Source: a virus
Taxonomy: Duplodnaviria; Caudoviricetes
Direction: 5' to 3' (one strand)
Virus record (IMG/VR): IMGVR_UViG_3300030376_007544
Coordinates: 1-64,000 of that record
DNA: 64,000 nt
The translations under genes and the position numbers were made by a program. The notes under the pieces are model-generated. The model saw only the letters and a program-made list of their open reading frames with translations. It ran no database searches and was not told where the DNA came from. Each line of letters starts with the position of its first letter. Within the stretch, counting starts at the first letter, position 1. Of this stretch, positions 1 to 64,000 are shown in pieces.

Positions 1-363
1 CCCACGTTCTGTGTTTAAATTAAACTGAACTTTAGCAAAAAGTCCACCAATGCCTGCTTTTCTCATTTTTTCAGGCAATCTAGGATCTGCTGGTCCAACT
101 TCATACATTTCGAGAACCTTACCAATTGGTTGGTTCCAGTCGTGGCCCCAGACAACACGAGGTTTTCTTCGGTGAAGTGATGCCTTAAAAGCACCCGGAA
201 GGACAATATCGCCTACGGAGTCCTTGTTTCCTATGCCGGAAACAAAGGCCTCTACGATTCCTTCTGCTTTATCAACACCGATTTGTCCAGAAATAGCCTT
301 AAACGTAAAGTCTTCGTTATCATTGTTTACGTTTGCATTTGAATTCAGAAGTAAAGTGGACAT
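1..363 (-). CDS. HK97-family prohead protease (N-terminal part; runs off window start)
   Basis: Manual translation from ATG at 363: MSTLLLNS...GIVEAFVSGIGNKDSVGDIVLPGAF...VVWGHDWNQPIGK, typical HK97 protease motifs; lies downstream of portal/gpF. Confidence 0.85.
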   Translation of the reverse strand, partial: MSTLLLNSNANVNNDNEDFTFKAISGQIGVDKAEGIVEAFVSGIGNKDSVGDIVLPGAFKASLHRRKPRVVWGHDWNQPIGKVLEMYEVGPADPRLPEKMRKAGIGGLFAKVQFNLNTERG

Positions 364-460
364 ATCTCTCCTAAAAATAATTCCAATACCCATATCCTAC
401 ATACTACAATGTAGCGTTCTGACACACTTTATATATAGTTTCTTATTATAGTTTATATAT

Positions 461-1207
461 TTATCGACTAAATTTCAACAAGCATCGGCAATTTATGGTC
501 AAGTTTGGTGGAGCTAGTGGATCTTTGGGGAATCTAATGGGTATTCCATTATATATAAATGCATCTTGAACAGGTACTTTGTCACCATTTAGGTCCCTAT
601 GAGCCATTCTAACCTTCTCATCTCTCAAAGAAAGCCATTCTTTAGTTATAGGGCGTCCACGATCTTGCTGTTCTAAAGCAACAGAAGAATCAAATAAGCC
701 TAGATTGTACGCACCAAGCACTCCAGTATCAACAATTAAGGGCTGTCTTTTGGATCGTAACTTATTAAAAACACTCTTAATTAAAGAATATGCGAGAGCA
801 ACCTTAAGCGCCACATCAATATCACCTTCATCAGATTCATCGGTTAATGCTGACGCTTGCGCCATTGCAGCGACAATTTGCTTCTGAGTCGTGGAATTAA
901 ACTCGTTTACCGTGCTTATATTTTGAGAAACTGATGCATTTTTAACGTTTTCCTCAACAGGTGTACCATATCCCTCTTGAATGTTGTCAACAACTGCCTG
1001 CTTGTATATGCCGTCCATTAGTGTGTTCATTCCTTGAGATGCCACCGACAAGGCTGCTAACGGTGCAACAACGCTAAAATCTGCATCTTTTCCAAGCCCA
1101 AGTAAGGCTTGAGTGGCTTCAGATTCTAGTTCTTTTAATACGATCTCTTCTTGGTCGTCAATAACCGAATCAACAACTTTAGCAAACTCTTCCTCTAGGG
1201 TGTCCAC
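461..1207 (-). CDS. Phage head morphogenesis protein (Mu gpF/SPP1 gp7-like); probably also or only made as a portal fusion
   Basis: C-terminal KEWLS.RDEKVR.AH..L.G...P.DP...INCRC motif; frame stays open upstream to 1279. Confidence 0.85.
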   Translation of the reverse strand: MDTLEEEFAKVVDSVIDDQEEIVLKELESEATQALLGLGKDADFSVVAPLAALSVASQGMNTLMDGIYKQAVVDNIQEGYGTPVEENVKNASVSQNISTVNEFNSTTQKQIVAAMAQASALTDESDEGDIDVALKVALAYSLIKSVFNKLRSKRQPLIVDTGVLGAYNLGLFDSSVALEQQDRGRPITKEWLSLRDEKVRMAHRDLNGDKVPVQDAFIYNGIPIRFPKDPLAPPNLTINCRCLLKFSR

Positions 1208-1245
1208 CCGATATAGGGCTTTTTCTTCCCAACTAGAAAATGCGT

Positions 1246-2742
1246 CTACTTTTTCGTTTTGGAAAAAGGGAGGCTCTTCTCACCCTCCGGTTCCAATCTA
1301 TCGCCTTCTAACTCGCTAGGAACATCTGCAGCTGAAGCCTCAATTGCCATAGTACCTTGTACTTTTCCAACGTCTTCTGCGGCAACCTCTATGTCTTCAG
1401 TTCCTTGAACCTCACCTGCTGGGACAAAGGCGCCTTGCTCTGGACTAAATTCTGTCACTTGTTGCTGTTGTGCCTGCTGTGCTTGCTGATCCATAGGTAC
1501 GCCTTCTTCCATACCTGCGTCTTCATTCATTGGCTTTTCTGTGTTGGCGATTGGTGACTGATTTGGATTAGCCAAAAGTGAATCAGCAATGTCAGACTCA
1601 ACCTTTTTCCGACCAGAAAGTTCTCGGTATTCGTTTACACTAATAAGACCCATTTGAAACTCTGTTGAATAATGGCGCTCTGCTTCTTGTTTTGAAAGTA
1701 TTAATATTGGAACATCAGATGTGTCAAAGTCAATATAATGTTCAGGGTCAATAGCATCAAACCCACGAGCAATCATAGCAAGGTGAGGAGTCATTGTCTC
1801 CATCCAGAACACTTTACCCTCTTCCATTGCGTTAGAGAAAGTTCTTCCTGAGGAGTTACCTATGATTGATTCAGGAACACCAAAGGCTGCTAATATTTCC
1901 TCTTTCGTGATTGTACGCATTTGAACATACGCTGCATCACGTGGAGAAGCAGCAGTATCAACAAAGTCGGCACCATCATCTGAGGAAATGACCCCAACCG
2001 ATCCTGTACGCCCAATGTTTCCTCTGAACCTCGAACGAAGCTCGTCTTTATCGTCTTCTGCAATTTCGCTCCTCAGAACTAACAGTCCGCCTGGTCGTCC
2101 ATCGTTAATTAGAAAGTTTCTGTTGTAAATCTTAGCCAAAGATTCAACTTCGATAGCCACACCAGCAGCTTCCATTGGTGTCATCGATAGATACGGATCA
2201 AGTGGGTGCGGGCGTCTAATCCATATTACATTTTCTCTACGTAACGTCTTTTTCTCAGTAGCGTTAATTTTTACTTCATAACCTTTTACAAAATTATTTA
2301 TGTCTGGAATTGGTGAAGTGTTTTGTGGAGGCAAAAGATGTAATGCGTTTGGTTGCCCATCACGCCCACGTATTATTTCAATAAATACCCCACGGCTACT
2401 CATCAACAATTGAGCAGACAGTCTATAGCGGAATGCAAAGGCATTCTCGCCTTTGTTGGTTGTGTTGTTAAGAATTTTTAATAAGTCATTGTCGCCAACA
2501 ACTTCTCCAAATGGATTGTTGTCTTTTCTTAGTATTACGGGCAGTTTGGCTTGGTTTGAGGCAATAACGTCAATACACCTAAAAACCCAAGTAACTTTTG
2601 ATACGCCTTCTTTGTAGGCTTTAACAATGTCCCAGCCGTCATGGTACCCAGCTTTAGGTTGTAGGCTTGGGCTATATGATATGGGGGCACCAACTGAAAT
2701 AGACTTTTGTTCTTCATTGTTTAAAGATTTATTCCAAGCCAT
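1246..2742 (-). CDS. Phage portal protein (HK97-like)
   Basis: VFRCIDVIAS, L..LPP, YNRNF..NDGRPGG, EILAAFGVP, ISVNEYRE motifs; acidic C-terminal tail. Confidence 0.92.
   Translation of the reverse strand: MAWNKSLNNEEQKSISVGAPISYSPSLQPKAGYHDGWDIVKAYKEGVSKVTWVFRCIDVIASNQAKLPVILRKDNNPFGEVVGDNDLLKILNNTTNKGENAFAFRYRLSAQLLMSSRGVFIEIIRGRDGQPNALHLLPPQNTSPIPDINNFVKGYEVKINATEKKTLRRENVIWIRRPHPLDPYLSMTPMEAAGVAIEVESLAKIYNRNFLINDGRPGGLLVLRSEIAEDDKDELRSRFRGNIGRTGSVGVISSDDGADFVDTAASPRDAAYVQMRTITKEEILAAFGVPESIIGNSSGRTFSNAMEEGKVFWMETMTPHLAMIARGFDAIDPEHYIDFDTSDVPILILSKQEAERHYSTEFQMGLISVNEYRELSGRKKVESDIADSLLANPNQSPIANTEKPMNEDAGMEEGVPMDQQAQQAQQQQVTEFSPEQGAFVPAGEVQGTEDIEVAAEDVGKVQGTMAIEASAADVPSELEGDRLEPEGEKSLPFSKTKK
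1264..1270 (-). other. Candidate -1 ribosomal frameshift heptamer C CCU UUU
   Basis: X XXY YYZ heptamer correctly phased in the portal frame; -1 frame continues into the gpF ORF. Confidence 0.65.
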
Positions 2743-2900
2743 TATTCAGCCCCTAGCAGATAAGCGTATATTGCACAGGAAAGACCAGCGCTTGCCAAAC
2801 CCCACCCTAAACTTAGTATACTAATACCAAAGCCTATTAGACATATGGAAGCGGACATTAACACGTGTGCAACCGTAGAACGGGTTAAAAATTTCTTCAT
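2742..2900 (-). CDS. Small two-TM membrane protein upstream of portal
   Basis: Hydrophobic ORF (MKKFLTR...), stop overlaps portal start; start uncertain. Confidence 0.55.
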   Translation of the reverse strand: MKKFLTRSTVAHVLMSASICLIGFGISILSLGWGLASAGLSCAIYAYLLGAE

Positions 2901-2942
2901 GATATCTATTTTATCGTGAAATTGTCTAGGAGACAAGTAAAT

Positions 2943-4259
2943 ATGGCAGTGCAGACAGCAGACTGGGAAAAAATAAAAGATTACCTTGAGCCTAAAAGAT
3001 CAGAGTACTGGGTTGAAGAGCCTTCTTTGACTCAAAAAGTTTTCTTAAAATCAACTTCAACCGAAGTTCTTTTTGGGGGAGCAGCTGGCGGTGGTAAGTC
3101 GTCTGCACTCATAATGGCCGCATTGCAGTATGTTGATGTTCCAAACTACAGTGCTATTTTATTTAGGCGTACTTATGCCGACCTTGCCCTACCAGGTGCT
3201 TTGATGGATAGATTTAGGGACTGGGTTTCTAGCTATGATGATGTGCATTGGAATGCAAATATGTACACGGCTACTTTTCCTAGTGGCGCTAGAATCACTT
3301 TCGGGTACTTAAACAACGTGAACGATTACCTTCGTTACAAAGGTTCCGAATTCCAGTTTATAGGAATGGACGAAGTAACTGAAATTAGAGAAGCTGACTA
3401 TCGCTACATGTTCTCCCGTCTACGCCGTCCGGCAACGGGACCGCTGGCTACTGTACCTTTAAGAATGCGTGCAGCGACAAACCCAGCACCAAATTGGGTT
3501 AGGCAAAGATTCTTGACAGAAGGTAAGTCAAAAGGAAGAATTTTTGTCCCCTCAATGCTAACAGACAATCCAGGTATTGACCCAGAGTCGTATCGTGCGG
3601 TTTTGCAAGAATTAGATCCTATCGAGCGAAAGCGTTTGGAGTTTGGTGATTGGTGGGCAACAACACTGGGATCAATGTTTGATAGAACTAATCTAGAGAT
3701 TATTGAGCCATCTGAAATTCCTGAACTGGACAATGAAACAACAATTGTACGTTTTTGGGATTTGGCTGGAACTGAACCAAGTCAAAGTAACCCAGATCCC
3801 GACTGGACAGTTGGTGTCTTGGGAGCCTTTCATAAGGGAGTGTTTTATGTTATGGACGTTCGGCGTATACGTGCAAAAGGTGAAAAAGTAGAACGATTTA
3901 TAAAAGACACAGCATTTGAAGATGGTCCTGAAATATCCATACGAATGGAGCAAGAACCAGGATCTTCTGGTAAAAACCTTATTGATTCATATGCACGATA
4001 CGTTTTGGAAGGCTACGACTTTACTGGTCAACGAGCCACAGGTGACAAGGTTACTAGAGCAAAGCCTTTCTCAGCAGCTGTGGCAAATGGGAACGTTAAA
4101 CTTATACGTGCCGATTGGAACACTGATTTCATAGATGAATTATCCGCATTCCCTGAAGCAAAAGTCCATGACGATCAAGTGGACGCAGCCGTACATGCAT
4201 TTAATATGTGTGCCGGATTGGGCATGGGAGTTCGTAGAAAAATTGAAATCATAATCTAG
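2943..4259 (+). CDS. terL: Terminase large subunit
   Basis: Walker A GGAAGGGKS, Walker B FIGMDE, ATNP coupling motif, RNase H-like WDLA and HDDQVDA; AGGAG precedes ATG 2943. Confidence 0.93.
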   Translation: MAVQTADWEKIKDYLEPKRSEYWVEEPSLTQKVFLKSTSTEVLFGGAAGGGKSSALIMAALQYVDVPNYSAILFRRTYADLALPGALMDRFRDWVSSYDDVHWNANMYTATFPSGARITFGYLNNVNDYLRYKGSEFQFIGMDEVTEIREADYRYMFSRLRRPATGPLATVPLRMRAATNPAPNWVRQRFLTEGKSKGRIFVPSMLTDNPGIDPESYRAVLQELDPIERKRLEFGDWWATTLGSMFDRTNLEIIEPSEIPELDNETTIVRFWDLAGTEPSQSNPDPDWTVGVLGAFHKGVFYVMDVRRIRAKGEKVERFIKDTAFEDGPEISIRMEQEPGSSGKNLIDSYARYVLEGYDFTGQRATGDKVTRAKPFSAAVANGNVKLIRADWNTDFIDELSAFPEAKVHDDQVDAAVHAFNMCAGLGMGVRRKIEIII

Positions 4260-4268
4260 AATATACCT

Positions 4269-4550
4269 ATGAGTAACATTAAGGTTTGGATTGATCAGGA
4301 TCTCTGCACGGGAGACGGACTTTGTGCGGAAATATGCCCTAGCATCTTTGAGATGGCTGACGATGGGTTGGCGTATGTTAAAGAGGTAAGTTGGCCAACG
4401 ATATATTCAGAAGACGGAAAAACTGCATCTAGTGAACCTCTTCTTCAAATGGCTGAAGGAACAGCATCTGTGCCAGAAGACATACTTGAAGATGTTATTG
4501 AATCAGCAGATGAGTGCCCAGGCGAGTGTATATTTATTGACATTGAATAA
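4269..4550 (+). CDS. Ferredoxin (single-cluster Fe-S, actinobacterial type)
   Basis: KVWIDQDLCTGDGLCAEICP...ECPGECI motif. Confidence 0.9.
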   Translation: MSNIKVWIDQDLCTGDGLCAEICPSIFEMADDGLAYVKEVSWPTIYSEDGKTASSEPLLQMAEGTASVPEDILEDVIESADECPGECIFIDIE

Positions 4551-4772
4551 TTAAAACAGAGTTTCAGTCTGTGGACCCATTCCACGTAGTTTCTGTTTTT
4601 GTTTTTCTACACAACCGTTATGTGCCCATGCGTCTGGCTCAGACATTAGCGATAAAGAATTGGTTCCACCCTGTTCTCGTATCTGTGCCCACCCAGTCAC
4701 ACGTCGATAGGCGCCTTTTAATGTTGCAACGGGATTACCGCAAAAGTGGCAATTCGCTTGAGGAATTTTCAT
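4551..4772 (-). CDS. Hypothetical protein, putative Zn-binding
   Basis: CxxC...HxxC; overlaps end of MTase gene. Confidence 0.55.
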   Translation of the reverse strand: MKIPQANCHFCGNPVATLKGAYRRVTGWAQIREQGGTNSLSLMSEPDAWAHNGCVEKQKQKLRGMGPQTETLF

Positions 4773-5757
4773 TATTAAGTACCTCTTTAATACTATTCGC
4801 TAGGTGATAGGCGAATTTAGGAGGAACCGCATTGCCTACCATTTTGTATCCATCTTCTATCTTATCGTAAATTAATTTAAAATTGTCTGGAAATGTCTGA
4901 ATTCTTGCACACTCCCTAACGGAAAGTCTACGATATAAGTGCTCTTTTCCACTCTCAAATATAAACGGACCATCTGGAGTTTTTATCATCTTTGGTGCTT
5001 GTGGGTGCAAAGGCATATGCCTCGCAGATGCCACAATAGTAAACGACTGTTGTTCCCAGTTTCTAACCCTATTGCGCAGTAGCCAAAAAGCTGAATAATC
5101 TCCTTCCATATACTCATGGTTGGGAAACTCACACTCTGTAGACTTTGATTTACGATCAGCCGATTTAACTTGATATTGTTGAAGATCTAAAATGGCACTT
5201 TTTAAGTTGGGCTTGCTCGATAGGTTTAGTGGTGATGGGAAGTCATACGGCGTAGAAATGTCCTCTCGTATTCCTAGAAAGATTACTCGTTTTCTATCTT
5301 GTGGAATGCCGTAATCAGAAAGGTTAAATAATTTAATATGAATATTGTAACCACATACCTTAAAAAGATTTGTTAAAGTTTCAACCACACTTCTGTTTCT
5401 GTCGGACAAAATACCTTGCACATTCTCTGCTACAAAAAACTTTGGTTGTTTTTCTTGTAGTATTCTTATAAACTCAAAGAATAGTTGTCCCCTTTTATCA
5501 TTTATGCCTTTTCTGGAACCACCATCGCTCCAACTTTGACATGGAGGACCACCAATAATGCCATCACAGTCAGGGATATCTCTACTGTCCACATTCACTA
5601 TGCTTCGAGTGTCCAATACACAGTTTGGGTGGTTTTCTCGATATGTTTTCCAAATCGTTTTATCATGCTCATTTGCCCAAACAACATCGAATCCAGCCAA
5701 GGTAAAGCCCAAGTCTAAGCCACCAGCACCAGAAAAAAGTGAAACTACTTTTGTCAT
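4735..5757 (-). CDS. C5-cytosine DNA methyltransferase, M.HaeIII-like
   Basis: FSGAGG, GGPPCQSWS, ENV, QDRKRV, RNRVR, RECARIQTFP, GNAVP motifs. Confidence 0.95.
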   Translation of the reverse strand: MTKVVSLFSGAGGLDLGFTLAGFDVVWANEHDKTIWKTYRENHPNCVLDTRSIVNVDSRDIPDCDGIIGGPPCQSWSDGGSRKGINDKRGQLFFEFIRILQEKQPKFFVAENVQGILSDRNRSVVETLTNLFKVCGYNIHIKLFNLSDYGIPQDRKRVIFLGIREDISTPYDFPSPLNLSSKPNLKSAILDLQQYQVKSADRKSKSTECEFPNHEYMEGDYSAFWLLRNRVRNWEQQSFTIVASARHMPLHPQAPKMIKTPDGPFIFESGKEHLYRRLSVRECARIQTFPDNFKLIYDKIEDGYKMVGNAVPPKFAYHLANSIKEVLNNENSSSELPLLR

Positions 5758-6711
5758 TGTTTAGCCAGTATGTCAAAAACACGAACTTTTAGCCTGTGGC
5801 TATAATTGTCTATTTCTAAAGTGTGCTGAGCTGCATCTAATGGATCAATGTCTCTGTAAAAATCAACATATTCAATTATGGCATTATAAAAAGCCCAACG
5901 TGTTTCTCCAAACAGCCCACTATTGTAATCTTTTCTAAATAATTCTTCAATCTTTGAATGCACATCTTCTGCGTGTTCTCGTTTCTTTTTCGTATTCGCT
6001 GTTTCTACTGAGGCAACAACGTTCATGGCATCTTTTTTCATTGAGGGTCCTATTGGTTTTTGCAGTGCGCCAACAGCATCTGCCATTGCCATACTCCAAT
6101 TTTTTCTCAACTCTATTGCCTCACTAGCTTCAACCTCATGACCTTTTAGGTTTTTCGTATGTCTTTTTCTTAAGTCAAAATCATACGTCTCAGATGAAAC
6201 TCTGTAAACTGTGTTCCTACTTTGATTTACGTCAAGATTGTAGTAACAAATAGGAATAGATCCGTCATGGGAGGACATTAAGATTAGGAAACTGTTAATA
6301 CCGGACTCGGTATCTCTAACTTTTAAGGCAATTGATCCGAAGGACATGGCTACGAAGAACTTACGACCCTCATCAAGAACCCCACAACTATGTAGTTTGG
6401 CTGTGCCGTTTGTTCTAGCAATAACGCCTTTTGCTCTTTCTAGTAAATCAGTATTTTGTACGACTTCATAACGCTCTTTAACAACTTCCCAGTAATCCCA
6501 GTGTAGCCCATTTGGGTTGGGGCGACAAGTGACAAACCTGCTTTTAAGTTCAACTAAAGAGTCATTAAGGCTATCCCAAAGCGTAACTGGCTTAAGGTGA
6601 ACCTTGTAGTCTGCACCTGCGTTGGCAAGTATTTCCTCGTCAGATTGATTCTTGAGTATTGGTGACGCAAGAGACAGCCACGATTTTTTATCTTGTGTCC
6701 CCTGATCCATG
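5754..6711 (-). CDS. DUF932/DUF945-family phage protein
   Basis: YEVVQN, G.LDEGRKFF, SHDGS, RH, W..YNA..EY.D motifs; start uncertain. Confidence 0.75.
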
Positions 6712-7014
6712 GAGTTTGTCCCTTGTTTGTCTGTCATGTAGTTTTTGAATGTTTGCGCCTGCAATATATCGCAAGTCATAACCCAATTCATGTACTAAAT
6801 TTGCAACGTACCACAACACATCGCCCACTTCAAGGGCTAGCGCTTCTCGCATTTCATCATCTATTTCTCCACCATGATCACGAATTACTTTTTTAACTTT
6901 TTCAGCAACCTCGCCTGCTTCTCCAACTAAACCAAGTGTCGTATACAAGATGCCCATTTCCTTTGGGTAGACGGCTGTTTCTTTGGCAGCCGCTTGATAG
7001 GCGTTAACGTCCAT
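6688..7014 (-). CDS. MazG-like nucleotide pyrophosphohydrolase
   Basis: LGLVGEAGEVAEKVKK...EVGDVLWY. Confidence 0.9.
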   Translation of the reverse strand: MDVNAYQAAAKETAVYPKEMGILYTTLGLVGEAGEVAEKVKKVIRDHGGEIDDEMREALALEVGDVLWYVANLVHELGYDLRYIAGANIQKLHDRQTRDKLHGSGDTR

Positions 7015-7028
7015 ATTTTCCTCCGTTG

Positions 7029-7550
7029 CTAAACTTGTTCTGTGTGTCCTGTTGGTCTTTCAACTCTAATGTCTTCTCCAGACGCTGATTCAATCGGAAC
7101 CCATGCTGGAGAATAACTGTGTTGCTTGACTTTTCTCATCTTAACTAGGGTGCCATCAGCAAGAACATCAAACTCATCGCTTGTCATTTCAAGTTTGAGT
7201 CGCAAGTCTTCATGATTGTACTTGCCCGAAGCCAATATTCTTTTCAGCATTCTAGACAAATACTTGGCGACAACTATCCCTCTTGATCTATTCATGTCAA
7301 TATGTAGCAACATTGCATCAATGTCATCACAATCCACTACAGTCACGGGAACAGTTTTAATGCTTTGTTCATTAGCTACAGTCCAACGATGATAACCGTC
7401 TATAATTTTACCATTCTTTTGTGCAAGAATGGGGCTAAGTATCCCGTACTTAATGATAGAGTTTGTTAGCCTTCTATAGTCTGGGGAAACCACATAAGAT
7501 GCCGATACCCATTTAGCAGGCTTAAGTTTTGATGTTTTTATATACTCCAT
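7029..7550 (-). CDS. ParB/Srx N-terminal domain protein (IbrB-like)
   Basis: SI.KYG...PI, IIDGYHR, NRSRG motifs. Confidence 0.85.
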   Translation of the reverse strand: MEYIKTSKLKPAKWVSASYVVSPDYRRLTNSIIKYGILSPILAQKNGKIIDGYHRWTVANEQSIKTVPVTVVDCDDIDAMLLHIDMNRSRGIVVAKYLSRMLKRILASGKYNHEDLRLKLEMTSDEFDVLADGTLVKMRKVKQHSYSPAWVPIESASGEDIRVERPTGHTEQV

Positions 7551-7559
7551 ACCTTTAGG

Positions 7560-8735
7560 TTATCGAGTATCGTCAACTATGTCAAGGCTGTCTGCGTCCA
7601 TCATTTCCTGTTGCTCTTGTTTTGCCAGCATTGCCACTCTTTTATTGTGTGATTTTGTTTTTGGACCGACTGGGCTTGGGGTGCCAGTAAATGAGTTGAG
7701 TAGTAACGTGCGAATTAGATGTTCACGAGGATACCCATAGGGATCTTTTGCGTGTCTCTTTTTGTACTCATGCGTATACATCATGGCCATTCTGTGAAAT
7801 CCTGGTGTTAGCATGTTGTCATCAATGCACTCTTTTACTCCGTCCCAACCATTGCTTGCATAAACATCAATTAAAGTTTCAATATCAAACTCAGACCAAA
7901 GTTGTAACTGGGCTTCAATCTCAGGAAAGCACCTATATAGTTCATCATAAAATTCTGGCTCAGTTCTGATAACATCTGTGAGCCTACGGGCTGCAACTGC
8001 ATGCAAGGGTATTCCAACTCTTTGGTTGGCTCCACTCATTGCAGCGTAATCGTAATATTTGCAATAATCGGCATTATGTTCTTCAGTAATAAACTTTAAC
8101 ACATCATCAGATTGCCAGTCATAGATCACTTTAGCAAAACGCATAGGGATCGCTTTGGATAGCCCAAATGGTCGGTTAATATAATTCTCGTGTAGCTTTT
8201 GGACAACTGTTCTGTATCTAATCATCGACTCATTTGCTCTAACGCCAGTAATGAAAGCAGTAAGACCCTTTTTACCTTGCATTGTATACTCATCAATTCT
8301 TTTTGGTATACACTCGTTTGGATCAAGCCCAAAATGCTCTGCTCTAATTGCGTTCTTAGGGAAGGGTCTAAAAAGCCTATCCTCAGACTCTCTCATTTTT
8401 GACCACAACAGAACGTATTCTCGCCGTCCGAGAACCCATAGTTCTTGTCCTTGTGGTAAACAATACCACTCCATGTCAACCCAGTCGTAATTAGAAACTT
8501 CAGTTACGTACTCTTCAATGGCAGGGGAAATCATTTCTTCGTCACGAAAAATAACCTTTACAGGACCAAGCCCTCTTTCTTCGTGGACTTCTTTGGCTAG
8601 GTATAAGCACGCTGTTGAATCTTTTCCCCCACTGAACTGTACGGCAACACTATCAAACCTGTCATATACATGCCTAATACGTTGTCGTGCTGCTTCAACA
8701 CAGTTAATGTCTAAAAACATACGTTTTCTAGGCAT
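7560..8735 (-). CDS. PAPS-reductase/PP-loop family protein (IbrA/YbdN-like)
   Basis: FSGGKDS PP-loop, FRDEE, GVRANES..R, IYDW...DV, QRVG.P. Confidence 0.88.
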   Translation of the reverse strand: MPRKRMFLDINCVEAARQRIRHVYDRFDSVAVQFSGGKDSTACLYLAKEVHEERGLGPVKVIFRDEEMISPAIEEYVTEVSNYDWVDMEWYCLPQGQELWVLGRREYVLLWSKMRESEDRLFRPFPKNAIRAEHFGLDPNECIPKRIDEYTMQGKKGLTAFITGVRANESMIRYRTVVQKLHENYINRPFGLSKAIPMRFAKVIYDWQSDDVLKFITEEHNADYCKYYDYAAMSGANQRVGIPLHAVAARRLTDVIRTEPEFYDELYRCFPEIEAQLQLWSEFDIETLIDVYASNGWDGVKECIDDNMLTPGFHRMAMMYTHEYKKRHAKDPYGYPREHLIRTLLLNSFTGTPSPVGPKTKSHNKRVAMLAKQEQQEMMDADSLDIVDDTR

Positions 8736-8737
8736 AA

Positions 8738-9526
8738 CTATCCTTCAGGGGTGTGATTAGCAATAAAGTCTAAAAGTCGTTCAGAAGTTGTTTCACCAAC
8801 AAATGTATCGTCGTCTTTTAACCAACGCAAAAACGAATACCATTTCGACTGTTGTTCAGCAGAGTCAAACACGAGGGTGAATTGAATTGCTGCATTTTTT
8901 GTTCCAGAGGCACTAGTTGTAGTGCTTCCTTGTGTAACCAAAGTACTCGTAGGTACTTCGGTTGGTCTAGGTAGGGAATTTTCTTCATCGTCCACTGATC
9001 CAGTGTGTTCAATTGGGTCATGGGATTCACTGATGACTATTTCAGGGGCAACCCAACCGTCATTGCTCCCCCGTATTTCCCTGTCAAACTCGTTCTCAAT
9101 AACTTCATTTTCAATAACTGCTACAGCAAAATCGTCCCAACCTAGAAGATCAAAAAAGTCTGCGTCTGTTCCTGCCACAGAAGAAATTGCTTCATATAAT
9201 GCGTCTGCATCAGTAGAACCTAAATCGGAAATTCTGTTATCCGCAAGCGCAAATGCTAAAGCATCATCTGAGTTTAAGTCTACAATACTCGTAGCAATTT
9301 GATCCCAACCTAAGTTTTTAGCAGCTTGCAACTGATGGTTTCCTGCGATTACAACCAAAGTTCCATCATTGTCTCTAACTGCAACTATTGGCTTTAGTTG
9401 TCCGAACTTGTTATAGGAGGCCGTTATTGCTTCAATATTACCTCGTCGAGCATTGTTCTCAAGAGGCTTTAAAAGATCAATATCTACAGCAAGATCTCTA
9501 ATTGCTTCATCAATTTTATCAATCAT
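8738..9526 (-). CDS. ParB-like nuclease domain protein
   Basis: NNAR, KFGQLKPI, IAGNH, ALADNR motifs. Confidence 0.85.
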   Translation of the reverse strand: MIDKIDEAIRDLAVDIDLLKPLENNARRGNIEAITASYNKFGQLKPIVAVRDNDGTLVVIAGNHQLQAAKNLGWDQIATSIVDLNSDDALAFALADNRISDLGSTDADALYEAISSVAGTDADFFDLLGWDDFAVAVIENEVIENEFDREIRGSNDGWVAPEIVISESHDPIEHTGSVDDEENSLPRPTEVPTSTLVTQGSTTTSASGTKNAAIQFTLVFDSAEQQSKWYSFLRWLKDDDTFVGETTSERLLDFIANHTPEG

Positions 9527-9538
9527 TATATAACCTCG

Positions 9539-9892
9539 TTAAAACTTTACTTGTGATCTTACGTTGGCGGCAATTGTTCTAAGAGCGTCACACGCCGTTC
9601 TCAAAGAGTGTAACTTTTCCCGTTTCGCTTTTACGAGCGCTTCGGAAACTTGGACATCGTAGTAAAGGTCACTAGTTTTATAACCAGCCCAACTCTCTTT
9701 GTTTTTCACAGCGCCTTCTGCTGCTAAATACTCTTTAAACCAATTCTTTTTATACTCGGCTTCTTTGACAGCATGATCTTTTGCAAGTGCCTCAAAAGCT
9801 TCAGTTTCGTTTTCAATATCATGAGTTATGCGAATCAATTCAGACTCTATTTCAGTTGAACTTATCGGTCTGTTTCTCTCACCTATACTCAT
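9539..9892 (-). CDS. Hypothetical coiled-coil protein
   Basis: Helical ORF in operon context. Confidence 0.7.
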   Translation of the reverse strand: MSIGERNRPISSTEIESELIRITHDIENETEAFEALAKDHAVKEAEYKKNWFKEYLAAEGAVKNKESWAGYKTSDLYYDVQVSEALVKAKREKLHSLRTACDALRTIAANVRSQVKF

Positions 9893-9901
9893 GCAACTAT
9901 T

Positions 9902-10282
9902 TTACCCGTTTTTGAGCAGTAGGTCAAGGGTGATTGTTAGCCTGTCAACCTCTTGGCTCCAGTCAATCTTTGCCCCAGTAACCCCTCTTTTTAAAAGGTC
10001 ATCTAAGTGTTCTTTTCCTAGTTCTTTTTCAAGCCACCTTGCCCAAACCAAAGGGTTTTTTGATTGCTTCCAGTGACATGAAGCGCACAATGCTACGGCA
10101 TTTCTTTCGTCTGTTCTGGTTGCAGATATAGCCCTTGAGATTATATGGGCACATTGTATCTGTTTGCCATCTTCTTTTCTGATCCCACACCAACGACATT
10201 GAAACCCATCACGAGTCCTAACAACCAAACTGTGTAGTTTTGTTGCCTTTGCTTTTGCCTGCTTCCCGTAACTCGCTGGCAT
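9902..10282 (-). CDS. NinG/Rap-like HNH endonuclease
   Basis: RTRD...CRWCG...CAHIISR...N..ALCASCH; start reassigned to ATG 10282. Confidence 0.75.
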   Translation of the reverse strand: MPASYGKQAKAKATKLHSLVVRTRDGFQCRWCGIRKEDGKQIQCAHIISRAISATRTDERNAVALCASCHWKQSKNPLVWARWLEKELGKEHLDDLLKRGVTGAKIDWSQEVDRLTITLDLLLKNG

Positions 10283-11187
10283 TATAGAGGAATGTTTTGA
10301 TTTATTGGGAAATACCAACCACCATTTGTATGTTGTAATGCATGGTTGGGCATGTCTGGTCTGTGGTGAATTCCAGAATAGTGTAGAATTGCTGCCTCTC
10401 TCCAAAGGTCAGGGTTGTTTGGGGTTGATCCTCTGTGCATTAAGCGACTATGCCATACTAGAACGTCACCCTTGTTAGCCAAGAATTTTTCTATCTTAAG
10501 ATCTCCTTCGGATATTATCTTTTCAAACATCGGAGTCAGGAACTCTTCTGAATACTTTGGCCACAAAGGATCGTAGCGCTGTGCTTCAGTTAGTCTTTCA
10601 AGTGTCTTGTTTTGTGTTATCGTGGGTAATGTGTGTGATCCCCTGATAAACTGAAACGGTCCTGCGTCTTCGTCAACTTCCCCTAAGGAAACCCAAATTG
10701 CTAAGTAGTGATCAGCATTGGAATCAGGATTTAAGTATGCATCTTGGTGCCAGTTTCGTTGAGTTGATTTCCAGCCAGTCAAGTTGAGATTGATTCCCAT
10801 AGGCTCACCGATCAAGGAGCTTATTGCGTCTTGTAATGGGCTAAAGGTTGCAATGTTCATTAGGCTTGGGACTTGATAGTAGGCACATTCACCTGGGTAC
10901 CCCATTGGGCGATCATGGTTTTTCCGGTTGTGCTGTATCCAGTCCTCTCGGTATGCATCAATTAAGTTGTGAGGAATGAAGTTTTCTAGAATAACTACTC
11001 CATCTTTTCGCCAGTCTTTTTGCAAGGGGGTTAAGTTGACCTCATCAACAGTGTCACGATCCAAGAAGGGCAATGCTCCATCTGCAAAATTGTCAGATAA
11101 ACTTTTAATTTCATCTAGTAGATTTGGATTTTTTTCAATCGCTTCACCTAAAAAGTCATTTAATCTTTTATTCATCTGGGTACTCAT
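10282..11187 (-). CDS. PhyH-family Fe(II)/2-oxoglutarate dioxygenase
   Basis: WHQD, GP..F.RGSH, GDVLVWH..L.HRG motifs. Confidence 0.88.
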   Translation of the reverse strand: MSTQMNKRLNDFLGEAIEKNPNLLDEIKSLSDNFADGALPFLDRDTVDEVNLTPLQKDWRKDGVVILENFIPHNLIDAYREDWIQHNRKNHDRPMGYPGECAYYQVPSLMNIATFSPLQDAISSLIGEPMGINLNLTGWKSTQRNWHQDAYLNPDSNADHYLAIWVSLGEVDEDAGPFQFIRGSHTLPTITQNKTLERLTEAQRYDPLWPKYSEEFLTPMFEKIISEGDLKIEKFLANKGDVLVWHSRLMHRGSTPNNPDLWREAAILHYSGIHHRPDMPNHALQHTNGGWYFPINQNIPL

Positions 11188-11689
11188 CTGCGTGCTCCTG
11201 TGAGAGATCCCAATACGGTCTGGCTGCAACTCCAACCTTCCAAGACTCCCTAACTCTTTCTGCCTCGTTATAGTGGTGCTCTGTCTTGCACCAAGATGGC
11301 ATGTGTAAGCCTGTAACCATAGAGTCATATGGGCTTTCTGTAACCCTTATATGACAGGGCCGACAAATTGCGTAAAGGTTTATTCTCTCTAAAATGCTTC
11401 CACCTTGAGATCTATTTACTAATTCGTGTATATCTTGGGTTCTTCTTTGTTTTGCTCTAGGTGTTCCATCATATGCAGCCCAAACTACGCATGCCTCACA
11501 CCACTTCTGCTCTTCAAGCATTTCTCTAACTATTTTCCTACGATTAACATAAGTTTGCTTCATTTTCAAAGAACGCTTTGCCAAAGGAGTCCTTTTCAAT
11601 TCAGAGTTACCACGATTTAATGGCGTCTTTTTAAGCTCACTGTTGCCTCTTTTGAGAGGAGTTCGTTTTAAGGGTTTACTACGTTTCAT
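11168..11689 (-). CDS. HNH-like endonuclease with basic N-terminal repeats
   Basis: CEAC...DIHE...RSQGG...N....CRPCH; LKRTPL repeats. Confidence 0.7.
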   Translation of the reverse strand: MKRSKPLKRTPLKRGNSELKKTPLNRGNSELKRTPLAKRSLKMKQTYVNRRKIVREMLEEQKWCEACVVWAAYDGTPRAKQRRTQDIHELVNRSQGGSILERINLYAICRPCHIRVTESPYDSMVTGLHMPSWCKTEHHYNEAERVRESWKVGVAARPYWDLSQEHADEYPDE

Positions 11690-12783
11690 TTCTTCGCATT
11701 CCTGACTAGTGTTTCAATTGTTTTCCAAAGTTTAGGAGCGCCTACTTTTGTGTCGAACTTCTTAACTTTTTTCCACGCTTTATCTGATTGTTCTTGTCTA
11801 TAGTCTATATCGGTTAAGTCTTTTAAGAGACGAATGTAGTCATTCGGGCTTCTAGCAAGTAATCCAATTCCATGCTTTTCTACTAACTCTTCATATTGTG
11901 GAGAATATGACGCAACAAAGGGAACTCCACCACAAGCATACTCAAGTCCTTTAATGTATGACTTTGCATGGTTAAAAGGAATATCCGTAAGTGGGACAAT
12001 GCCTGCATCGAACAAAAACCCTTTATGCAAGTCGTAGGGTGGTAGAAATGGAGACTTTGTTACGATTCCGCCTGAAACTCCGATCTCTTTCTCAAACACT
12101 GGGGTGTTTGGGATTGGCATATGACCTGTGTGGTGCCATGTTGCAAACTTGCTAATTTGATTGCTGTAAGGCTTAAGTATTTCTAAATCGCCACTTCGGT
12201 GAGCGGTGGACCCCATCCAACCAACTACCATTTTAGGTTTGTCTTTATGTATGCGCCGAGTCTTATACTTTTCACGGTTCACATGGTTTGTATGAAGAAG
12301 GGTGTTTTCGTTCCACTGCTCCATCTTCTTGGCTAAAAATGGCGTTGAGGCAATGACACCATCAGACTGTTCAACAATATTTCTATACCAATTAACATTT
12401 TCACTTGGGTTGAGGGCTGGTAGCGAAGTCTCATAAGCAGAGTTCTTTTCGCTAAGTCCCCAATACCAATCATCAATATCTTGTAATATAATTTGTCCTG
12501 TTGATTGTGCGCTCTTCATATCAGGTAAGACCTGCATGTGCATATACCGTTGCATAACTATAACGTCACAATCAAAATAATCGTTACCGTCCCATGAATG
12601 AATCCCAAAAGTGTGTGTCATTCTGTTGTGCGCCAATATCCCCAGACAACACTCGTGTCCTAGGGACTGTAAAACTTTTATGTACTGGCCTATCCGTATG
12701 TGTCCAGAGCCTCCCATGACAGGACGCCCAAGGGGATCTAAAACACTTCTAGACCAATCATGTGTCGCAAATCCGACTTTCAT
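11686..12783 (-). CDS. Glycosyltransferase (GT-B fold)
   Basis: DIDD, GWMGS..H..DL, FNHAKS.IK.LEY...GVP. Confidence 0.85.
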   Translation of the reverse strand: MKVGFATHDWSRSVLDPLGRPVMGGSGHIRIGQYIKVLQSLGHECCLGILAHNRMTHTFGIHSWDGNDYFDCDVIVMQRYMHMQVLPDMKSAQSTGQIILQDIDDWYWGLSEKNSAYETSLPALNPSENVNWYRNIVEQSDGVIASTPFLAKKMEQWNENTLLHTNHVNREKYKTRRIHKDKPKMVVGWMGSTAHRSGDLEILKPYSNQISKFATWHHTGHMPIPNTPVFEKEIGVSGGIVTKSPFLPPYDLHKGFLFDAGIVPLTDIPFNHAKSYIKGLEYACGGVPFVASYSPQYEELVEKHGIGLLARSPNDYIRLLKDLTDIDYRQEQSDKAWKKVKKFDTKVGAPKLWKTIETLVRNAKK

Positions 12784-13263
12784 TTAAAAGCTCCATTTAC
12801 CTTCTATAGTTTTCCACAGTGCATGATCTGTCTCTGTTATGGATTCTTTTTTCTCTTCTTTAATGCGCTTATGAGTAATAATTGCATCTCTAAGAAAGTA
12901 AACTAACTTGTTCTCTTCGTTTGGTTCTTCACCTAGACGAATTAGTCTATCTACTTCAGCGAGTCGTTTTTCGGCGTGGAAACGAAAGCGAACTGCTTTT
13001 TCCTTGTTTTGTTCAAGGGAAGCTGCGGGATCTGTCTCGAAATCATCATACCCTTCTCGTATTTGGTCAATCTCTTTTTGAAGTTCTTCAATCTTACTAG
13101 AGACAGTTTCGATTATAACTATTAAAGCCTCTTTCCAAGTGTGCCAATTTTCGGGTAATCTTATAAAGTCTTTGTCGGCTTGTGAGCCTTTACCTTTTAT
13201 GTCTTCTGATACTATGAGTTCAAACTCTTTCATGCGTCCCATTACTTCCTCCATGCCGGACAA
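12784..13263 (-). CDS. Hypothetical protein
   Basis: ORF in tight operon. Confidence 0.7.
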   Translation of the reverse strand: MSGMEEVMGRMKEFELIVSEDIKGKGSQADKDFIRLPENWHTWKEALIVIIETVSSKIEELQKEIDQIREGYDDFETDPAASLEQNKEKAVRFRFHAEKRLAEVDRLIRLGEEPNEENKLVYFLRDAIITHKRIKEEKKESITETDHALWKTIEGKWSF

Positions 13264-14030
13264 ATTTTCTTATAATTACACCAGTTGCACAAAGGTCCAG
13301 TACGAGTTTCAAACTCACCAGACTCACAACTAACTACCAACTCGTCCCAAGTGGACTTAACGTCATTTGAAACTTTGTCTACAAGATTTTCGGTTACATC
13401 GTATTTAGCAAACTGTCCTGATTTAAGATAAAGCAGTTCTGCACGCTCTATTTCTTTTTCTAGTTCCTTGCCAAGAAGAATGCTGTATATTGTTATCTGC
13501 ATTTTCTTTTCCCACTCGTATTGTGGGCGAGGCTTTTTGCCAGTCTTGTAGTCAGAAATTACAATCTTGTCATTTTCAAGTGTCCACCGATCAATAATCC
13601 CATAAATAGGAACACCCAAAATGTCTCCGTTCATCTTTGCTTCTATTCCGCCCGCATCAAATGAAGTTGGATCCTCCATTAAGAAGTAATTCTCAATGCA
13701 CCACCATGCTTTCCATCGGAACTCATTATCATCACTACGTTGATCTAAAGCAAAGAATTCTTCTGCCCAACTTTTGTCCCACAAGTCTTTTGCGAGGCGT
13801 CGAGACGTTTGCTCTGTTCTCTCTTCTGCTGGCAACTTAAAAAGATCTTCCAGTACTTCATGGACGAACGATCCTAGTACCTGTGCCTCGGTTGACGGCT
13901 CTGGTATTTTATCAAGTTTAGCATACTTGTAGCGCATGGGGCACTGATTAAACGTGCCAATAGAACTAGGAGACATGTACGATGGTGTTTTGTAGGGCAA
14001 GTCTCCGACTGGAAGACTATCCTGCATCAT
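13242..14030 (-). CDS. PD-(D/E)XK RecB-like exonuclease
   Basis: SPSS...CP, G.IDR, DYKTG, Q...Y, C-terminal CxxCx5C. Confidence 0.9.
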   Translation of the reverse strand: MMQDSLPVGDLPYKTPSYMSPSSIGTFNQCPMRYKYAKLDKIPEPSTEAQVLGSFVHEVLEDLFKLPAEERTEQTSRRLAKDLWDKSWAEEFFALDQRSDDNEFRWKAWWCIENYFLMEDPTSFDAGGIEAKMNGDILGVPIYGIIDRWTLENDKIVISDYKTGKKPRPQYEWEKKMQITIYSILLGKELEKEIERAELLYLKSGQFAKYDVTENLVDKVSNDVKSTWDELVVSCESGEFETRTGPLCNWCNYKKICPAWRK

Positions 14031-14664
14031 CGTCTCCATCACTAGCAGCTTTAACAAACTCTAGCATTTGTGCAAGTTTTTCACGATTTATGTTTTCGTT
14101 TTCAAAAGAAGCGCCATTTGAAATGGTTGCCCAGTGATTTTTAGCATCTTCTATGACTTGTTGACTTTGAGCATTTAAAACATCACGCAACTTTTTAAAA
14201 TGTTCTGATGAAATTGGATCATCAGCACTATCTTCCAACGCTTCTAAATGTAGGGATTCTTCCGATCTAGCCAAGTAAAGACCAACTCCAAAATGCTGGG
14301 CCGCTTTCTTTAAAGCGTCTGATACGGCTCCCTTCATCTCATCACCCAAATCTAAGATATCTCCGTTTCGAGTTCTTTTAATTTTCTGTCCCCCTACCCC
14401 GTCTTTAACAATCGTGATTGCAGGGGCATCATTAGTGGGTACAAAAGTAGCAGTGAGTCGAACATGTGCCACAATATAATCAGGGTCAAGAGCATCTCGT
14501 TCACACCTTTCAATAGTATACGACCACATATCCACTCCAAGAACCTTGTTTAGCCGAGTGATAACCTCGCTAACTGGGATATATGTAAGGCTTGTTCCGC
14601 CTTTTTTTAATTGCCGTTCTACCTCTTGTGGGAACGGCTCGGATAGAGCGTCTAGTACGTTCAT
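14017..14664 (-). CDS. Rad52/Rad22-like single-strand annealing protein
   Basis: LTYIP...VITRLN.VLG...W, KGAVSDALKKAA..FGVGLYL. Confidence 0.88.
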   Translation of the reverse strand: MNVLDALSEPFPQEVERQLKKGGTSLTYIPVSEVITRLNKVLGVDMWSYTIERCERDALDPDYIVAHVRLTATFVPTNDAPAITIVKDGVGGQKIKRTRNGDILDLGDEMKGAVSDALKKAAQHFGVGLYLARSEESLHLEALEDSADDPISSEHFKKLRDVLNAQSQQVIEDAKNHWATISNGASFENENINREKLAQMLEFVKAASDGDDDAG

Positions 14665-15173
14665 TCTGATCTCCTAATCACAATGTTTTTCTTCGGTGGA
14701 CTAACCTCACAATACTCATCAGCATCAAGGTGTAGTTCTTTTAGTTTGCCAACTTTCCAGTAGGAAACTCCCATGTATTGGGTAAACTCTCGTAACATAT
14801 CTAAGGGGGTTTTTGTTACCTCCCCAGTGTCGATGTCTACGCTAGTGTTTACAATTCTACGGGCAACATCATCAGAGATTGAAGCGTGATCCCACTTTTT
14901 TCGTGAAGATCCAGCTTTAATTTCAACTGTTGCGCCATCAACTGCAATAGGTGAGGCAAAGTAGTCATACTCGTCAGTTATGATAGATTGAAGTTCATTA
15001 TACAGCGCCCCGACTTGACTTTTTACTTCGTGCAAGTTGGTGGCGACTTGTAGTACTTCTTTAGGGTCGGCGTCTAGTTTAGACTTAGATAATTTGTATA
15101 TGTCTGATTCTAAAAGATTTAGCAATTCCGCAATCGAATCAACAGTATCTTTTGTATCGTTAGTAGGATTCAT
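14661..15173 (-). CDS. Hypothetical protein (recombination module)
   Basis: ORF overlapping the Rad52-like gene start. Confidence 0.7.
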   Translation of the reverse strand: MNPTNDTKDTVDSIAELLNLLESDIYKLSKSKLDADPKEVLQVATNLHEVKSQVGALYNELQSIITDEYDYFASPIAVDGATVEIKAGSSRKKWDHASISDDVARRIVNTSVDIDTGEVTKTPLDMLREFTQYMGVSYWKVGKLKELHLDADEYCEVSPPKKNIVIRRSE

Positions 15174-15229
15174 CTTTCTCCAATAATAAATAGTAGATAT
15201 ATAAATTATACTCTACCCAGAGAAAAAAG

Positions 15230-15628
15230 TCAATCCTCTTGTAAAAGTCTTTCAAGAGTATCGTTGAAATTCGAATCACTAGGGTTTTGGGTTAGCAACA
15301 AATTGTCCACTATCCCCTTCAAGGAATCCCCTAAATATGTAGTGGCGCTTTCTTTTATTAGCGAATTGATTTCTTCTTCGCTAAATGAATCTGCAAGGGC
15401 CTCCACTGACATCGCAACCTTCTCAGCGATCATTTCATCTAGACCTTCATTAAAGAACTCCTCTGAAATTCCCACCATCATCTTTTGGGGTTCCCATGTT
15501 AATATGCTGTACGGCAAGCCATTTAAAGCGTGGGCAGTCGTTGTGACAAAGGTTATCGTAACAGGACCCTCTTTTAGAATTGCTAGTATGTCTGGGTCTA
15601 AATTAGTTCTTTTATACTTGTCAGCCAT
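15230..15628 (-). CDS. Hypothetical protein
   Basis: ORF coupled to whiB. Confidence 0.65.
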   Translation of the reverse strand: MADKYKRTNLDPDILAILKEGPVTITFVTTTAHALNGLPYSILTWEPQKMMVGISEEFFNEGLDEMIAEKVAMSVEALADSFSEEEINSLIKESATTYLGDSLKGIVDNLLLTQNPSDSNFNDTLERLLQED

Positions 15629-15854
15629 TTACCTTAGCCAGCTCCCTAGATATTTCTGGACCAGTTTTTCCACCCCAAACGCCTAGTATCAGTTCTGATT
15701 CTAAAGCAAACTTTAGGCAGTTTTCTGTATTCTCACAGTCTGTTGTACATATTTTAACAGCTTCTTTCCGATCACTTGGGTGGCTCGAAAAGAAAAGCCT
15801 GTCTTGTCCAGCACATGGTGCTTCTTTAAACCACTCTGGGGCATGCGCACTCAT
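15621..15854 (-). CDS. whiB: WhiB-family Fe-S transcription factor
   Basis: W...A.C...FF...C...C.....C...GVWGG. Confidence 0.9.
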   Translation of the reverse strand: MSAHAPEWFKEAPCAGQDRLFFSSHPSDRKEAVKICTTDCENTENCLKFALESELILGVWGGKTGPEISRELAKVNG

Positions 15855-15964
15855 TGATGTCCTTTCTACTTGTATTCTACCTTCTATTTTAGGGTCACAA
15901 TGTCAAGCAGACAACCCACTTTTGGCGGTCCTCTAATATCAATACTCATATCATCTTCTCCCTA

Positions 15965-16261
15965 TTAAAATAATTTCGCTTTAGTCATGTTTGTGACTTG
16001 GCAATCGTGGTCTTGAATGAGTTCACTCAATATAGACAACGCTACCTCAATTGTTAAATTTTTGTCTATGACTTTTACATCGCCTCGATGAGAAGTATTT
16101 GTAAGTCCAAACGAAATGAAGTATGATTTTGCATTGTTCATCCAGAGCGTAGCGTTGTACCTTGCACCAGACCGTTGTGCGGCGCTGAACAAGGTGACAA
16201 ACTCATACTCTTCACTTATGATCTCATCAAACTTTATTTTTGTCTCTTCTGATGTATACAT
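15965..16261 (-). CDS. Hypothetical protein
   Basis: ORF track; operon context. Confidence 0.55.
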   Translation of the reverse strand: MYTSEETKIKFDEIISEEYEFVTLFSAAQRSGARYNATLWMNNAKSYFISFGLTNTSHRGDVKVIDKNLTIEVALSILSELIQDHDCQVTNMTKAKLF

Positions 16262-16406
16262 TTCCGTTAACCAACTTTATGCATGTTAGGGGTCCTGCTA
16301 GGACCGTTTTTCTGTTATCTATTCTGGGCAATCGAAACACGGCTCCTTCTTCGATGTCTCTGTCGAACAAGCACGTTTCGGGTCTGCCGTTTATAAAAGT
16401 AGTCAC
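16227..16406 (-). CDS. Hypothetical 59-aa protein (not in ORF track)
   Basis: AGGAG RBS, GTG start, MTTFINGRPETC... Confidence 0.5.
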   Translation of the reverse strand: MTTFINGRPETCLFDRDIEEGAVFRLPRIDNRKTVLAGPLTCIKLVNGNVYIRRDKNKV

Positions 16407-16440
16407 TTTTCTCCTCTCTACTTTTGTTTGTAGTGTGTAA

Positions 16441-17050
16441 TATTTTGTTTTAAGTTGCTATGGGGGTTCCATGTCATTACCTCCTTACTTGTATTTGTCA
16501 GTGATCGTGGAATTTCTGTCCGGTAGTATCTCTATAAAGGAACAACCACCGATTTTTCGTTTTGCGGTATTTTTCCTAAATTATTTTGTTTTTATTTTGC
16601 TATGGGGGTTCCATTTTCCCACCTCCTACTTCTTCAGCTACTTCTTCAGGAGAGGTGAATGGAAAATCTTGCACAGTTCGTAAAAGTTTTTCATATTTAC
16701 CTCCTCAGGCTTATTTTTGCCACAGTATCTCTGCGCTGGTCCCATAAGGATCAAGAGGAGAATAATTCTCTTTTTTGCGTAGTGTGTAAAAGTTTTTCAT
16801 ATTTGTCTCCATACTCCTATAGTCGGATGTGGTGGAATTTCCGTCCAGCATATTTATCTCCTCCCTTTGTCTTGAGGAGTTGAAACGCAAATCTTGCGCA
16901 GTTTGTAAAAGTTTTTCATATTTAATTACTTCCCCGCCGATTTCTTTTCTCGGCGTCTATAAGGAACAACCCTCGTTTTTTCGTTTTGGGGCGTATTCTG
17001 TAAATTGTTTGCTAAGGACCTAGGAGAGGTGAATGGAAAATCTTGCACTT
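16441..17050. repeat. Mosaic of dispersed direct repeats at the strand-switch point (candidate origin/regulatory region)
   Basis: GCTATGGGGGTTCCAT x2 (16457, 16599); AGGAGAGGTGAATGGAAAATCTTGCAC x2 (16648, 17022); GTAAAAGTTTTTCATATTT x3 (16680, 16786, 16905). Confidence 0.8.
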
Positions 17051-17077
17051 GACATGAAAGAAATAAAGCTTTACGAT
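17049..17077 (+). promoter_or_regulatory. Sigma70/SigA-type promoter
   Basis: TTGACA-17-TACGAT. Confidence 0.7.
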
Positions 17078-17083
17078 AGAAAG

Positions 17084-17500
17084 CAAACTCAAGGAGAAAA
17101 CAAACACAAAAGAAACCGGGATATCCCGATGACATAAAGGTTTACAGAAGGACCGGAGGGTTACACTCGTTACGCAATTGGTGACAGGTAAGACACACGG
17201 GCACGCCTACCCAAAGAGGAAAGATTTGAATCGCACGATAAACTGGAATAACATCTTGGACGAGATGCCAGTCACTGCACGGAGAGCATTAAGCCTTGAG
17301 GGATAGGTTCGAGACTAGCAACAGCCCAAGCAGTTTCGACACACGGGCATCCAGAGCCATATCTGGGGAGAGTGGGCGCACTGAATAAAATAGGTGCGTT
17401 TGGGGTCCAAGACGTAAACAGATCTTACATTTCTATTACAGGTTCAACCTAGTGCCTCTCGTGTAGCAGCGTCTACTACCACACGAAAGGGAGGGAGAGC
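17084..17500 (+). ncRNA. Candidate ~420-nt structured non-coding RNA
   Basis: Own promoter, no ORF, multiple stems with G-U pairs (see findings). Confidence 0.55.
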
Positions 17501-17536
17501 CTTGCCAAAAACAAGTTAGAAGAGTAGAATAGAAGC

Positions 17537-17734
17537 ATGAAGAAAGAGTTTGTAGTCAGAGCAACCTATGAAATTGTCGTAGAAGAGGACTGCGGTGTGG
17601 AAGCCCTTCACACTGGGCTTGACTTTCTCTCAGAGCACTCTCCATCAAGGTGGTCGGTGAAGCAGGTCGGGGTGTCGCCGGAAGTTCCTGAATCGAAAGA
17701 GGTCTCCGAGTTCAGCAAGAAGCGGGAACTCTAA
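17537..17734 (+). CDS. Hypothetical protein (leaderless)
   Basis: ATG 6 nt after TAGAAT. Confidence 0.6.
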   Translation: MKKEFVVRATYEIVVEEDCGVEALHTGLDFLSEHSPSRWSVKQVGVSPEVPESKEVSEFSKKREL

Positions 17735-17735
17735 A

Positions 17736-18254
17736 ATGGTGCAGAGCAAAAAGGAGATCGAAGCTTGGTACCACGATGCGGACCCTTGGAAATATCGCAT
17801 AGACCCCGAAGATGCCTACAGAAAAAAGTTTTACCTAGCTGTTCTTGAAGACGTTGGACCTAGGTACAGTAGAGTCCTAGACGTAGGTGCAGGGGAAGGC
17901 TGGATAACGAAAGACTTGCCCGCAGACGAAAAGCACGCAATAGAATACAGCGACAACGCCTCAGATCGCTTCCCTGACTCCGTGAAACGACTAGACACCC
18001 CAGAGGGAACGTATGACTTGGTAATGACTACTGGAACTCTGTACGCTCAGTACGATCACGAACTTATAGCCAAAAATGTTGTAAGTGCGTCTTCTGAGGG
18101 GACACACGTTTTTATTGGGGGAATAAAGGACTGGCTACTCCCATATGACTTTGGAACAAAAATCAGGCACTTTGAGTTGCCCTACAGAGAGTACACGCAC
18201 GTAATAGACGTCTACGAGTTCACCCATGAAGTTAAGTGGAGTTGGTTAAAATGA
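17736..18254 (+). CDS. Class I SAM-dependent methyltransferase, NodS-like
   Basis: N-terminal Y...DPW.Y, VLDVGAGEG, YDLV...LY. Confidence 0.75.
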   Translation: MVQSKKEIEAWYHDADPWKYRIDPEDAYRKKFYLAVLEDVGPRYSRVLDVGAGEGWITKDLPADEKHAIEYSDNASDRFPDSVKRLDTPEGTYDLVMTTGTLYAQYDHELIAKNVVSASSEGTHVFIGGIKDWLLPYDFGTKIRHFELPYREYTHVIDVYEFTHEVKWSWLK

Positions 18255-18775
18255 GACTAGCACACAACATCGGAACAGAGAAGCATTCTAACTACCATAC
18301 ACGAGAACAAATACTTGCTTGTGATGAGCCTATTGGGTTTGATGGAGTTTACCTCAATGTATACGAGAACCAAGACGTTCTTGAAGGGAAGTCAGGGATA
18401 ATGTTTGTGATGGGAGACTACATGGGGCGAGGAAACGCTTTTGATCTCATGAACGTTCCCAAATTAGAGAAGTACTGTACTTTAGCGCAAGTAAAAGAAA
18501 TGTGTAATAAGTACGACTTCGAGTTGGGGTGGCACACGTGGTCACACCGAAATCTTTGCTATCTAAGCGATAAGGAAGTATTGCAAGAAATAACTTCTCC
18601 TTTTCCCACCAAGTATTTACGATACCCACATGGGGAATACGACAACAGGGTTGTTGAGTTGGTAAAGCAAGCAGGCTATGAAAAAGCATACTCTGTCACA
18701 CAAGGAGTCTTAGCAGGGGACGCCCCTGATTCACAATACAAAATTTTTAGCGACTACGTTGATTGGATACCATAA
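18251..18775 (+). CDS. Polysaccharide deacetylase (NodB/CE4)
   Basis: FDG, GWHTWSH, RYPHGEY motifs. Confidence 0.85.
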   Translation: MRLAHNIGTEKHSNYHTREQILACDEPIGFDGVYLNVYENQDVLEGKSGIMFVMGDYMGRGNAFDLMNVPKLEKYCTLAQVKEMCNKYDFELGWHTWSHRNLCYLSDKEVLQEITSPFPTKYLRYPHGEYDNRVVELVKQAGYEKAYSVTQGVLAGDAPDSQYKIFSDYVDWIP

Positions 18776-19509
18776 CAATGTCCCTAGTGTCCGCCAAAGA
18801 AGTTTACCTTAAAAAAGGTGTTGCCGTACTTCCCGCAGTTTTTACAGAAGAAGAATGTGACAGAATGAAGGTTGAGGCATACTCGGTAACAGATGAGCAA
18901 ATAACAAAAGCAAGATACCCTCATGTGCCAAGCGAGCAAGCATACAACAAGAAGTCACTAATATTTTTTCCTGCACTAGCAAACTTTTACCTAAATAAAG
19001 TTAGAACAGATCCAAGAATGGTTGATATAGTTAGCACATTTCTAGGTGACAATGTTCGTCAAATAAACAACCAAGTCTACTTTAGAGAACCCAACGATCT
19101 AGACACATTTGCTTGGCACAGAGATGACATCTTCCGTGAAAGCGATTTATTTACTGAAGCAGTTTCAACTGACTACCTTCAAACCATTATAGCAATAGAC
19201 GACATTACAGAAGATAATGGCGCTGTAGAGTTTATCGAAGGCTCACATGACTGGCCAAGTTTTGAAGCCCCTAGGGACTTACGGAATTTTACCCGATCAG
19301 GACTATCGGGAACCAAGTACATAGCGCTAAAAGGAGATGTAATGGTATGGTCCGTAATGATTGTACACGGAAGTGAAGCAAACACTTCAAACTTGTCCAG
19401 AATGACTTACATGAATGGATTTTGTAAAGCTGACAGTGTAAGTTCATATCCAGACTACCTTAAAAACGGCAAGGTTGTCCACGAGATAAACCCAGAAAGG
19501 ATACCGTAA
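18763..19509 (+). CDS. PhyH-family Fe(II)/2-oxoglutarate dioxygenase
   Basis: WHRD, NGA.EF..GSH, GD...W....VHGS..N. Confidence 0.88.
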   Translation: MDTITMSLVSAKEVYLKKGVAVLPAVFTEEECDRMKVEAYSVTDEQITKARYPHVPSEQAYNKKSLIFFPALANFYLNKVRTDPRMVDIVSTFLGDNVRQINNQVYFREPNDLDTFAWHRDDIFRESDLFTEAVSTDYLQTIIAIDDITEDNGAVEFIEGSHDWPSFEAPRDLRNFTRSGLSGTKYIALKGDVMVWSVMIVHGSEANTSNLSRMTYMNGFCKADSVSSYPDYLKNGKVVHEINPERIP

Positions 19510-20132
19510 TGCTAACAATAGTTGTAGCGTCATATCAATACGGACACCTCGCCCCCCACTGCATTGAGAGCCTGCTGTCCCAAACCGTAAGTCCAGAAAA
19601 AATCCTTTTTGTTGATGATGGCGTTGGTGATTGCGATCACCTTCCACAGTTGTACCCAGAAGTTGAATACACCTTACGAAAAGAAAATATGGGAACAGTC
19701 GAGAACTTTCAAGACATGCTCATGAAGGTAAACACAGAATACACTATGTTCTTAGGTGCAGACAACTGGTTGAGATCAGATACAGTAGAGACGCTACTAG
19801 AACAAGACGCAGACATTGTGACGTATGAAATTATGGTTACAGGCGAACACAAAATGGGGCACAGATCTGCTCAAGATGAAAGTATGGTTGGTGGAGATAT
19901 TCATTGGAAGTGGGACGGTCACCATGGGTCAATGATGTACAGAACCTCCATTGGACAAAAAGCAGGATACGTTAGACATGAGGACTTTACAGAAGGTAGT
20001 GCCGCCTGTGAAGATTGGGCACTTTGGGATAGAATGTTAGAACTAGGCGCTACGGTGTCGCACGTTGAAGAACCCCTGCTTTACTACAGACGGCATAGAG
20101 AAAACTTTATAGACTGTAGCACTACTGAGTAA
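19509..20132 (+). CDS. Glycosyltransferase family 2
   Basis: IVVASY, VDDG, GADN, EDW..W, YYRRH. Confidence 0.88.
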   Translation: MLTIVVASYQYGHLAPHCIESLLSQTVSPEKILFVDDGVGDCDHLPQLYPEVEYTLRKENMGTVENFQDMLMKVNTEYTMFLGADNWLRSDTVETLLEQDADIVTYEIMVTGEHKMGHRSAQDESMVGGDIHWKWDGHHGSMMYRTSIGQKAGYVRHEDFTEGSAACEDWALWDRMLELGATVSHVEEPLLYYRRHRENFIDCSTTE

Positions 20133-20478
20133 TTATTTTTTGAACTTGCTGTGCATCGAGAAAAATAGTTGCAGTTCCTGCACCAATCTCAACTTGTTCC
20201 ATTGAAACCCCAAAGTGTGATGCAAGTGTGGCACGATTCTTTAATTCGGTCATTGCGTCAAACTCTTCTAAAAGGCCATCTTCTGAAAAAACTTCAATCA
20301 GCGTCTTAGGGGCAGGATTAAGACACTCCTTGCAACATAATTTATCAATTTGAATTTTTGGTTTCCTACTGGACTCTATAGAGTGATCACACTCAAGGAC
20401 TATGTGCCAGCTCGTGTTGCCGTATTCCCCAATACGCACCGCCTCCCTAACAAGTCTCTTTGGTCCACGTTTACTCAT
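20122..20478 (-). CDS. Hypothetical Zn-binding protein
   Basis: LECDH...CKEC. Confidence 0.6.
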   Translation of the reverse strand: MSKRGPKRLVREAVRIGEYGNTSWHIVLECDHSIESSRKPKIQIDKLCCKECLNPAPKTLIEVFSEDGLLEEFDAMTELKNRATLASHFGVSMEQVEIGAGTATIFLDAQQVQKIITQ

Positions 20479-20534
20479 ACGTTTATACTACTCTGACCCT
20501 TGACCTGAAGCAATAACCGCCATACAATAGATTC

Positions 20535-21518
20535 ATGGATAAAGATAAACTTTTAGAAGACGCAATGAGCCAGATTGAAAAACAGTTTGGGGCAGGTACC
20601 CTAATGAAATTAGGAGATGCTGCTACGATGGAAGTTGAAACAGTTTCAACAGGTTCCATTGCATTAGATCTTGCGCTAGGTGTAGGCGGACTACCCAAAG
20701 GCAGGGTCACAGAAATATTCGGACCAGAGTCATCAGGAAAAACAACACTTGCTTTGCATGTGATTGCAGAGGCTCAAAAAAATGGTGGCAAATGTGCATT
20801 TATTGATGCAGAGCACGCATTAGATCCAATTTATGCAGAAGCAATTGGGTGCGATGTTGAAAACCTTCTCGTAAGCCAGCCAGACACAGGAGAACAGGCT
20901 CTTACAGTTACAAACAAACTAATAGAGTCTGGAGCCTTAGATGTTGTGGTTATTGACTCTGTTGCAGCCCTAACACCTCAAAAAGAAATAGAAGGTGAAA
21001 TGGGAGACAGTTTTGTCGGCTTGCACGCTAGGCTGATGTCGCAAGCTATGAGAAAAATAGTTGCAAATTTAAACAATTCAAAAACAATTTTAATAATGAT
21101 TAATCAACTCCGAGAAAAAATTGGAGTAATGTTTGGATCGCCAGAGGTGACAACAGGTGGTAAAGCATTGAAGTTTTACGCTTCTGTAAGGTTGGACATT
21201 CGAAGAATTGAAACCCTTAAGGCAGACGGAGAAGCATCAGGAAACAAGACACGAGTCAAAGTTGTCAAGAACAAAGTGGCTCCTCCCTTCCGACAAGCAG
21301 AGTTTGAGATCACCTATGGAGAAGGCATAAGCCGAACTGGAGACATAGTTGACATTGCTGCCGACATGGGAATCCTTGATAAAAAAGGTGCATGGTATGC
21401 TTACAACGGTGAAAACATCGGACAAGGGCGAGCCAACACAAAAATATTCTTAGACGAAAATACTGAGATTCGTGAGACAATTGCAGACACAATTTACTCA
21501 AATATTTTATCTGAATAA
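20535..21518 (+). CDS. recA: Recombinase A
   Basis: [40 protein letters not shown]. Confidence 0.98.
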
Positions 21519-21562
21519 AAAAGTTGTTTGACATTTTATAAATAGTGTGCTACGATGGTAGC

Positions 21563-22075
21563 ATGAAGAAAACAAAAAAACCAAAACAAAACCATTGCTG
21601 TGGTCACTGCGCACTTAAACAAGATGTGATAGCAGGACGAATCAGACTTAAAATAACTTTCGGGTGCAGGGTTCACTCTCCACATTCTTGTGCATGTGAT
21701 CCAGACTATGGCCCATATAACTATAAGACTAACACTAAAGAAGAAGTGCTTGGTGGAGTGAAGCGATGGGCTACACAAGAGGAAGCAGTGGAACACCTGA
21801 CCCTCGTGTGTCAGCGAACGAAAGAGGAGGTAGCTCCTAAGAATAGAGTAGTCGTGCCAGAGATAAGGCGTGAGGGGCAACGTATCCTCAAAGCAGGGAC
21901 CAACGTGTCTGTGCAACTAAAGCGTAAGTCTGGCACCAAACGTGACGATGCATTCGTCATGGAGTGCTATGACGATAACCATGTGAGACTATATGTGGAC
22001 TCAATGAGTGACACAGTTACGGTTCCTGCTGACGAGTTTGTTAAAGCAAGACGAGGAAGCACAAGAGTGCTTTAA
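21563..22075 (+). CDS. Hypothetical Cys/His-rich protein
   Basis: Leaderless ATG after TTGACA..TACGAT. Confidence 0.65.
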   Translation: MKKTKKPKQNHCCGHCALKQDVIAGRIRLKITFGCRVHSPHSCACDPDYGPYNYKTNTKEEVLGGVKRWATQEEAVEHLTLVCQRTKEEVAPKNRVVVPEIRREGQRILKAGTNVSVQLKRKSGTKRDDAFVMECYDDNHVRLYVDSMSDTVTVPADEFVKARRGSTRVL

Positions 22076-22248
22076 TGAGAGACTACGACTTTACACAAGA
22101 GCCGAAAAAAAAGAAGCCTGCCTATAAGAAAAGCAAATTCTATAAATGCACTAACAAGAAGTGCAGGGCATTAATCGCCTCACAACTTCATGACGAATAC
22201 AAAGTGTGCCCTTTCTGCGAAGGAAGAAACTGGCAAGCTCCAGAATAA
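22075..22248 (+). CDS. Small Zn-ribbon protein (57 aa, not in ORF track)
   Basis: CTNKKC...CPFC; start overlaps previous stop. Confidence 0.6.
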   Translation: MRDYDFTQEPKKKKPAYKKSKFYKCTNKKCRALIASQLHDEYKVCPFCEGRNWQAPE

Positions 22249-22392
22249 CAAGAAATCCCCCACCACCGAAGTGATGAGGGATAACTTTAGTTAGTGAAAA
22301 GGTAAACAAAAGAAGTAAAAAACCCTTGCCTCTAACTGAAACTATTATAAGCAGTTAAGTTGAAATAAATCAAGCGCTACTTAATAAATGTT

Positions 22393-22602
22393 CTATTCGA
22401 TTACTGAAGCGGACTCTTTGTTACCAACTTTAGTGGCAACAAAAGACTTCACTACTGATAGTGCTGCAGCGATAGCAGCAGTTGCTGCACCTTTTGCGGA
22501 ACTAAGATCAGTAACCACGAACATGGCTGCAAATGTTTGAGCGAAAGTCATAACTGCACGCTCTCCAACCTGCTTTATAAGATCCATGTTGATTTCTGGC
22601 AT
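22393..22602 (-). CDS. Holin, r1t-like
   Basis: ERAVMTFAQ motif, two hydrophobic segments. Confidence 0.75.
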   Translation of the reverse strand: MPEINMDLIKQVGERAVMTFAQTFAAMFVVTDLSSAKGAATAAIAAALSVVKSFVATKVGNKESASVIE

Positions 22603-22715
22603 TAAATTTCTCCTTGTTAGGGGATATAAACGAGACGTTTTGTCTCTTTCATATTCTACCGCACACAGATAACATCTGTCTAGTAACGTTTAGATAAAAG
22701 TTTACCTAAAATTTG

Positions 22716-22973
22716 TTAATTTGTGATATCGCTTTTTGGAGCATTAAAGGCCGAATCAATCTCTGCTTGATCAAGAACACCATCATCTGCAAAGGCTGCA
22801 GCTAGTTTTTGAACAACGGCTGCCGTGGAAGTTACGCCTGCTAAAAATGCAGCCTTCCATGGATCGATACCACCGATCAAACTTGAGCCACCAATGATAG
22901 CCATTGCATTCATACAAAACACTGCACCAATACGTGCAAGTGTGTTCCAAAGCATACTACTCGTCTGTTTCAT
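22716..22973 (-). CDS. Small membrane protein (lysis-module associated)
   Basis: Two hydrophobic segments, DDGVLDQAE motif; start uncertain. Confidence 0.6.
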   Translation of the reverse strand: MKQTSSMLWNTLARIGAVFCMNAMAIIGGSSLIGGIDPWKAAFLAGVTSTAAVVQKLAAAFADDGVLDQAEIDSAFNAPKSDITN

Positions 22974-23190
22974 CTTCTCTCTCATCATCTATATAGTCTA
23001 ATATGGTTCCAAACAAGTGTAGCGCAAGACCGGCAAAAGATATATATATTCCCTGCCTTAAAGTCGTTGAACTCAAAGTGATTAAAACTAAACCAGTTCC
23101 GGCTAAAGTCCACCCAAGGTAAGCGAATTCTCTGAATACCCTACGTACACCACCTATAATTTTTCTTCCTATAATTTTTACTTTATTCAC
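22957..23190 (-). CDS. Small two-TM membrane protein
   Basis: Hydrophobic ORF with GGAGG RBS. Confidence 0.65.
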   Translation of the reverse strand: MNKVKIIGRKIIGGVRRVFREFAYLGWTLAGTGLVLITLSSTTLRQGIYISFAGLALHLFGTILDYIDDEREDETDE

Positions 23191-23199
23191 GGCACCTCC

Positions 23200-26085
23200 T
23201 TACTTACCTCGTTGTGCGCCTGCTTTAGCGCTTGCTTTAGCGCTTGCTTTTGCTTTCGCCCTTTTTGATCCTCCGCCTGAAGACCCACCGCCTCCACCGC
23301 CGGAGCCTCCTCCGCCACCGCCTCCACCGCCAGATGGTTTCGGTCCAGCGCTGGCGCCTGCTGCAGCAGCGACACTTACTGCCGCACTAGCAGCAACAAC
23401 GGTACGACGTGTTTCAGTATCAACTGCGGAACCTTCAGCAACATATTCATTAAAGGCTTCATCCTCAAAGATATCTACCTCTTCTTCAAACTCCGCCTTA
23501 ACATCATCGTCTGCTTCGTTAACTGCTTGAACAAGTACTTGAACGGCAGCTCCGCCTTCATCAACTATCTGATCAAACACTTCTTCGTTTTCTAATACTT
23601 CTGTAATTTCTTCTACGGTTACCTCACCATCAACAATGTCAAGGAAGTCCTCAGCGAACTCCTCATCAATTTCATCTAACTCTGTAATAACCTTCTCCTC
23701 AGCCACGTCAATTTCAGAAAGATCTACGTCTTCAATGTCAATACCAAGATCGTTAAACTCTAGGGCAAGTTCTTGGTCTTCTTCATCAACCTCAAACTCA
23801 TCAAAGAACTCTTCCACTGAAAGTTCCTCCCCATCCTCATCAACAAATGTAAACTCAACCTCTTCTCCATTTATTGTAACCATCTCAACGGGTACGTTCG
23901 GGTCCAATGGGTCTGGATCAATGTCGTCCGTAAACCCGTCAAAATCGCAGTCTATTTCAAACATACAATCAATTTCATCGTTCCACCATTCTTCCGCATC
24001 AAACACCCCATCACCGTCCCAGTCTTGAGTTAAAAATGGAACGTCAGGATCAAGTGGGTCCATATCTTCAAAGTCTTCAATCCCGTCAAAGTCACAGTCA
24101 GGGTTTTCAATACATTCTTCAAACTCTTCTTGGTCAAACACAAGATCCCCGTCAGAGTCAATTGTTAGGAAAGGTAGGTCTGGGTCAAAGTCGTCAGGAT
24201 CTTCAAAGTCCCAAGTTCCATCAAAGTCACAATCTACAAGGTCCTCACAACCAAACTCTTCGCCTCTATCAAACACAAAGTCACCATCTGAGTCTATCGT
24301 CCACACAGGAACGTCCGGCTCATAATCGTCAGGATCTTCAAAGTCTCCAGTGCCGTCGTCATCACAGTCTATGTTCCAAACACAGCCTTCCTCTTCACCC
24401 CTGTCAAAAACACCATCACCGTCGTTATCTATCGTCCACACTGGGACGTCAGGTTCGTAGTCATCAGGGTCTTCAAGATCACCCGTGCCATCATTGTCAC
24501 AATCTGGCGTAAGCTCACACCCTTCTTCTTCGCCTTTGTCAAACTCCCCATCACCATCGTTGTCTATAGTCCATACTGGAATATCAGCATCGTGATCGTC
24601 TGGATCGTCAAAATCGTCTGTGCCGTCAAAATCGCAGTCAACAAGGTATCGGCATTCTACTATTTCACCAGTTTGCAAGTCTAAGCCATTCTCCTCTTCA
24701 GCATCAAAGACACCATCGCCGTCAGTATCTATCGTTAGTACTGGCACGTCGGGATCAGTATCGTCAATATCATGGAAGTCATCTGTGCCGTCGTCATCAC
24801 AGTCAGTGTCGTCAGCACAGCCTTCTGTTTCTTCTTGATCAAATACTCCGTCCCCATCTGTGTCTACAGTAAGATTAGGTACATCAGGATCTAGATCATC
24901 GGTATCCTGAAGATCGCCTGTACCGTCGTCATCACAATCTTCGTCGTCCTCACACCCCTCTGTTTCTTCAGCGTCAAACACACCGTCATTATCTGTGTCC
25001 ACTGTTAAGACAGGAACATCAGGATCGGTGTCATCAGTGTCTTCCAAGTCACCAGTCCCATCATCGTCGCAGTCTGTATTATCCTCACAGCCTTCAGTCT
25101 CTTCAGCGTCAAACACCCCATCACCATCGGTATCCACAGTTAGTACAGGTACGTCTGGATCAGTGTCATCAGGATCAGTAGCGTCACCCGTGCCGTCTCC
25201 GTCACAATCAACATTGTTCACACAGCCTTCAGTTTCGGCGCTATCAACAACGCCGTCTCCATCGGTGTCTGCCTCTCCAATTAAAATTGTAACTTCGTTA
25301 GACCACCCTGAATAGTAGCTATATGTGTCGTTGTCAGCACGAACATCAAGTCTATAGGTTTGGTTTAATCCACCAGTGTTTTCAAACGAAGAATAAGGAA
25401 TAGTTATCTCGGTATTCAATGCATCAGCATCGCCCACGTTACCAGTTGAAATACCCCAACCAGCATTAGGGGGAATGTTCCAAGAAATGGCATACCGCTC
25501 TGGAGGGACATATCCTGTGTTTGGGGCGTCCCAATCTAAAGTAATTGAATTACCATTGTCTGTTACTGTCAAGTTCATAGGCGGTCCAATTGATGGGGCG
25601 ACAGTGTAGAGGGTAACATTTCCTGTTTCAAGAGTGTATGTCAGGTCACCCCAGTCTTGGGTATAATCTGGATTTCCCGTACCACCATTAACTGTAGAAC
25701 CAGAGTCTTCGTCCCAATACCCAGCACGAAGTCGGTAAATTCCAGCCGGATATGTGCCTGTTATTTTCGCACTTACACACTGATTTGCGGTATTGTGGTT
25801 TGCGTCATCATCTTCTGTTAAGTATGTATTGTTGTTGTCGTAATCATATAAGAATAAATATGGGTCGGTCCCTGAGTTATTATTCATCTGGCTACACGAC
25901 TCGTTGGAGTTTCCAAGAATTGTTATTTCAGTTTCTTCGTCTAAAATAAAGTACCAGTCAGAAAGATCTGTAACCTGATAGGTGGCTGCCCATGCGGAGG
26001 TAGGGGCAAACCAAGCAGTTAATAAAAGCCAAACAAAACATGCTTTGGCCATTCTTCGAAATAGATTACCACGACGGCGCTTCAT
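23200..26085 (-). CDS. Large secreted/membrane-anchored acidic protein with FN3-like domain and thrombospondin type-3-like Ca-binding repeats
   Basis: Signal peptide (RRR..hydrophobic..AWA), PPMNLTV..WDAP FN3-like segment, ~10 repeats DxDGDGVFD..E.EGC....DCD.DG..D..D.DD..PDVP, C-terminal Ala/Val stretch plus Gly/Lys tail. Confidence 0.8.
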   Translation of the reverse strand: MKRRRGNLFRRMAKACFVWLLLTAWFAPTSAWAATYQVTDLSDWYFILDEETEITILGNSNESCSQMNNNSGTDPYLFLYDYDNNNTYLTEDDDANHNTANQCVSAKITGTYPAGIYRLRAGYWDEDSGSTVNGGTGNPDYTQDWGDLTYTLETGNVTLYTVAPSIGPPMNLTVTDNGNSITLDWDAPNTGYVPPERYAISWNIPPNAGWGISTGNVGDADALNTEITIPYSSFENTGGLNQTYRLDVRADNDTYSYYSGWSNEVTILIGEADTDGDGVVDSAETEGCVNNVDCDGDGTGDATDPDDTDPDVPVLTVDTDGDGVFDAEETEGCEDNTDCDDDGTGDLEDTDDTDPDVPVLTVDTDNDGVFDAEETEGCEDDEDCDDDGTGDLQDTDDLDPDVPNLTVDTDGDGVFDQEETEGCADDTDCDDDGTDDFHDIDDTDPDVPVLTIDTDGDGVFDAEEENGLDLQTGEIVECRYLVDCDFDGTDDFDDPDDHDADIPVWTIDNDGDGEFDKGEEEGCELTPDCDNDGTGDLEDPDDYEPDVPVWTIDNDGDGVFDRGEEEGCVWNIDCDDDGTGDFEDPDDYEPDVPVWTIDSDGDFVFDRGEEFGCEDLVDCDFDGTWDFEDPDDFDPDLPFLTIDSDGDLVFDQEEFEECIENPDCDFDGIEDFEDMDPLDPDVPFLTQDWDGDGVFDAEEWWNDEIDCMFEIDCDFDGFTDDIDPDPLDPNVPVEMVTINGEEVEFTFVDEDGEELSVEEFFDEFEVDEEDQELALEFNDLGIDIEDVDLSEIDVAEEKVITELDEIDEEFAEDFLDIVDGEVTVEEITEVLENEEVFDQIVDEGGAAVQVLVQAVNEADDDVKAEFEEEVDIFEDEAFNEYVAEGSAVDTETRRTVVAASAAVSVAAAAGASAGPKPSGGGGGGGGGSGGGGGGSSGGGSKRAKAKASAKASAKAGAQRGK
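23885..25270 (-). repeat. Intragenic tandem repeat, ~138-nt (46-aa) unit, about 10 copies
   Basis: Repeated units visible in the translation. Confidence 0.85.
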
Positions 26086-26172
26086 CTCGCTCCCAATACA
26101 CAAGTACACACTACCTCTATTGTACATCGGCCAACACTTGCCTTATTTGAAGGTCATGGTATAATAGATATT

Positions 26173-26406
26173 ATGCCAAGTTACACATATCAATTCATCG
26201 AAACAGAAGAGATTATTGAGGTTTATCAGTCGATAAAGGAAGACACTCTAACAGAAATAGAGCATCCAGAGACTGGTAAGAAGATGACCGTTAAAAAGAT
26301 ATTCTCTGCACCTGCAATAAGTGGGTTTACCCCTACGCCTGCAACTGTGGCACCAACGTATAGATCAGATAGGTCTACGGCTTGGAACTCGGCACAGATA
26401 GAATAA
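26173..26406 (+). CDS. FmdB-like small protein (Cys ligands absent)
   Basis: MPxYxY...E..Q.I.E..L...P..G....K.FSAP pattern. Confidence 0.6.
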   Translation: MPSYTYQFIETEEIIEVYQSIKEDTLTEIEHPETGKKMTVKKIFSAPAISGFTPTPATVAPTYRSDRSTAWNSAQIE

Positions 26407-26421
26407 CGCTATTATAGAGGT

Positions 26422-27021
26422 ATGTCGAAAATAACCTTTATGATGGGAACCATGTCCTCTGGGAAAACGACTCATCTGTTGCAGTCACATTTTAATCTAA
26501 ACCAAGCATTCCCTAATCAGGTTATGCTTATGAACAAGAACGACAGATCCGGCGACTCTGTGTGCACCAACAGAATGGGTGGAATGAGTTTATCGACTGG
26601 TGTTTCGGAAGATACGTCGCTTATCGAAGTTGTTACAGAATTTGAAAAGAGCGTAGGAGATGAAGTTCAATATTTATTTTTAGATGAAGTTCAATTCTTT
26701 TCACTGGATCAGATAAATGAGCTACCGCACTTAGCAGATTACAAGGGCATTGATGTATTCGCATATGGTCTTTTAACCACATACAAAGGAAACCTATTTC
26801 CGGCTAGCGCTAGACTGCTAGAAGTATCTGATCAAATTGTTCACTTACGAAATGGTGTTCGCTGTTGGTGTGGGGCCAGAGCAACACACAATGCGCTCTT
26901 TCGGGCTGGTAAAAGAATAAGGAGTGGAGACACAGAAGTCGTGGACAACGATGAAACGCTAATTGACTACCAAGTGATGTGTCGCAAGCACTTTTTAGAG
27001 CATATAGGATTTAATTTATAA
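26422..27021 (+). CDS. tdk: Thymidine kinase
   Basis: GTMSSGKT, LDEVQF, YGL, CWCG...CRKH. Confidence 0.93.
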   Translation: MSKITFMMGTMSSGKTTHLLQSHFNLNQAFPNQVMLMNKNDRSGDSVCTNRMGGMSLSTGVSEDTSLIEVVTEFEKSVGDEVQYLFLDEVQFFSLDQINELPHLADYKGIDVFAYGLLTTYKGNLFPASARLLEVSDQIVHLRNGVRCWCGARATHNALFRAGKRIRSGDTEVVDNDETLIDYQVMCRKHFLEHIGFNL

Positions 27022-27219
27022 CTTAACCGAAAAAAGTTGTCGATCATCTGTGTCGCTATCAATAACCTCTAACTCCACAGATTCAAAAATCATAGTTACA
27101 ACTTGTAGCATGTCGTCACGAGTTTCTTCTTCCTCGTCTTCAAGTGGATCATAAAGATCAACCAAAATGTCTACGAACTTGTCAAAAAGTTTTAATTTAT
27201 TTTCGTCATTTGAACTCAT
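27016..27219 (-). CDS. Hypothetical acidic protein
   Basis: ORF track. Confidence 0.5.
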   Translation of the reverse strand: MSSNDENKLKLFDKFVDILVDLYDPLEDEEEETRDDMLQVVTMIFESVELEVIDSDTDDRQLFSVKL

Positions 27220-27338
27220 TCTAATATGTTAGCAAACTATTTTATAGAAATCCACTAATTACACTTGACACGTCTGCTCGGACCCGCTACCATAGAAAAC
27301 ATCTGCAAAGATAAACACCTAGATGGAAGGACACTTAC

Positions 27339-27773
27339 ATGAGTAACGCAGACGTAGTAATTAAAGGTAATGTCACCGCTGACCCTGAGTTGAAATTTTC
27401 CAGCAATGGAAATGCACGACTGGTTTTTTCAGTCGCATCAAATCGCAACTTTCAGGTGAATGGTGAGTGGCAGAAGGAAACTTCATTCTTCAATGTTGTG
27501 GCTTGGCGTAAAACCGCTGAAGACGCAGCTGGAGTTATTGAGAAGGGGCTACCTGTTATCGTAACCGGACGCTTAGAACAGCGTTCATGGGAAGATAAAG
27601 AAACAGGTGCAAAGCGATCAACTGTTGAAGTTGTAGCCGATGCTGTAGCCGTTAATGTGTATGCAATAGAGGACTTGACTCGTCGCCAATATGATGGCAG
27701 TGGATCAAGTAACACTCAATCAAACACATCAAAGGCAACAGTCCCATCTTCAGACCCATTTGAAGACTTCTAA
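27339..27773 (+). CDS. ssb: Single-stranded DNA-binding protein
   Basis: GNVTADPELKF, VVAWR..AE, GRLEQRSWE, acidic tail. Confidence 0.95.
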   Translation: MSNADVVIKGNVTADPELKFSSNGNARLVFSVASNRNFQVNGEWQKETSFFNVVAWRKTAEDAAGVIEKGLPVIVTGRLEQRSWEDKETGAKRSTVEVVADAVAVNVYAIEDLTRRQYDGSGSSNTQSNTSKATVPSSDPFEDF

Positions 27774-27864
27774 TTGTCGATTTGTGATAGCCGGTCCCTT
27801 GTAAAGAGGGATCGGCTTACAAATTAATATTGACATTTACTAAAATTAGGAGTAATCTTTTATT

Positions 27865-28338
27865 ATGGATAAAAACGAATGTAAAGCCACCGTTGAACTT
27901 TTAAGCGTAACATGGGGACAATCCATTGATGCGTCTTCTCTCACAGTTCGTGCGAAAGGCTTTTGGGAGTATATTAACGACCTCCCTTATGAAGACGTTA
28001 AGAACACAATCACACGCTTAGGGCTATCAGGAAAGAAATGGGCACCCAGACCAGGTGAGCTTCGTATCGCTGTATTAGCACAAATGCAAAACGAGGAGTT
28101 GCCTCCAGAACCAGAAGAGGCATGGACAGTTTTACAAGCAATTGGTCAGAAGATCTATAGTGGTACATATGACTATGAAAAACCACACCCTGTATTGGCA
28201 GAGACAATCAAGCGACTAGGGACAGGGGCAACTGCACTAACAACAAACGCAGATCGTGCTATGTTCATTTCGCTTTACGAGAAAACAAGAGAGGCTTACA
28301 TTTTGGGAAGGTACGGATATGACTCAACCGATAGATAA
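27865..28338 (+). CDS. Putative helicase loader/inhibitor (G39P-like)
   Basis: W...L.DLPY......P.PGELR...EAW pattern, directly upstream of primase-helicase. Confidence 0.55.
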   Translation: MDKNECKATVELLSVTWGQSIDASSLTVRAKGFWEYINDLPYEDVKNTITRLGLSGKKWAPRPGELRIAVLAQMQNEELPPEPEEAWTVLQAIGQKIYSGTYDYEKPHPVLAETIKRLGTGATALTTNADRAMFISLYEKTREAYILGRYGYDSTDR

Positions 28339-30124
28339 TGTATTAGCAAGAGTAAACCACAGTCAAGCAGGTAAAAACCAGTGGGACGCAACATGCCCAT
28401 GCCGTAATGATGACGACAACCCATCTTTACGCATTTCAGTAGGAAACCAAAATCAAGTTCTGATGAAATGTCAGCGTGGTGGCGGTTGTGATATCAATGA
28501 GATATGTGCCTCCATTGGACTTGAGATTGGGGATCTGTTTCCAAAAGACACAGAAAAGCCAAAAAAGTCTAAATTAGATTTAGTAGAAACATATAAGTAT
28601 TTTTACGCAGACAACACACTTGCCCTTGAGGTTCTTAGGTTTGTTGACGAGAAAGGTAAGAAGACCTTTCGTCAGAGAAAACCAGATGGCGCTGGTGGGT
28701 ACGATTGGTCAACCTCTGATATCGAAAAACCACTATACCGATTACCACAAGTGATGCAAGCGGTTAAAGATGGACGACCAATTTATGTTGTCGAAGGAGA
28801 AAAAGACGTACACTCCCTTGAGACGCTAGGAAAAACAGCAACCACAAATGCTGGAGGAGCTGGCGGAGAAGGACAAAAGAAGTGGACGGAAGAACACACT
28901 AAAACCCTAGCAGGGGCAAAGGTTGTAATAATCTGTGACAATGACGAAGCAGGATATCTGCATGCCAGATCAGTAAATGCAGATCTTACATCTGCTGGGG
29001 CAACCGTTAAAGTGTTCAAACCAAGCACCTACAAAGATATAAGTGATATGCTTGAGGCTGGAGAAACCCTACAAGAAGGATTGATCCCATTTGACACCGA
29101 AGATTACGAACCCACGAATGAGTCTAACGAAAACGAAAGTCTCACCAAATTGATCGACTCCCTTCAAAACATTGACTCAAGTCAGCCAGAAGCAGTTGTC
29201 ATGGGGCGTGCGTCTGCAGCCTTTGATACTTTTGTAACGACAAAAGACAGGCAACACCAAGATAAAGGTGTTCTTGTGGAGTGGAGTCCATTCCTTGAAA
29301 CAAATGTAGACCTTTCATATGATTGGGTTATACCAAATCTTTTGGAAAGGCAAGAACGTGTGATTGTTGTGGCTGCAGAAGGTGCTGGTAAAACCACACT
29401 AGCCAGACAGGTGGCACTAATGGCATCTGCTGGAATTCACCCATTCCGTAGAGACGCAATGGATCCAGTACGCACATTGATGATTGACTTAGAAAATCCT
29501 GAACGAATTATTAGGCGTACCTCACTAAGAATCTACGACAAGATTAAATGGCACCAAAAGCACGAGCAGATGGACGCTCATCTAATGATGAAGCCAGATG
29601 GAATTAATTTGTTGACTCCTGCTGATAGGGCACTGGTAGAAGAACATGTTGCTTCTGTGGAGCCAGACATTCTTTTCTTTGGACCTCTGTATAAGGCGTT
29701 CCTTGATCCGGGTGGAAGAACAGCAGAATCAGTATCTATTGAGATTGCTCGGTTTCTAGACTACATTCGCCACACATACAACTGCGCCTTATGGATTGAG
29801 CACCATGCTCCTTTAGGTTCAGGCGGACAAAGAGACTTGCGTCCTTTTGGTTCCGCAGTATGGTCACGATGGTCAGAGTTTGGTTTGGCATTAGCGCCAG
29901 ATCCCACTGATCCAGAGTTAATTGAGTTTAAACACTATCGTGGGCAACGTGAGGCACGTGAGTGGCCAACCCTTTGTAAGCGAGGAAACACATGGCCATT
30001 TGAAGTTGTTGAATTTGCCCAATATCAAAACACAATCAATACAGCTGTCCCAGAGCGAAGCGATGAGGAACTAAACGAGGCTTTAGAAAACGAAGAGTTT
30101 GACGATCAGGTAACGCCATGGTAG
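28319..30124 (+). CDS. Primase-helicase (Zn finger + TOPRIM + RecA-like AAA_25 helicase)
   Basis: CPC..D..PSL, VEGEKD, CDNDEAG, AEGAGKT, IDLEN. Confidence 0.9.
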   Translation: MTQPIDNVLARVNHSQAGKNQWDATCPCRNDDDNPSLRISVGNQNQVLMKCQRGGGCDINEICASIGLEIGDLFPKDTEKPKKSKLDLVETYKYFYADNTLALEVLRFVDEKGKKTFRQRKPDGAGGYDWSTSDIEKPLYRLPQVMQAVKDGRPIYVVEGEKDVHSLETLGKTATTNAGGAGGEGQKKWTEEHTKTLAGAKVVIICDNDEAGYLHARSVNADLTSAGATVKVFKPSTYKDISDMLEAGETLQEGLIPFDTEDYEPTNESNENESLTKLIDSLQNIDSSQPEAVVMGRASAAFDTFVTTKDRQHQDKGVLVEWSPFLETNVDLSYDWVIPNLLERQERVIVVAAEGAGKTTLARQVALMASAGIHPFRRDAMDPVRTLMIDLENPERIIRRTSLRIYDKIKWHQKHEQMDAHLMMKPDGINLLTPADRALVEEHVASVEPDILFFGPLYKAFLDPGGRTAESVSIEIARFLDYIRHTYNCALWIEHHAPLGSGGQRDLRPFGSAVWSRWSEFGLALAPDPTDPELIEFKHYRGQREAREWPTLCKRGNTWPFEVVEFAQYQNTINTAVPERSDEELNEALENEEFDDQVTPW

Positions 30125-30258
30125 CAAAACTTGACAGAATGATCAATTTAATATACAATTATACTATCGCTCTCAATACGCAAACACACACTTGAGTAAC
30201 ACGAGGCGGTTGGTTTGCCTCCGACTAATCGGGGGCAAATCTATTTATAAGGAGAAAT

Positions 30259-31308
30259 ATGTCTAAAAGAGTATTACTAACAGGTGGGCTGGGATTTATT
30301 GGCTCACACACTGTAGAACATTGGCTAAAAAATACGGACTGGGAAATTGTGGTTTTAGATGCCTTACGTTTTTCAGGAAGGATTGAACGACTAACAGACA
30401 TTGAAGGCTACGATCCTTCACGAGTTAGTGTAGTTTGGCATGACTTAAGAGCGCCACTACATTCACAAGTACAAGACAAGATAGGCAAGATTGACTACAT
30501 CGTAAACATGGCGTCAGACTCCCATGTGGATAGATCAATTACACACCCTGTTGACTTTGTACAAAATAATGTTAGCCTAGCACTAAACATGCTAGAGTAT
30601 GCTAGAGAAGCTCAACCTGAAAAGTTTATTCAAGTTTCCACTGATGAAGTTTATGGACCTGCTCCAGCCGGACATAACCACACAGAAGGAGAGCCACATC
30701 GACCTTCTAATCCATATTCTGCATCAAAGTCGGCACAAGAAGCAATCGCCTACTCATACTGGAGAACTTTTGACGTACCAATCATAATCACAAACACAAT
30801 GAACAACTTTGGGGAACGACAACACCCAGAAAAGTATGTTCCAATGGTTATCAAAAAGGTACTATCAGGCGATCTTATAGAAATTCATAGCAAACCAAAC
30901 AAAGGTTGGGGAACTGATTTAGATCTGCACCGTGACTGGACAATTGGGTCAAGAGTATGGTTACATGCTAGAAACCACGCAGACGCTATTCAGTTTATCT
31001 TAGAAAATGTAGATGTAACTGATTATGTAGACAGTAATGAGACTCCAGACATTCAACGATTTAACGTTGCTGGAGAAAAAGAGATCAACAATCTAGAAAT
31101 AGTAAACATGATTGCAGGTATTATTGGAGAAGAACCCAATTACGAATTGGTTGACTTCCATTCAAGTCGCCCAGGTCACGATTTACGCTATTCACTAGAT
31201 GGATCAAAACTTGAGGAATACGGGTGGACTGCACCCATATCAGTACAAGAATCTTTTGAACGTACCGTTCAGTGGACAATGAGTCACCCAGAGTGGCTCG
31301 TGGAATAA
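30259..31308 (+). CDS. rfbB: dTDP-glucose 4,6-dehydratase
   Basis: TGGLGFIGS, SHVDRSI, STDEVYG, YSASK, RPGHDLRY. Confidence 0.92.
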   Translation: MSKRVLLTGGLGFIGSHTVEHWLKNTDWEIVVLDALRFSGRIERLTDIEGYDPSRVSVVWHDLRAPLHSQVQDKIGKIDYIVNMASDSHVDRSITHPVDFVQNNVSLALNMLEYAREAQPEKFIQVSTDEVYGPAPAGHNHTEGEPHRPSNPYSASKSAQEAIAYSYWRTFDVPIIITNTMNNFGERQHPEKYVPMVIKKVLSGDLIEIHSKPNKGWGTDLDLHRDWTIGSRVWLHARNHADAIQFILENVDVTDYVDSNETPDIQRFNVAGEKEINNLEIVNMIAGIIGEEPNYELVDFHSSRPGHDLRYSLDGSKLEEYGWTAPISVQESFERTVQWTMSHPEWLVE

Positions 31309-31318
31309 GAGGAGAAAC

Positions 31319-31843
31319 ATGAAAACAGTTAATGATCAATTTCCAAACTTTGCACTAACAGGTGTAGACGCAGAAAATAAATTTACAAGAGTGTATAACA
31401 ACTCAGCAGGAGTATTTGAAGAGGAACCATGGTCCGTATTTTACTTCTACCCGAAGGACTTTACTTTTATTTGCCCAACTGAAATTGCAGAAATGGATCG
31501 GTTGATTGACGAAGGCATACAAGTTGTTGGATTTAGTGGAGACAACGAGCATTGCAAGCTCAATTGGAAAAAGACAAACCCAATAATTAAAAACATTCGG
31601 CACCCACTTGTTGCTGATACTGGACTCTCTCTTTCATACGAACTAGGAATAGTTGACGAAAAAGAAGGGGTGTGCCTAAGAGCAACATTTATCGTTGATC
31701 CAAATAACATGATTAGGTCAGTCACGGTTAACGAGTTGGACACTGGTCGAAACGTAGACGAAGTAATACGAACCGTCAAAGCAATCCAAGCAGGTGGCTT
31801 AACAGCATGTTCTTGGAAAGAGGGGGACGATTTCGTCGGCTAA
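31319..31843 (+). CDS. ahpC: Peroxiredoxin (AhpC-type)
   Basis: FYPKDFTFICPTE, RATFIVDP, GRNVDE. Confidence 0.93.
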   Translation: MKTVNDQFPNFALTGVDAENKFTRVYNNSAGVFEEEPWSVFYFYPKDFTFICPTEIAEMDRLIDEGIQVVGFSGDNEHCKLNWKKTNPIIKNIRHPLVADTGLSLSYELGIVDEKEGVCLRATFIVDPNNMIRSVTVNELDTGRNVDEVIRTVKAIQAGGLTACSWKEGDDFVG

Positions 31844-31907
31844 CCCTTGACTTTACACACAAACTATGGTAATGTGGTAACATCACAATTAACACAAAAG
31901 GAGTGAT

Positions 31908-32495
31908 ATGAAATACCATAAAAATACAATATTTTTAGATGTAGACGGCGTTATAAATAGCCTAACGCACCTCTACAACAGGGAAGACACTGTATTCAGT
32001 GAACCCACAAATCCCCACATAGCTGGGGCTTACACTATATGGGTGCCTGAGTATATGCATTCCTTGGTGCAAGCAATGGAAAAATCAACTAATCTTTACT
32101 GGTTGACCACTTGGAGGGAGAAGGCAAACGAGTTTGTTTCTCCAATACTGGGAACATCTCAGGATATTCCAGTAATCACTGACGGTGGCCCCATGAGATC
32201 TGTTGAGTGGAAGTTTCCGGCTTGCCTACCTTTAGCAAAAGCGTTAAAGGCTAATGGCGAAGAAATCTTTTGGATTGAAGATTTTCATGGAATGACTCAA
32301 AAAGAGCATGAGGACTACCTAACATACATAGACACGGACACAAAGAGCGAAGGCGTACTATTGCCTCAGCACCTTCCAGAAGCCCTTCTAAGCCACTTAG
32401 TGGACGAAGGTGGGTATGATGGTCCTATGCACGTAGAAGCCCCTACAACAGTCAGAACAAGTCGTATGGGCGCTAGAAACTTTTGGATTGAGTAA
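31908..32495 (+). CDS. HAD-superfamily phosphatase (HAD_SAK-like)
   Basis: FLDVDGVIN, WLTTW, WIED. Confidence 0.8.
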   Translation: MKYHKNTIFLDVDGVINSLTHLYNREDTVFSEPTNPHIAGAYTIWVPEYMHSLVQAMEKSTNLYWLTTWREKANEFVSPILGTSQDIPVITDGGPMRSVEWKFPACLPLAKALKANGEEIFWIEDFHGMTQKEHEDYLTYIDTDTKSEGVLLPQHLPEALLSHLVDEGGYDGPMHVEAPTTVRTSRMGARNFWIE

Positions 32496-33178
32496 TGTCT
32501 CAAGTTCAGGTACTAGATGACGGCTTTGTTCGCCTAGACGCATGTGATGCAACAGACTTAAGTGTTGTTAATGCTGCAAGAGTTAGTTTCGGAATGAAAA
32601 GTGAGGAACTTAGCGAAAAAGACAAAGGTTTAATTGGTTTTCTTATGCGAGAAAAGCATGGAACCCCATTTGAACACAACTTTTTTAGGTTTCACATTAA
32701 AGCGCCAATTTTCGTAGCAAGGGAATGGTTTAGGCATCGCATTGGTTGGTCATACAACGAGTATTCAGGAAGATACTCTGAAATGCCAAAAGAAGCATAT
32801 ATGCCTTTACCAGAACAAATCCGAACTCAAGTCGGAAAACCAGGCGCATACACGTTTGAACCGATGGAAGATTGGTCAGCACAGATGGCTTTAAAAGCTA
32901 TTGAAGATGGATACTACGAAGCATTTGATAGATATGACTATCTTCTTTCTATCGGAGTAGCCAAAGAAGTTGCAAGACTTGTAATACCTGTAGGAGGGTA
33001 TACAGAGTTTTATGCCACAACAAATGCACGAGCGTTAATGAACTTCATAAATTTACGAGGCGACAGCAATGCGCAATGGGAAATACAGCAGTACGCTAAC
33101 GAATTAGAAAACGTATTTGAAAGGCAAATGCCAGTAACACACGGGCACTTCGCAGAGAATGGATACGTTGCACCATAG
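32495..33178 (+). CDS. thyX: Flavin-dependent thymidylate synthase
   Basis: VNAARVS, HGTPFEH, RHR.....EYSGRY, AQWEI. Confidence 0.96.
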   Translation: MSQVQVLDDGFVRLDACDATDLSVVNAARVSFGMKSEELSEKDKGLIGFLMREKHGTPFEHNFFRFHIKAPIFVAREWFRHRIGWSYNEYSGRYSEMPKEAYMPLPEQIRTQVGKPGAYTFEPMEDWSAQMALKAIEDGYYEAFDRYDYLLSIGVAKEVARLVIPVGGYTEFYATTNARALMNFINLRGDSNAQWEIQQYANELENVFERQMPVTHGHFAENGYVAP

Positions 33179-33250
33179 CCCTGTTCGTCTAGAGGCCTAG
33201 GACGCCACCCTCTCAAGGTGGTAGCACGGGTTCAAATCCCGTACAGGGTA
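33178..33250 (+). tRNA. tRNA-Glu (CTC)
   Basis: Acceptor GCCCTGT/ACAGGGT, anticodon arm CCACC-CTCTCAA-GGTGG, T-loop GGTTCAAATCC; no encoded CCA. Confidence 0.93.
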
Positions 33251-33330
33251 CTAAAACATAAGATAAAGTTTTATAAAAACTTGACAAACATAGAAAAGTA
33301 TGCTAATGTGGCATACAGGAGGTGAATTAT

Positions 33331-34269
33331 ATGAACAAATCACTAAATTACAAATTATATTACAACGAAAAATACACAGGGGCAAAACATGCCTTTGACA
33401 CAACACGCAAAAGCAAAAGCATTGCAGAAGCGTTAGGTGAGGACAACGTGGTAGACCATACTGCGTACATATCTACTTACGACTGGTTAGAGCTTGCTAA
33501 TCATTGGATTGCTCGCTCAATATCGCCCAGATACTATCGTGCCCTTCAAACAGGGGACAGCCCACTAAGTTCAAGCAATGGATTTTCTTGGGACAAAGGT
33601 ATTTGGGAGATGGCGTTAAACTCAACGGCTGGCGTTATGGCAGCGGTTGAATCTGCTTTAGCCTACAAAGTAGCAGGAAGCCTATCTTCAGGACTGCATC
33701 ACGCAGACACTGAAGGAGGAATGGGCTTCTGTACAGTCAATGGCCTTGCTGTGGCAGCAAACTGGATACTCAACGGGGTATTCCAAGTTGATAACGGCTT
33801 CGACAGCAAACTCAATGTCAATCATGTTACAATACTTGACTTTGACGCACACAATGGTGGTGGAACAGTACACTCGCTTAGAGCGTTAGAAATAGATGAC
33901 AGAGTAGATCAATACGATCTATCTACAAACACTTTTGACTCATACCGAGAAGACGACAACCACACAATTGCCATCGCAAACAATGACGATGAATACCTAA
34001 ACACAGTGGCCGTAATTTTGGAAACAATGAATCAAGATACTGACATCGTGTTGTACAATGCAGGCACAGATCCATACCCAGAAATATCACACGAGGCTCT
34101 AGCAGAAAGAGACAAACTCGTATTTGATTACTGTGTACAGAATGACATACCATGTGCATTCGTACTAGCAGGAGGGTACACTTGGGGACAAGAAATGGAT
34201 AGCCTTGTTCAAAGTCACGTAAACACTATCTATGCCGCAGAAGACGCATTAGTAGTAGAAAGGGTCTAA
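33331..34269 (+). CDS. Histone deacetylase-family (Zn-dependent) hydrolase
   Basis: GLHHA, GFC..N, LDFDAH.G.GT, YNAG.D, LAGGY. Confidence 0.9.
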   Translation: MNKSLNYKLYYNEKYTGAKHAFDTTRKSKSIAEALGEDNVVDHTAYISTYDWLELANHWIARSISPRYYRALQTGDSPLSSSNGFSWDKGIWEMALNSTAGVMAAVESALAYKVAGSLSSGLHHADTEGGMGFCTVNGLAVAANWILNGVFQVDNGFDSKLNVNHVTILDFDAHNGGGTVHSLRALEIDDRVDQYDLSTNTFDSYREDDNHTIAIANNDDEYLNTVAVILETMNQDTDIVLYNAGTDPYPEISHEALAERDKLVFDYCVQNDIPCAFVLAGGYTWGQEMDSLVQSHVNTIYAAEDALVVERV

Positions 34270-34270
34270 T

Positions 34271-34597
34271 ATGGGAATGCTAGAAAAAGTCGTTCACGGC
34301 TTAGAAGAAAGCAACCCAGATGCACTACTGGCTGATAACATTGAAGATGCTTTAGTGGGAATAGCAATAATACATATCGATGGGGAACGACGACATTTGG
34401 CAGCTTACTCAATGCAAAAAGTAATTGAAGTATTTATGCGAGATAGAGGACTTTCTTACGAAGACGCCTATGAGTTGGCAACCGTTGACACCATGAGCGC
34501 CTATGTTGGGGATCATACCCCAATCTACATAGATGAACTAAGAGAAATAAACGTCCCCATCGAATTATTGCCACCGGAAGAAATGTATGAACTTTAA
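34271..34597 (+). CDS. Hypothetical phage protein
   Basis: DALVG...AYVG..TP pattern. Confidence 0.7.
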   Translation: MGMLEKVVHGLEESNPDALLADNIEDALVGIAIIHIDGERRHLAAYSMQKVIEVFMRDRGLSYEDAYELATVDTMSAYVGDHTPIYIDELREINVPIELLPPEEMYEL

Positions 34598-34766
34598 ATT
34601 TTGGAAAGAGTGGGCCGTAGTTGATACTGATCTGAAAACCATTGTTTACAGAGGAAAGCGAGACGACTGTCTCTACATTATTGAATACACACCCTCAAGA
34701 CACAGGTTCTTAAAAACAATGCCACTACATGAAGCAGAGGAGTTGCTAGAAACATGGAACAATTAG
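34587..34766 (+). CDS. Hypothetical 59-aa protein (not in ORF track)
   Basis: Fills the gap, overlapping both neighbours. Confidence 0.5.
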   Translation: MNFKFWKEWAVVDTDLKTIVYRGKRDDCLYIIEYTPSRHRFLKTMPLHEAEELLETWNN

Positions 34767-35875
34767 AGTTAATAGAAACATCACAAAGTGTAATTGAACT
34801 AAAGTCTAAGGTTCCCCATGACGAGTATACTGAAAAGTTGGCTGAGTTTTTTGACTTTCGCTTTGAGGGAGAAGTGGTTAGTGAAATCAAAACACTACCA
34901 AAACTACCAGAAACTTTCGGAATTGGAGCAATTATTGGTCCAAGTGGTAGTGGTAAGTCCACACTTTTGAAATCCCTAAACGAAAACTCTAATCTGAACA
35001 AGCCTGAATGGGATAGTACAAAGTCAGTTATTGCTCACTTTGATACCCCAGAAGAAGGCATAGATAAGTTTGCAGCTGTAGGATTTAATTCAATACCACA
35101 AATGACTCTACCTTATGACAAACTCTCAAACGGAGAGCAGTTTCGTTGTGATCTAGCACGGCAACTAAAAGATAACGCACTAATAGACGAATACACGTCA
35201 GTAGTAAACCGAGATGTTGCTTATTCCACATCAAACGCATTTAAAAGATATGTCACTAAAAACGACTTACAAGGAATCGTGGTAGCATCATGCCATTACG
35301 ACATCTTAGAATGGTTACGACCAGACTGGGTATTTGATACTTTCACAGGTAACTTCTACTCAGGGAGGTATCTTCGGCGACCATCAATACAAATTGACAT
35401 ATACCGAACAACTCATCACTTCTGGGACACTTTTAAAAAGCATCACTATCTAAGCACAAGCCTAAACAAAGCATCACATTGTTATGTGGGCATATGGCAA
35501 GATAATCTTGTAGCCTTCGGATCAGTTTTACGTTACCCAAGTGGAACAGTTAAAAACGGCTGGAGAGCGCACAGGACAGTAGTACTGCCAGACTTTCAAG
35601 GACTAGGCATAGGAAACCGCTTCTCAGACGCAATAGGGCAACACTACGTAGACGAAGGCGGAAGATACTTCTCTAGGACAGCGCACCCAAGCATGGGTAA
35701 CTATAGAGAGCGATCAGAACTATGGAGAGCTACTAGTAAAAACAGAAAGTTACGAAAAGACATAAAACACGAAAACGTTTGGAAGAATCACTACGCAGAC
35801 AACACTCGAATATGTTGGTCACACGAATATACAGGATTGACAAAATTAGAAGAATCGAATAAACTAAAATCATGA
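34754..35875 (+). CDS. ABC-ATPase fused to GNAT acetyltransferase domain
   Basis: GPSGSGKST, LSNGEQFR, IDEYTSV; C-terminal HHYL and R.VVLPDFQGLGIG acetyl-CoA motif. Confidence 0.88.
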   Translation: MEQLELIETSQSVIELKSKVPHDEYTEKLAEFFDFRFEGEVVSEIKTLPKLPETFGIGAIIGPSGSGKSTLLKSLNENSNLNKPEWDSTKSVIAHFDTPEEGIDKFAAVGFNSIPQMTLPYDKLSNGEQFRCDLARQLKDNALIDEYTSVVNRDVAYSTSNAFKRYVTKNDLQGIVVASCHYDILEWLRPDWVFDTFTGNFYSGRYLRRPSIQIDIYRTTHHFWDTFKKHHYLSTSLNKASHCYVGIWQDNLVAFGSVLRYPSGTVKNGWRAHRTVVLPDFQGLGIGNRFSDAIGQHYVDEGGRYFSRTAHPSMGNYRERSELWRATSKNRKLRKDIKHENVWKNHYADNTRICWSHEYTGLTKLEESNKLKS

Positions 35876-36729
35876 AACAAACGCTTAAACTTGCAAGTAT
35901 ATGCTCAGGATATGGAGGTCTAGACTTATCAGTCGAACGCCACTTCAAAAACAAAGGCTTTGACGTAGAGACAGTTTGGTTTGTGGAAAAAGACAAAAAA
36001 TGCAGTCAAATTTTAAGCCATCATTGGCCAGATGTCCCCAACTATGGAGATGTCAAAACTGTGGATTGGGAAACAGTTTCTCAACCAGATATAATGGTAG
36101 CGGGCTACCCGTGCCAGCCGTTCTCAGTTGCCGGGAACAGATTAGGAGAAAAAGATGAAAGATCAATCTTTGAATACATCGCCGAAGGCATATCTACACT
36201 CAGACCAAAATGGGTCATCTTGGAGAATGTACAAGGACACCTCTCTTTGGGAGGAGCAAACGTCACTTCAGAAGTTGCCCGCCTGGGGTACAGTCTCCGG
36301 TACGGAATTGTACGAGCAAGTGATGCCGGAGCTCCTCACAGACGTGCGAGATGGTTCTGCATTGCTACCGACTCCAGTTGTGAACGATATGGGTCGGGGG
36401 AAGACGATACAGAAGTGGGACGAGTTGCTGGCGAAGTGGAAAGCGAAGCACAACAACAACGGACATGGCAAAAGCCTGTCCATAGAGTTCCAAAAGATTA
36501 TGGAGAATACGCAACAGCAATTGAGAGGTGGGAACGAATCACAAGACCTGCCCCAGACGAACTCTTCGACGACGACGGAGCACACTCCCTCTTTGTAGAA
36601 TGGATGATGGGACTGCCAGAAGGTTGGGTAACCGGACACGGACTAACCAGAAGTGCAGAACTAAAAATGCTCGGCAATGGAGTAGTCGTACAACAAGGCG
36701 AACTTGCGTTAAAACTACTAGACAATTAA
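35872..36729 (+). CDS. C5-cytosine DNA methyltransferase (alpha polypeptide)
   Basis: CSGYGGLD, GYPCQPFS, LENV, PHRRARWF, VEWMMG.P.GW, LGNGVV. Confidence 0.92.
   Translation: MKQTLKLASICSGYGGLDLSVERHFKNKGFDVETVWFVEKDKKCSQILSHHWPDVPNYGDVKTVDWETVSQPDIMVAGYPCQPFSVAGNRLGEKDERSIFEYIAEGISTLRPKWVILENVQGHLSLGGANVTSEVARLGYSLRYGIVRASDAGAPHRRARWFCIATDSSCERYGSGEDDTEVGRVAGEVESEAQQQRTWQKPVHRVPKDYGEYATAIERWERITRPAPDELFDDDGAHSLFVEWMMGLPEGWVTGHGLTRSAELKMLGNGVVVQQGELALKLLDN
36155..36598 (+). CDS. Nested out-of-frame ORF, putative methyltransferase beta/target-recognition polypeptide
   Basis: 147-aa same-strand ORF in +1 frame with SSWRM, LP.WG, LLPTP...D motifs; GGAG upstream. Confidence 0.6.
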   Translation: MKDQSLNTSPKAYLHSDQNGSSWRMYKDTSLWEEQTSLQKLPAWGTVSGTELYEQVMPELLTDVRDGSALLPTPVVNDMGRGKTIQKWDELLAKWKAKHNNNGHGKSLSIEFQKIMENTQQQLRGGNESQDLPQTNSSTTTEHTPSL

Positions 36730-36744
36730 AACAAAGGTAACGAC

Positions 36745-37335
36745 ATGAGAATACTAATAGCATGCGAATATTCAGCGACAGTAAGAGAAGCCTTCGCCAA
36801 AAAGGGTCACGACGTAATGAGTTGCGATATTGAACCCACAGATGTTCCAGGACCACACTACCAAGGTGACATTTTCGACGTCCTATACCAAGACTGGGAC
36901 ATGATGATCGCACACCCACCATGCACTTACCTCAGTAACGCTGGGGCACGCTTTCTTTACCCAGGTGGAAAAGAAAATGGCATGAATATGGAACGATACG
37001 AAAAAGGAATGGAAGCAAGAGAATTCTTCATGAAACTCTATGATGCTAATCACATACCCAAAATCTGTGTAGAGAACCCAATAAGTAGCAAGGTATTTGA
37101 ACTACCCACCCACACACAGACAATACAACCATACGAATATGGACACCCATTCAAAAAAGCGACACGCCTATGGCTAAAAGGGCTACCGCCACTAGAACCT
37201 ACAAATATAGTAGACACATCGCAAAGCACAAAAGTTCCTGGAAACTGGTTTAACAAGGGTGGAAAAGAACGACAGAAAAACAGAAGTAAGTTTTTTGACG
37301 GATTTGCAGATGCCATGGCAGAGCAATGGGGATAA
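36745..37335 (+). CDS. Short phage C5-methyltransferase-like protein
   Basis: RILIACEYS, AHPPCTYLS, VENP, K.T.LWL, AMAEQWG. Confidence 0.8.
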   Translation: MRILIACEYSATVREAFAKKGHDVMSCDIEPTDVPGPHYQGDIFDVLYQDWDMMIAHPPCTYLSNAGARFLYPGGKENGMNMERYEKGMEAREFFMKLYDANHIPKICVENPISSKVFELPTHTQTIQPYEYGHPFKKATRLWLKGLPPLEPTNIVDTSQSTKVPGNWFNKGGKERQKNRSKFFDGFADAMAEQWG

Positions 37336-37856
37336 CGCTCCCATCAAAGCAGTACGAAGTTGTTTATGCGGATCCCCCTTGGAAGTACAAGGAGAACTGG
37401 GGCAACGGAGCTGCTGAGTGGACATATCCTACAATGACTAACGAAGACATTATAAACATGCCAGTAAAAGAAATCCTCGCAGACCAAGCCCACCTATATT
37501 TATGGGTAACAAACCCATTTATTAAAACAGGTCTAGAAGTATGTGAAGAATGGGGATTTGAGTACAAAACACTCCTAACATGGATAAAGACATACAAAGA
37601 TGGAACACCAGAGATGGGAATGGGGTACTACTTTAGAGGTTGCACCGAACATATCATCTTTGGAGTTAAAGGCAAGAAGAAAATCTTAAACAAAACAACT
37701 AAAAACATGTTTCAAGAGATCAATCCTAGAAAGCATAGCCAAAAACCTGCAAGTACACGAGATATGATTGTAGAATGCTCAGGCGATGTACCACGAATAG
37801 AACTCTTTGCTAGACAAACAGTAGACGGCTGGGACAGTTGGGGTAACGAAGTATGA
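37326..37856 (+). CDS. MT-A70-family N6-adenine methyltransferase
   Basis: ADPPW, LYLWVT, WGF.YK, HSQKP, IELFAR...GW..WGNE. Confidence 0.93.
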   Translation: MGITLPSKQYEVVYADPPWKYKENWGNGAAEWTYPTMTNEDIINMPVKEILADQAHLYLWVTNPFIKTGLEVCEEWGFEYKTLLTWIKTYKDGTPEMGMGYYFRGCTEHIIFGVKGKKKILNKTTKNMFQEINPRKHSQKPASTRDMIVECSGDVPRIELFARQTVDGWDSWGNEV

Positions 37857-39739
37857 AAACTCTAACCCTAGACAATGATAAACTTGCACTAAAGACTCCC
37901 TACGACAAAGACGAAGTAGAAGCACTAAAACACAGTTTCCCACAAGCACGTTGGGATCGCTTAAATAAAGTGTGGACACTCCCAATTACCAACCTACCGA
38001 AAGCAATTGAATTTGCAGAAGCGTGGGGAATAACAGTAGCTGACGACCTGATGCGTTTACAACTTCCAGATCACCCCATCGGACGAACTTCCATAAGACT
38101 CAAAAACGGAAAACTCAAAATACGGCTTCCTTACGAGCCGGTACAAGTTACCGCCCTCAAGACAATTCCCGGAATACAGTGGGATCCAAACAAAAGTGAA
38201 TGGTCTGCACCCTACAAAACAGTCCACGACTTAATGCAATGGGCGGCCAACTTTGACATACCAGTCCCAGAGGGCATAAAAGAGCAGGCAGAAATAGAAC
38301 TACGGCAAGCACAACACTCCCAAGACCTAGCAAACGCCGAAACAGCCAATATAACCGTACCAAACCTACAATTAGAACTTTACCCCTACCAAAAAGCAGG
38401 AGTAGCGTACGCAACAGAAAAACAACGATGCTTTATCGCTGACGAAATGGGTTTAGGTAAATCACTACAAGCCTTAGCCGTAACAGAATACACAGATCAA
38501 TATCCAGCGTTAATCATCTGTCCATCAAGCCTCACCGAAGATTGGAACACAAAAATCAAAGAGGCATTGCCAAATCGCACAACTCAAACCATACAGGGAC
38601 GCAAAACCCCCAATATGACTGAAACCGATTACACCATAATTGGCTACCCAAACATACATGCACAAAAACCTCACTTAAATCAACAAAACTACAATACGTT
38701 GATACTCGACGAGTCACACTACTGCAAAAACAGAACCGCCCAAAGAACGAAGGCTGCAAAAAACTTAGCCAAGAATATACCACCAACAGGAAACGTATTA
38801 CTCCTAACAGGGACACCGATCACCAACAGGCCATCAGAATATGCGCCACAACTTGAAATAATTCAAAAAATAGACGAATTTGGCGGATTATGGAACTTTT
38901 ACAAACGCTACTGTGATGCCTACAAAGATCAGTGGGGGCATTGGCAGATCTACGGGTCAAGTAACTTAAAAGAACTCCATAACAAGCTCAAAACCCATTG
39001 TTACATACGAAGGGAAAAGCAAGACGTCCTACCAGACCTTCCACCAATCACCTACAGCACGATAACCACTCAAATGGCACCAAAGTACCGCAAAGAGTAC
39101 AATCACGCCCTACAGGACCTGCAAGATTGGTACATGCAACAACAAGAACAACTCGCAGAACAAAACGGCGGAAACCCAACAGCAGCAGGGATCAGAGCGC
39201 ACTATGCAGCCCAAAACTACGAAACCTTGATCCAACTTACCGCTCTTCGACAAATTACCGCCAAAGCGAAACTCACCCACGCCATTGAATGGGTACAAAA
39301 CGCAAATGATCAGGGACACAAGATAGTCATAGCAGCCCACCACCGAGACATAGTACAATCTCTCTCGGCAGAACTCAACTCCCCAATGATAATTGGAGGA
39401 CAAACCCCCCAAAAGACTGAAACCGCAAAACACGAATTTATGACTAATACAAACTGCATGAATATCGTTATAAGTATAACTGCAGCAGCACACGGACACA
39501 CCCTAACAGCAGCAAGCAACATGCTTATACTAGAAGCGCCTTGGACACCAGCTCAGTACCATCAAACAACGGCTAGAATCCACAGGATCGGACAAGATGA
39601 CAACGTTACAATCCATAACCTCATCATACCTAATACCATAGATCAACATATCTACAACACACTAGACAAGAAAACCCAGAACACCCAACCAGCCATAACG
39701 AATAGTACAATCCAAAAGATACTGGAAAGTACAATTTGA
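37853..39739 (+). CDS. SNF2-family helicase with N-terminal HARP-like repeats
   Basis: DEMGLGKS, DESH, LTGTP, Q...RIHRIGQ; two WD...K.W N-terminal repeats. Confidence 0.92.
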   Translation: MKTLTLDNDKLALKTPYDKDEVEALKHSFPQARWDRLNKVWTLPITNLPKAIEFAEAWGITVADDLMRLQLPDHPIGRTSIRLKNGKLKIRLPYEPVQVTALKTIPGIQWDPNKSEWSAPYKTVHDLMQWAANFDIPVPEGIKEQAEIELRQAQHSQDLANAETANITVPNLQLELYPYQKAGVAYATEKQRCFIADEMGLGKSLQALAVTEYTDQYPALIICPSSLTEDWNTKIKEALPNRTTQTIQGRKTPNMTETDYTIIGYPNIHAQKPHLNQQNYNTLILDESHYCKNRTAQRTKAAKNLAKNIPPTGNVLLLTGTPITNRPSEYAPQLEIIQKIDEFGGLWNFYKRYCDAYKDQWGHWQIYGSSNLKELHNKLKTHCYIRREKQDVLPDLPPITYSTITTQMAPKYRKEYNHALQDLQDWYMQQQEQLAEQNGGNPTAAGIRAHYAAQNYETLIQLTALRQITAKAKLTHAIEWVQNANDQGHKIVIAAHHRDIVQSLSAELNSPMIIGGQTPQKTETAKHEFMTNTNCMNIVISITAAAHGHTLTAASNMLILEAPWTPAQYHQTTARIHRIGQDDNVTIHNLIIPNTIDQHIYNTLDKKTQNTQPAITNSTIQKILESTI

Positions 39740-39847
39740 GTCAGTTCGCTGAAAAATGTGTCACGTTACCTCCCGGTACAGAAGTTCGTCGCCGAAAAGT
39801 TCCGAACAAGTCCCGACCTTGTGAAAAATTTCACTAAGTTTCGAGCT

Positions 39848-39999
39848 AAGTTACCCGGCAGTAACTTAAAAATGACAAGTTACCCGGGAGTAACTTATGA
39901 AAAATGACGAAAACTTAAGTTACCAGGAAGTAACTTACGAAAACTTAAGTTACCCGGCAGTAACTTATCAAAATTTACGAAGTTACCCGGCAGTAACTT
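39848..39999. repeat. Five palindromes AAGTTAC-N6-GTAACTT (sixth copy at 46166)
   Basis: At 39848, 39877, 39917, 39947, 39980. Confidence 0.9.
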
Positions 40000-40060
40000 A
40001 TCGAAGCTCGAACGCCCAGGGGTGATTCCTCCCCTTGCCAGTGGGGAGGAACTTTTGGTG

Positions 40061-40150
40061 TTACTTCTTCGGAGGGATTGCACCTCTTAAGATTATGAAC
40101 CAAACTGTGCAGAACCCTATTGGTCCTACTAGTGCGAATAATGTATCCAC
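40061..40150 (-). CDS. 29-aa hydrophobic peptide
   Basis: MDTLFALVGPIGFCTVWFIILRGAIPPKK with leader hairpin and downstream hairpin. Confidence 0.45.
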   Translation of the reverse strand: MDTLFALVGPIGFCTVWFIILRGAIPPKK

Positions 40151-40473
40151 TTTGTTTCTCTTTCTATGTGATTGTGACTTTCACAACCTCACACCTTCCA
40201 GGATAACTGCTAAAAACAGAAATACCAACCTCTAAAAAAGAAATTTCTAATATTTAAATTTCTTCTATTTGAGGTTGCAAATTAGACATTTATCAGATAC
40301 TCGACCTGTTAGATTTTGAGCAGCTTTTGAGTAGCAGTAAAAAACAGAAATACCAACCTCAAAACCTAAAAAAAGAAATATCAAGATTTCTTTTTTTAGA
40401 GGTTGGTATTCGCCTGGTGAATCTGTATCCTGGTATATGTGAGGTTGAAAGTCAACTCCACAGAAAGGAATAA

Positions 40474-40698
40474 GTGAGACACTTATTAACGTTTACTAGA
40501 ATGATCGCACAAGAGATCAGACTAGTAATCACAAAGGTGCTAGATCTTCTAGCAACTCCATATTGGAGAGTTTACAACAAACTACACAATAGGAGGTACA
40601 GAAGAGAAAACCCCGAAAGGTTTGATCGACTAACTGGCGAGATGTTAGTTTTTGATCCTAGATCAGAAACATACAAAAGACTAGAGGAACTAGTCTAA
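40474..40698 (+). CDS. Hypothetical protein
   Basis: GTG with AGGA RBS, followed by a hairpin. Confidence 0.6.
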   Translation: MRHLLTFTRMIAQEIRLVITKVLDLLATPYWRVYNKLHNRRYRRENPERFDRLTGEMLVFDPRSETYKRLEELV

Positions 40699-40896
40699 TC
40701 GCAGAGGAGGCGCCCCTCGCAAGAGGGGCAACTCTTCACTACATAGAACACCTAGACAACCCTAGAGCGTTCAGAGTCCCCTAGAGGGCTAGAATACCTC
40801 TCTGAAATATAGAGGGGGGAGGGGAACCTGGGCGCTTTTATCTAACTTTGTGAAAACTTTCACAAACTTACTTTGTGAAAACTTTCACAAACTTTT

Positions 40897-41119
40897 GTTA
40901 AGTTTGCTTAACTTTGTTCGTGAAGTTCGCCTAACTCGATAAGTTAAGTTTGCTTAACTTTGTTAGTTAAGTTCGCCTAACTTTTTCTGTTAAGTTTGCC
41001 TAACATAAAATGTTAAGTTTGCTTAACATAAAATGTTAAGTCAGCCTAACAAAAAATGTTAGCTTAGCCTAACATCAAATGTTAGCTTAGCCTAACATCG
41101 AATGTGAGGCATGCCTAAC
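40897..41119. repeat. Ten GTTARG-N4-CYTAAC palindromes at exact 23-bp period (DtxR/IdeR/MntR-like boxes)
   Basis: Starts at 40897, 40920 ... 41104; further clusters at 41957, 43796, 44749, 46188, 47273, 50396, 51288, 54548. Confidence 0.9.
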
Positions 41120-41626
41120 ACCCAAATTTCGCCAGTTTCGCCTAAGCGCTGGAATCCTACGGTCAAGCTTTTTAGGATTTTTTGAAAAAAAAATTGAAAA
41201 AAATTTGAAAAAAAAATTGAAAACATTTAACATTCAACACACAAAGGAACCTTATACCTAGTAAAGAACTAAAACAATTACCAAACCAAACCACATATAC
41301 CCAGTGCCACAGTAGACCAACATCACTAACATGACACGTTGGAACTACGCAACAGTACCTAAACTGATACTAAATGATCACTACTCCAACTCAACTAAGT
41401 TAAAAAAACATTGAGGAACTGCACCCGAAGTAAGCAACTCGCTAGCTTTCTCCCAGAAAACTAGGGGATTACACTCATCAACCATGTACATAACTGCAAT
41501 CAAACGTTCCATTATATCCATGAACATACTGTATCGCAACCCTTTCCCCAAAAATCCTCCAATTCCTGCTACAATAGTTCAACAAATACTTGACACTTCA
41601 AACGGGACTATATAAGATAGATAAAC

Positions 41627-41785
41627 ATGAACGAAAACAACGACGACCACGCTACAGAAGCTTCGCCAGTTACTGCGCCTAGACTGTCACGCTATACTTG
41701 TCATAAGTGTGATGTATCACTAGAGGCACTAACAGAGTCTGATGTTTGGTGTGGAAAAGGACATCGCATGGAGAGGATAGGCTAA
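41627..41785 (+). CDS. Small Zn-ribbon protein (52 aa)
   Basis: CHKC...CGKGH; follows TTGACA..TAAGAT promoter. Confidence 0.55.
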   Translation: MNENNDDHATEASPVTAPRLSRYTCHKCDVSLEALTESDVWCGKGHRMERIG

Positions 41786-41786
41786 A

Positions 41787-41930
41787 GTGGCTAGAAGAAA
41801 CGCATCGTTTGGAGCAGGAACTATCAGCAAAACCCAGCGTAAACGCAAAGGGATACACGCAAAGAGTAAGCACTCCAAACTCAAAGGTTCCAAGAACTAT
41901 AAGAAAAAGTACAGAGGACAGGGAAGATAG
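41787..41930 (+). CDS. Small basic phage protein ending KKYRGQGR
   Basis: MARRNASFGAG...YKKKYRGQGR; this C-terminal motif recurs in small basic phage proteins. Confidence 0.65.
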   Translation: MARRNASFGAGTISKTQRKRKGIHAKSKHSKLKGSKNYKKKYRGQGR

Positions 41931-42174
41931 TTAGGCCCGAACAAACGTTCGCCAATGTTAAGCACGCCTAACATTTGATGTTAGCTTAACCTAACACATC
42001 GAACAAACGTTCGCCACATACCGAACAAATGTTCGCCCATGTTCGTCACATTTTTGCTCGTTTTGCGAAGCCACCCGAATCCTACGGTCAACCTACGGTC
42101 AGCATAAAACAGAAAAACCCCACACCCGAAAGAAAAAGAAAAGGTGTGGGGTTAGACTGGAAAGAAAGGTACTT

Positions 42175-42438
42175 TTAAGGTAGCACCAACCTCTGTCCTA
42201 TTTGAAGATATGAACCTCCATTGAGTTCGCTTGCTTGATAGACTGCGTGTCCAGTATGACCTTCGCAGTGTTCATTTATTATGTCCCAGAGAGTGTCGCC
42301 ACTTTCAACTGTCACTTCACCGGATTGGCACTTGTAGTCAATTGCGTCATTTGCGCCCTTGACTATCCCTATTCCCAGTCCAGCAGTGATAGCAATTGCG
42401 CCTATCCCTCCAAGAGCTTTTTTAGTTAATGTGTTCAT
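42175..42438 (-). CDS. Membrane-anchored LysM-domain protein
   Basis: N-terminal TM; VESGDTLWDI...LN....LQIGQRLVLP. Confidence 0.85.
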   Translation of the reverse strand: MNTLTKKALGGIGAIAITAGLGIGIVKGANDAIDYKCQSGEVTVESGDTLWDIINEHCEGHTGHAVYQASELNGGSYLQIGQRLVLP

Positions 42439-42554
42439 AGGTATAACCTTAACACACTCCATGTCACATTGCAACACTTCTCAACAAAAAATAAAAAAAT
42501 AATTTCTTAGGTAAAAGGTTGCGTTCATGTTGCAACTCTGCTAACATGGTATTC

Positions 42555-42701
42555 ATGAGTTACAGATACGACATAAAACACGACTGGTACACTGATAAGT
42601 GGAACGTCGTTGATACTCGTAACAGAGACTGCACAGTCTCCACACATAGTTCTAGGGAAGAAGCACTAGCCGAAGCGCTAAAAAAGGATAGTTCTTCTTA
42701 A
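42555..42701 (+). CDS. Hypothetical small protein (leaderless)
   Basis: MSYRYDIK...SREEAL. Confidence 0.5.
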   Translation: MSYRYDIKHDWYTDKWNVVDTRNRDCTVSTHSSREEALAEALKKDSSS

Positions 42702-43286
42702 CTAAGGGGGATGCTGAGGCTACCCCCCTAAATCTTAGCCCCACTTCTGGTTTCACTCATTTCCCAGAGGTGGGGCTTTCTTCGTGTACCCCCAACATTC
42801 ACCCAAAGCTCAACACGAACATATGTTCGCATCGAGGTCAGGTCAGGCCGAGCAGGTCGAGAGGCCGATGTGTCCCGATTACATCGGGGCTTTATCAGAC
42901 CTAAGCTTAGCTCGAAGCTTAGCTTGACCAGCTCGAAGCTTAGCTGGATGCAGGAAAAGTTTGCCAAAAGGTTGCATTTTGAATCGTTTTGCGCTAAACT
43001 TCAGCAAACCCTACGGTCAGCCTACGGTCAAACCTGGGAAAAATCAACAAAAGCCAACGAAAAGTTGCAATTTTGTCCAGCTTTGCAGCAGCTTAGCAGC
43101 AGCTTAACCAGCTTAGCAGCAGCTCGGATGCAGCGATTCGAGGTCAACCTCGTGAAGTCCCGACTATATCGGGACGATATGACCTCACTTATTGGCCATC
43201 TCGCACTTGCATCCATATAAGCTCGCATACCAGGAAGAAACCCCAGACTAGGGAAATGAGTAAAACCTAGTCTGGGGTTATGAACT

Positions 43287-43379
43287 TTAGTGTCCTAAAA
43301 CATTTAGGACTGCTAAAGTTAGAAATAGGATTCCGAACATCCAATACATCGGAACCATTTCTTTTGAATACCAACTCAT
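43287..43379 (-). CDS. 30-aa hydrophobic peptide
   Basis: MSWYSKEMVPMYWMFGILFLTLAVLNVLGH; GGGAG RBS, own promoter and terminator. Confidence 0.5.
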   Translation of the reverse strand: MSWYSKEMVPMYWMFGILFLTLAVLNVLGH

Positions 43380-43459
43380 CTTTATCTCCCTTCGTTGATA
43401 CTTCATCTTATCAAACTCACAACTAATTGCAACCTTTAATTAAAATTATTTATTATTTA

Positions 43460-43732
43460 TTACCACTCACGCCAACTTCTGCCCCAACGTGGAGATGTTG
43501 ATCGTAAGTAGGTTGCGAGTTCAGGGTACTTCTCTTCTATAGCGCTAGGCAAGTAAACGTGCACTAGCAGATCAAGCGTCCTAACGAACCTACAGGGAGA
43601 ACCAAACCAAAACCTACTTCGTGGTTTCATTTCGTTCTTGATGTAGGCACGAACCCTATTGTGATCTATGTCCCAATAATCAACGCCAACTTTATCTGCG
43701 AAGATTCGTAGTCCTATGTAGTAGTTGTTCAT
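43460..43732 (-). CDS. Hypothetical protein, paralog of 59108-59389
   Basis: DYWDIDH...RFWFGSPC...LDLLVHVYLPS shared. Confidence 0.8.
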   Translation of the reverse strand: MNNYYIGLRIFADKVGVDYWDIDHNRVRAYIKNEMKPRSRFWFGSPCRFVRTLDLLVHVYLPSAIEEKYPELATYLRSTSPRWGRSWREW

Positions 43733-44374
43733 ATGTATGAGTATAGGTTGTCTACAACTATATTGCAAGTTTTATCTAAGAAATTGTTTGATATTATTAG
43801 CTCCACCTAACATGCCCGAATGTTAGGCTTGCTTAACATTGAGTGTAAGTTTAACATAACACAGGTCAGGTCAGGTCAGGTCGAGCAGCAACAGGCCAAA
43901 TCGAGGTCAAGATGTCCCGAATATATCGGGACTAATCGAGAGCTTAGCAGCTTAGCAGCAGCTCGAAGCTTAGCTCGATCCCAGCTCAGCCGAAGCTGGA
44001 AAACCCTACGGTCAGCCTTTTTTTGCTAAAATGTTGCAAAACGAAAGGCTTTGTGATATAATGGAATCAACTTTTGCCCATCCTAGCACAAACTTTGGCG
44101 AAGACCATCCCAAATCCAGCTCGACGCAGCAACTTTGATCGACTCGACTCAGTGAGTCCCGACTATAACGGGGGTCTACTAGGTCGATTTGACCAGCTTT
44201 GGCCCTTATCGCCACATCCCGTATACCAGGAAGAGATCCCAAATTAGATAAGGAAATAAAACTAATTTGGGATCAACTCCGTAAATTTATTGTGTCACTC
44301 ACTTCTTGAGTGTGAGGGATTTATGTTGCCACGATCCCTACTCGCCGAATCTGATTCAGATGGTTTAGTTACGC

Positions 44375-44566
44375 TTAAGCCTGAACTGTGTCGAGCCATG
44401 CCTGCGCTTCCTCGTGCGTCTTAAACCCCATTAGGATTTTTGACGCTTCTGGATAAAGCGCGTGGAAGGCTGATGGTTCATTGCTCTCAGGTCCCCATAG
44501 CCGAAGCCATCGAGCACTGTAGCGAACTACGCCTGTCTCTATATGATCACCCCATTTCCACTCATG
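44375..44566 (-). pseudogene. Possible frameshifted cassette ORF
   Basis: Coding-like frame (…FKTHEEAQAWL) lacks an in-frame start after its promoter; the nearest ATG is out of frame by one base. Confidence 0.35.
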
Positions 44567-44641
44567 TATCCAGGTTATCACGAAATTTCGCAAAACCACC
44601 CGGTTTTTTAAAAAAATTTAAATTTGCCACATTATGGGAAA

Positions 44642-44656
44642 TGAGAATGATTCTCA
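44642..44656. promoter_or_regulatory. Fur/Zur-family 7-1-7 box
   Basis: Perfect palindrome TGAGAAT-G-ATTCTCA next to Rex, LexA and DtxR-like boxes. Confidence 0.6.
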
Positions 44657-45387
44657 AAAGTTTGTGAAATGTTTCACTAAGTGACCGAACATTTGTTCCC
44701 CCGAACACTTGTTCCCCCCGAACATATGTTCCCCGAACACTTGTTCGTGTTAAGCATGCCTAACATTGAGTGTTAGCTTAACATAACAAAATAAAAAAAA
44801 TAAAAAAATTTCAAGAAAAGGTTGTTTTTTTTGAAAGGCTGCACAAAAAATCGACAGGTCAAAATCGACCTCAGCGTGTCCCGAATATATCGGGGGTCTA
44901 CCAGGTCGCTGGAAACGCTACGGTCAAGCTACGGCCAAGCTTTCGAGCTGAAAAGGTTGCGAAAGCAAAAAACTTCTGCTAAAATGAAAAGAAATCTTCA
45001 AAAGTTTAGCGAAAGCCTGGGGAAAAACAACCAAAAGCGGCAAAAAGTTGAAAAAAAGCAGCTTCGCAGCGCAGCTTCGGGTCATCCAGCAGCCACATCC
45101 CGCATAAGTCCCGACTATATCGGGGGCCTCTAAGGTCCACGTATCCTGGATCGGATCATCCTTTTCACGAGCTTCACTCAGTGTGTTCATGTGACTACTT
45201 TTTAGTCTGGATCCCGATTTCACTCAGCGTGTTCATATGACTACTTTTTATTCTGGATCCAGAATCGTATTCATGGGATTTCCCACAATGTGGTTAATTT
45301 TGAAACTTTGGTAAAAAAGTTTCGAATGTCACAGGCATTAGATAGATTGAATACATGGAAAAGAAACAAGGGAAGGAAGGTGAAAAA

Positions 45388-45657
45388 ATGAGAACTCTTG
45401 AGAACGGAGCAACCGCTCTTGTGTGGAGTGTGCAACACAATGCTGAAGGCAGTGGGTATCGCAACTACACAGGCGTTGTTCTGGCTCATGCGCCCCATCT
45501 GATGGATCCATATGCAACATGGACTGTCGCTTCAGATGATGGGATCACGTTCTGGTGTAATGCAGGGCATTACTACTCCAGTCGTGAAGATGCACATCAA
45601 GACTTCGTAGTGCGTGCCACTAACGAAACAGACTTGATGTCTCACGCAGTAGCCTAA
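45388..45657 (+). CDS. Hypothetical protein
   Basis: GAAGGT RBS; GHYY...A..DF..R pattern. Confidence 0.65.
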   Translation: MRTLENGATALVWSVQHNAEGSGYRNYTGVVLAHAPHLMDPYATWTVASDDGITFWCNAGHYYSSREDAHQDFVVRATNETDLMSHAVA

Positions 45658-45774
45658 AGCGAGTCAGACTCGGAGCCTGATGGGGGCTTGGCAACAGAAC
45701 CCCATCACCCCAACAACTTGATAAGGAAGGAAAAAGATCCCCCACTCCCTAAGGTGGGGGATTTTTATTTACCC

Positions 45775-45876
45775 CAGATCCAGATCCAGATCCAGATCCA
45801 GATCCGAGCCTGATCCTGATCCGAGTCAGATCCAGATCCAGATCCAGATTGGAGTCAGATCCAGATCCAGATCCAT
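45775..45876 (+). repeat. (CAGATC)n hexamer tandem repeat
   Basis: CAGATCCAGATCCAGATC... with a few degenerate units. Confidence 0.9.
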
Positions 45877-46392
45877 CCCCGAAACTCTTTCAAACTGGGC
45901 AACTTTGGAAATCGCTACGGTCAAGCTCCGGTCAAACTTTTTGCATCCTTCTGATCCGCCCTCGATCCAACCCTGCAACCTGGAATACCCCCGATTATAT
46001 CGGGACTTTCTGAGAAGTCGAGGGTCTAAAGCTGCATCCGAGCTGCATCCGAGCTGGAGCTTAGCTACTGCGTGAGTCCCGTTATATTCGGGACTATACG
46101 ATAGGTTTTGACCTGACCTGACCTGCTGCTCGACCTGACCTGACCTGATGACCATCCCCCGAACTAAGTTACTCAGTGGTAACTTGTGTTAGGCACGCTT
46201 AACACTAAATGTTAGGTGAACTTAACATATGTTAGGTATGCTTAACATTCAATGTTAGGCACGCTTAACATACTCCCCGAATAATGTTAGCTTCACCTAA
46301 CACTCAATGTTAGGGCTACTTAACGAAATAAATAATCTAAAGAATTCATCAAAAACACCCGGAGTGTCACACATAGATGATAGATTGAACTT

Positions 46393-46704
46393 ATGAGTAG
46401 TTTGGAGGTGAAAGAAAATATGAGTCATGTACTTCTGATTGAAGGCGCTGATGGCGATTTAGTTGATGCACATACAGTGTGTAGCGACAGTTGTCACCGG
46501 AGCCTAGCAGTAGAGTTAGACGTGCCCTATGGAGGGTGGTTCGGTTGTATCGAACTGGAGTTTAACGACTACTGTCAGTCTTGTGGGACGCTGATTCATG
46601 GGGTTGAAGGACCCCATGAGTTCCATAACACTGTATGTGAAGATACCACTTGTGAACTTTGTTCTGATGAACGTAAGTTGCAACTGGAACTCGCTACAGT
46701 TTAA
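46393..46704 (+). CDS. Cys/His-rich hypothetical protein
   Basis: CSDSC, CQSCG, C....C..C. Confidence 0.65.
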   Translation: MSSLEVKENMSHVLLIEGADGDLVDAHTVCSDSCHRSLAVELDVPYGGWFGCIELEFNDYCQSCGTLIHGVEGPHEFHNTVCEDTTCELCSDERKLQLELATV

Positions 46705-47432
46705 GGCTTCAATCCAATCCTGAATAAGATTCGGACTCACACCCCTAGAGTTGGCACCAGAATAGGGGCAACACAAACAACAACACATTCAACGAAACAT
46801 TGAAATACAACTAAACAACTCATGGATATTCCCCGATTTACTTAGGTGAGTCGGGGAACTTTCCTGGAATCCGAGAAAGCTCGGAATTGCTACGGTCAAG
46901 TTATTCTGGTCAAACTGCAGCCAATCATCCGAACTCAAGCAGCCAATCGATTCGAACTCAAAAAGCCCCGTATATATCGGGACTAAATAAGAAGCTGAAT
47001 GAAATCGTGAGCTTAGCTGCTGCTGCGAGCTGAGCTTAGCCGCTAAAAAGTGACGAAAAGTGACGAAAGTGACGAAAAGTTCGAAACTTTTTTACCATCC
47101 TATCAAAAGTTTTTGAAAATTGCAACTTTTTGCCGAAAAACCAGGGAGCTTAGCCGCTGAATCAGCCGCTACACGCTGCAAATCGAAGTCGATTCAGCAG
47201 GTAAGTCCCGTAATAATCGGGACATATTAAGGTTGGCCTGACCTGACCTGCCATCCCAGCAGCCATCCAAGTGTTAGGTATGCTTAACACGAAATGTTAG
47301 GTACGCTTAACATTAGAACCGAACAAGTGTTCGTTTATGTCATTTATGTTACAGAAAAAGAAATTTAAGAAAATCTTGCGTAAAACTTGCAATTGTCACA
47401 CCCACCACCTAAGATGGTGTTTACATAGATGA

Positions 47433-47482
47433 GGCACCTGCCAAGTAGGTGAAGAGTCTGGGTAAGAGTCCCAGAAGGTGCC
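47433..47482 (+). ncRNA. Conserved three-way-junction leader RNA, copy 1
   Basis: P1 GGCACCT/AGGTGCC around GCC-loop-GGT-GAAGAG-TCTGGG-TAAGAGT-CCCAGA. Confidence 0.6.
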
Positions 47483-47514
47483 ACATTGTAAACACCTATA
47501 GGAAAGAAAAACAT

Positions 47515-47760
47515 ATGCTTACACGTATGCATTTCGACACTGTAGCGAATAGCTTAAGGCTTAGGCTTGAAGCACTTATTGACAACCTCAATAGAGCGCC
47601 TCAAATCCACATGGAAGCCGTTAAGGTATGGCACGCAATCGCTTGCGATATGCGCACCATGTTCGCTGGAAGTAACCCTAGATTTGATGAAGAAAAGTTT
47701 AACGACGCTTCTGGAATCACTTCAGTGGAATACTTTCTCCCCAGTGTCAAAACCGACTAA
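47515..47760 (+). CDS. Hypothetical phage protein
   Basis: MLTRMHF..VA...NPRFD..KF pattern. Confidence 0.7.
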   Translation: MLTRMHFDTVANSLRLRLEALIDNLNRAPQIHMEAVKVWHAIACDMRTMFAGSNPRFDEEKFNDASGITSVEYFLPSVKTD

Positions 47761-48302
47761 GAGTCGGAGTCCGGCGGAACTCGGCAACAGAATCCGCCCA
47801 AATAAATAGCCAACCTAAACAAATACTCCGCTGAAAGGGCGGGGTATTTGCCTGGAATCGAGAAAGTTCGAAAACCCTACGGTCAAGCTACGGTCAAGCT
47901 TTTGAGCTGGTCGGCAGGTCAAAACTCAAGTCGATCCCAATCAGTCCCGAATATAACTGGACTATCTAACCGTTCTTTTGTTTAATTCGAGCTTAAGGAC
48001 CACCCAGGCAAAGGTTCCCGACTTGTCTGACGGGAACCTTTTTTAATCCGGTATTTAGTTTGGAACCTTATCGCTTTTTGGGCGGTATACAACTTTTCAG
48101 TATGTAAAACCACACCATAGCAAATCCTACTGGACCTACTAGAGCAAATACAATTTCCATGTATTTCTTTCTGAGTGATTAAGTACTTCTTAACCTCTCA
48201 CCTTCAATACTAGGTGCAAATATCATAAATTGCAACCTTAAAACAAAAAAAATAAAAAATAACCCCTGATCCGAAGATCAAGGGCTACTTTTGTTATTAG
48301 TT

Positions 48303-48566
48303 TTAGCCTATTCCTGCGAACTTATTAAATTCAGCCTCTTCAGCGATTGTTAGTTCTCTAGGTTGTTGGTTGTGGATTTCTAACCCCCACATTGTTCGGT
48401 GCATATGCTCAATCTCTTTAGCCTGTCTGTAGTCTTTACAAAACAGTTGTAGTATTTGACAATCAGTTTGATCGCCAGTTGGAGATTGAAACCATAAGTG
48501 TAGAGCATTATCTCTTACTTCGGTTCCGCATAAAGCTCCCTTTGTTGTTATTGTTGGTTCTATCAT
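48303..48566 (-). CDS. Hypothetical protein
   Basis: ORF with promoter and terminator. Confidence 0.65.
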   Translation of the reverse strand: MIEPTITTKGALCGTEVRDNALHLWFQSPTGDQTDCQILQLFCKDYRQAKEIEHMHRTMWGLEIHNQQPRELTIAEEAEFNKFAGIG

Positions 48567-48706
48567 GTATTCCCATCTAATCCGTTAGTACTTCTAACTT
48601 CATAACTTAATCGTATCATGACCCGAAACAGATTGCAACCCCAATAGCAAAAAATTATCTAAAATAATTCTTGCTTTTGTCACACACCTATGTTAAGGTA
48701 ATAAAC

Positions 48707-48859
48707 ATGATAAACAAACTAAAAGACAACGGACATAAGTGGAAGGCACTTGATGGAGATGTTCGGTGTGTTGTGTGTGATGCACGGCCATCGGGAGCAT
48801 CTGCCAAAAAGTTGTGCATACGCTTTGATCTGGAGAGAATGCAAGGCTCTAAAATATGA
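48707..48859 (+). CDS. Small Zn-binding protein
   Basis: H.W.....RCVVCD...C; leaderless. Confidence 0.5.
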   Translation: MINKLKDNGHKWKALDGDVRCVVCDARPSGASAKKLCIRFDLERMQGSKI

Positions 48860-48957
48860 TTACAATTCTAGTCACATTTGGAGTTGGAGTGATAGTTGGA
48901 ATACTTATCGCAACTTACTTAGAGCATGGGGCAATACTTTTGCCCGATGACGAGTAG
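48856..48957 (+). CDS. 33-aa single-TM peptide
   Basis: MITILVTFGVGVIVGILIATYLEH..., ATGA overlap. Confidence 0.5.
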   Translation: MITILVTFGVGVIVGILIATYLEHGAILLPDDE

Positions 48958-49229
48958 CAAACTCTACGGTCAGACTATTTCGCAAAAAGATTGAGTGTCC
49001 TGACGGGTACATAAGGACCAACGGCAGTTGGCGGTATTGTTGGGGTGTGGTAGGAATACTGCACTAAAGCGACACACTCTAGGGAATCGAGCCTACTTTC
49101 GGGGACAGATAGCAATATGTCCAGTCCGATAGGGCTAGCCGTACCAAGCGGTTGAGTACTCCTTAATCCCTAACCCCACCTTCGTGCTGAGGGTGGGGTA
49201 TTCTTTTACCCCACCCCCTACGGTCAGCA

Positions 49230-49481
49230 CTACCGTCGGTTGTAGCGCCTTCGGTTAAACGCCCGACATGTACGGCAGTTAGTCGCCAACTTCTCTTCGC
49301 CCTGATAGACGTAAGTGAATTGCTCCACTTTCAACCATTGACGACAAGTGCGACATATGTACATCTCGCCCTTCGCAGCTCGTTTAATGGCTTCAAGATC
49401 AGTGTGGTCGTGGTTGTCTTCCATGACACTGGCACGATCCATTCTTGCCTTTAACTTAGTCGCTTGAAAACGATCTTTCAT
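49230..49481 (-). CDS. Zn-finger protein
   Basis: CRTC...CRTC; AGGAGG RBS. Confidence 0.7.
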   Translation of the reverse strand: MKDRFQATKLKARMDRASVMEDNHDHTDLEAIKRAAKGEMYICRTCRQWLKVEQFTYVYQGEEKLATNCRTCRAFNRRRYNRR

Positions 49482-49678
49482 AATTCACCTCCTTAGGTAA
49501 TTTGTCTTACACTACATATAGGCACCAAAGTCGTAAAAAGCGGACATAAAAATAAAAATAATTTATTTTGCTTAAAGGGTTGCATTCGGGCCACAAAGAT
49601 GCTACGCTGGTAATTACCAAGTTGGAAGTACCAATTTGGCTCAAGTCGGAAGTACTGACTTGATTAAGGAGATATTCG

Positions 49679-49822
49679 ATGCAAAGAGAATTGAACTGCA
49701 AATGTGTTAGATGTGACAAATTGTACACAACTAGCAAACTAGCAGGAATAGATCGCAAAGGTTTCTGCATTAACTGTTGGCAACACCAACGAAATATATG
49801 GAGACTCGTAAGATCAACATAA
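49679..49822 (+). CDS. Small Zn-finger protein (47 aa)
   Basis: CVRC...CINC; AGGAG RBS. Confidence 0.6.
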   Translation: MQRELNCKCVRCDKLYTTSKLAGIDRKGFCINCWQHQRNIWRLVRST

Positions 49823-50084
49823 ACATAAACTAAAACATAAAGTTTCGTGAAGAAGTTTTCTCATTTTCCTTCTTCATGAAACATTCCCAAAAAGACCCAC
49901 ACTTTTTCATTTTCTTTCGAGTGTGGGTCTTTTTCTGTCCAGCTACATAATACAAAATCAAAAAAATACTAAGAGTTGTATTTATATCGGGACTTTCTTA
50001 CTTACCCTTCCTTCTATTACACCTCTATGGTGTCCCTATGGTGTCCCTACCCAGGCAGAAGGGGAGCCGAAGCCCCCCTCCAAA

Positions 50085-50279
50085 TTAAGACGCTTTTTTA
50101 GCGTTGAGTTTTTTGAAGTAAGGAGTGACATCATCAACCACTTTTTCACCGTAGTGAATTTCAGTGGCGATTACCATGTCTCCACAGTCCCTTATTTCTT
50201 GGGCTTTTTCTTCGAGCTCATATTCACATACGATTTCCGAAGTGCCTTCGTTATAAGCAATTAATAAGAATTCTCTCAT
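50085..50279 (-). CDS. Hypothetical protein
   Basis: ORF with promoter and terminator. Confidence 0.55.
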   Translation of the reverse strand: MREFLLIAYNEGTSEIVCEYELEEKAQEIRDCGDMVIATEIHYGEKVVDDVTPYFKKLNAKKAS

Positions 50280-50730
50280 TGTTTTCTTTCTATCTGATTG
50301 AGACTCTCTCAACCCGATAACTTAACTCTAACAGGGTTTGAGAAAAAACACAACCTTTTTTCAAAAAAAAATAAAATAATTTTTTCCTCTATTTTGTTAG
50401 GTATGCTTAACATCAAATGTTAGCTACGCCTAACACTTTTACTGGTCGAGTGGCCTGAAATTGAAAAATCAAGCTGACTTTGTGAAACTTTTCACAAACT
50501 ATCGAGGAGTTTGTCGATATTTGGCCTCAAAAAGTCCCGATTATATCGGGGGCCTCTGAGGTCGAAAACTCTACGGTCAGCTCACGGTCAGCTTGCCCGC
50601 CCACCCGTAAAGTCCCGTATATATCGGGGCTTAAAGACCTCGAAACTCGAACGGCCACTCAAAAGCTCGTATACCAGGCGAAATCCACCGCACTCATAAT
50701 GCGGTGGAAGCCTCCTTCGGTTAAGAAGTT

Positions 50731-51111
50731 TTACCGTCTTGGTTGTGTAACTTTGACGGAAGAAACTTCTTTGATGTTGATCGCTTTACCAACAAGATCG
50801 CTATCTAGCCACCCTGCTTCAACCGCACCGTCAATAAGTTTCATCTCACCGACTCGCTTGGTAACACGTTGGTGTTGCCCTTGCGGAAGAATCGCTTTCA
50901 GAACATCGTTGTCAATAGATCGTCTGTTTTGATTCACTATTGCAACTTTCGTTCCGTCTGCGAGGGTTACGCTTTCAACTTCTAACGCTCGGAAAGCAAG
51001 TTCTGCTTCCTCAACCGCTTCCCTTGCTTCTGCAAGAGCGCTCCGTGCTTCCACGACTCGCTGTGCGGTTAGTTCGCTGATCTTGCGATCATTCACTAAT
51101 AAAGTATCCAT
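50731..51111 (-). CDS. Hypothetical protein, paralog of 57023-57406
   Basis: ESVTLADGTKVAIV.QNRRSIDN...LPQGQHQRVTKRVG shared. Confidence 0.8.
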   Translation of the reverse strand: MDTLLVNDRKISELTAQRVVEARSALAEAREAVEEAELAFRALEVESVTLADGTKVAIVNQNRRSIDNDVLKAILPQGQHQRVTKRVGEMKLIDGAVEAGWLDSDLVGKAINIKEVSSVKVTQPRR

Positions 51112-51132
51112 GTCGGACCCTTTCTCTAATTC

Positions 51133-51185
51133 AGAAGCCTATCTGGGACTCTCACCCTGACTCTTCACCTAATGGCTAGACTCCT
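51133..51185 (-). ncRNA. Conserved three-way-junction leader RNA, copy 2
   Basis: Same core as 47433 with a different but still paired P1 (AGGAGTCTA/TAGGCTTCT). Confidence 0.6.
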
Positions 51186-51656
51186 GTTTTCTTTGATATA
51201 TCCAGGTTACCATCGTTGTGAGACAAAACCACCCGGTTTTTCAAAAAAATTTCAAATAATTTTTTTCGTAACATAAATGACATATTTGTTAAGTTCGCCT
51301 AACAGGCCATGTTCACGCTTGCGAACAGATTATGTTAAGTGCACCTAACAAACGATGTTAAGCAGAGCTAACAAATAAAAAAATAAAAAAAATAAAAAAA
51401 ACTTGACAAAAGGTTGTTTTTGTGAAAGCAGCGTGCAGGTCAAAATCGAGGTCAGTATGTCCCGATTATTACGGGACTCTCTTCCTTCTATTAAGCCTCT
51501 ATGGTGTCCCTACCGCATGACCTGCAGCAGCGCTGACCAGTACCCGCCCAGGAAGAAGCCCTAGCAGGAAAATGAGTGAAACCTGCTAGGGCTTTCGGAC
51601 ATCGCATCAGTAGTTAGCAAAACTAGGTTACTAATCAGTAGTGCGATCCTCCGATT

Positions 51657-51794
51657 TTATGAGGAGAGATGTTTCGCTAGTTTGGGGTGCTCCCTTAGCG
51701 TCTTCTCTCTTACTTCACGCTCATGATGCCTGTGCATCGTTTTGGCGAGCGTAGCGTATAAGAGCGCTCCTATTATGTAAAGTGCTAATGTCAT
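51657..51794 (-). CDS. 45-aa peptide with N-terminal TM
   Basis: MTLALYIIGALLYATLAK...; AAAGG RBS. Confidence 0.5.
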   Translation of the reverse strand: MTLALYIIGALLYATLAKTMHRHHEREVREKTLREHPKLAKHLSS

Positions 51795-52016
51795 TGTTTA
51801 CCTTTCGTTTTAACGACAAGTACCACCGTATCAAAGATTCAACTACATTGCAACACCGAAAAGCTAAAAAATTAAATAATTATTTTTACGCTAAATACTT
51901 GCAATTGTCTCACGGGCCCTGTAGCATGGAATGTATAAAGAAAAGCGAGTAGTCCGCCGTAAGGACTGGTTCGAGTGAAAGCCTCGAAGGACTGCTCCCA
52001 AGTAGAAAGGTAAAGC

Positions 52017-52352
52017 ATGAAACTAATCACTGCTGATCAACGTAAACGGCTTCTGGCAAACCACGAAGCCAATCTCGAAGGAGAAGGAGGGATCGACCAC
52101 AAACCTGTAGTGAAAATATTCACGGCAGGGGCAGGGGCGACATGGTTGCTTACAGAGATGGACGAAGATGGAATCTTCTTCGGCCTATGTGATCTTGGTC
52201 TGGGGTTTCCAGAACTAGGTTATGTCTCTCAAAGTGAATTTGATTCACTTCCTGCAAATATGTTCCTCGAACGTGATGCATGGTTTACGGCTACGAAAAC
52301 CCTTAGCGAGTACGCTTCGGAAGCCCGTGGCCTGCGACGAATCGCTGCTTAA
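52017..52352 (+). CDS. DUF2958-family protein
   Basis: PVVKIF...ATWLLTE...FGLCDLGLGFPELGYVS. Confidence 0.85.
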   Translation: MKLITADQRKRLLANHEANLEGEGGIDHKPVVKIFTAGAGATWLLTEMDEDGIFFGLCDLGLGFPELGYVSQSEFDSLPANMFLERDAWFTATKTLSEYASEARGLRRIAA

Positions 52353-52992
52353 TCGGATGCCTCCGGCCTTCTGGTCGGGGGTATTTCCCTGGGTGGCCAT
52401 AAATAAAAATCGACTACCCGTGAAGTCCCGATATAGTCGGGGCATCCTGACCTCGACCTGACCTGACCTGACCAACCAGGAAAAATCCCCCAACACTTTC
52501 GTGCTGAGGGATGAACCTACACGTTATCCGTGACAGAGATCATGCATGTGGCGGAGATCTTCGTCCCAATCCCACATCATCTCCATAAGGTCTTCCTTAC
52601 TCATGAGTGGTTCTGCTTCGACCCACTCTCCGTCTTCATTTCTGGTCCATTCAGTCATTTTATCTCCGATCTGAATCTACAAGCTTCCACTTTGAAGGCC
52701 TGATATATCCAGATTACCATGACCACTTCATAATTGCAACCCCAAATAAAAATTAATTAATATTTTTAGCAGCCGTTGAAAATAGCAGCCACTGAAAATG
52801 CAGCAGCAGGTCAGGTCGAGTGCAGGTCAGATCAAACACAGGTCAGGTCTGGTCAGGTCTGGTCACCCCGTAAAGCCCCGATTTATACGGGGCTAAATAA
52901 GTAAGACCACTCAGGATTTCTCCCCCTCACTCTAGGCCACCCGTAGGTGGCGAGGCCCGTTGGTCTACGGGGTGGTCTACTTACTTCGACAA

Positions 52993-53142
52993 TTAGACGA
53001 TTTCGATTTCGAATTCGCCGTTGTCGTACTTCTTGTCGCATCCGTTTCCTCGAAAGCTTCCACAGAAGACTAATCCTTCTTCGGTTGCTATCGCATCGAG
53101 TGACGAGCAGAAGATTCCACAATTATCACATTTTACTGGCAT
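52993..53142 (-). CDS. Small Zn-finger protein
   Basis: CDNC...C......C; AAGGA RBS. Confidence 0.55.
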   Translation of the reverse strand: MPVKCDNCGIFCSSLDAIATEEGLVFCGSFRGNGCDKKYDNGEFEIEIV

Positions 53143-53392
53143 ACTGAATTCCTTTCGGTAGTTAATTATTTCAGTACTTCCAGGATACCACCGTTTGACC
53201 AGCATTGCAACATCAAATGCAAAAAAAAAGAATTTTAATTTCTTTGCAAAAACCGGGTGGTTTTGTCTCATAGTCGTGGTATCGTTCTATTTGTTGGTAA
53301 AGTACCGACATTACATACTAGCCGTAATTCTCGAATGAGTGGAAAGCCCCTGACAGTAGAAGCCTGTAGGTTCGAGTGGGAAAGGAATAGAA

Positions 53393-53761
53393 ATGTTTAC
53401 ACGAACAGATAGTGTTTGTATAGATATTAGTCAAGACGGACAAGTGCCTGTTCTAGGTTACGCTTATTCGTTCTCGAAAGCTCGTGACGAGTGGTTTGGC
53501 TACGTCGCTGTCAGAGAGGGTATGCTCTCTTCTGAAATGCGATACGTAGTTAAACAAATGCACCGTATCACGAAGTACGGAGAGGACGTATGGGAAGTAA
53601 TCGAAGGAACTACTGTCGAAGGTACCGATCCTGTAGAATCAGGAATACGGAACAACCGACAAAGTGCACTCGTTACACTGTCGAAATTGTCTTTAGATTT
53701 ATTTCGGGGTAACGACTATGTTGATTACGGAACCGTAATGAACATCCCACCACTTGGCTAA
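53393..53761 (+). CDS. Hypothetical protein
   Basis: ORF with structured leader, RBS and terminator. Confidence 0.65.
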   Translation: MFTRTDSVCIDISQDGQVPVLGYAYSFSKARDEWFGYVAVREGMLSSEMRYVVKQMHRITKYGEDVWEVIEGTTVEGTDPVESGIRNNRQSALVTLSKLSLDLFRGNDYVDYGTVMNIPPLG

Positions 53762-53974
53762 CCGAAGGGAATCCACCGAACTAAACACTCGGTGGATTTT
53801 GCCTGGTATGCGAGATTTTGTCAATTTCTGACCAGCAGGTCAGGTCATGCAGCAGGTCAGGTCAGGTCGAAGGTCGAGTAGTCCCGTATCTATCGGGACT
53901 CTTCTCCTTCTATTAGACTGCTATGGTGTCCCTATGGCGTACCTACGCTATGCAGCTCGCCCCAACCCCAACCA

Positions 53975-54251
53975 GGCGAAAAGCCCACCGAACTTCGGTG
54001 GATCGGTTCTTCACTCTCTACTTGCGAAGGGTATCTTGTTTGCCATTTAGGTTCGCCCTCCACCTTGCAAGGTTTTTGAGGAGTCCGCACCGTACCTTTC
54101 GGTTCTTTTGATGGTTTCCGTTTCCACTTCTGGTAGGTTTTTTGGTAAAAAGAACCTCTTTCCACGAAGTTCGGTGGGCCCTTAGTTGCAACCCAACCGA
54201 ATGGATATTCAGTTGTCAATTCGGGGTTTCCCCCTGCCACCCTTTCGGGCT
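53975..54251 (-). ncRNA. Candidate ~280-nt structured RNA cassette
   Basis: TTGCTT-17-TAAGAT promoter, three GAAA-capped hairpins, terminator. Confidence 0.45.
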
Positions 54252-54647
54252 ACGCCCATCTTAACATAAGGGTGAGACAAAAGCAACCTTTGTCCAACAA
54301 TTTCTTAAATAATTTTTTATTCCCAGTAGCGGCAAAATAGCGGCAAAATAGCAGCGAAAATCTGTCGTTTTTGAAAGTTTTTGACAAAAAACGGGAGACC
54401 AGCGGGCAGGCCAGTAGAAAATTTGGCAAAACTAATCAAAAATGACAGTTTTTGCTCAGCTCAGGCAGAGCTAAAAGGAGCAAAAGATGAAGGAGGTCAG
54501 GTCAAAGTTTACCTGAGGTCTAATAGCCCCGACTATATCGGGACCCGGTTAGGTATGCTTAACTCTTTTTGTTAGGTTGGCTTAACATCACTCTAAAAGG
54601 ACATGCAGAAACCCCGACCCTTTCGGGCCGGAGTTCGCTGCTGGGAT

Positions 54648-54866
54648 TTAGATGGGGAATTGTTCTCCGTATTGAAACTCTCGAACAACTATGACCATTT
54701 TTCCGCAACTATGGCAGTGATCATTTTCCCAATACTTAGAGCCACAAGAACATCGTGTACAACCTTCTTTGGCTATTCTGTTACCGAGTAGTTCATCTTG
54801 GGTAAACATTTGCAGTTGGCCCTCAAGTTCTACTCGTACTGTATCTTTTGTTAGTTCTTTTAACAT
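54648..54866 (-). CDS. Small Zn-ribbon protein
   Basis: CSCG..YWE...CHSCG. Confidence 0.6.
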   Translation of the reverse strand: MLKELTKDTVRVELEGQLQMFTQDELLGNRIAKEGCTRCSCGSKYWENDHCHSCGKMVIVVREFQYGEQFPI

Positions 54867-54957
54867 CTTTTGTCTATTCCTAACTTCGCTCGGTACTTCC
54901 TTGCGATAACTCCATTATACACCGTCTACAGTAAATTGCAAGTCTTTAGGTAAGATT

Positions 54958-55488
54958 TTACAGAGTTAAGTTCTGTAGTTCTCCGTTATCCATCATCTCA
55001 AATAAGATCGTTAATGACTTACTTTGCCTCTCTTGAGTGTGTTTACCTTGATCTACTTTGAATGACCAGCGTGGGTCCTTCTTCGCTTCCTCTAAACCTT
55101 TGTTACTGAAAGGTTCACCAGTGTAGTGGTAGACGCTAGTAATTGTTGGTTTACGTTCTTTAGAACTCCAGAGCTCGTTTAGGCAGTCACATTCATGATC
55201 ACCAAACTCTCCTACTAATGCTCCGATATGCTCCAGATCACAAGTACTTAAAAGATCAGTCTGTACTACCAGATGATCTAATAGTTCACTTCCCTCAAAA
55301 ATGGTAAGAGAAGGAGACTCTGTAGACACAACTAAGTCTACTGCTGTAGCCATGTCTAGTTGGTCGTGGATAGGCATAACTTCTGCCCACTTGTATCCAT
55401 CTTCTTCGTGTATGTCAAGAACGAGAACAAGCGAGTCGCCATTGACGACCCGCAAGTCTCCTCTCGCTAAAGTTCTATTAGCACCCAT
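54958..55488 (-). CDS. Hypothetical protein
   Basis: AGGAGG RBS. Confidence 0.7.
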   Translation of the reverse strand: MGANRTLARGDLRVVNGDSLVLVLDIHEEDGYKWAEVMPIHDQLDMATAVDLVVSTESPSLTIFEGSELLDHLVVQTDLLSTCDLEHIGALVGEFGDHECDCLNELWSSKERKPTITSVYHYTGEPFSNKGLEEAKKDPRWSFKVDQGKHTQERQSKSLTILFEMMDNGELQNLTL

Positions 55489-55586
55489 GTACGAGATTAC
55501 CTCCTATGAATGCAAACAGAAAGACTGCTACGGCAAGTATTATAGAGACACCTATGCGTCTCCTGAAGTAAATAGTATCCCAATCT

Positions 55587-55871
55587 TTATTCAAGGTCCT
55601 CACCTACTTCTATTGCTACTGCTTTAACCATCTGTCTGATTTCAGTTCTTCCATTAGTATGACTCCGCAGAACTGTCATAAAGGCTGTCTCTCTCATTTC
55701 CATGAGCGAGTCCTCTAGGAGTTCATTGTCATCATGTCCTTCATCAAGAGCCTCTTGATAAAGGATTTCTAAACCTTCTTCTACCATCTTGAGGGATTCC
55801 ATTACTAGGTAAAGACGATCACTAAATGGTAGTGCTTCGGTATCTGTTCGTTCTTGAAACTCAATACTCAT
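55587..55871 (-). CDS. Hypothetical acidic protein
   Basis: Coupled to upstream ORF. Confidence 0.65.
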   Translation of the reverse strand: MSIEFQERTDTEALPFSDRLYLVMESLKMVEEGLEILYQEALDEGHDDNELLEDSLMEMRETAFMTVLRSHTNGRTEIRQMVKAVAIEVGEDLE

Positions 55872-56056
55872 TACCAGTTCCCCTTTCTACAAGCCTTACG
55901 ACTTGCTTCTTTTTTACGATTAGTAAACTTGACTGCACGCTGTCTACGGCCTTCTTGCATGTGTGCCACTTTGGACTCATACGCTAATTTCCGTATTGAC
56001 TTGTGTATGTCATATGGTTCTAATTCTATTTTTAGCTTTTTCTTAGTTCTAGCCAT
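55871..56056 (-). CDS. Small basic protein
   Basis: AGGAG RBS; RKK.ASRKACR tail. Confidence 0.6.
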   Translation of the reverse strand: MARTKKKLKIELEPYDIHKSIRKLAYESKVAHMQEGRRQRAVKFTNRKKEASRKACRKGNW

Positions 56057-56140
56057 TTTGACTCCTTTTGTCTAGGCTGATTTGTTGTTAGTTTAAGGAT
56101 ACCAAAACCGGAGAGGCATTGCAACCTCTCCGGCATGATA

Positions 56141-56776
56141 TTATAGATTCGCTAATGCTCCTCTAGCGCTACTATGATGAGCAGACAATTCGCTAGTCTC
56201 ATCGTAGTGACACTCTCCGGCAAAGTACGCTTGCCCTCCCTCGAAGCACATACCTTCCTCTCGGAAAGATACGCTAATTTTTAGGGTAGGGAATTGTTTA
56301 GACACATGCTCCCAGAATGAATTACTTAATGGACTCCATGCCGTTTCAAAACGACCATCTATCTGTCCACGTTCATCATCGTAGTAAGAGTCCAGATGGG
56401 TTTCATAGTCTCCCCATTTGGTTCCCCAATTCTCGTCAGAGATTGCCCACGAGTACCAGTCACTGAAACCTGTTGTTTCTCTAGCCTCAATACCAGCAGC
56501 CCACTCTTCTGCATGAATCGCTTTTGCTTTATTGTACTTATCCATATTCCAATTTTCATTGGTTGGATTGTTCACCCATTCCATATACTTTCCATCTTCA
56601 TCAAATTGCTCTGATTTTGGACTTGGGGATTTAGTACCCTCAAGTATTTCTGGCATGGGCATGAGGTTTACGATACGAACGTCATCAGTTACCTGATCCC
56701 TGATCGCTTCCTCGAAACGTCTTACATCAGACGCTGGTCCTTCTACCTCTAGGTAGTTTTCGCAATGGTTCGGCAT
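56141..56776 (-). CDS. DUF1281/Api92-like protein
   Basis: MPNHCEN.L, WY.W...NWGTKW, FETAWSP. Confidence 0.8.
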   Translation of the reverse strand: MPNHCENYLEVEGPASDVRRFEEAIRDQVTDDVRIVNLMPMPEILEGTKSPSPKSEQFDEDGKYMEWVNNPTNENWNMDKYNKAKAIHAEEWAAGIEARETTGFSDWYSWAISDENWGTKWGDYETHLDSYYDDERGQIDGRFETAWSPLSNSFWEHVSKQFPTLKISVSFREEGMCFEGGQAYFAGECHYDETSELSAHHSSARGALANL

Positions 56777-56777
56777 A

Positions 56778-56939
56778 TTAGCCTCTACTTTCTAGCAGAT
56801 CATCTGCCATGTCTCGGATACCTTGATAATCTGGTACCTCGTCACTGAAATGAATGTCATTAGGAACATTTAGCTCCGCTAACATACTTTCAATTTCTTC
56901 ATCTGGTAAAGTTTCCTCTACCTCTATTGTGTTTTTCAT
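56778..56939 (-). CDS. Hypothetical acidic protein
   Basis: AGGAG RBS. Confidence 0.5.
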   Translation of the reverse strand: MKNTIEVEETLPDEEIESMLAELNVPNDIHFSDEVPDYQGIRDMADDLLESRG

Positions 56940-57022
56940 AAAGTCTCCTGACTTTGGTTTGTTTAACATATTACGAGTGTATCAGGCTAGGGAGTCTATT
57001 GCAACTCCCTAGCCCAAATAAC

Positions 57023-57406
57023 TTATCGCTTTGGTTGGGTAACTTTCAGCGATTGTACTTCTTTGACGGTGATTGCTTGGTTTACCAAGTCTCCATCTAA
57101 CCAACCTGCTTCGATTGCTCCGTCAATGAGTTTCATGTCACCGACTCGTTTGGTTACTCTTTGATGTTGTCCTTGTGGAAGAACATCTTTGAGAACCTCA
57201 TTGTCAATGCTTCGTCTATTTTGTGTGACGATTGCAACTTTGGTTCCGTCTGCAAGAGTTACAGATTCAACATCTAACGCTTTGAATTGCGCTTCTGCTT
57301 CTTCAACTGCATCTTTTGCATCTGCTAAAGCGGAACGAAGTTCAACAACTTTTTGGGCTGCTAACTCCTCTACTTTAGTTTGGTTAATAATTACTGTTGT
57401 ATTCAT
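57023..57406 (-). CDS. Hypothetical protein, paralog of 50731-51111
   Basis: Near-identical core sequence. Confidence 0.8.
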   Translation of the reverse strand: MNTTVIINQTKVEELAAQKVVELRSALADAKDAVEEAEAQFKALDVESVTLADGTKVAIVTQNRRSIDNEVLKDVLPQGQHQRVTKRVGDMKLIDGAIEAGWLDGDLVNQAITVKEVQSLKVTQPKR

Positions 57407-57660
57407 TTTAAGTCCTCCATGACTTATTAGTGTGTTTTCAACTTAACAGATCGTTTTCTTTCTGTCAAGTCTTTACCTAAGATTTTTCAAATAAATTTTA
57501 TTTGCTTCCTCATCGGTATATTCAATTTACCAGATGGGTGTGACAATGACAACCTCGAACACAATAAAATTAAATAATTATTTTTGGAATAATGACTTGA
57601 CAAGGTAAATCAGGCCTGCTACCATTACTGACGTAAACAACTATAACTCATGGAGGTACT

Positions 57661-57912
57661 ATGAGCGACACAATGCAAGACATTGAAACAAAATGGATAG
57701 AGCGAATCAGCAAGGAGCTTGTCGGTAAGACAATCACGAGTGTTGAGTATCTCTCTCCAAAAGAAGCAGAAGATAATTATTGGTACAAGCGACCAATCGC
57801 AATTACTTTTGATGATGGAACATGGATAATACCCATGTCAGATGACGAAGGAAATGACGGAGGTTCTCTTGCCACAAGCATAGAGGAACTTCAGATAATC
57901 CCAGTCCTCTAA
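57661..57912 (+). CDS. Hypothetical phage protein
   Basis: LVGKTI..V.Y...P.SDDEGNDGG pattern; GGAGG RBS. Confidence 0.75.
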   Translation: MSDTMQDIETKWIERISKELVGKTITSVEYLSPKEAEDNYWYKRPIAITFDDGTWIIPMSDDEGNDGGSLATSIEELQIIPVL

Positions 57913-58194
57913 TTCCACCACAGTCCTGAACATGACTCAAAACTGTTCACCCAAAACCAGACATATATTTTCGGAGACAAAACCGAAACAAAAAAAAGAT
58001 AGGACTTCCCCTGCGCTTTGTTGAACTCCAGCAAACAGCAGCGAAAGCAGCAGCAGGTCAGGTCAGGCCAAATCTGGTCAAAATCAAAAGAAGGGTGAGA
58101 TAGTCCAGTTTCTTTCGGGACTTCCTTAGTGCTATATGAGCTCAATGGTGTCCCTATGGTATCCCTACGGTTGGCAAGACCAGCAACCAGGAAG

Positions 58195-58632
58195 AAACCC
58201 CACCCTAGTGTTTATAACTTTAGGTGAGGCTTTGCCTGACTTGAAGCGGTCTGATGAACCCACGAAAGCGCTTTCGTACTCACGAGCAGCCTTCAAGCCA
58301 AACGACGAAGTAGATCAACAGCACGCTTTCACGCCGTCACTCTCATCTTACAAAATAGTATCTTTACCGACTCGGAGTCTATATTTAGCATCCCATACTC
58401 TAAGTAACTATGGTGCTAATAGAAACCTTTTGGTTCTACTTCAATACTGGTAGTGACTCCAGTATCCGTTTTTTATTCTATTGTGTGTAACATACCGGAT
58501 ACAAATCGTTTGAGGTTGAATCAGGTCGCTAGGCTCCCATATAATCCAGACCAGCAAGGTCGAATATAGTTCCGATATGTTACCTGTAACTTTGGTGGGG
58601 TAGCCGCAGCGCCCCACCTCCTGTTACCGGAT
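58195..58632 (-). ncRNA. Candidate ~440-nt structured non-coding RNA
   Basis: TTGACA-17-TAATGT promoter (58667-58639), no minus-strand ORF of 60 aa or more, many stems, terminal hairpin. Confidence 0.55.
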
Positions 58633-58675
58633 ATAAATACATTAGCAGACTCTTAAAGGTTTGTCAAGTCTTTTT

Positions 58676-59014
58676 TTAAGAAATTTTAACTTGCCTATTA
58701 AGTAAGGTAACTTTACGAGCTTTTTTAACTGGCTCTCCGTTATCCTTGCGAAAGAAATGACCAGCCTTGTACGGATTGTAAGAGACATCTATTGTCGTGT
58801 CTAATTCCTCATCTGTGAGTGTTCCGATTACAAAGGCGTGGACATTCTTCCTGCCTTCCTTTAGCACCCTTCTACGGCCAGCCTCACTCACTCTAAACTC
58901 AACGTCTGTCAGGTTTAGTGAGTCAGCATAGTCAGTAACCCTCCACCCCTTCGGGGTTTTGGTTTGAATACTAAATGTATGTTTATGTAAGTTGTAATAA
59001 ACTTTTACTTTCAT
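58676..59014 (-). CDS. Hypothetical phage protein
   Basis: VYYNLHK..FSI...RKNVHAFV.G...YNPYK pattern; leaderless. Confidence 0.75.
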   Translation of the reverse strand: MKVKVYYNLHKHTFSIQTKTPKGWRVTDYADSLNLTDVEFRVSEAGRRRVLKEGRKNVHAFVIGTLTDEELDTTIDVSYNPYKAGHFFRKDNGEPVKKARKVTLLNRQVKIS

Positions 59015-59107
59015 GTGTTCCACTGTAGCAGGTCTTGAATACCATTGCAAGTAAATCTTAAATAAAAATTACTTGACAACTGAAACAAAGTATGTCATAC
59101 TGTTCTT

Positions 59108-59389
59108 ATGAATAAATTAAACAACTACCAAATAGGCATCATGATGCTGGCAAACAAGATAGGAATTGACTACTGGGACATAGATCATGGAAGGATTCGC
59201 AAGTTCATTAAGAGCGAAACGAAACCTTGCAGTAGGTTCTGGTTCGGCTCCCCTTGTAAGTTTATTAGAAGACTGGACCTGCTGGTCCACGTTTACCTAC
59301 CAAGTTCTATTGAGGAAAAGTATCCTGAATTAGCTTTTTACTTACGTTCTACTTCTCCAAGATGGGGAAGAAATTGGCGTAATTGGTAA
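59108..59389 (+). CDS. Hypothetical protein, paralog of 43460-43732
   Basis: Shared motifs. Confidence 0.8.
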   Translation: MNKLNNYQIGIMMLANKIGIDYWDIDHGRIRKFIKSETKPCSRFWFGSPCKFIRRLDLLVHVYLPSSIEEKYPELAFYLRSTSPRWGRNWRNW

Positions 59390-59470
59390 AAATCTTAAAT
59401 AAGACTTGACAAGCCAGAAAACTTGTGCTAATAATTGTATTAACAACGAACAGGATCAAGGAGGTCCAAA

Positions 59471-59638
59471 ATGAATACCGATAAATGCCCACGATGTGGG
59501 ATAAATGAATTAACAGAATATCCGGCTCTTAGTCGGACAGACAATGAAACTGACATATGCAGTGAGTGTGGAGTCTTTGAAGCAGTCGAGCAATGGGCAG
59601 GTTCACTAACACCTAAAGGAGCGTGGCAACATGCCTAA
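59471..59638 (+). CDS. Small Zn-finger protein (55 aa)
   Basis: CPRC...ALSRTDN.T.ICSECG..EA. Confidence 0.7.
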   Translation: MNTDKCPRCGINELTEYPALSRTDNETDICSECGVFEAVEQWAGSLTPKGAWQHA

Positions 59639-59948
59639 TCTAAACGTAGAATTAACAGAACAAGAGTGGGAGCAAGTTAGCGCTGCTATTGACTCGCACT
59701 TAAATCAGATGGAAGAACATAATGATCTTATGAATCCTGATGATGCTTATCCAGAAGCAACTGATGACATGATGGCATTAACTTGCGCACGAGAGAGAAT
59801 CCATAGAAACCTTAGCCCAACTTTTGCGGAAGCATGGGTAAAGGAAGGAATCGAGCGAGGCTTTCTTGACATAGATGGTGGCATACAGTTCTTAACTGGA
59901 GAGGCTGGTCCTAACCACGAAGATTGGGATCAGGACAGAAAATCTTAA
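59631..59948 (+). CDS. Hypothetical protein
   Basis: ORF track; GGAG RBS. Confidence 0.65.
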   Translation: MPNLNVELTEQEWEQVSAAIDSHLNQMEEHNDLMNPDDAYPEATDDMMALTCARERIHRNLSPTFAEAWVKEGIERGFLDIDGGIQFLTGEAGPNHEDWDQDRKS

Positions 59949-60040
59949 TTAAAACTTGACACATATAAAAAACTATGCTAAAGTTTACTTATCAAGTAAA
60001 TCGCTTGATAATAACACCGACCTAATGGAGGTCCAAAAAT

Positions 60041-60943
60041 ATGGCACATATGCTAACTAGAAATAAAACATGGGATCAGGGCTTATCGGCCACTGATGCT
60101 GCGTTAGATGCTGATGCTCTCTTTGAGCCACAACTAACAGGTACTATTCTTCCTAACGGAACTGTAGATGATTCGTCATTTACTATTTACCGTGATATGG
60201 CAGACGGTACTCAAGTTGTTCTCAATGCTGGCGTTAAAGAAGGCTACTATGCTGGATCATACCAATCACTTCTGAACACGGCTGAGGCCATGTTCCCTGA
60301 AAGTGTTACTGGTATGCAGACATGGGATAATGGTGCAGTTCTAGTGTTCACTCAAGATATAGAAGATACATTCTCTTTCGGTGACGGTGACTCTTTAACT
60401 AAACACATTATGTACACTGCTAGTCTTAACAGCACCTACAAAACAAAAGCAATCGGTTTTACGTTCCGACCTTTCTGTACTAACCAAGAGGGACAAGGTA
60501 CTCTCCAAATTGCACAGAAGCGAACTCGTAACCACGATGGCTTACTGTTCCAAAAAGCTCAGATAATGTCAAGTTATGCTGATGCTTTTGATAGGTTCAT
60601 CACCAATGCAACTATGCTCAAAGGTTTACCGATGACCAGTGGTCTACGGAACACAATCCTTGACGAAGTTGCTCCACTGTTGGACTTTGATCCAGACGCT
60701 AACACGAAAGCAATAAATGCTGCGCAGAAGCGTCGTGATGGAATCATGTACTACTACGAGGAAGAAGCAAATACCTTCGGGCATAACGCTTACTCTCTCT
60801 ATCAAGCAGTACAGTCTTACGAGTACCACATCGGTACTAAAGGTAAGAGCAAACAACTGAAACAAGTTAATGTTGTATCCGATCCGGCAAAGGCTCAAAG
60901 CCTTACCATTCGGACTGGCGACATGCTACTTGCGTCAGTCTAA
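60041..60943 (+). CDS. DUF932/DUF945-like protein
   Basis: FCTNQ, NAY.LYQAV..YE.H motifs. Confidence 0.7.
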   Translation: MAHMLTRNKTWDQGLSATDAALDADALFEPQLTGTILPNGTVDDSSFTIYRDMADGTQVVLNAGVKEGYYAGSYQSLLNTAEAMFPESVTGMQTWDNGAVLVFTQDIEDTFSFGDGDSLTKHIMYTASLNSTYKTKAIGFTFRPFCTNQEGQGTLQIAQKRTRNHDGLLFQKAQIMSSYADAFDRFITNATMLKGLPMTSGLRNTILDEVAPLLDFDPDANTKAINAAQKRRDGIMYYYEEEANTFGHNAYSLYQAVQSYEYHIGTKGKSKQLKQVNVVSDPAKAQSLTIRTGDMLLASV

Positions 60944-61022
60944 AGTTTGGGGGAGGGGCTTGACAGAGCCTCTCCCCTATGCTAAAGTCAAAATATTAAC
61001 TAACAATTTTACAGGAGGTAAA

Positions 61023-61475
61023 ATGAAAAAACCAAACAATGAAAATCAAATAAACCAAGAACAAGAAGCAGATCAAGAACTGGATAACTTCTACGGCTGG
61101 AAAGCCGTGCGAAAAGCTACAGACAAACTTATTGATCTTCGGAAGGAATATAAGCAATATAAAGATCGGGGAAAGAAACAACAGTTTCACGAAGTCCTAG
61201 ATTACATTATTGAAAACTTAGATAATCTTTTTGAATTAGGGCTTGATGATAAAGGCCTTGACATTCATACGCTCGTAGAGGAAGAACTCGTAGAGTTAGA
61301 TGCTTATGAGAAGATATCTTCTGATCCGAGTCCAATAAGTCCAATAGTAGAAACAGATGACCAGTACAACAATCGTGTATTGGACAACATCATAAGCTTT
61401 TTGCAGGAAAACGAACAGTACGGAGATGACTGGGATTCAGAAATCAATGTACTAAATAATTTGAAAAAATCTTAA
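61023..61475 (+). CDS. Hypothetical acidic protein
   Basis: AGGAGG RBS; start reassigned. Confidence 0.7.
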   Translation: MKKPNNENQINQEQEADQELDNFYGWKAVRKATDKLIDLRKEYKQYKDRGKKQQFHEVLDYIIENLDNLFELGLDDKGLDIHTLVEEELVELDAYEKISSDPSPISPIVETDDQYNNRVLDNIISFLQENEQYGDDWDSEINVLNNLKKS

Positions 61476-61556
61476 ACAAGACTTGACAGGGTATAAAAAC
61501 TCTGCTAATGTTTTGTTTGTGGAGGAAAGCCCTCTACAGATGTACTGGAGGTACAT

Positions 61557-61964
61557 ATGAAAACAAAATTGCCAATCGGATCAGGAACTAAAGAAGATGA
61601 ACTCTTTTTTGATGTTCGGATAGATAATCATAGTAATGATATTATCGGAACACTCATTATGAGTTTCACCTACGGTACCAGTGTCCGAAGGTTAAAAGCC
61701 GACATTCGCAGGAATAGTTACGACTTCCAATCATGGGGTTCCGTATCACTATTCTCTGAAAGTGTTGGACAGTGGAATGAACTCCACAAAACTCAAATTG
61801 AGGACTTGCCCATCATGGGATACCGTGACAACGGTGCAGGAACTCAAATACAATCATACTTGGGACAATACAATTACACAGACTACGAGTGGGCTGAACT
61901 CTGCTCTGACATGTGGAATAGTTTAGACTCACTACTAGAAATAGGAAGGAAGGTGTTGCGATAA
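61557..61964 (+). CDS. Hypothetical protein
   Basis: RR.SYDFQS pattern; GGAGG RBS. Confidence 0.7.
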   Translation: MKTKLPIGSGTKEDELFFDVRIDNHSNDIIGTLIMSFTYGTSVRRLKADIRRNSYDFQSWGSVSLFSESVGQWNELHKTQIEDLPIMGYRDNGAGTQIQSYLGQYNYTDYEWAELCSDMWNSLDSLLEIGRKVLR

Positions 61965-62452
61965 TGGGAGAGCGAGCAGTAATCTCAATTAATCAAGGCT
62001 ACCTAGATAGCGAAGGACAACCAAAGTCAAGAGGTGTTGTACACTTCTACACACATTGGACAGGAGATAGCGTTTGCGAAATACTTGCAGATGGACTTCA
62101 AAAATGTGTAGACGCTGGTCGTATAGATGACGAGGCGTATGCAAGTCGGATAATTTTTGACACATTAACCAATCCTCGCAGAGTTGTAGAACCTGAACTA
62201 CAGGATCACTATGACACTACTGGATATGGAATTATGATCACGCATGCACCAGCGGACATCGGCTACCCAGCACCATGTGTTTGGTATAACAAAGGCTCGG
62301 AAGAACCAGTTGTACTTTACAACAAGGACTACTGGGGAGATGATCATGCTAACGAGCTCGGTGTTGAAAGCGCCTATACCGTTATGCAGTTCATAAATAA
62401 ATTTAGATTATCTAAAGAAATTTTAGATAAAGACTTGACAGCGATACAATAA
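61964..62452 (+). CDS. Hypothetical phage protein
   Basis: MG.RA...YTHW.G...D..Y..RI. Confidence 0.7.
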   Translation: MGERAVISINQGYLDSEGQPKSRGVVHFYTHWTGDSVCEILADGLQKCVDAGRIDDEAYASRIIFDTLTNPRRVVEPELQDHYDTTGYGIMITHAPADIGYPAPCVWYNKGSEEPVVLYNKDYWGDDHANELGVESAYTVMQFINKFRLSKEILDKDLTAIQ

Positions 62453-62531
62453 TCTGCTAACGTTGTTGTTGGTGGGGGGAAGTTCCTCCCACCAACCAAA
62501 ACCATAAAGAAATGTACTGGAGGTACACACA

Positions 62532-63251
62532 ATGGAAAATCAAGAGAGAGAGAATTGTTGGGAAACTTACAAACAGATTCTTAACGCAGGAGTGGACAGA
62601 GTAATTCTGTACGGTCCTCCGGGAACTGGTAAGACCTTCTCCGCACTTCATACTCAAAAGAGAGAAGGGCAAGAGTCTCACAGACTTACTTGTACTGACG
62701 ACATGACGAACATGGATGTCACTGGAGGGTTCCTACCATCAGCAGATGGTGGCTTCCAATGGATTGAAGGTGTTGCGATCAAGGCTCGTCGTACTGGAGC
62801 TCGACTCGTAGTAGACGAAATAGATAAGGCAGGTGGTGACGTATTCGCTACGCTCCTAAACATGACTGATTCTGACGGATCGTCTGAATGGGAACACCCA
62901 GTAACTGGAGAAAAAACAACTCCGGCTCCGGGTTATACCGTAGTGATGACAACTAATGTTGAAGTCATTGAAGAACTGCCACAGGCACTGATAGATAGGT
63001 TCCCAGTTCGCTTGCGAATAGATCGCCCTCACCCAGATGCTCTGGCTACATTGCCAATGCACTGGAGAGGCTATGCTGATCGTATGGCTGACGCTGGCGC
63101 AGAGCGTATGTCGCTCCGCTTATTCCAATCCATGAGCAAACTTGCTCAACAGATGGGTGAGGAAAAAGCAGCCAAACTTATCTTAGGAGAACGAGCCACT
63201 GCATTTATTGAAGCAATCAACATTGATAAGTTTCAATCTGTAGAAGGCTAA
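62532..63251 (+). CDS. MoxR/CbbQ/CobS-like AAA+ ATPase
   Basis: GPPGTGKT, VVDEID, TTN, ALIDRF. Confidence 0.9.
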   Translation: MENQERENCWETYKQILNAGVDRVILYGPPGTGKTFSALHTQKREGQESHRLTCTDDMTNMDVTGGFLPSADGGFQWIEGVAIKARRTGARLVVDEIDKAGGDVFATLLNMTDSDGSSEWEHPVTGEKTTPAPGYTVVMTTNVEVIEELPQALIDRFPVRLRIDRPHPDALATLPMHWRGYADRMADAGAERMSLRLFQSMSKLAQQMGEEKAAKLILGERATAFIEAINIDKFQSVEG

Positions 63252-63460
63252 GATCGTGCCTCCAAGTGGTTAGGTTTTATTTCTTTCGCCTAGCCATCGC
63301 ACAGAGGGAGAGGGGTTTGGTTGGTTACCCTCTCCCTCACAGTCTATAAAAACCAACCACAAAAAATTAGATAAAAGACTTGACAAAAAGCTCAAAGTCT
63401 GCTAAATTTGTTATATCAAGCAAGTCGCTTGATACTAAATAATCCGTAGAGAGGATTACA

Positions 63461-64000
63461 ATGACAAACCATATAATTGAAAAAATTGAAAACAGAAACC
63501 GACCAATGCCAGAGGTGTTCACACGGAGAGATATCCGTAACACTGGTGGCTGGGACGTTGGACGTGCCAGAGCAGTTAGAGGAGAACCCTTTATTACTGT
63601 TTCAGGTCGTATCATGCGAGTACCTTTAGATGACTCTAATCTTGCTAGAAGCATCAGAGGGCATGAGCAAATTCATGTGAAGGTTTCTCCCCAAGACTTA
63701 ACTCCGTACATAAACGAAGTTACTCCAGAGGGAGCAATCCGAGCAGCAGAAGAAGCAAGAGTAAACTTTATTGCGGAATCTTTAGGGTTCCCCATGAAGG
63801 ATATGATTACAGGATCAGAAAAGCATGACGGTGAAGTATTGGTAGCCACCAACTCATGGGCAGAATCAGTCTATGCAGTTGCGGCCTCCATTCACACTGG
63901 TGGGCTTCGTCCTCTACTAACTGGTATGAGGCGTGAGGCTCCAGCATGGGCAGATCAACTAAGAGTCATATCTAAAGAGTTTGTAAAGTTCCAGAAAAAC
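63461..64000 (+). CDS. CobT-like/metallopeptidase-domain partner of the AAA ATPase (truncated by window end)
   Basis: Manual translation MTNHIIEK...GHEQIH...AEEARVN (HExxH plus E..RV). Confidence 0.7.
   Translation, partial: MTNHIIEKIENRNRPMPEVFTRRDIRNTGGWDVGRARAVRGEPFITVSGRIMRVPLDDSNLARSIRGHEQIHVKVSPQDLTPYINEVTPEGAIRAAEEARVNFIAESLGFPMKDMITGSEKHDGEVLVATNSWAESVYAVAASIHTGGLRPLLTGMRREAPAWADQLRVISKEFVKFQKN

Follow-up and report, generated by a model that had tools for sequence, protein, structure and literature searches.

Arrays of candidate host-regulator binding sites in the early region of an actinobacterial phage

Operator-like boxes of five types are concentrated at 39.8-54.6 kb of the 128,360-bp record of a large, uncultured phage (estimated to be 87% complete), in the 64,000-nucleotide window analysed here. 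We tentatively interpret these observed sites as docking points for host regulators that the phage does not encode and that would act in cis, their identity and effect being predicted. The block is hypervariable and made up of some 15 early cassettes, each a single gene that has a sigma-A-type promoter and a terminator to itself; the longest ORF found in a survey of the region has at most 126 aa. The host is an actinobacterium, as follows from the two WhiB genes of the phage, the matches of its helicase to phages of Arthrobacter, Gordonia, and Microbacterium, and the leaderless gene starts found among the cassettes.

Exact patterns were counted over the whole record, and the background was estimated from 300 dinucleotide-preserving shuffles of the 15-kb region. 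There are nine LexA-type boxes CGAAC-N4-GTTC (41938, 42000, 42022, 42816, 44686, 44702, 44719, 44734, 47320), five Rex-type boxes TTGTGAA-N4-TTCACWA (39819, 40848, 40873, 44662, 50480), one Fur-type box TGAGAAT-N-ATTCTCA (44642), and six AAGTTAC-N6-GTAACTT boxes (39848, 39877, 39917, 39947, 39980, 46166), in agreement with the first-pass annotation. Its figure of about 33 GTTARG-N4-CYTAAC boxes did not hold: the strict pattern occurs 21 times in the region, so that the higher number is attained only by including degenerate copies. The broader pattern GTTAR-N6-YTAAC, hereafter the G box, has 27 matches in the region, or 30 if one degenerate position is allowed; adding the six AAGTTAC boxes, built on the common GTTA-N8-TAAC frame, raises the number to 36. 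The remaining 113 kb contain no LexA-, Rex-, Fur-, or AAGTTAC-type box and a single G box, and the shuffle means are 0.12, 0, 0, 0, and 0.09 for the LexA, Rex, Fur, AAGTTAC, and G types, respectively. With about 0-0.1 boxes per type in shuffles, the clustering of several types is real. The features of the block are as follows.

39819-39999, cluster 1: a Rex-type box (39819-39836) and five AAGTTAC-N6-GTAACTT palindromes 29-40 bp apart, located after the SNF2 helicase stop (39739) and before a terminator (40025-40052), with no credible promoter nearby
40848-41119, cluster 2: a pair of identical Rex-type boxes (40848, 40873), then ten G boxes with an exact 23-bp period (40897-41119)
41157-50579, plus strand only: 14 CTACGGTCA words
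41170-41235: AT-rich tract of four direct TTGAAAAAAA-like 11-12-mers, immediately after the ten-box array
41938-42035, cluster 3: in order, a LexA-type box, two G boxes, and two LexA-type boxes, between a plus-strand gene stop (41930) and a bidirectional terminator near 42120
42816-42829: lone perfect LexA-type palindrome CGAACATATGTTCG
42872-54544: about 16-18 copies of a 19-bp palindrome, GTCCCG-N7-CGGGAC, the centre of which is conserved as A-N-TATAT
43822-43860: G box and a degenerate copy, both 55-95 bp ahead of TTGCAA-17-TATACT (43768-43740), a minus-strand promoter serving a leaderless gene
44642-44787, cluster 4: one box each of the Fur (7-1-7) and Rex types, then four LexA-type boxes spaced by 15-17 bp and a pair of G boxes spaced by 23 bp; the divergent control region holding them separates the minus-strand gene 44375-44565 from a plus-strand unit starting after an A-tract
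46166-46324: AAGTTAC-type box together with six G boxes; about 35-70 bp separate the end of the cluster from the downstream promoter and leaderless start of gene 46393-46704
47273-47333: two G boxes and a LexA-type box; the -35 element of promoter TTGCAA-17-TAAGAT (47387-47415) follows 55 bp downstream of the cluster end
50396-50497: two G boxes and a Rex-type box, the G boxes upstream of an A-tract and the minus-strand promoter of gene 50085-50312
51288-51372: three G boxes, then an A-tract and a TTGACA element
54548-54586: final cluster of the region, a pair of G boxes with 23-bp spacing

The back-to-back arrangement at 44642-44787 is thus exactly as first described. The LexA- and Rex-type boxes, as had been proposed, agree in sequence with the published Gram-positive and actinobacterial consensus. 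The full 14-bp palindrome CGAAC-N4-GTTCG is present in six of nine LexA-type boxes and the GAACA-N2-TGTTC extension in seven; LexA is the predicted binder of the former. The TTGTGAA-N4-TTCACAA boxes resemble the published Rex consensus TTGTGAANNNNTTCACAA (PMC5355995), but also match the CRP/GlxR pattern TGTGA-N6-TCACA, and are predicted to be bound by Rex or, possibly, a CRP-type protein. Since one perfect 7-1-7 palindrome or another should turn up about every 15 kb, the single Fur-like box says little by itself. None of the LexA, Rex, DtxR, FUR, and TetR_N DNA-binding domains was found by a domain search of the whole record (87% complete), which bears out the earlier statement that the phage lacks genes for the matching regulators; the ORFs scanned showed no integrase or repressor. 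LexA (50 of 51 genomes) and Rex (241 of 301) are nearly ubiquitous among the Actinomycetota sampled, including genomes of 1.3-1.5 Mb.

The metal-regulator label given to the G boxes finds no support in that form: the complete TTAGG-N4-CCTAA unit of DtxR/IdeR operators occurs in none of the 36 boxes of the G and AAGTTAC types, nor does the 19-bp iron box. The TetR label of the AAGTTAC boxes is baseless; they have the same frame as the G boxes. In each G box, one half is GTTAGG and the other GTTAAG or GTTAAC; this asymmetry, also seen in most boxes of phages G003 and G004 (G002 is the exception), and the iteration period of exactly 23 bp make the G box iteron-like in sequence. We predict that the asymmetric GTTAGG-N4-CTTAAC boxes are bound by a candidate host protein, and the related AAGTTAC boxes probably by the same one. 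Because the ten-box array and the adjoining AT-rich tract resemble iterons and a DNA-unwinding element, the segment at 40.85-41.24 kb looks like a candidate replication origin.

The G, AAGTTAC, and GTCCCG-N7-CGGGAC sites might instead be iterons or operators for an initiator or regulators of the phage itself, with the ten-box array and AT-rich repeats as the origin and the likeness to host operators partly coincidental. The exact period, the conserved asymmetry, and the adjoining 11-12-mer tract would all suit such sites, and candidate binders are encoded in this phage (G000): a winged-helix/MarR-like (75585-75872), an RHH-like (67767-68093), an HTH-like (68096-68785), and a ParB_N-like protein (8738-9526), besides the two WhiB proteins. 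Two further repeats are peculiar to this phage. The GTCCCG palindromes (13 forward and three reverse at no more than two mismatches) are confined to their block within the record, and no such array was found in other phages. The CTACGGTCA words, specific to this phage among those compared, often form direct pairs of 11-bp period and reappear at intervals of about 1 kb, marking diverged tandem copies of a module of about 1 kb. In G001, moreover, a cluster of LexA-like and G boxes follows an ORF whose N-terminus, by eye, is replication-organiser-like. We nevertheless consider this explanation unlikely: no homologue of the candidate proteins was found in other G-box phages, G-type sites also precede transporter genes in cellular genomes, and the exact LexA and Rex consensus boxes are left unexplained.

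The same box types occur as arrays in other IMG/VR phages, some of them without detectable protein similarity to this one. Pairs of G boxes at 23 bp were found in eight contigs, LexA-type with G boxes, with or without Rex, at loci L114, L142, L144, L168, L181, L196, and L206, and Rex-type with G boxes at L278 and L285; BLAST detected no protein similarity to this phage at L142, L144, L168, L181, L196, and L206. The G-pair phages G001 and G003-G005 have only WhiB, SSB, nuclease, and lysis genes in common with it and no further DNA-binding protein; in G003, G004, and G005, G boxes precede whiB. Recurrence in protein-unrelated phages argues for conserved host proteins and not one phage's own repressor, and therefore the phage probably reads, or soaks up, host regulators. 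In cellular genomes, TGTTAGG-N4-CCTAACA forms operator-like sites: in three Actinomycetota one copy, or two in tandem, immediately precede an ABC-importer gene, and in two other genomes the sequence lies ahead of a panE-like gene.

Several observations count against action in cis. LexA- and Rex-type repressors usually act at the -35/-10 core of a promoter, and no box of these types overlaps that of a clearly recognisable promoter. Several clusters had been described as lying behind terminators rather than over promoters; this stands for clusters 1 to 3 (39.8, 40.85, and 41.9 kb), which have no credible adjoining promoter, and fails for the 44.6-kb cluster and most G pairs, which occupy promoter-upstream or divergent control regions. 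In favour of action in cis, most G boxes have an A-tract promoter downstream of them, and this is so in most cassettes. Against it, four to ten sites in a tandem array exceed the need of one promoter, as had been noted. The box type also differs at homologous positions: directly 3' of the SNF2 gene, the Rex and AAGTTAC boxes of this phage are replaced by LexA boxes in two relatives, seven perfect ones in a G/T-rich promoter-less spacer in G308 and LexA with at least nine DnaA boxes in G309, suggesting that any bound protein suffices.

Such exchangeability would fit arrays acting in trans, pulling LexA, Rex, the G-box protein, and, in relatives, DnaA off host operators during entry and replication of the phage DNA, so that SOS, redox, and transport regulons would be derepressed or host replication initiation blocked without any phage protein. 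The sites are at or near consensus and in tandem, several arrays lie within promoter-less spacers, different regulator types stand side by side, and the arrays have grown by local tandem duplication. Host cells of this kind are very small, and therefore few regulator molecules might have to be bound. We still hold this role to be doubtful, as nine LexA and five Rex sites per genome are modest before replication, the G boxes are consistently promoter-upstream, which a pure decoy does not need, and all arrays are in the early cassette block and not genome-wide. Sensing of the host state, first raised as an alternative to a repressor sponge, is at least as likely.

Under the preferred interpretation, docking in cis, regulators of an undamaged, NADH-poor host would sit on the phage DNA, dampening or insulating the promoters of the cassettes as well as the candidate origin. 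DNA damage, replication of the phage (which encodes its own RecA), or a rise in NADH would release them, coupling early expression and replication to the host state, as with the Spo0A boxes of phi29.

Iteron origins (lambda ori) and multi-site phage operators (phiC31 CIR sites, mycobacteriophage stoperators) have known, phage-encoded binders. They are similar to the arrays described here in their imperfect palindromes, fixed period, adjoining AT-rich tract, and additional sites dispersed over early intergenic regions, whereas the G box recurs in phages with no common DNA-binding protein except WhiB. LexA boxes are known on temperate phages and other mobile elements, such as CTXphi, coliphage 186 (tum), and GIL01 (PMC9700832). 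All share the SOS-box consensus and exploitation of host LexA, but there a switch promoter is covered by one or two boxes; this phage has nine in arrays, with other regulator types. E. coli datA is a chromosomal titration locus for DnaA. As there, and as in transcription-factor decoy theory (PMC11549397), clustered high-affinity sites would lower the free DNA-binding protein. A multi-regulator decoy would be a novel reading and not a demonstrated member of the titration-locus class. To our knowledge, none carried by a phage has been shown experimentally.

The conserved untranslated regions of T5-like phages are rich in repeats and palindromes and have eight DnaA boxes at the injection-stop site (bioRxiv 10.1101/866236). 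By analogy, host proteins on untranslated repeats could hold up or anchor the genome as it enters, giving the early cassettes priority in expression. The likeness extends to gene-free early stretches with direct repeats, palindromes, and host-protein boxes, conserved while neighbouring genes vary, and DnaA-box clusters do lie beside LexA arrays in relatives G309 and G310. However, the T5-like regions are within the terminal repeat and centred on DnaA boxes, while this phage has LexA, Rex, and G boxes, no DnaA-box cluster, and arrays scattered over 15 kb amid many transcription units instead of one stop site; those of G310 are 27-34 kb from the record end. An entry or anchoring signal is hence very improbable.

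The Spo0A boxes of Bacillus phages phi29 and Nf are likewise sites on a lytic phage for an unencoded host global regulator, the binding of which ties infection to the host state; on phi29, early promoters are repressed and origins blocked (PMC2731898). That system has one regulator and few sites over promoters and origins, whereas the sites predicted here from sequence belong to several regulator types and form tandem arrays, mostly outside core promoters.

Exact-pattern counts reproduced the numbers of the first-pass annotation for four types of operator-like boxes: nine LexA-type (CGAAC-N4-GTTC), five Rex-type (TTGTGAA-N4-TTCACWA), one Fur-type (TGAGAAT-N-ATTCTCA), and six T-type boxes (AAGTTAC-N6-GTAACTT). 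The estimate of about 33 G boxes needed adjustment, as 27 sites fit GTTAR-N6-YTAAC, 21 fit the stricter GTTARG-N4-CYTAAC, and 30 are found if one degenerate position is allowed. All counted sites lie within 39.8-54.6 kb, apart from one G-type box in the remaining 113 kb. Dinucleotide-preserving shuffles of the region gave 0 to 0.12 sites per type, and the cluster of four box types at 44642-44787 is as previously described. The observation of clustered boxes is solid, and the interpretation proposed for it, arrays of sites for host repressors, is partly right. The sole outlying G-type box (position 68621 of the record, 4621 of its locus L127) is situated within a 229-aa HTH-like ORF beside the second whiB gene.

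The boxes occupy a block of some 15 small genes, encoded on either strand, with spacers of 0.3-0.9 kb and no ORF longer than 126 aa between 39.7 and 55 kb. Every cassette gene has its own TTGCAA-N17-TAnnnT promoter, A-rich upstream tract, and terminator; the only recognizable products are DUF2958, a LysM domain, and a weak endonuclease-VII/Lar-like match. Since this spacer grammar recurs approximately every 1 kb, the block arose via tandem duplication of a module, followed by divergence. Its other features are as follows.

Features of the cassette block (window coordinates)
41157-50579, always + strand regardless of gene orientation: 14 copies of CTACGGTCA words, recurring at ~1 kb
42872-54544: 19-bp palindrome GTCCCG-N7-CGGGAC in ~16-18 copies, its A-N-TATAT center conserved
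42972-43000, 44034-44062, and 44957-44985: good sigma-A-type promoters inside "gene-free" spacers
43734 and 44565 (minus strand), 45355 and 46393 (plus strand): leaderless cassette genes, starting 6-7 nt past a TAnnnT hexamer
45766-45875, 43860-43890, 46110-46150, and 52800-52860: parts of spacers filled with hexamer microsatellites, (CAGATC)n and (CAGGTC)n

The CTACGGTCA words frequently form direct pairs that repeat every 11 bp, an arrangement known from response-regulator sites of the OmpR/PhoB type. The GTCCCG palindromes, with a strand bias of 13:3 (up to two mismatches), are confined to the block; a scan of other IMG/VR contigs gave no arrays of them, only single, chance-level matches. 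They were also considered as a family of small RNAs: folding of 18 copies with their flanks revealed nothing in common beyond the hairpin, and Rfam gave no match above threshold. As the flanks do not fold alike, the palindrome is more probably a further protein site than an RNA element. Each of the three spacer promoters is followed by ~200-270 nt lacking a convincing ORF and ending at a CCAGGAAGA-like word and a terminator, and these stretches may be non-coding transcripts. In the related contigs G308 and G309, low-complexity runs, either G/T-rich or CT-rich, stand at the place of the microsatellites, and both contigs stop there.

The phage record itself (G000) is a linear IMG/VR virus record of 128,360 bp with 42% GC and an estimated completeness of 87%; the window covers its bases 1-64,000. 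Its host is an actinobacterium, judging by the two WhiB genes, the affinities of the SNF2 helicase (the nearest proteins are helicases of Arthrobacter, Gordonia, and Microbacterium phages), and the leaderless starts of several small genes that begin directly after a TAnnnT hexamer, leaderless mRNAs being typical of Actinobacteria. We infer, further, that it is a low-GC freshwater actinobacterium. Other genes of the record encode an SSB, a primase-helicase, a Rad52-like protein, a Cas4-like nuclease, and several DNA methylases, in addition to those listed here.

Further phage genes (window coordinates)
5754-6791 and 60041-60943: two DUF932 genes
7560-9526: PAPS-reductase-like gene adjoining a ParB_N-like gene
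20535-21518: full-length cellular-type RecA (Pfam RecA, E = 4e-134)
30259-31308: GDP-mannose dehydratase gene
33322-34269: histone-deacetylase-like gene

Presence of the phage RecA is notable beside the nine LexA-type boxes, because activated RecA sets off the self-cleavage of LexA. Compared with the 14-bp LexA palindrome CGAAC-N4-GTTCG (extended form CGAACRNRYGTTCG), all nine boxes contain CGAAC-N4-GTTC and six of them the full palindrome, against a chance expectation of 0.12. The 18-bp Rex operator TTGTGAA-N4-TTCACAA (ROP consensus; PMC5355995) is matched by five sites, three perfect and two ending in TTCACTA; all five also satisfy the CRP/GlxR-type pattern TGTGA-N6-TCACA, and both readings fit by sequence. 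A host lacking these regulators would speak against such assignments; at the phylum level, 50 of 51 Actinomycetota genomes sampled for LexA and 241 of 301 sampled for Rex encode the regulator, with genomes as small as 1.3-1.5 Mb among the carriers (the Rex tally takes in the unpublished genomes G275, G095, G089, G246, G008, G055, G233, G025, G127, and G181, and the LexA tally the unpublished G025, G008, and G055). The lone Fur-type box is a perfect 7-1-7 palindrome, TGAGAAT-G-ATTCTCA, matching TGATAAT-N-ATTATCA in six of seven positions per half; it is a weak case, as about one 7-1-7 palindrome is expected per 15 kb, and its additional support comes solely from its place in the 44.6-kb cluster. 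The TetR label of the six AAGTTAC boxes was abandoned: the record has no TetR_N domain, the boxes share the GTTA-N8-TAAC frame with the G boxes, and we know of no common operator consensus for the TetR family.

Nor did the assignment of the G boxes to DtxR/IdeR hold in its original form. The 19-bp iron box consists of two overlapping TTAGG-N4-CCTAA units. Among the 36 G- and T-type boxes, not one has a complete unit or matches the iron box itself (TTAGGTTAGGCTAACCTAA; PMC7174319, PMC4598388). In each box, one half is GTTAGG and the other GTTAAG, GTTAGC, or GTTAAC, and the box-to-box spacing is 23 bp; the same half-site asymmetry is seen in most boxes of the viral contigs G003 and G004, and G002 has two symmetric boxes. 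The flanks lengthen the box to ATGTTA...TAACAT, and two boxes 23 bp apart therefore also read TTAACA-N18-TAACAT, a promoter-like pair. Among cellular genomes, TGTTAGG-N4-CCTAACA is present in 13 of 401 sampled Actinomycetota. Tandem pairs occur 20-40 bp upstream of an ABC-importer binding-protein gene (SBP_bac_6/SBP_bac_1) in G069 and G390, whereas G219 has a single site before such an importer gene, and G320 and G189 each have one before a panE-like gene. For the substrate class of the importer (Fe3+, aminoethylphosphonate, or thiamine), scores lie below every NCBIfam cut-off. No regulator gene adjoins the sites in the checked cellular contexts (G069/G390, G219, and G218), which hints at binding by a trans-acting global factor. 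The paired G pattern had seven mixed matches across 185,579 species genomes; the two in Actinocorallia proved to be the operator of a TetR gene with a different half-site, TGTTAAT, and do not identify the G-box protein.

Similar arrays are broader in occurrence than the first-pass annotation recorded, and G, LexA, and Rex arrays all recur in other phage contigs. G pairs at exactly 23 bp were found in eight other viral contigs; for instance, G003, G004, and G005 have three to five G boxes in the divergent region just upstream of whiB, and in G001, a complete phage of 38.6 kb, a G pair directly adjoins several consecutive LexA-like boxes. More than 120 viral loci have LexA boxes in tandem; among 80 of these inspected, seven also have G arrays and one has Rex boxes too. 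Paired Rex boxes were observed in 30 viral loci, many on contigs of 90-200 kb, and Rex and G boxes alternate in loci L278 and L285. In the latter (L285 3300-5200), which belongs to a 34%-GC phage contig of 176 kb, nine boxes of the Rex type alternate with eleven GTTAG-N6-CTAAC boxes over ~4 kb. Locus L274 lies on a contig of 26% GC and packs 13 Rex-type boxes into 7 kb. Blastn of the region against 50,697 GenBank phage records gave zero matches, and the arrays are absent from 72 loci anchored on the DUF2958 cassette gene and from one anchored on the downstream 211-aa gene.

Two closer relatives, G308 and G309, have an SNF2 gene with 73-75% nucleotide identity to that of G000. Directly after it, G308 has seven perfect LexA boxes, and G309 combines two LexA boxes with nine or more DnaA boxes, both contigs terminating inside these arrays; in G000, one Rex box and five AAGTTAC boxes occupy this position. 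The more distant G310, a 128,618-bp record classed as complete by IMG/VR, with 36% amino-acid identity over part of SNF2 (tblastx), has five tandem LexA boxes beside ~8 DnaA boxes at 101.55-101.77 kb (within locus L260, G310 88,000-107,999) and DnaA-box pairs at other cassettes (94.2 and 100.4 kb). Thus the position of the array is kept and the box type changes. G310 also has repeated words of its own, AACTACTAGAAAGG and GGGGTGTAACAC.

We think that the boxes are real protein-docking sites. Those of the LexA and Rex type are probably bound by the host's own proteins, since the consensus is exact, the corresponding phage genes are absent (a domain search of G000 gave no LexA, Rex, DtxR, FUR, or TetR_N domain), and phages with no detectable similarity to G000 have such arrays as well. 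Indeed, the loci L142, L144, L168, L181, L196, and L206 show no protein similarity to G000 by BLAST, and the phages with 23-bp G pairs (G001 and G003-G005) have in common with it only WhiB, SSB, a nuclease, and lysis genes. The G, AAGTTAC, and GTCCCG boxes could instead be bound by phage-encoded proteins, of which G000 offers several candidates (MarR-like winged-helix, RHH-like, HTH-like, and ParB_N-like proteins and the two WhiBs). We regard this as unlikely; homologs of the candidate proteins were found neither in G001 and G003-G005 nor in the six loci. A search for a DNA-binding protein common to the G-box phages by blastp and phmmer gave only WhiB.

The claim that several clusters lie behind terminators and not over promoters stands for those at 39.8, 40.85, and 41.9 kb, which have no promoter nearby, and fails for most G pairs and for the 44.6-kb cluster: the G pairs at 43822, 46188-46324, 47273, 50396, and 51288 are just upstream of an A-tract and promoter, and the 44.6-kb cluster occupies a divergent control region. 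No LexA or Rex box lies over a clear core promoter; the LexA-type boxes overlap no clearly recognizable -35/-10 pair and are placed either in spacer without a promoter or at a distance of 55-170 bp upstream of one, promoter prediction being approximate. Ten G boxes with an exact 23-bp period (40897-41119) are followed by four AT-rich 11-12-mers (41170-41235), so that 40897-41235, at the end of the replication module, has the anatomy of a candidate iteron origin. We tentatively favor, by analogy with Spo0A on phi29, a model in which docked host proteins would control the early cassettes and the candidate origin in cis. Tandem, promoter-less, and interchangeable arrays favor another model, a sponge acting in trans on host regulators, which we consider improbable. 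Its general form appears equally doubtful: large phages of Gram-positive or actinobacterial hosts would carry evolvable sponge arrays that take up several global regulators of the host together (LexA, Rex, the G-box protein, and DnaA), reprogramming SOS, redox, transport, and replication-initiation circuits by DNA alone, with box types swapped to match the host.

In the literature searched, we found no description, as a class, of an early-DNA block with arrays for several host regulators, recurring in phages without detectable protein similarity and with GC content of 26-59%. If the sites act in cis, as we favor, they show how uncultured phages sense damage, redox, and nutrient conditions in hosts still beyond cultivation; if in trans, they would represent a protein-free takeover of host regulation. 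Either way, host prediction gains a new tool in the boxes, since the set that a phage carries should correspond to the regulators of its host. The boxes may also be the reason that assemblies of these phages from metagenomes break here.

Temperate phages are known to exploit LexA. A T5-like entry signal is very improbable for G000: the T5-type injection-stop is an untranslated repeat region with DnaA boxes in a first-injected terminal repeat (bioRxiv 10.1101/866236), whereas G000 has no DnaA-box cluster, such clusters occurring in its relatives G309 and G310. The favored control in cis resembles the exploitation of a single host regulator, Spo0A, by phi29 (PMC2731898). The phage-host interplay is of a known kind, and its new side would be the use of several regulators at once.

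Follow-up and report, generated by a model that had tools for sequence, protein, structure and literature searches.

The cassette array and its genes

The window analysed here is a 64,000-nt stretch, positions 1 to 64,000 of IMG/VR record IMGVR_UViG_3300030376_007544, whose 128,360 bp represent a phage genome that is 87% complete. No DNA-level match to this phage was found among 50,697 phage records, and two WhiB genes in its genome point to an actinobacterial host for this marine phage. Between two conserved anchor genes lies an array of small gene cassettes, with the following features:

35872..36729, + strand: C5 cytosine DNA methyltransferase (Pfam)
37326-37856: MT-A70 methylase, following the C5 cytosine methyltransferase
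37853..39739, + strand: SNF2-family helicase (Pfam), conserved left anchor, with homologues in relatives at 94-40% identity
39740..58670 (~19 kb), unstranded: whole cassette array, ~33 small genes in ~27 units, 42% coding
41627..41930, + strand: two-gene unit encoding a zinc-ribbon-like protein of 52 aa and a very basic one of 47 aa; shared more widely than any other unit, with relatives L231 and G001 carrying it too
50731..51111, - strand: 126-aa gene with a paralogue at 57023-57406 (75% identity); one copy in G001, in reversed orientation
52017..52352, + strand: DUF2958 protein (Pfam, E=6.9e-31)
54958..57406, - strand: denser block of minus-strand genes, including a DUF1281_C/Api92-like gene (56141-56776)
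60041..60943, + strand: DUF932 protein (Pfam), conserved right anchor, collinear in G001 at 68% amino-acid identity

More than half of the array is non-coding, its spacers being assembled from a fixed kit of recurring motifs, and open reading frames of at least 100 aa cover only 0.28 of positions 39740-54950 vs 0.86-0.89 elsewhere. Almost all of the array genes went unnamed by Pfam and PHROGs. Judged from their substitution patterns, they are real and under purifying selection, with an excess of changes at the third codon position relative to L231 (e.g., 6/4/42 and 12/8/28). The units lie on both strands with a promoter and a terminator of their own. The self-contained units seen in the initial annotation are confirmed, with their number corrected from ~25 to ~27 units (~33 genes).

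A repeated kit of spacer motifs in fixed order

The motif kit is concentrated at 39.7-58.7 kb, and all of its families are essentially confined to the array within the 128-kb genome. This holds for every copy of the CCCG-N7-CGGG palindrome (18/18), CTACGGTCA (14/14, on the + strand without exception), AGGTCAGGTC (18/18), GAACA-N2-TGTTC (7/7), GTTAC-N6-GTAAC (6/6), and GTGAAA-N2-TTTCAC (5/5), as well as for 14 of the 15 copies of GCTTAGC and 40 of the 41 matches to the DtxR-like TGTTARG-N5-YTAAC. The main elements are:

42872..54631, unstranded: 19-bp palindrome GTCCCG-N7-CGGGAC, 18 copies, typically flanking the CTACGGTCA tandem on each side
41157..50592, + strand: CTACGGTCA series, often as an 11-bp tandem, in eleven clusters (spacing simulation; conserved in L231)
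39819..40010, unstranded: first operator cluster, composed of a single Rex-like box plus five GTTAC-N6-GTAAC palindromes (pattern match)
40840..41125, unstranded: two exact Rex-type boxes (TTGTGAA-N4-TTCACAA), then ~8 DtxR/IdeR-like palindromes
44660..44775, unstranded: packed operators (one Rex-like, four Cheo or LexA-type, two DtxR-like boxes) upstream of the promoter of gene 44375-44581
46165..46325, unstranded: one GTTAC-N6-GTAAC and six DtxR-like palindromes upstream of gene 46393-46704

The initial annotation had described a common motif order, i.e., operators, (CAGGT)n, palindrome, GCTTAGC/GCAGC runs, CTACGGTCA, second palindrome, and CCAGG, and this order was recovered at 42.8, 43.8, and 44.6 kb, and in mirror image in the spacers at 45.9 and 46.9 kb. 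Four spacers (50.0, 51.4, 53.8, and 58.1 kb) follow a shorter order of (AGGTC)n, palindrome, CTTCCTTCTATTA, TATGGTGTCCCTA, and CCAGG-terminator. Seven consecutive spacings between CTACGGTCA clusters measure 960±34 bp (simulation p<5e-6), and a + strand bias is shared by CTACGGTCA, AGCTTAGC, and the GCAGC runs (37 against 11).

When the matching spacer was compared in relatives of 75-85% identity, the terminators, palindromes, orphan promoter, CTACGGTCA tandem, and ATACCAGG stood out as conserved islands in otherwise diverged sequence. Here the GTCCCG-N7-CGGGAC palindrome is conserved as sequence, beyond mere pairing and without compensatory changes, which suggests that a protein binds it as DNA and makes it a candidate binding site. 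Such strong conservation of the motif cores also argues that their primary job is something other than recombination.

Matches to operator boxes comprise eight of LexA type (CGAAC-N4-GTTC(G/C), i.e., the consensus CGAAC-N4-GTTCG or its last base off), three exact Rex boxes (TTGTGAA-N4-TTCACAA), and ~25 IdeR-like palindromes with 12-14 of 15 core positions; these are pattern-level matches to published consensus sequences (PMC2883068, PMC4598388). The phage itself encodes no homologue of LexA, Rex, or DtxR.

Promoters, terminators, and CCWGG sites

Each unit had initially been assigned its own -35/-10. Hits in a generic promoter scan are not above chance (34 found vs 33 expected). One specific signal, a TTGCRA box accompanied by an A/T tract, is ~5-fold enriched (18 in 18.9 kb vs 21 in 109 kb), and most array units have both a promoter and a terminator. 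Representative elements are:

42970..43000, + strand: predicted orphan promoter TTGCAT-17-TAAACT, 10 nt ahead of a CTACGGTCA tandem, conserved in L231 (TTGCAA-17-TACAAT)
44034 and 44957, + strand: similar predicted orphan promoters
43227..43280, - strand: representative terminator with trailing CCTGG, its 13-nt loop TTTYACTCATTTY conserved while the stems co-vary
42745-42785 (+ strand) and 51552-51596 (- strand): sister copies of this terminator

CCWGG is depleted across the genome (51 observed vs 124-142 expected), and 27 of the 28 copies in the array are non-coding. All 12 copies initially listed exist, and three more adjoin hairpins at 40016, 40827, and 52388. Fifteen copies follow a hairpin of -17.7 to -29.6 kcal/mol at a distance of 1-6 nt, without exception on its distal side with respect to the direction of transcription, compared to a roughly estimated chance expectation of ~0.3. 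The reported abutment of terminator ends by CCWGG is therefore real, although CCTGG marks only about half of the terminators. A role for it as the crossover point found no support: no mapped crossover falls there, and the mapped junction lies in a CTACGGTCA tandem. In addition, the relative G001 has zero CCWGG across the 21.9 kb examined, yet the same architecture.

Units gained, lost, and inverted among relatives

Alignment of relatives, which the initial annotation had proposed as a check for cassette gain, loss, and inversion, revealed units that were gained, lost, inverted, and reordered. Three features are central to this comparison:

47877..47898, + strand: CTACGGTCA tandem, site at which L227 has its extra unit (alignment; junction also in run X8, 2025)
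44138..44809, - strand: unit U4 (palindrome, CCAGG-terminator, gene, promoter, operators), paralogue of that extra unit
43280..43459, - strand: mini-cassette of a 39-aa open reading frame (43287-43406) and its promoter, present in L265, absent from L231 and L266

The strain L227 (~96% identity) carries one additional 759-bp unit, on either side of which lies a direct repeat of ~30 bp with the CTACGGTCA tandem inside it. Across 630 aligned columns this unit is 77% identical to U4, the match running its whole length (palindrome, terminator, gene, promoter, operators), and it retains the operator order of 44660..44775. In L231 and L266 (75-85%), units 1-3 are collinear with the window, the sequences then diverge at the CTACGGTCA tandem, and cassettes absent from the window follow; a second left breakpoint again lies at the CTACGGTCA motif. 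The L227 indel is the only one with a clean junction at a repeat. The indel at 43280-43459 does not lie at any kit motif, and none of the mapped indels has a breakpoint at a promoter-terminator pair. In the more distant G001 (~70% amino-acid identity), the interval from SNF2 to DUF932 shares only ~9 gene families with the window, in altered order and with four families inverted. Contigs of 10 of the 17 relatives end 16-4321 bp past SNF2, 68- and 105-kb contigs among them, which repeats alone could cause.

A near-identical strain is collinear with the window, as contigs from independent studies (X3, 2015; X5, 2018) tile 39500-59400 with 0-8 differences per multi-kb piece, and L209, L211, and L214 match at 99.6-99.9%. 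Near-identical sequence was found in runs from 2014 to 2025. This persistence, together with the collinearity in 2015 and 2018, indicates that turnover is slow, at the level of contigs, to which rare variants are invisible.

A probable region of accessory genes exchanged through repeats

Three recombination genes of the phage lie within the window:

13242-14057, - strand: PDDEXK/RecB-like nuclease (homology)
14017-14664, - strand: Rad52-like annealing protein (homology)
20535..21518, + strand: phage RecA (E=1.1e-135)

Remodelling by such proteins had been suggested initially; all three are indeed encoded by the phage and may take part in remodelling. The alternative suggestion of a site-specific recombinase elsewhere in the genome did not hold for the 128-kb record, in which no tyrosine or serine recombinase turned up, with neither a Phage_integrase match (E<=0.1) nor a Resolvase match.

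To the anatomy of the array, the confinement and conservation of its motifs, the unit-wise differences, and the one junction inside a repeat, all of them observed, we add an interpretation that we consider probable: the array is a hyperplastic region of accessory genes in a marine phage of actinobacteria, and its units are exchanged via repeated modules without a site-specific recombinase. Each expression unit joins a small gene without known function to a strong terminator and to a promoter preceded by an A/T-rich tract, and the long spacers between units carry LexA/Rex/IdeR-like palindromes by the promoters, GTCCCG-N7-CGGGAC, the one-way CTACGGTCA tandem, and CCTGG after the terminator. These modules probably insulate and regulate each unit, and the short patches of homology that they create may be either a by-product or a selected property. 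Through such patches, the Rad52-like/RecB-like/RecA proteins of the phage or those of its host could insert, delete, or flip whole units and swap them among relatives that infect the same cell. We infer the recombination pathway, the pairing of proteins with motifs, and the timing of expression. The shufflable platform of the initial annotation thus gains from the unit-wise differences and from the one indel bounded by a repeated spacer motif, and loses from the unrearranged near-identical strain and from the off-motif indel at 43280-43459.

Beyond the reach of the shuffling model are the 960-bp spacing, the one-way orientation shared by CTACGGTCA, AGCTTAGC, and the GCAGC runs, and the retained CCWGG. 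A more speculative proposal, which we think unlikely, is that the one-way ~960-bp unit (palindrome, CTACGGTCA tandem, palindrome, terminator-CCTGG) is a docking scaffold that takes up foreign small genes in either orientation via the phage annealing/RecA proteins and wires each to host LexA/Rex/IdeR, with CCWGG as a functional mark. If so, the array would amount to an "integron without an integrase" whose regulatory sockets are built in, and the CCWGG retained against genome-wide avoidance could be, for example, a methylation, pause, or cleavage site.

Among the rival explanations, the one that survives best, though we would still not expect it to be correct, holds that the spacers act mainly as a sponge, titrating host repressors during phage genome replication, or as a sensor that ties the small genes to DNA damage, redox state, and iron in the host, with shuffling secondary. 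It draws on the LexA-type, Rex, and IdeR-like matches in a phage without the corresponding regulators, on the phage-encoded RecA, and on the Cheo-box or DtxR/Rex arrays that lie directly past SNF2 in relatives. However, it depends on pattern matching, leaves other parts of the kit unaccounted for (palindrome, CTACGGTCA tandem, pentamer repeats, and CCTGG), and is compatible with exchange via repeated modules rather than exclusive of it.

We find it rather improbable that each unit pairs a protein gene with a gene for a small non-coding RNA, transcribed by orphan + strand promoters from or near the CTACGGTCA tandem, with the GTCCCG-N7-CGGGAC hairpin inside and a shared terminator end. The three orphan promoters are good ones, the promoter ahead of the tandem keeps its sequence and spacing in L231, and the + strand bias would fit, but the promoter precedes the tandem in one unit and follows it in others, the palindrome lacks the compensatory changes of a conserved stem, and an Rfam search of the sequence returned no family match.

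Integron-like capture by a recombinase from the missing ~13% of the genome or from the host, acting at the CTACGGTCA tandem or at structured terminators to bring in and cut out ~1-kb units, is very unlikely. A one-way boundary motif does occur once per unit with the 960±34-bp period, the extra unit of L227 lies exactly between two motif copies, and the kept loop and co-varying stems of some terminators are reminiscent of attC sites. Against this, the 128 kb searched contain no integrase or resolvase domain, the units have both orientations and their own promoters, the units of relatives are anywhere between 750 and 1087 bp long, and the ~30-bp flanking repeat fits annealing-type homologous recombination. 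Finally, misassembly or chimerism in a repeat-rich region, conceivable for a metagenome assembly whose relatives have contigs broken by repeats, is effectively refuted by the collinear X3 and X5 contigs from other studies and years and by the matches of L209, L211, and L214.

Comparison with known systems

The block of small genes described here resembles the host-takeover module of Bacillus phage SPO1, where some two dozen small genes are organized in numerous short operons equipped with strong early promoters and terminators. The SPO1 module is located in the terminal redundancy, and we know of no spacer grammar, operator arrays, or unit-wise shuffling described for it. Integrons share the row of single-gene units, the structured 3'-end element, and the recurring boundary motif, but their cassettes are promoterless, in one orientation, and attC-ended; here the units have their own promoters and terminators in both orientations, there is no common Pc promoter, and the 128-kb record contains no IntI-type recombinase. 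Cluster A mycobacteriophages (e.g., L5) have stoperators, which are likewise short asymmetric motifs repeated between the genes of an actinophage. They are distributed genome-wide, oriented with transcription, and bound by the phage repressor, in contrast to CTACGGTCA, which is confined to 9.4 kb on one strand irrespective of gene direction and has no known repressor here.

By analogy, the closest known system is found in the hyperplastic regions of T4-type phages, namely their promoter-early stem-loop (PeSL) cassettes (Arbiol et al. 2010, PMC2839356; Comeau et al. 2014, PMC4122927), and the parallel drawn in the initial annotation fits (PMC2839356). Both have clustered small, mostly unknown genes, sigma-70-like promoters preceded by an A/T-rich tract, stem-loop terminators, and repeated regulatory sequences concentrated in the variable region, with no dedicated recombinase. 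Relatives of T4-type phages differ by units inserted, deleted, or replaced at the repeats, to which the array may correspond through its one clean junction and a second left breakpoint, both at CTACGGTCA; in T4-type phages, recombination between neighbouring elements also yields excised mini-circles. The PeSL stem-loop overlaps or abuts its promoter, whereas here the two are separate, with up to ~600 bp of other motifs between them, at least eight further spacer motif families in fixed order, genes in both orientations on a one-way scaffold, and, judging from the WhiB genes, an actinobacterial host for a phage that is probably not T4-type. What is new here is the long spacers in fixed motif order, the operator arrays resembling those of LexA, Rex, and IdeR, and the retained CCWGG, and the array may be viewed as a long-spacer variant of T4-type gene shuffling.

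Genome context and host

The window comprises the initial 64 kb of the IMG/VR record (128,360 bp, linear, estimated completeness 87%), which encodes a portal, a terminase, a primase-helicase, an SSB, ThyX, a thymidine kinase, two DNA methylases, and an SNF2 helicase. Two WhiB proteins are also encoded in the genome, and because the WhiB family matches only Corynebacterium among the control genomes, an actinobacterial host is well supported. Eleven studies (2014–2025) contributed 20 marine sequencing runs with near-identical DNA, and a megablast search of the array (39740-58670) and its upstream flank against 50,697 GenBank phage records returned no DNA-level match. CGCG is almost absent from the record (5 copies vs ~151 expected under a third-order model), and GGATCC, GTTAAC, AGCT, and GGCC are likewise depleted, which suggests strong restriction or methylation pressure.

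A gene-poor array of small genes

The character of the genome changes between two genes:

37853-39739, SNF2 gene, left boundary
60041-60943, DUF932 gene, right boundary

Open reading frames of at least 100 aa cover 0.28 of 39740-54950 vs 0.86–0.89 elsewhere, and ~33 small genes (curated set) make up 42% of 39740-58670. Substitutions relative to L231 (a 75–85% relative) fall mostly at the third position of codons (6/4/42, 12/8/28, and 8/6/21 by position), and on this pattern the small array genes are real. Almost none of them fell into a Pfam or PHROG family when the window genes were searched; those with a family are DUF2958, DUF1281_C/Api92-like, and L5 gp82-like, together with a weak HNH/Lar-like match. 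As a set they are candidates for roles in host takeover and anti-defence, with DUF2958, DUF932, and Api92-like members among them. Relatives with ~40% SNF2 identity have normal coding density after SNF2 and no gene-poor array, and the array architecture is thus specific to this clade.

Two unrelated genes, 47515-47760 (+) and 50731-51111 (-), have a 30-nt leader element in common (93% identity; 47446-47475 and 51142-51171), and the leader of gene 50085-50279 stands before another gene in L231, so that leaders, too, seem to be modules that can be swapped. Three units (44591, 51224, and 53253) use a second class of promoter, in which TGGTA(A/T)C comes after AAAAACCGGGTGGTTTTG, and two of the three have CCTGG at the -10/start region; a generic promoter scan of the array gave a count not above chance. 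Another gene-poor stretch, past the end of the window (65096-68700 of the record), adjoins a WhiB gene (68906-69097) and holds single copies of ATGGTGTCCCTA (66299), GCTTAGC (68007), and a DtxR-like box (68621).

Spacer motifs and their conservation

The motif families listed in the initial annotation are all real and practically confined to the array within the whole genome, and the common order of spacer parts that it described holds in five large spacers (42.8–47.4 kb), with a shorter version occurring four times between 50 and 58.2 kb. Beyond these short words, self-comparison revealed blocks of 30–125 bp shared among spacers at 70–93% identity in both orientations. The element CTACGGTCA, often an 11-bp tandem, always lies on the + strand, whichever way the neighbouring genes point, with clusters spaced by 925, 929, 995, 912, 997, 975, 987, 1087, 254, and 1353 bp. 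Over seven consecutive intervals the spacing is 960±34 bp, which recurred in none of 200,000 random-placement trials and holds despite a coding content of ~200–610 bp per unit. A + strand bias is also seen for AGCTTAGC (14/14) and GCAGC runs (37 vs 11). Unlike these one-way motifs, the pentamer repeat and the palindrome flip along with the adjacent gene, and two copies of the palindrome GTCCCG-N7-CGGGAC usually bracket the CTACGGTCA tandem. Conceivable roles include a CRISPR-repeat mimic, a signal that halts injection, and, for the one-way motif, a Chi-like function.

The spacer between units 2 and 3 was aligned between the window and two 75–85% relatives. Conserved islands comprise two terminators, both palindromes, an orphan promoter (GGTTGCA, 17 nt, TAcAAT) ending 10 nt upstream of the CTACGGTCA tandem, the tandem itself (21/22 columns conserved), and ATACCAGG with its terminator; the DNA between them has diverged, and (AGGTC)n and AGCTTAGC runs give way to GCAGC and TCGA-type runs. 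Because the islands are conserved while the simple runs are replaced, the core motifs are, as far as this alignment reaches, under selection and the simple repeats interchangeable. Spacer RNAs transcribed from orphan promoters would be an addition compatible with a reading of the array as akin to the promoter-early stem-loop (PeSL) cassettes of T4-type phages, more than an exclusive rival to it; an Rfam search returned nothing credible at the gathering threshold or at E<=1. A 254-bp unit without an ORF, between two CTACGGTCA copies at 48960-49215, is a candidate small RNA (strong terminator at its end; fold of -89.5 kcal/mol, z = -2.6; no Rfam match).

Several spacer palindromes resemble operators at pattern level only. 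CGAAC-N4-GTTC(G/C) matches the Gram-positive Cheo (LexA) box. TTGTGAA-N4-TTCACAA corresponds to the Rex box (PMC2883068), and other palindromes agree with the IdeR box (PMC4598388) at 12–14 of 15 core positions. Such boxes resemble the sites of host regulators that sense damage, redox state, and iron; a search of the phage itself found no homologue of LexA, Rex, or DtxR, and the visible arrays of relatives found through SNF2 start with Cheo-box or DtxR/Rex clusters. Regulation by, or titration of, host LexA, Rex, and IdeR would likewise add to the PeSL-like reading more than compete with it, and if the boxes work, acquired genes would gain host-state control just by landing in a unit.

Other repeats include (GATCCA)n and related hexamers (~115 bp, 45768-45883) after the terminator of gene 45388-45657, where independent assemblies break, and a 308-bp imperfect palindrome (40160-40467, arms 68% identical) with the first operator cluster on one side and gene 40474-40698 on the other. 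Simple repeats that other organisms also carry account for a depth spike at 45.5–46.1 kb. Motif searches beyond the locus yielded chance or unrelated matches: the palindrome pattern hit 118 stretches in viral_contigs, all chance singletons without other motifs; the CTACGGTCA tandem had one match there, in the unrelated contig L123; and the OBJA01 and Ga0194135 contigs carry CTACGGTCA tandems and none of the other motifs, and are unrelated. Nothing was found by a protein-based locus search of viral_contigs (DUF932 and the 126-aa protein) or by a search of metagenome_contigs with alignment A2.

CCWGG sites and terminators

CCWGG is avoided outside the array (51 observed vs 124–142 expected) and reaches a normal total within it (28); 27 of these sites fall in its non-coding part (10.95 kb) and one in its coding part (7.98 kb). 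The proposed placement of CCWGG at terminator ends was borne out at 15 sites, each of which follows a hairpin (-17.7 to -29.6 kcal/mol) and a short run rich in T by 1–6 nt and, without exception, lies beyond the terminator as the gene is transcribed; several have a longer block, CCTGGTAT(G/A)CGAG, in common. In G001, a relative at ~70% amino-acid identity, the 21.9 kb examined contain no CCWGG and equivalent terminators are followed by, e.g., TTTCTTCGTGCC; the rule is real, but specific to this lineage. No C5 methylase was found in the 10 kb upstream of SNF2 in relatives with zero CCWGG.

The methylase block (35872-37856) is itself variable: in L003, a 93% relative, the genes flanking the block are 92–94% identical, while the MT-A70 gene is missing and the C5 methylase is another one (37% identity) at another position. 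The relative L134 carries 48 CCWGG sites in its locus, with a CCWGG-rich short tandem repeat right after SNF2 (12583-13197, sites every 15–30 bp), and several sister phages have zero. One terminator family keeps a 13-nt loop, UUUYACUCAUUUY in transcribed orientation, while its 12–14 bp stems differ by compensatory changes, and a protein or an RNA may contact this loop. The family members are as follows:

Window 42745-42785 (+), loop-sharing terminator
Window 43236-43280 (-), loop-sharing terminator
Window 51552-51596 (-), loop-sharing terminator
L231 2662-2703, loop-sharing terminator
L231 3093-3137, loop-sharing terminator

Gain, loss, and reordering among relatives

The initial annotation proposed that cassettes are gained, lost, or inverted; this holds between the window and its 96%, 75–85%, and ~70% relatives, and near-identical contigs show no visible rearrangement. 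The closest relatives compared are few, short contigs, and the strain comparison was made from contigs, in which rare variants are not visible. Contigs from two runs of other studies (X3, 2015; X5, 2018) are collinear over 39500-59400 with 0–8 differences per piece and break at simple repeats only, and three further contigs (L209, L211, and L214) are collinear at 99.6–99.9% identity. Apparent joints with 20–30 nt sides (e.g., 51266 to 54299 in X5 and 43934 to 46075 in X8) were discounted as other contigs matching A/T tracts, palindromes, or pentamer repeats.

In the ~96% strain L227, an extra 759-bp unit comes between a stretch matching 45438-47962 and one whose match picks up again at 47856, and both flanks of this unit read CGAAAACC(C)CTACGGTCAAGCTACGG(C/T)CA. 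The unit is 77% identical over 630 columns to the window unit at 44138-44809 (-), a match that spans the palindrome, CCAGG-terminator, gene, promoter, and Rex, Cheo, and DtxR boxes; the L227 junction is also present in a 2025 run (X8). In the 75–85% relatives (L231, L265, and L266), units 1–3 keep the window order, with a mini-cassette (43280-43459) absent from L231 and L266 and kept in L265. Past the tandem of unit 3, these relatives have a unit-8-like start (97%, 39–41 nt) followed by cassettes that the window lacks, and on the left they adjoin another neighbour, in which the leader of gene 50085-50279 recurs. G001, with ~70% amino-acid identity in both anchors (SNF2 and DUF932), has an array of 15 kb vs 20.3 kb here; about nine gene families are common to both, in changed order and with four inverted, and a 126-aa gene is single in G001 and duplicated in the window.

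Of 17 contigs found through SNF2, six end inside the gene, ten end 16–4321 bp past it, and one runs through; the 85% (P0002) and 78% (P0003) SNF2 relatives lie outside the locus comparison. The SNF2 homologues P0013, P0020, and P0021 (970–985 aa) carry a LAGLIDADG (PF14528) insertion that is probably an intein, and its presence in some strains and absence in others may account for the six contig ends inside SNF2.

Mechanism and comparison with known systems

Site-specific recombination had been suggested as one route of remodelling, and no tyrosine or serine recombinase was detectable in the 128-kb record (87% complete). The phage recombination proteins put forward as the other route are encoded, namely RecA, a Rad52-like annealing protein, and an adjacent PDDEXK nuclease. 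Annealing-type recombination would leave a flanking repeat of ~30 bp, as seen at the extra unit of L227. The array is not an integron, as its units bring promoters of their own and occur in either orientation.

On balance, we favor reading the array as a PeSL-like hyperplastic region with longer, elaborate spacers, whose modules would be regulatory or insulating first and portable homology second. Phage genomes are normally gene-packed, and here a single region retains ~11 kb of non-coding, conserved DNA. Its concrete, testable oddities are the CCWGG kept behind terminators, a spacing period of 960 bp, and the one-way motifs. The comparison is with the PeSL hyperplastic regions of T4-type phages (PMC2839356, PMC4122927), from which the array differs by its much longer and more elaborate spacers. 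A PeSL-like array here would extend this type of cassette shuffling to actinobacterial phages, in a richer design than that of PeSL, with separate modules for insulation, regulation, and exchange.
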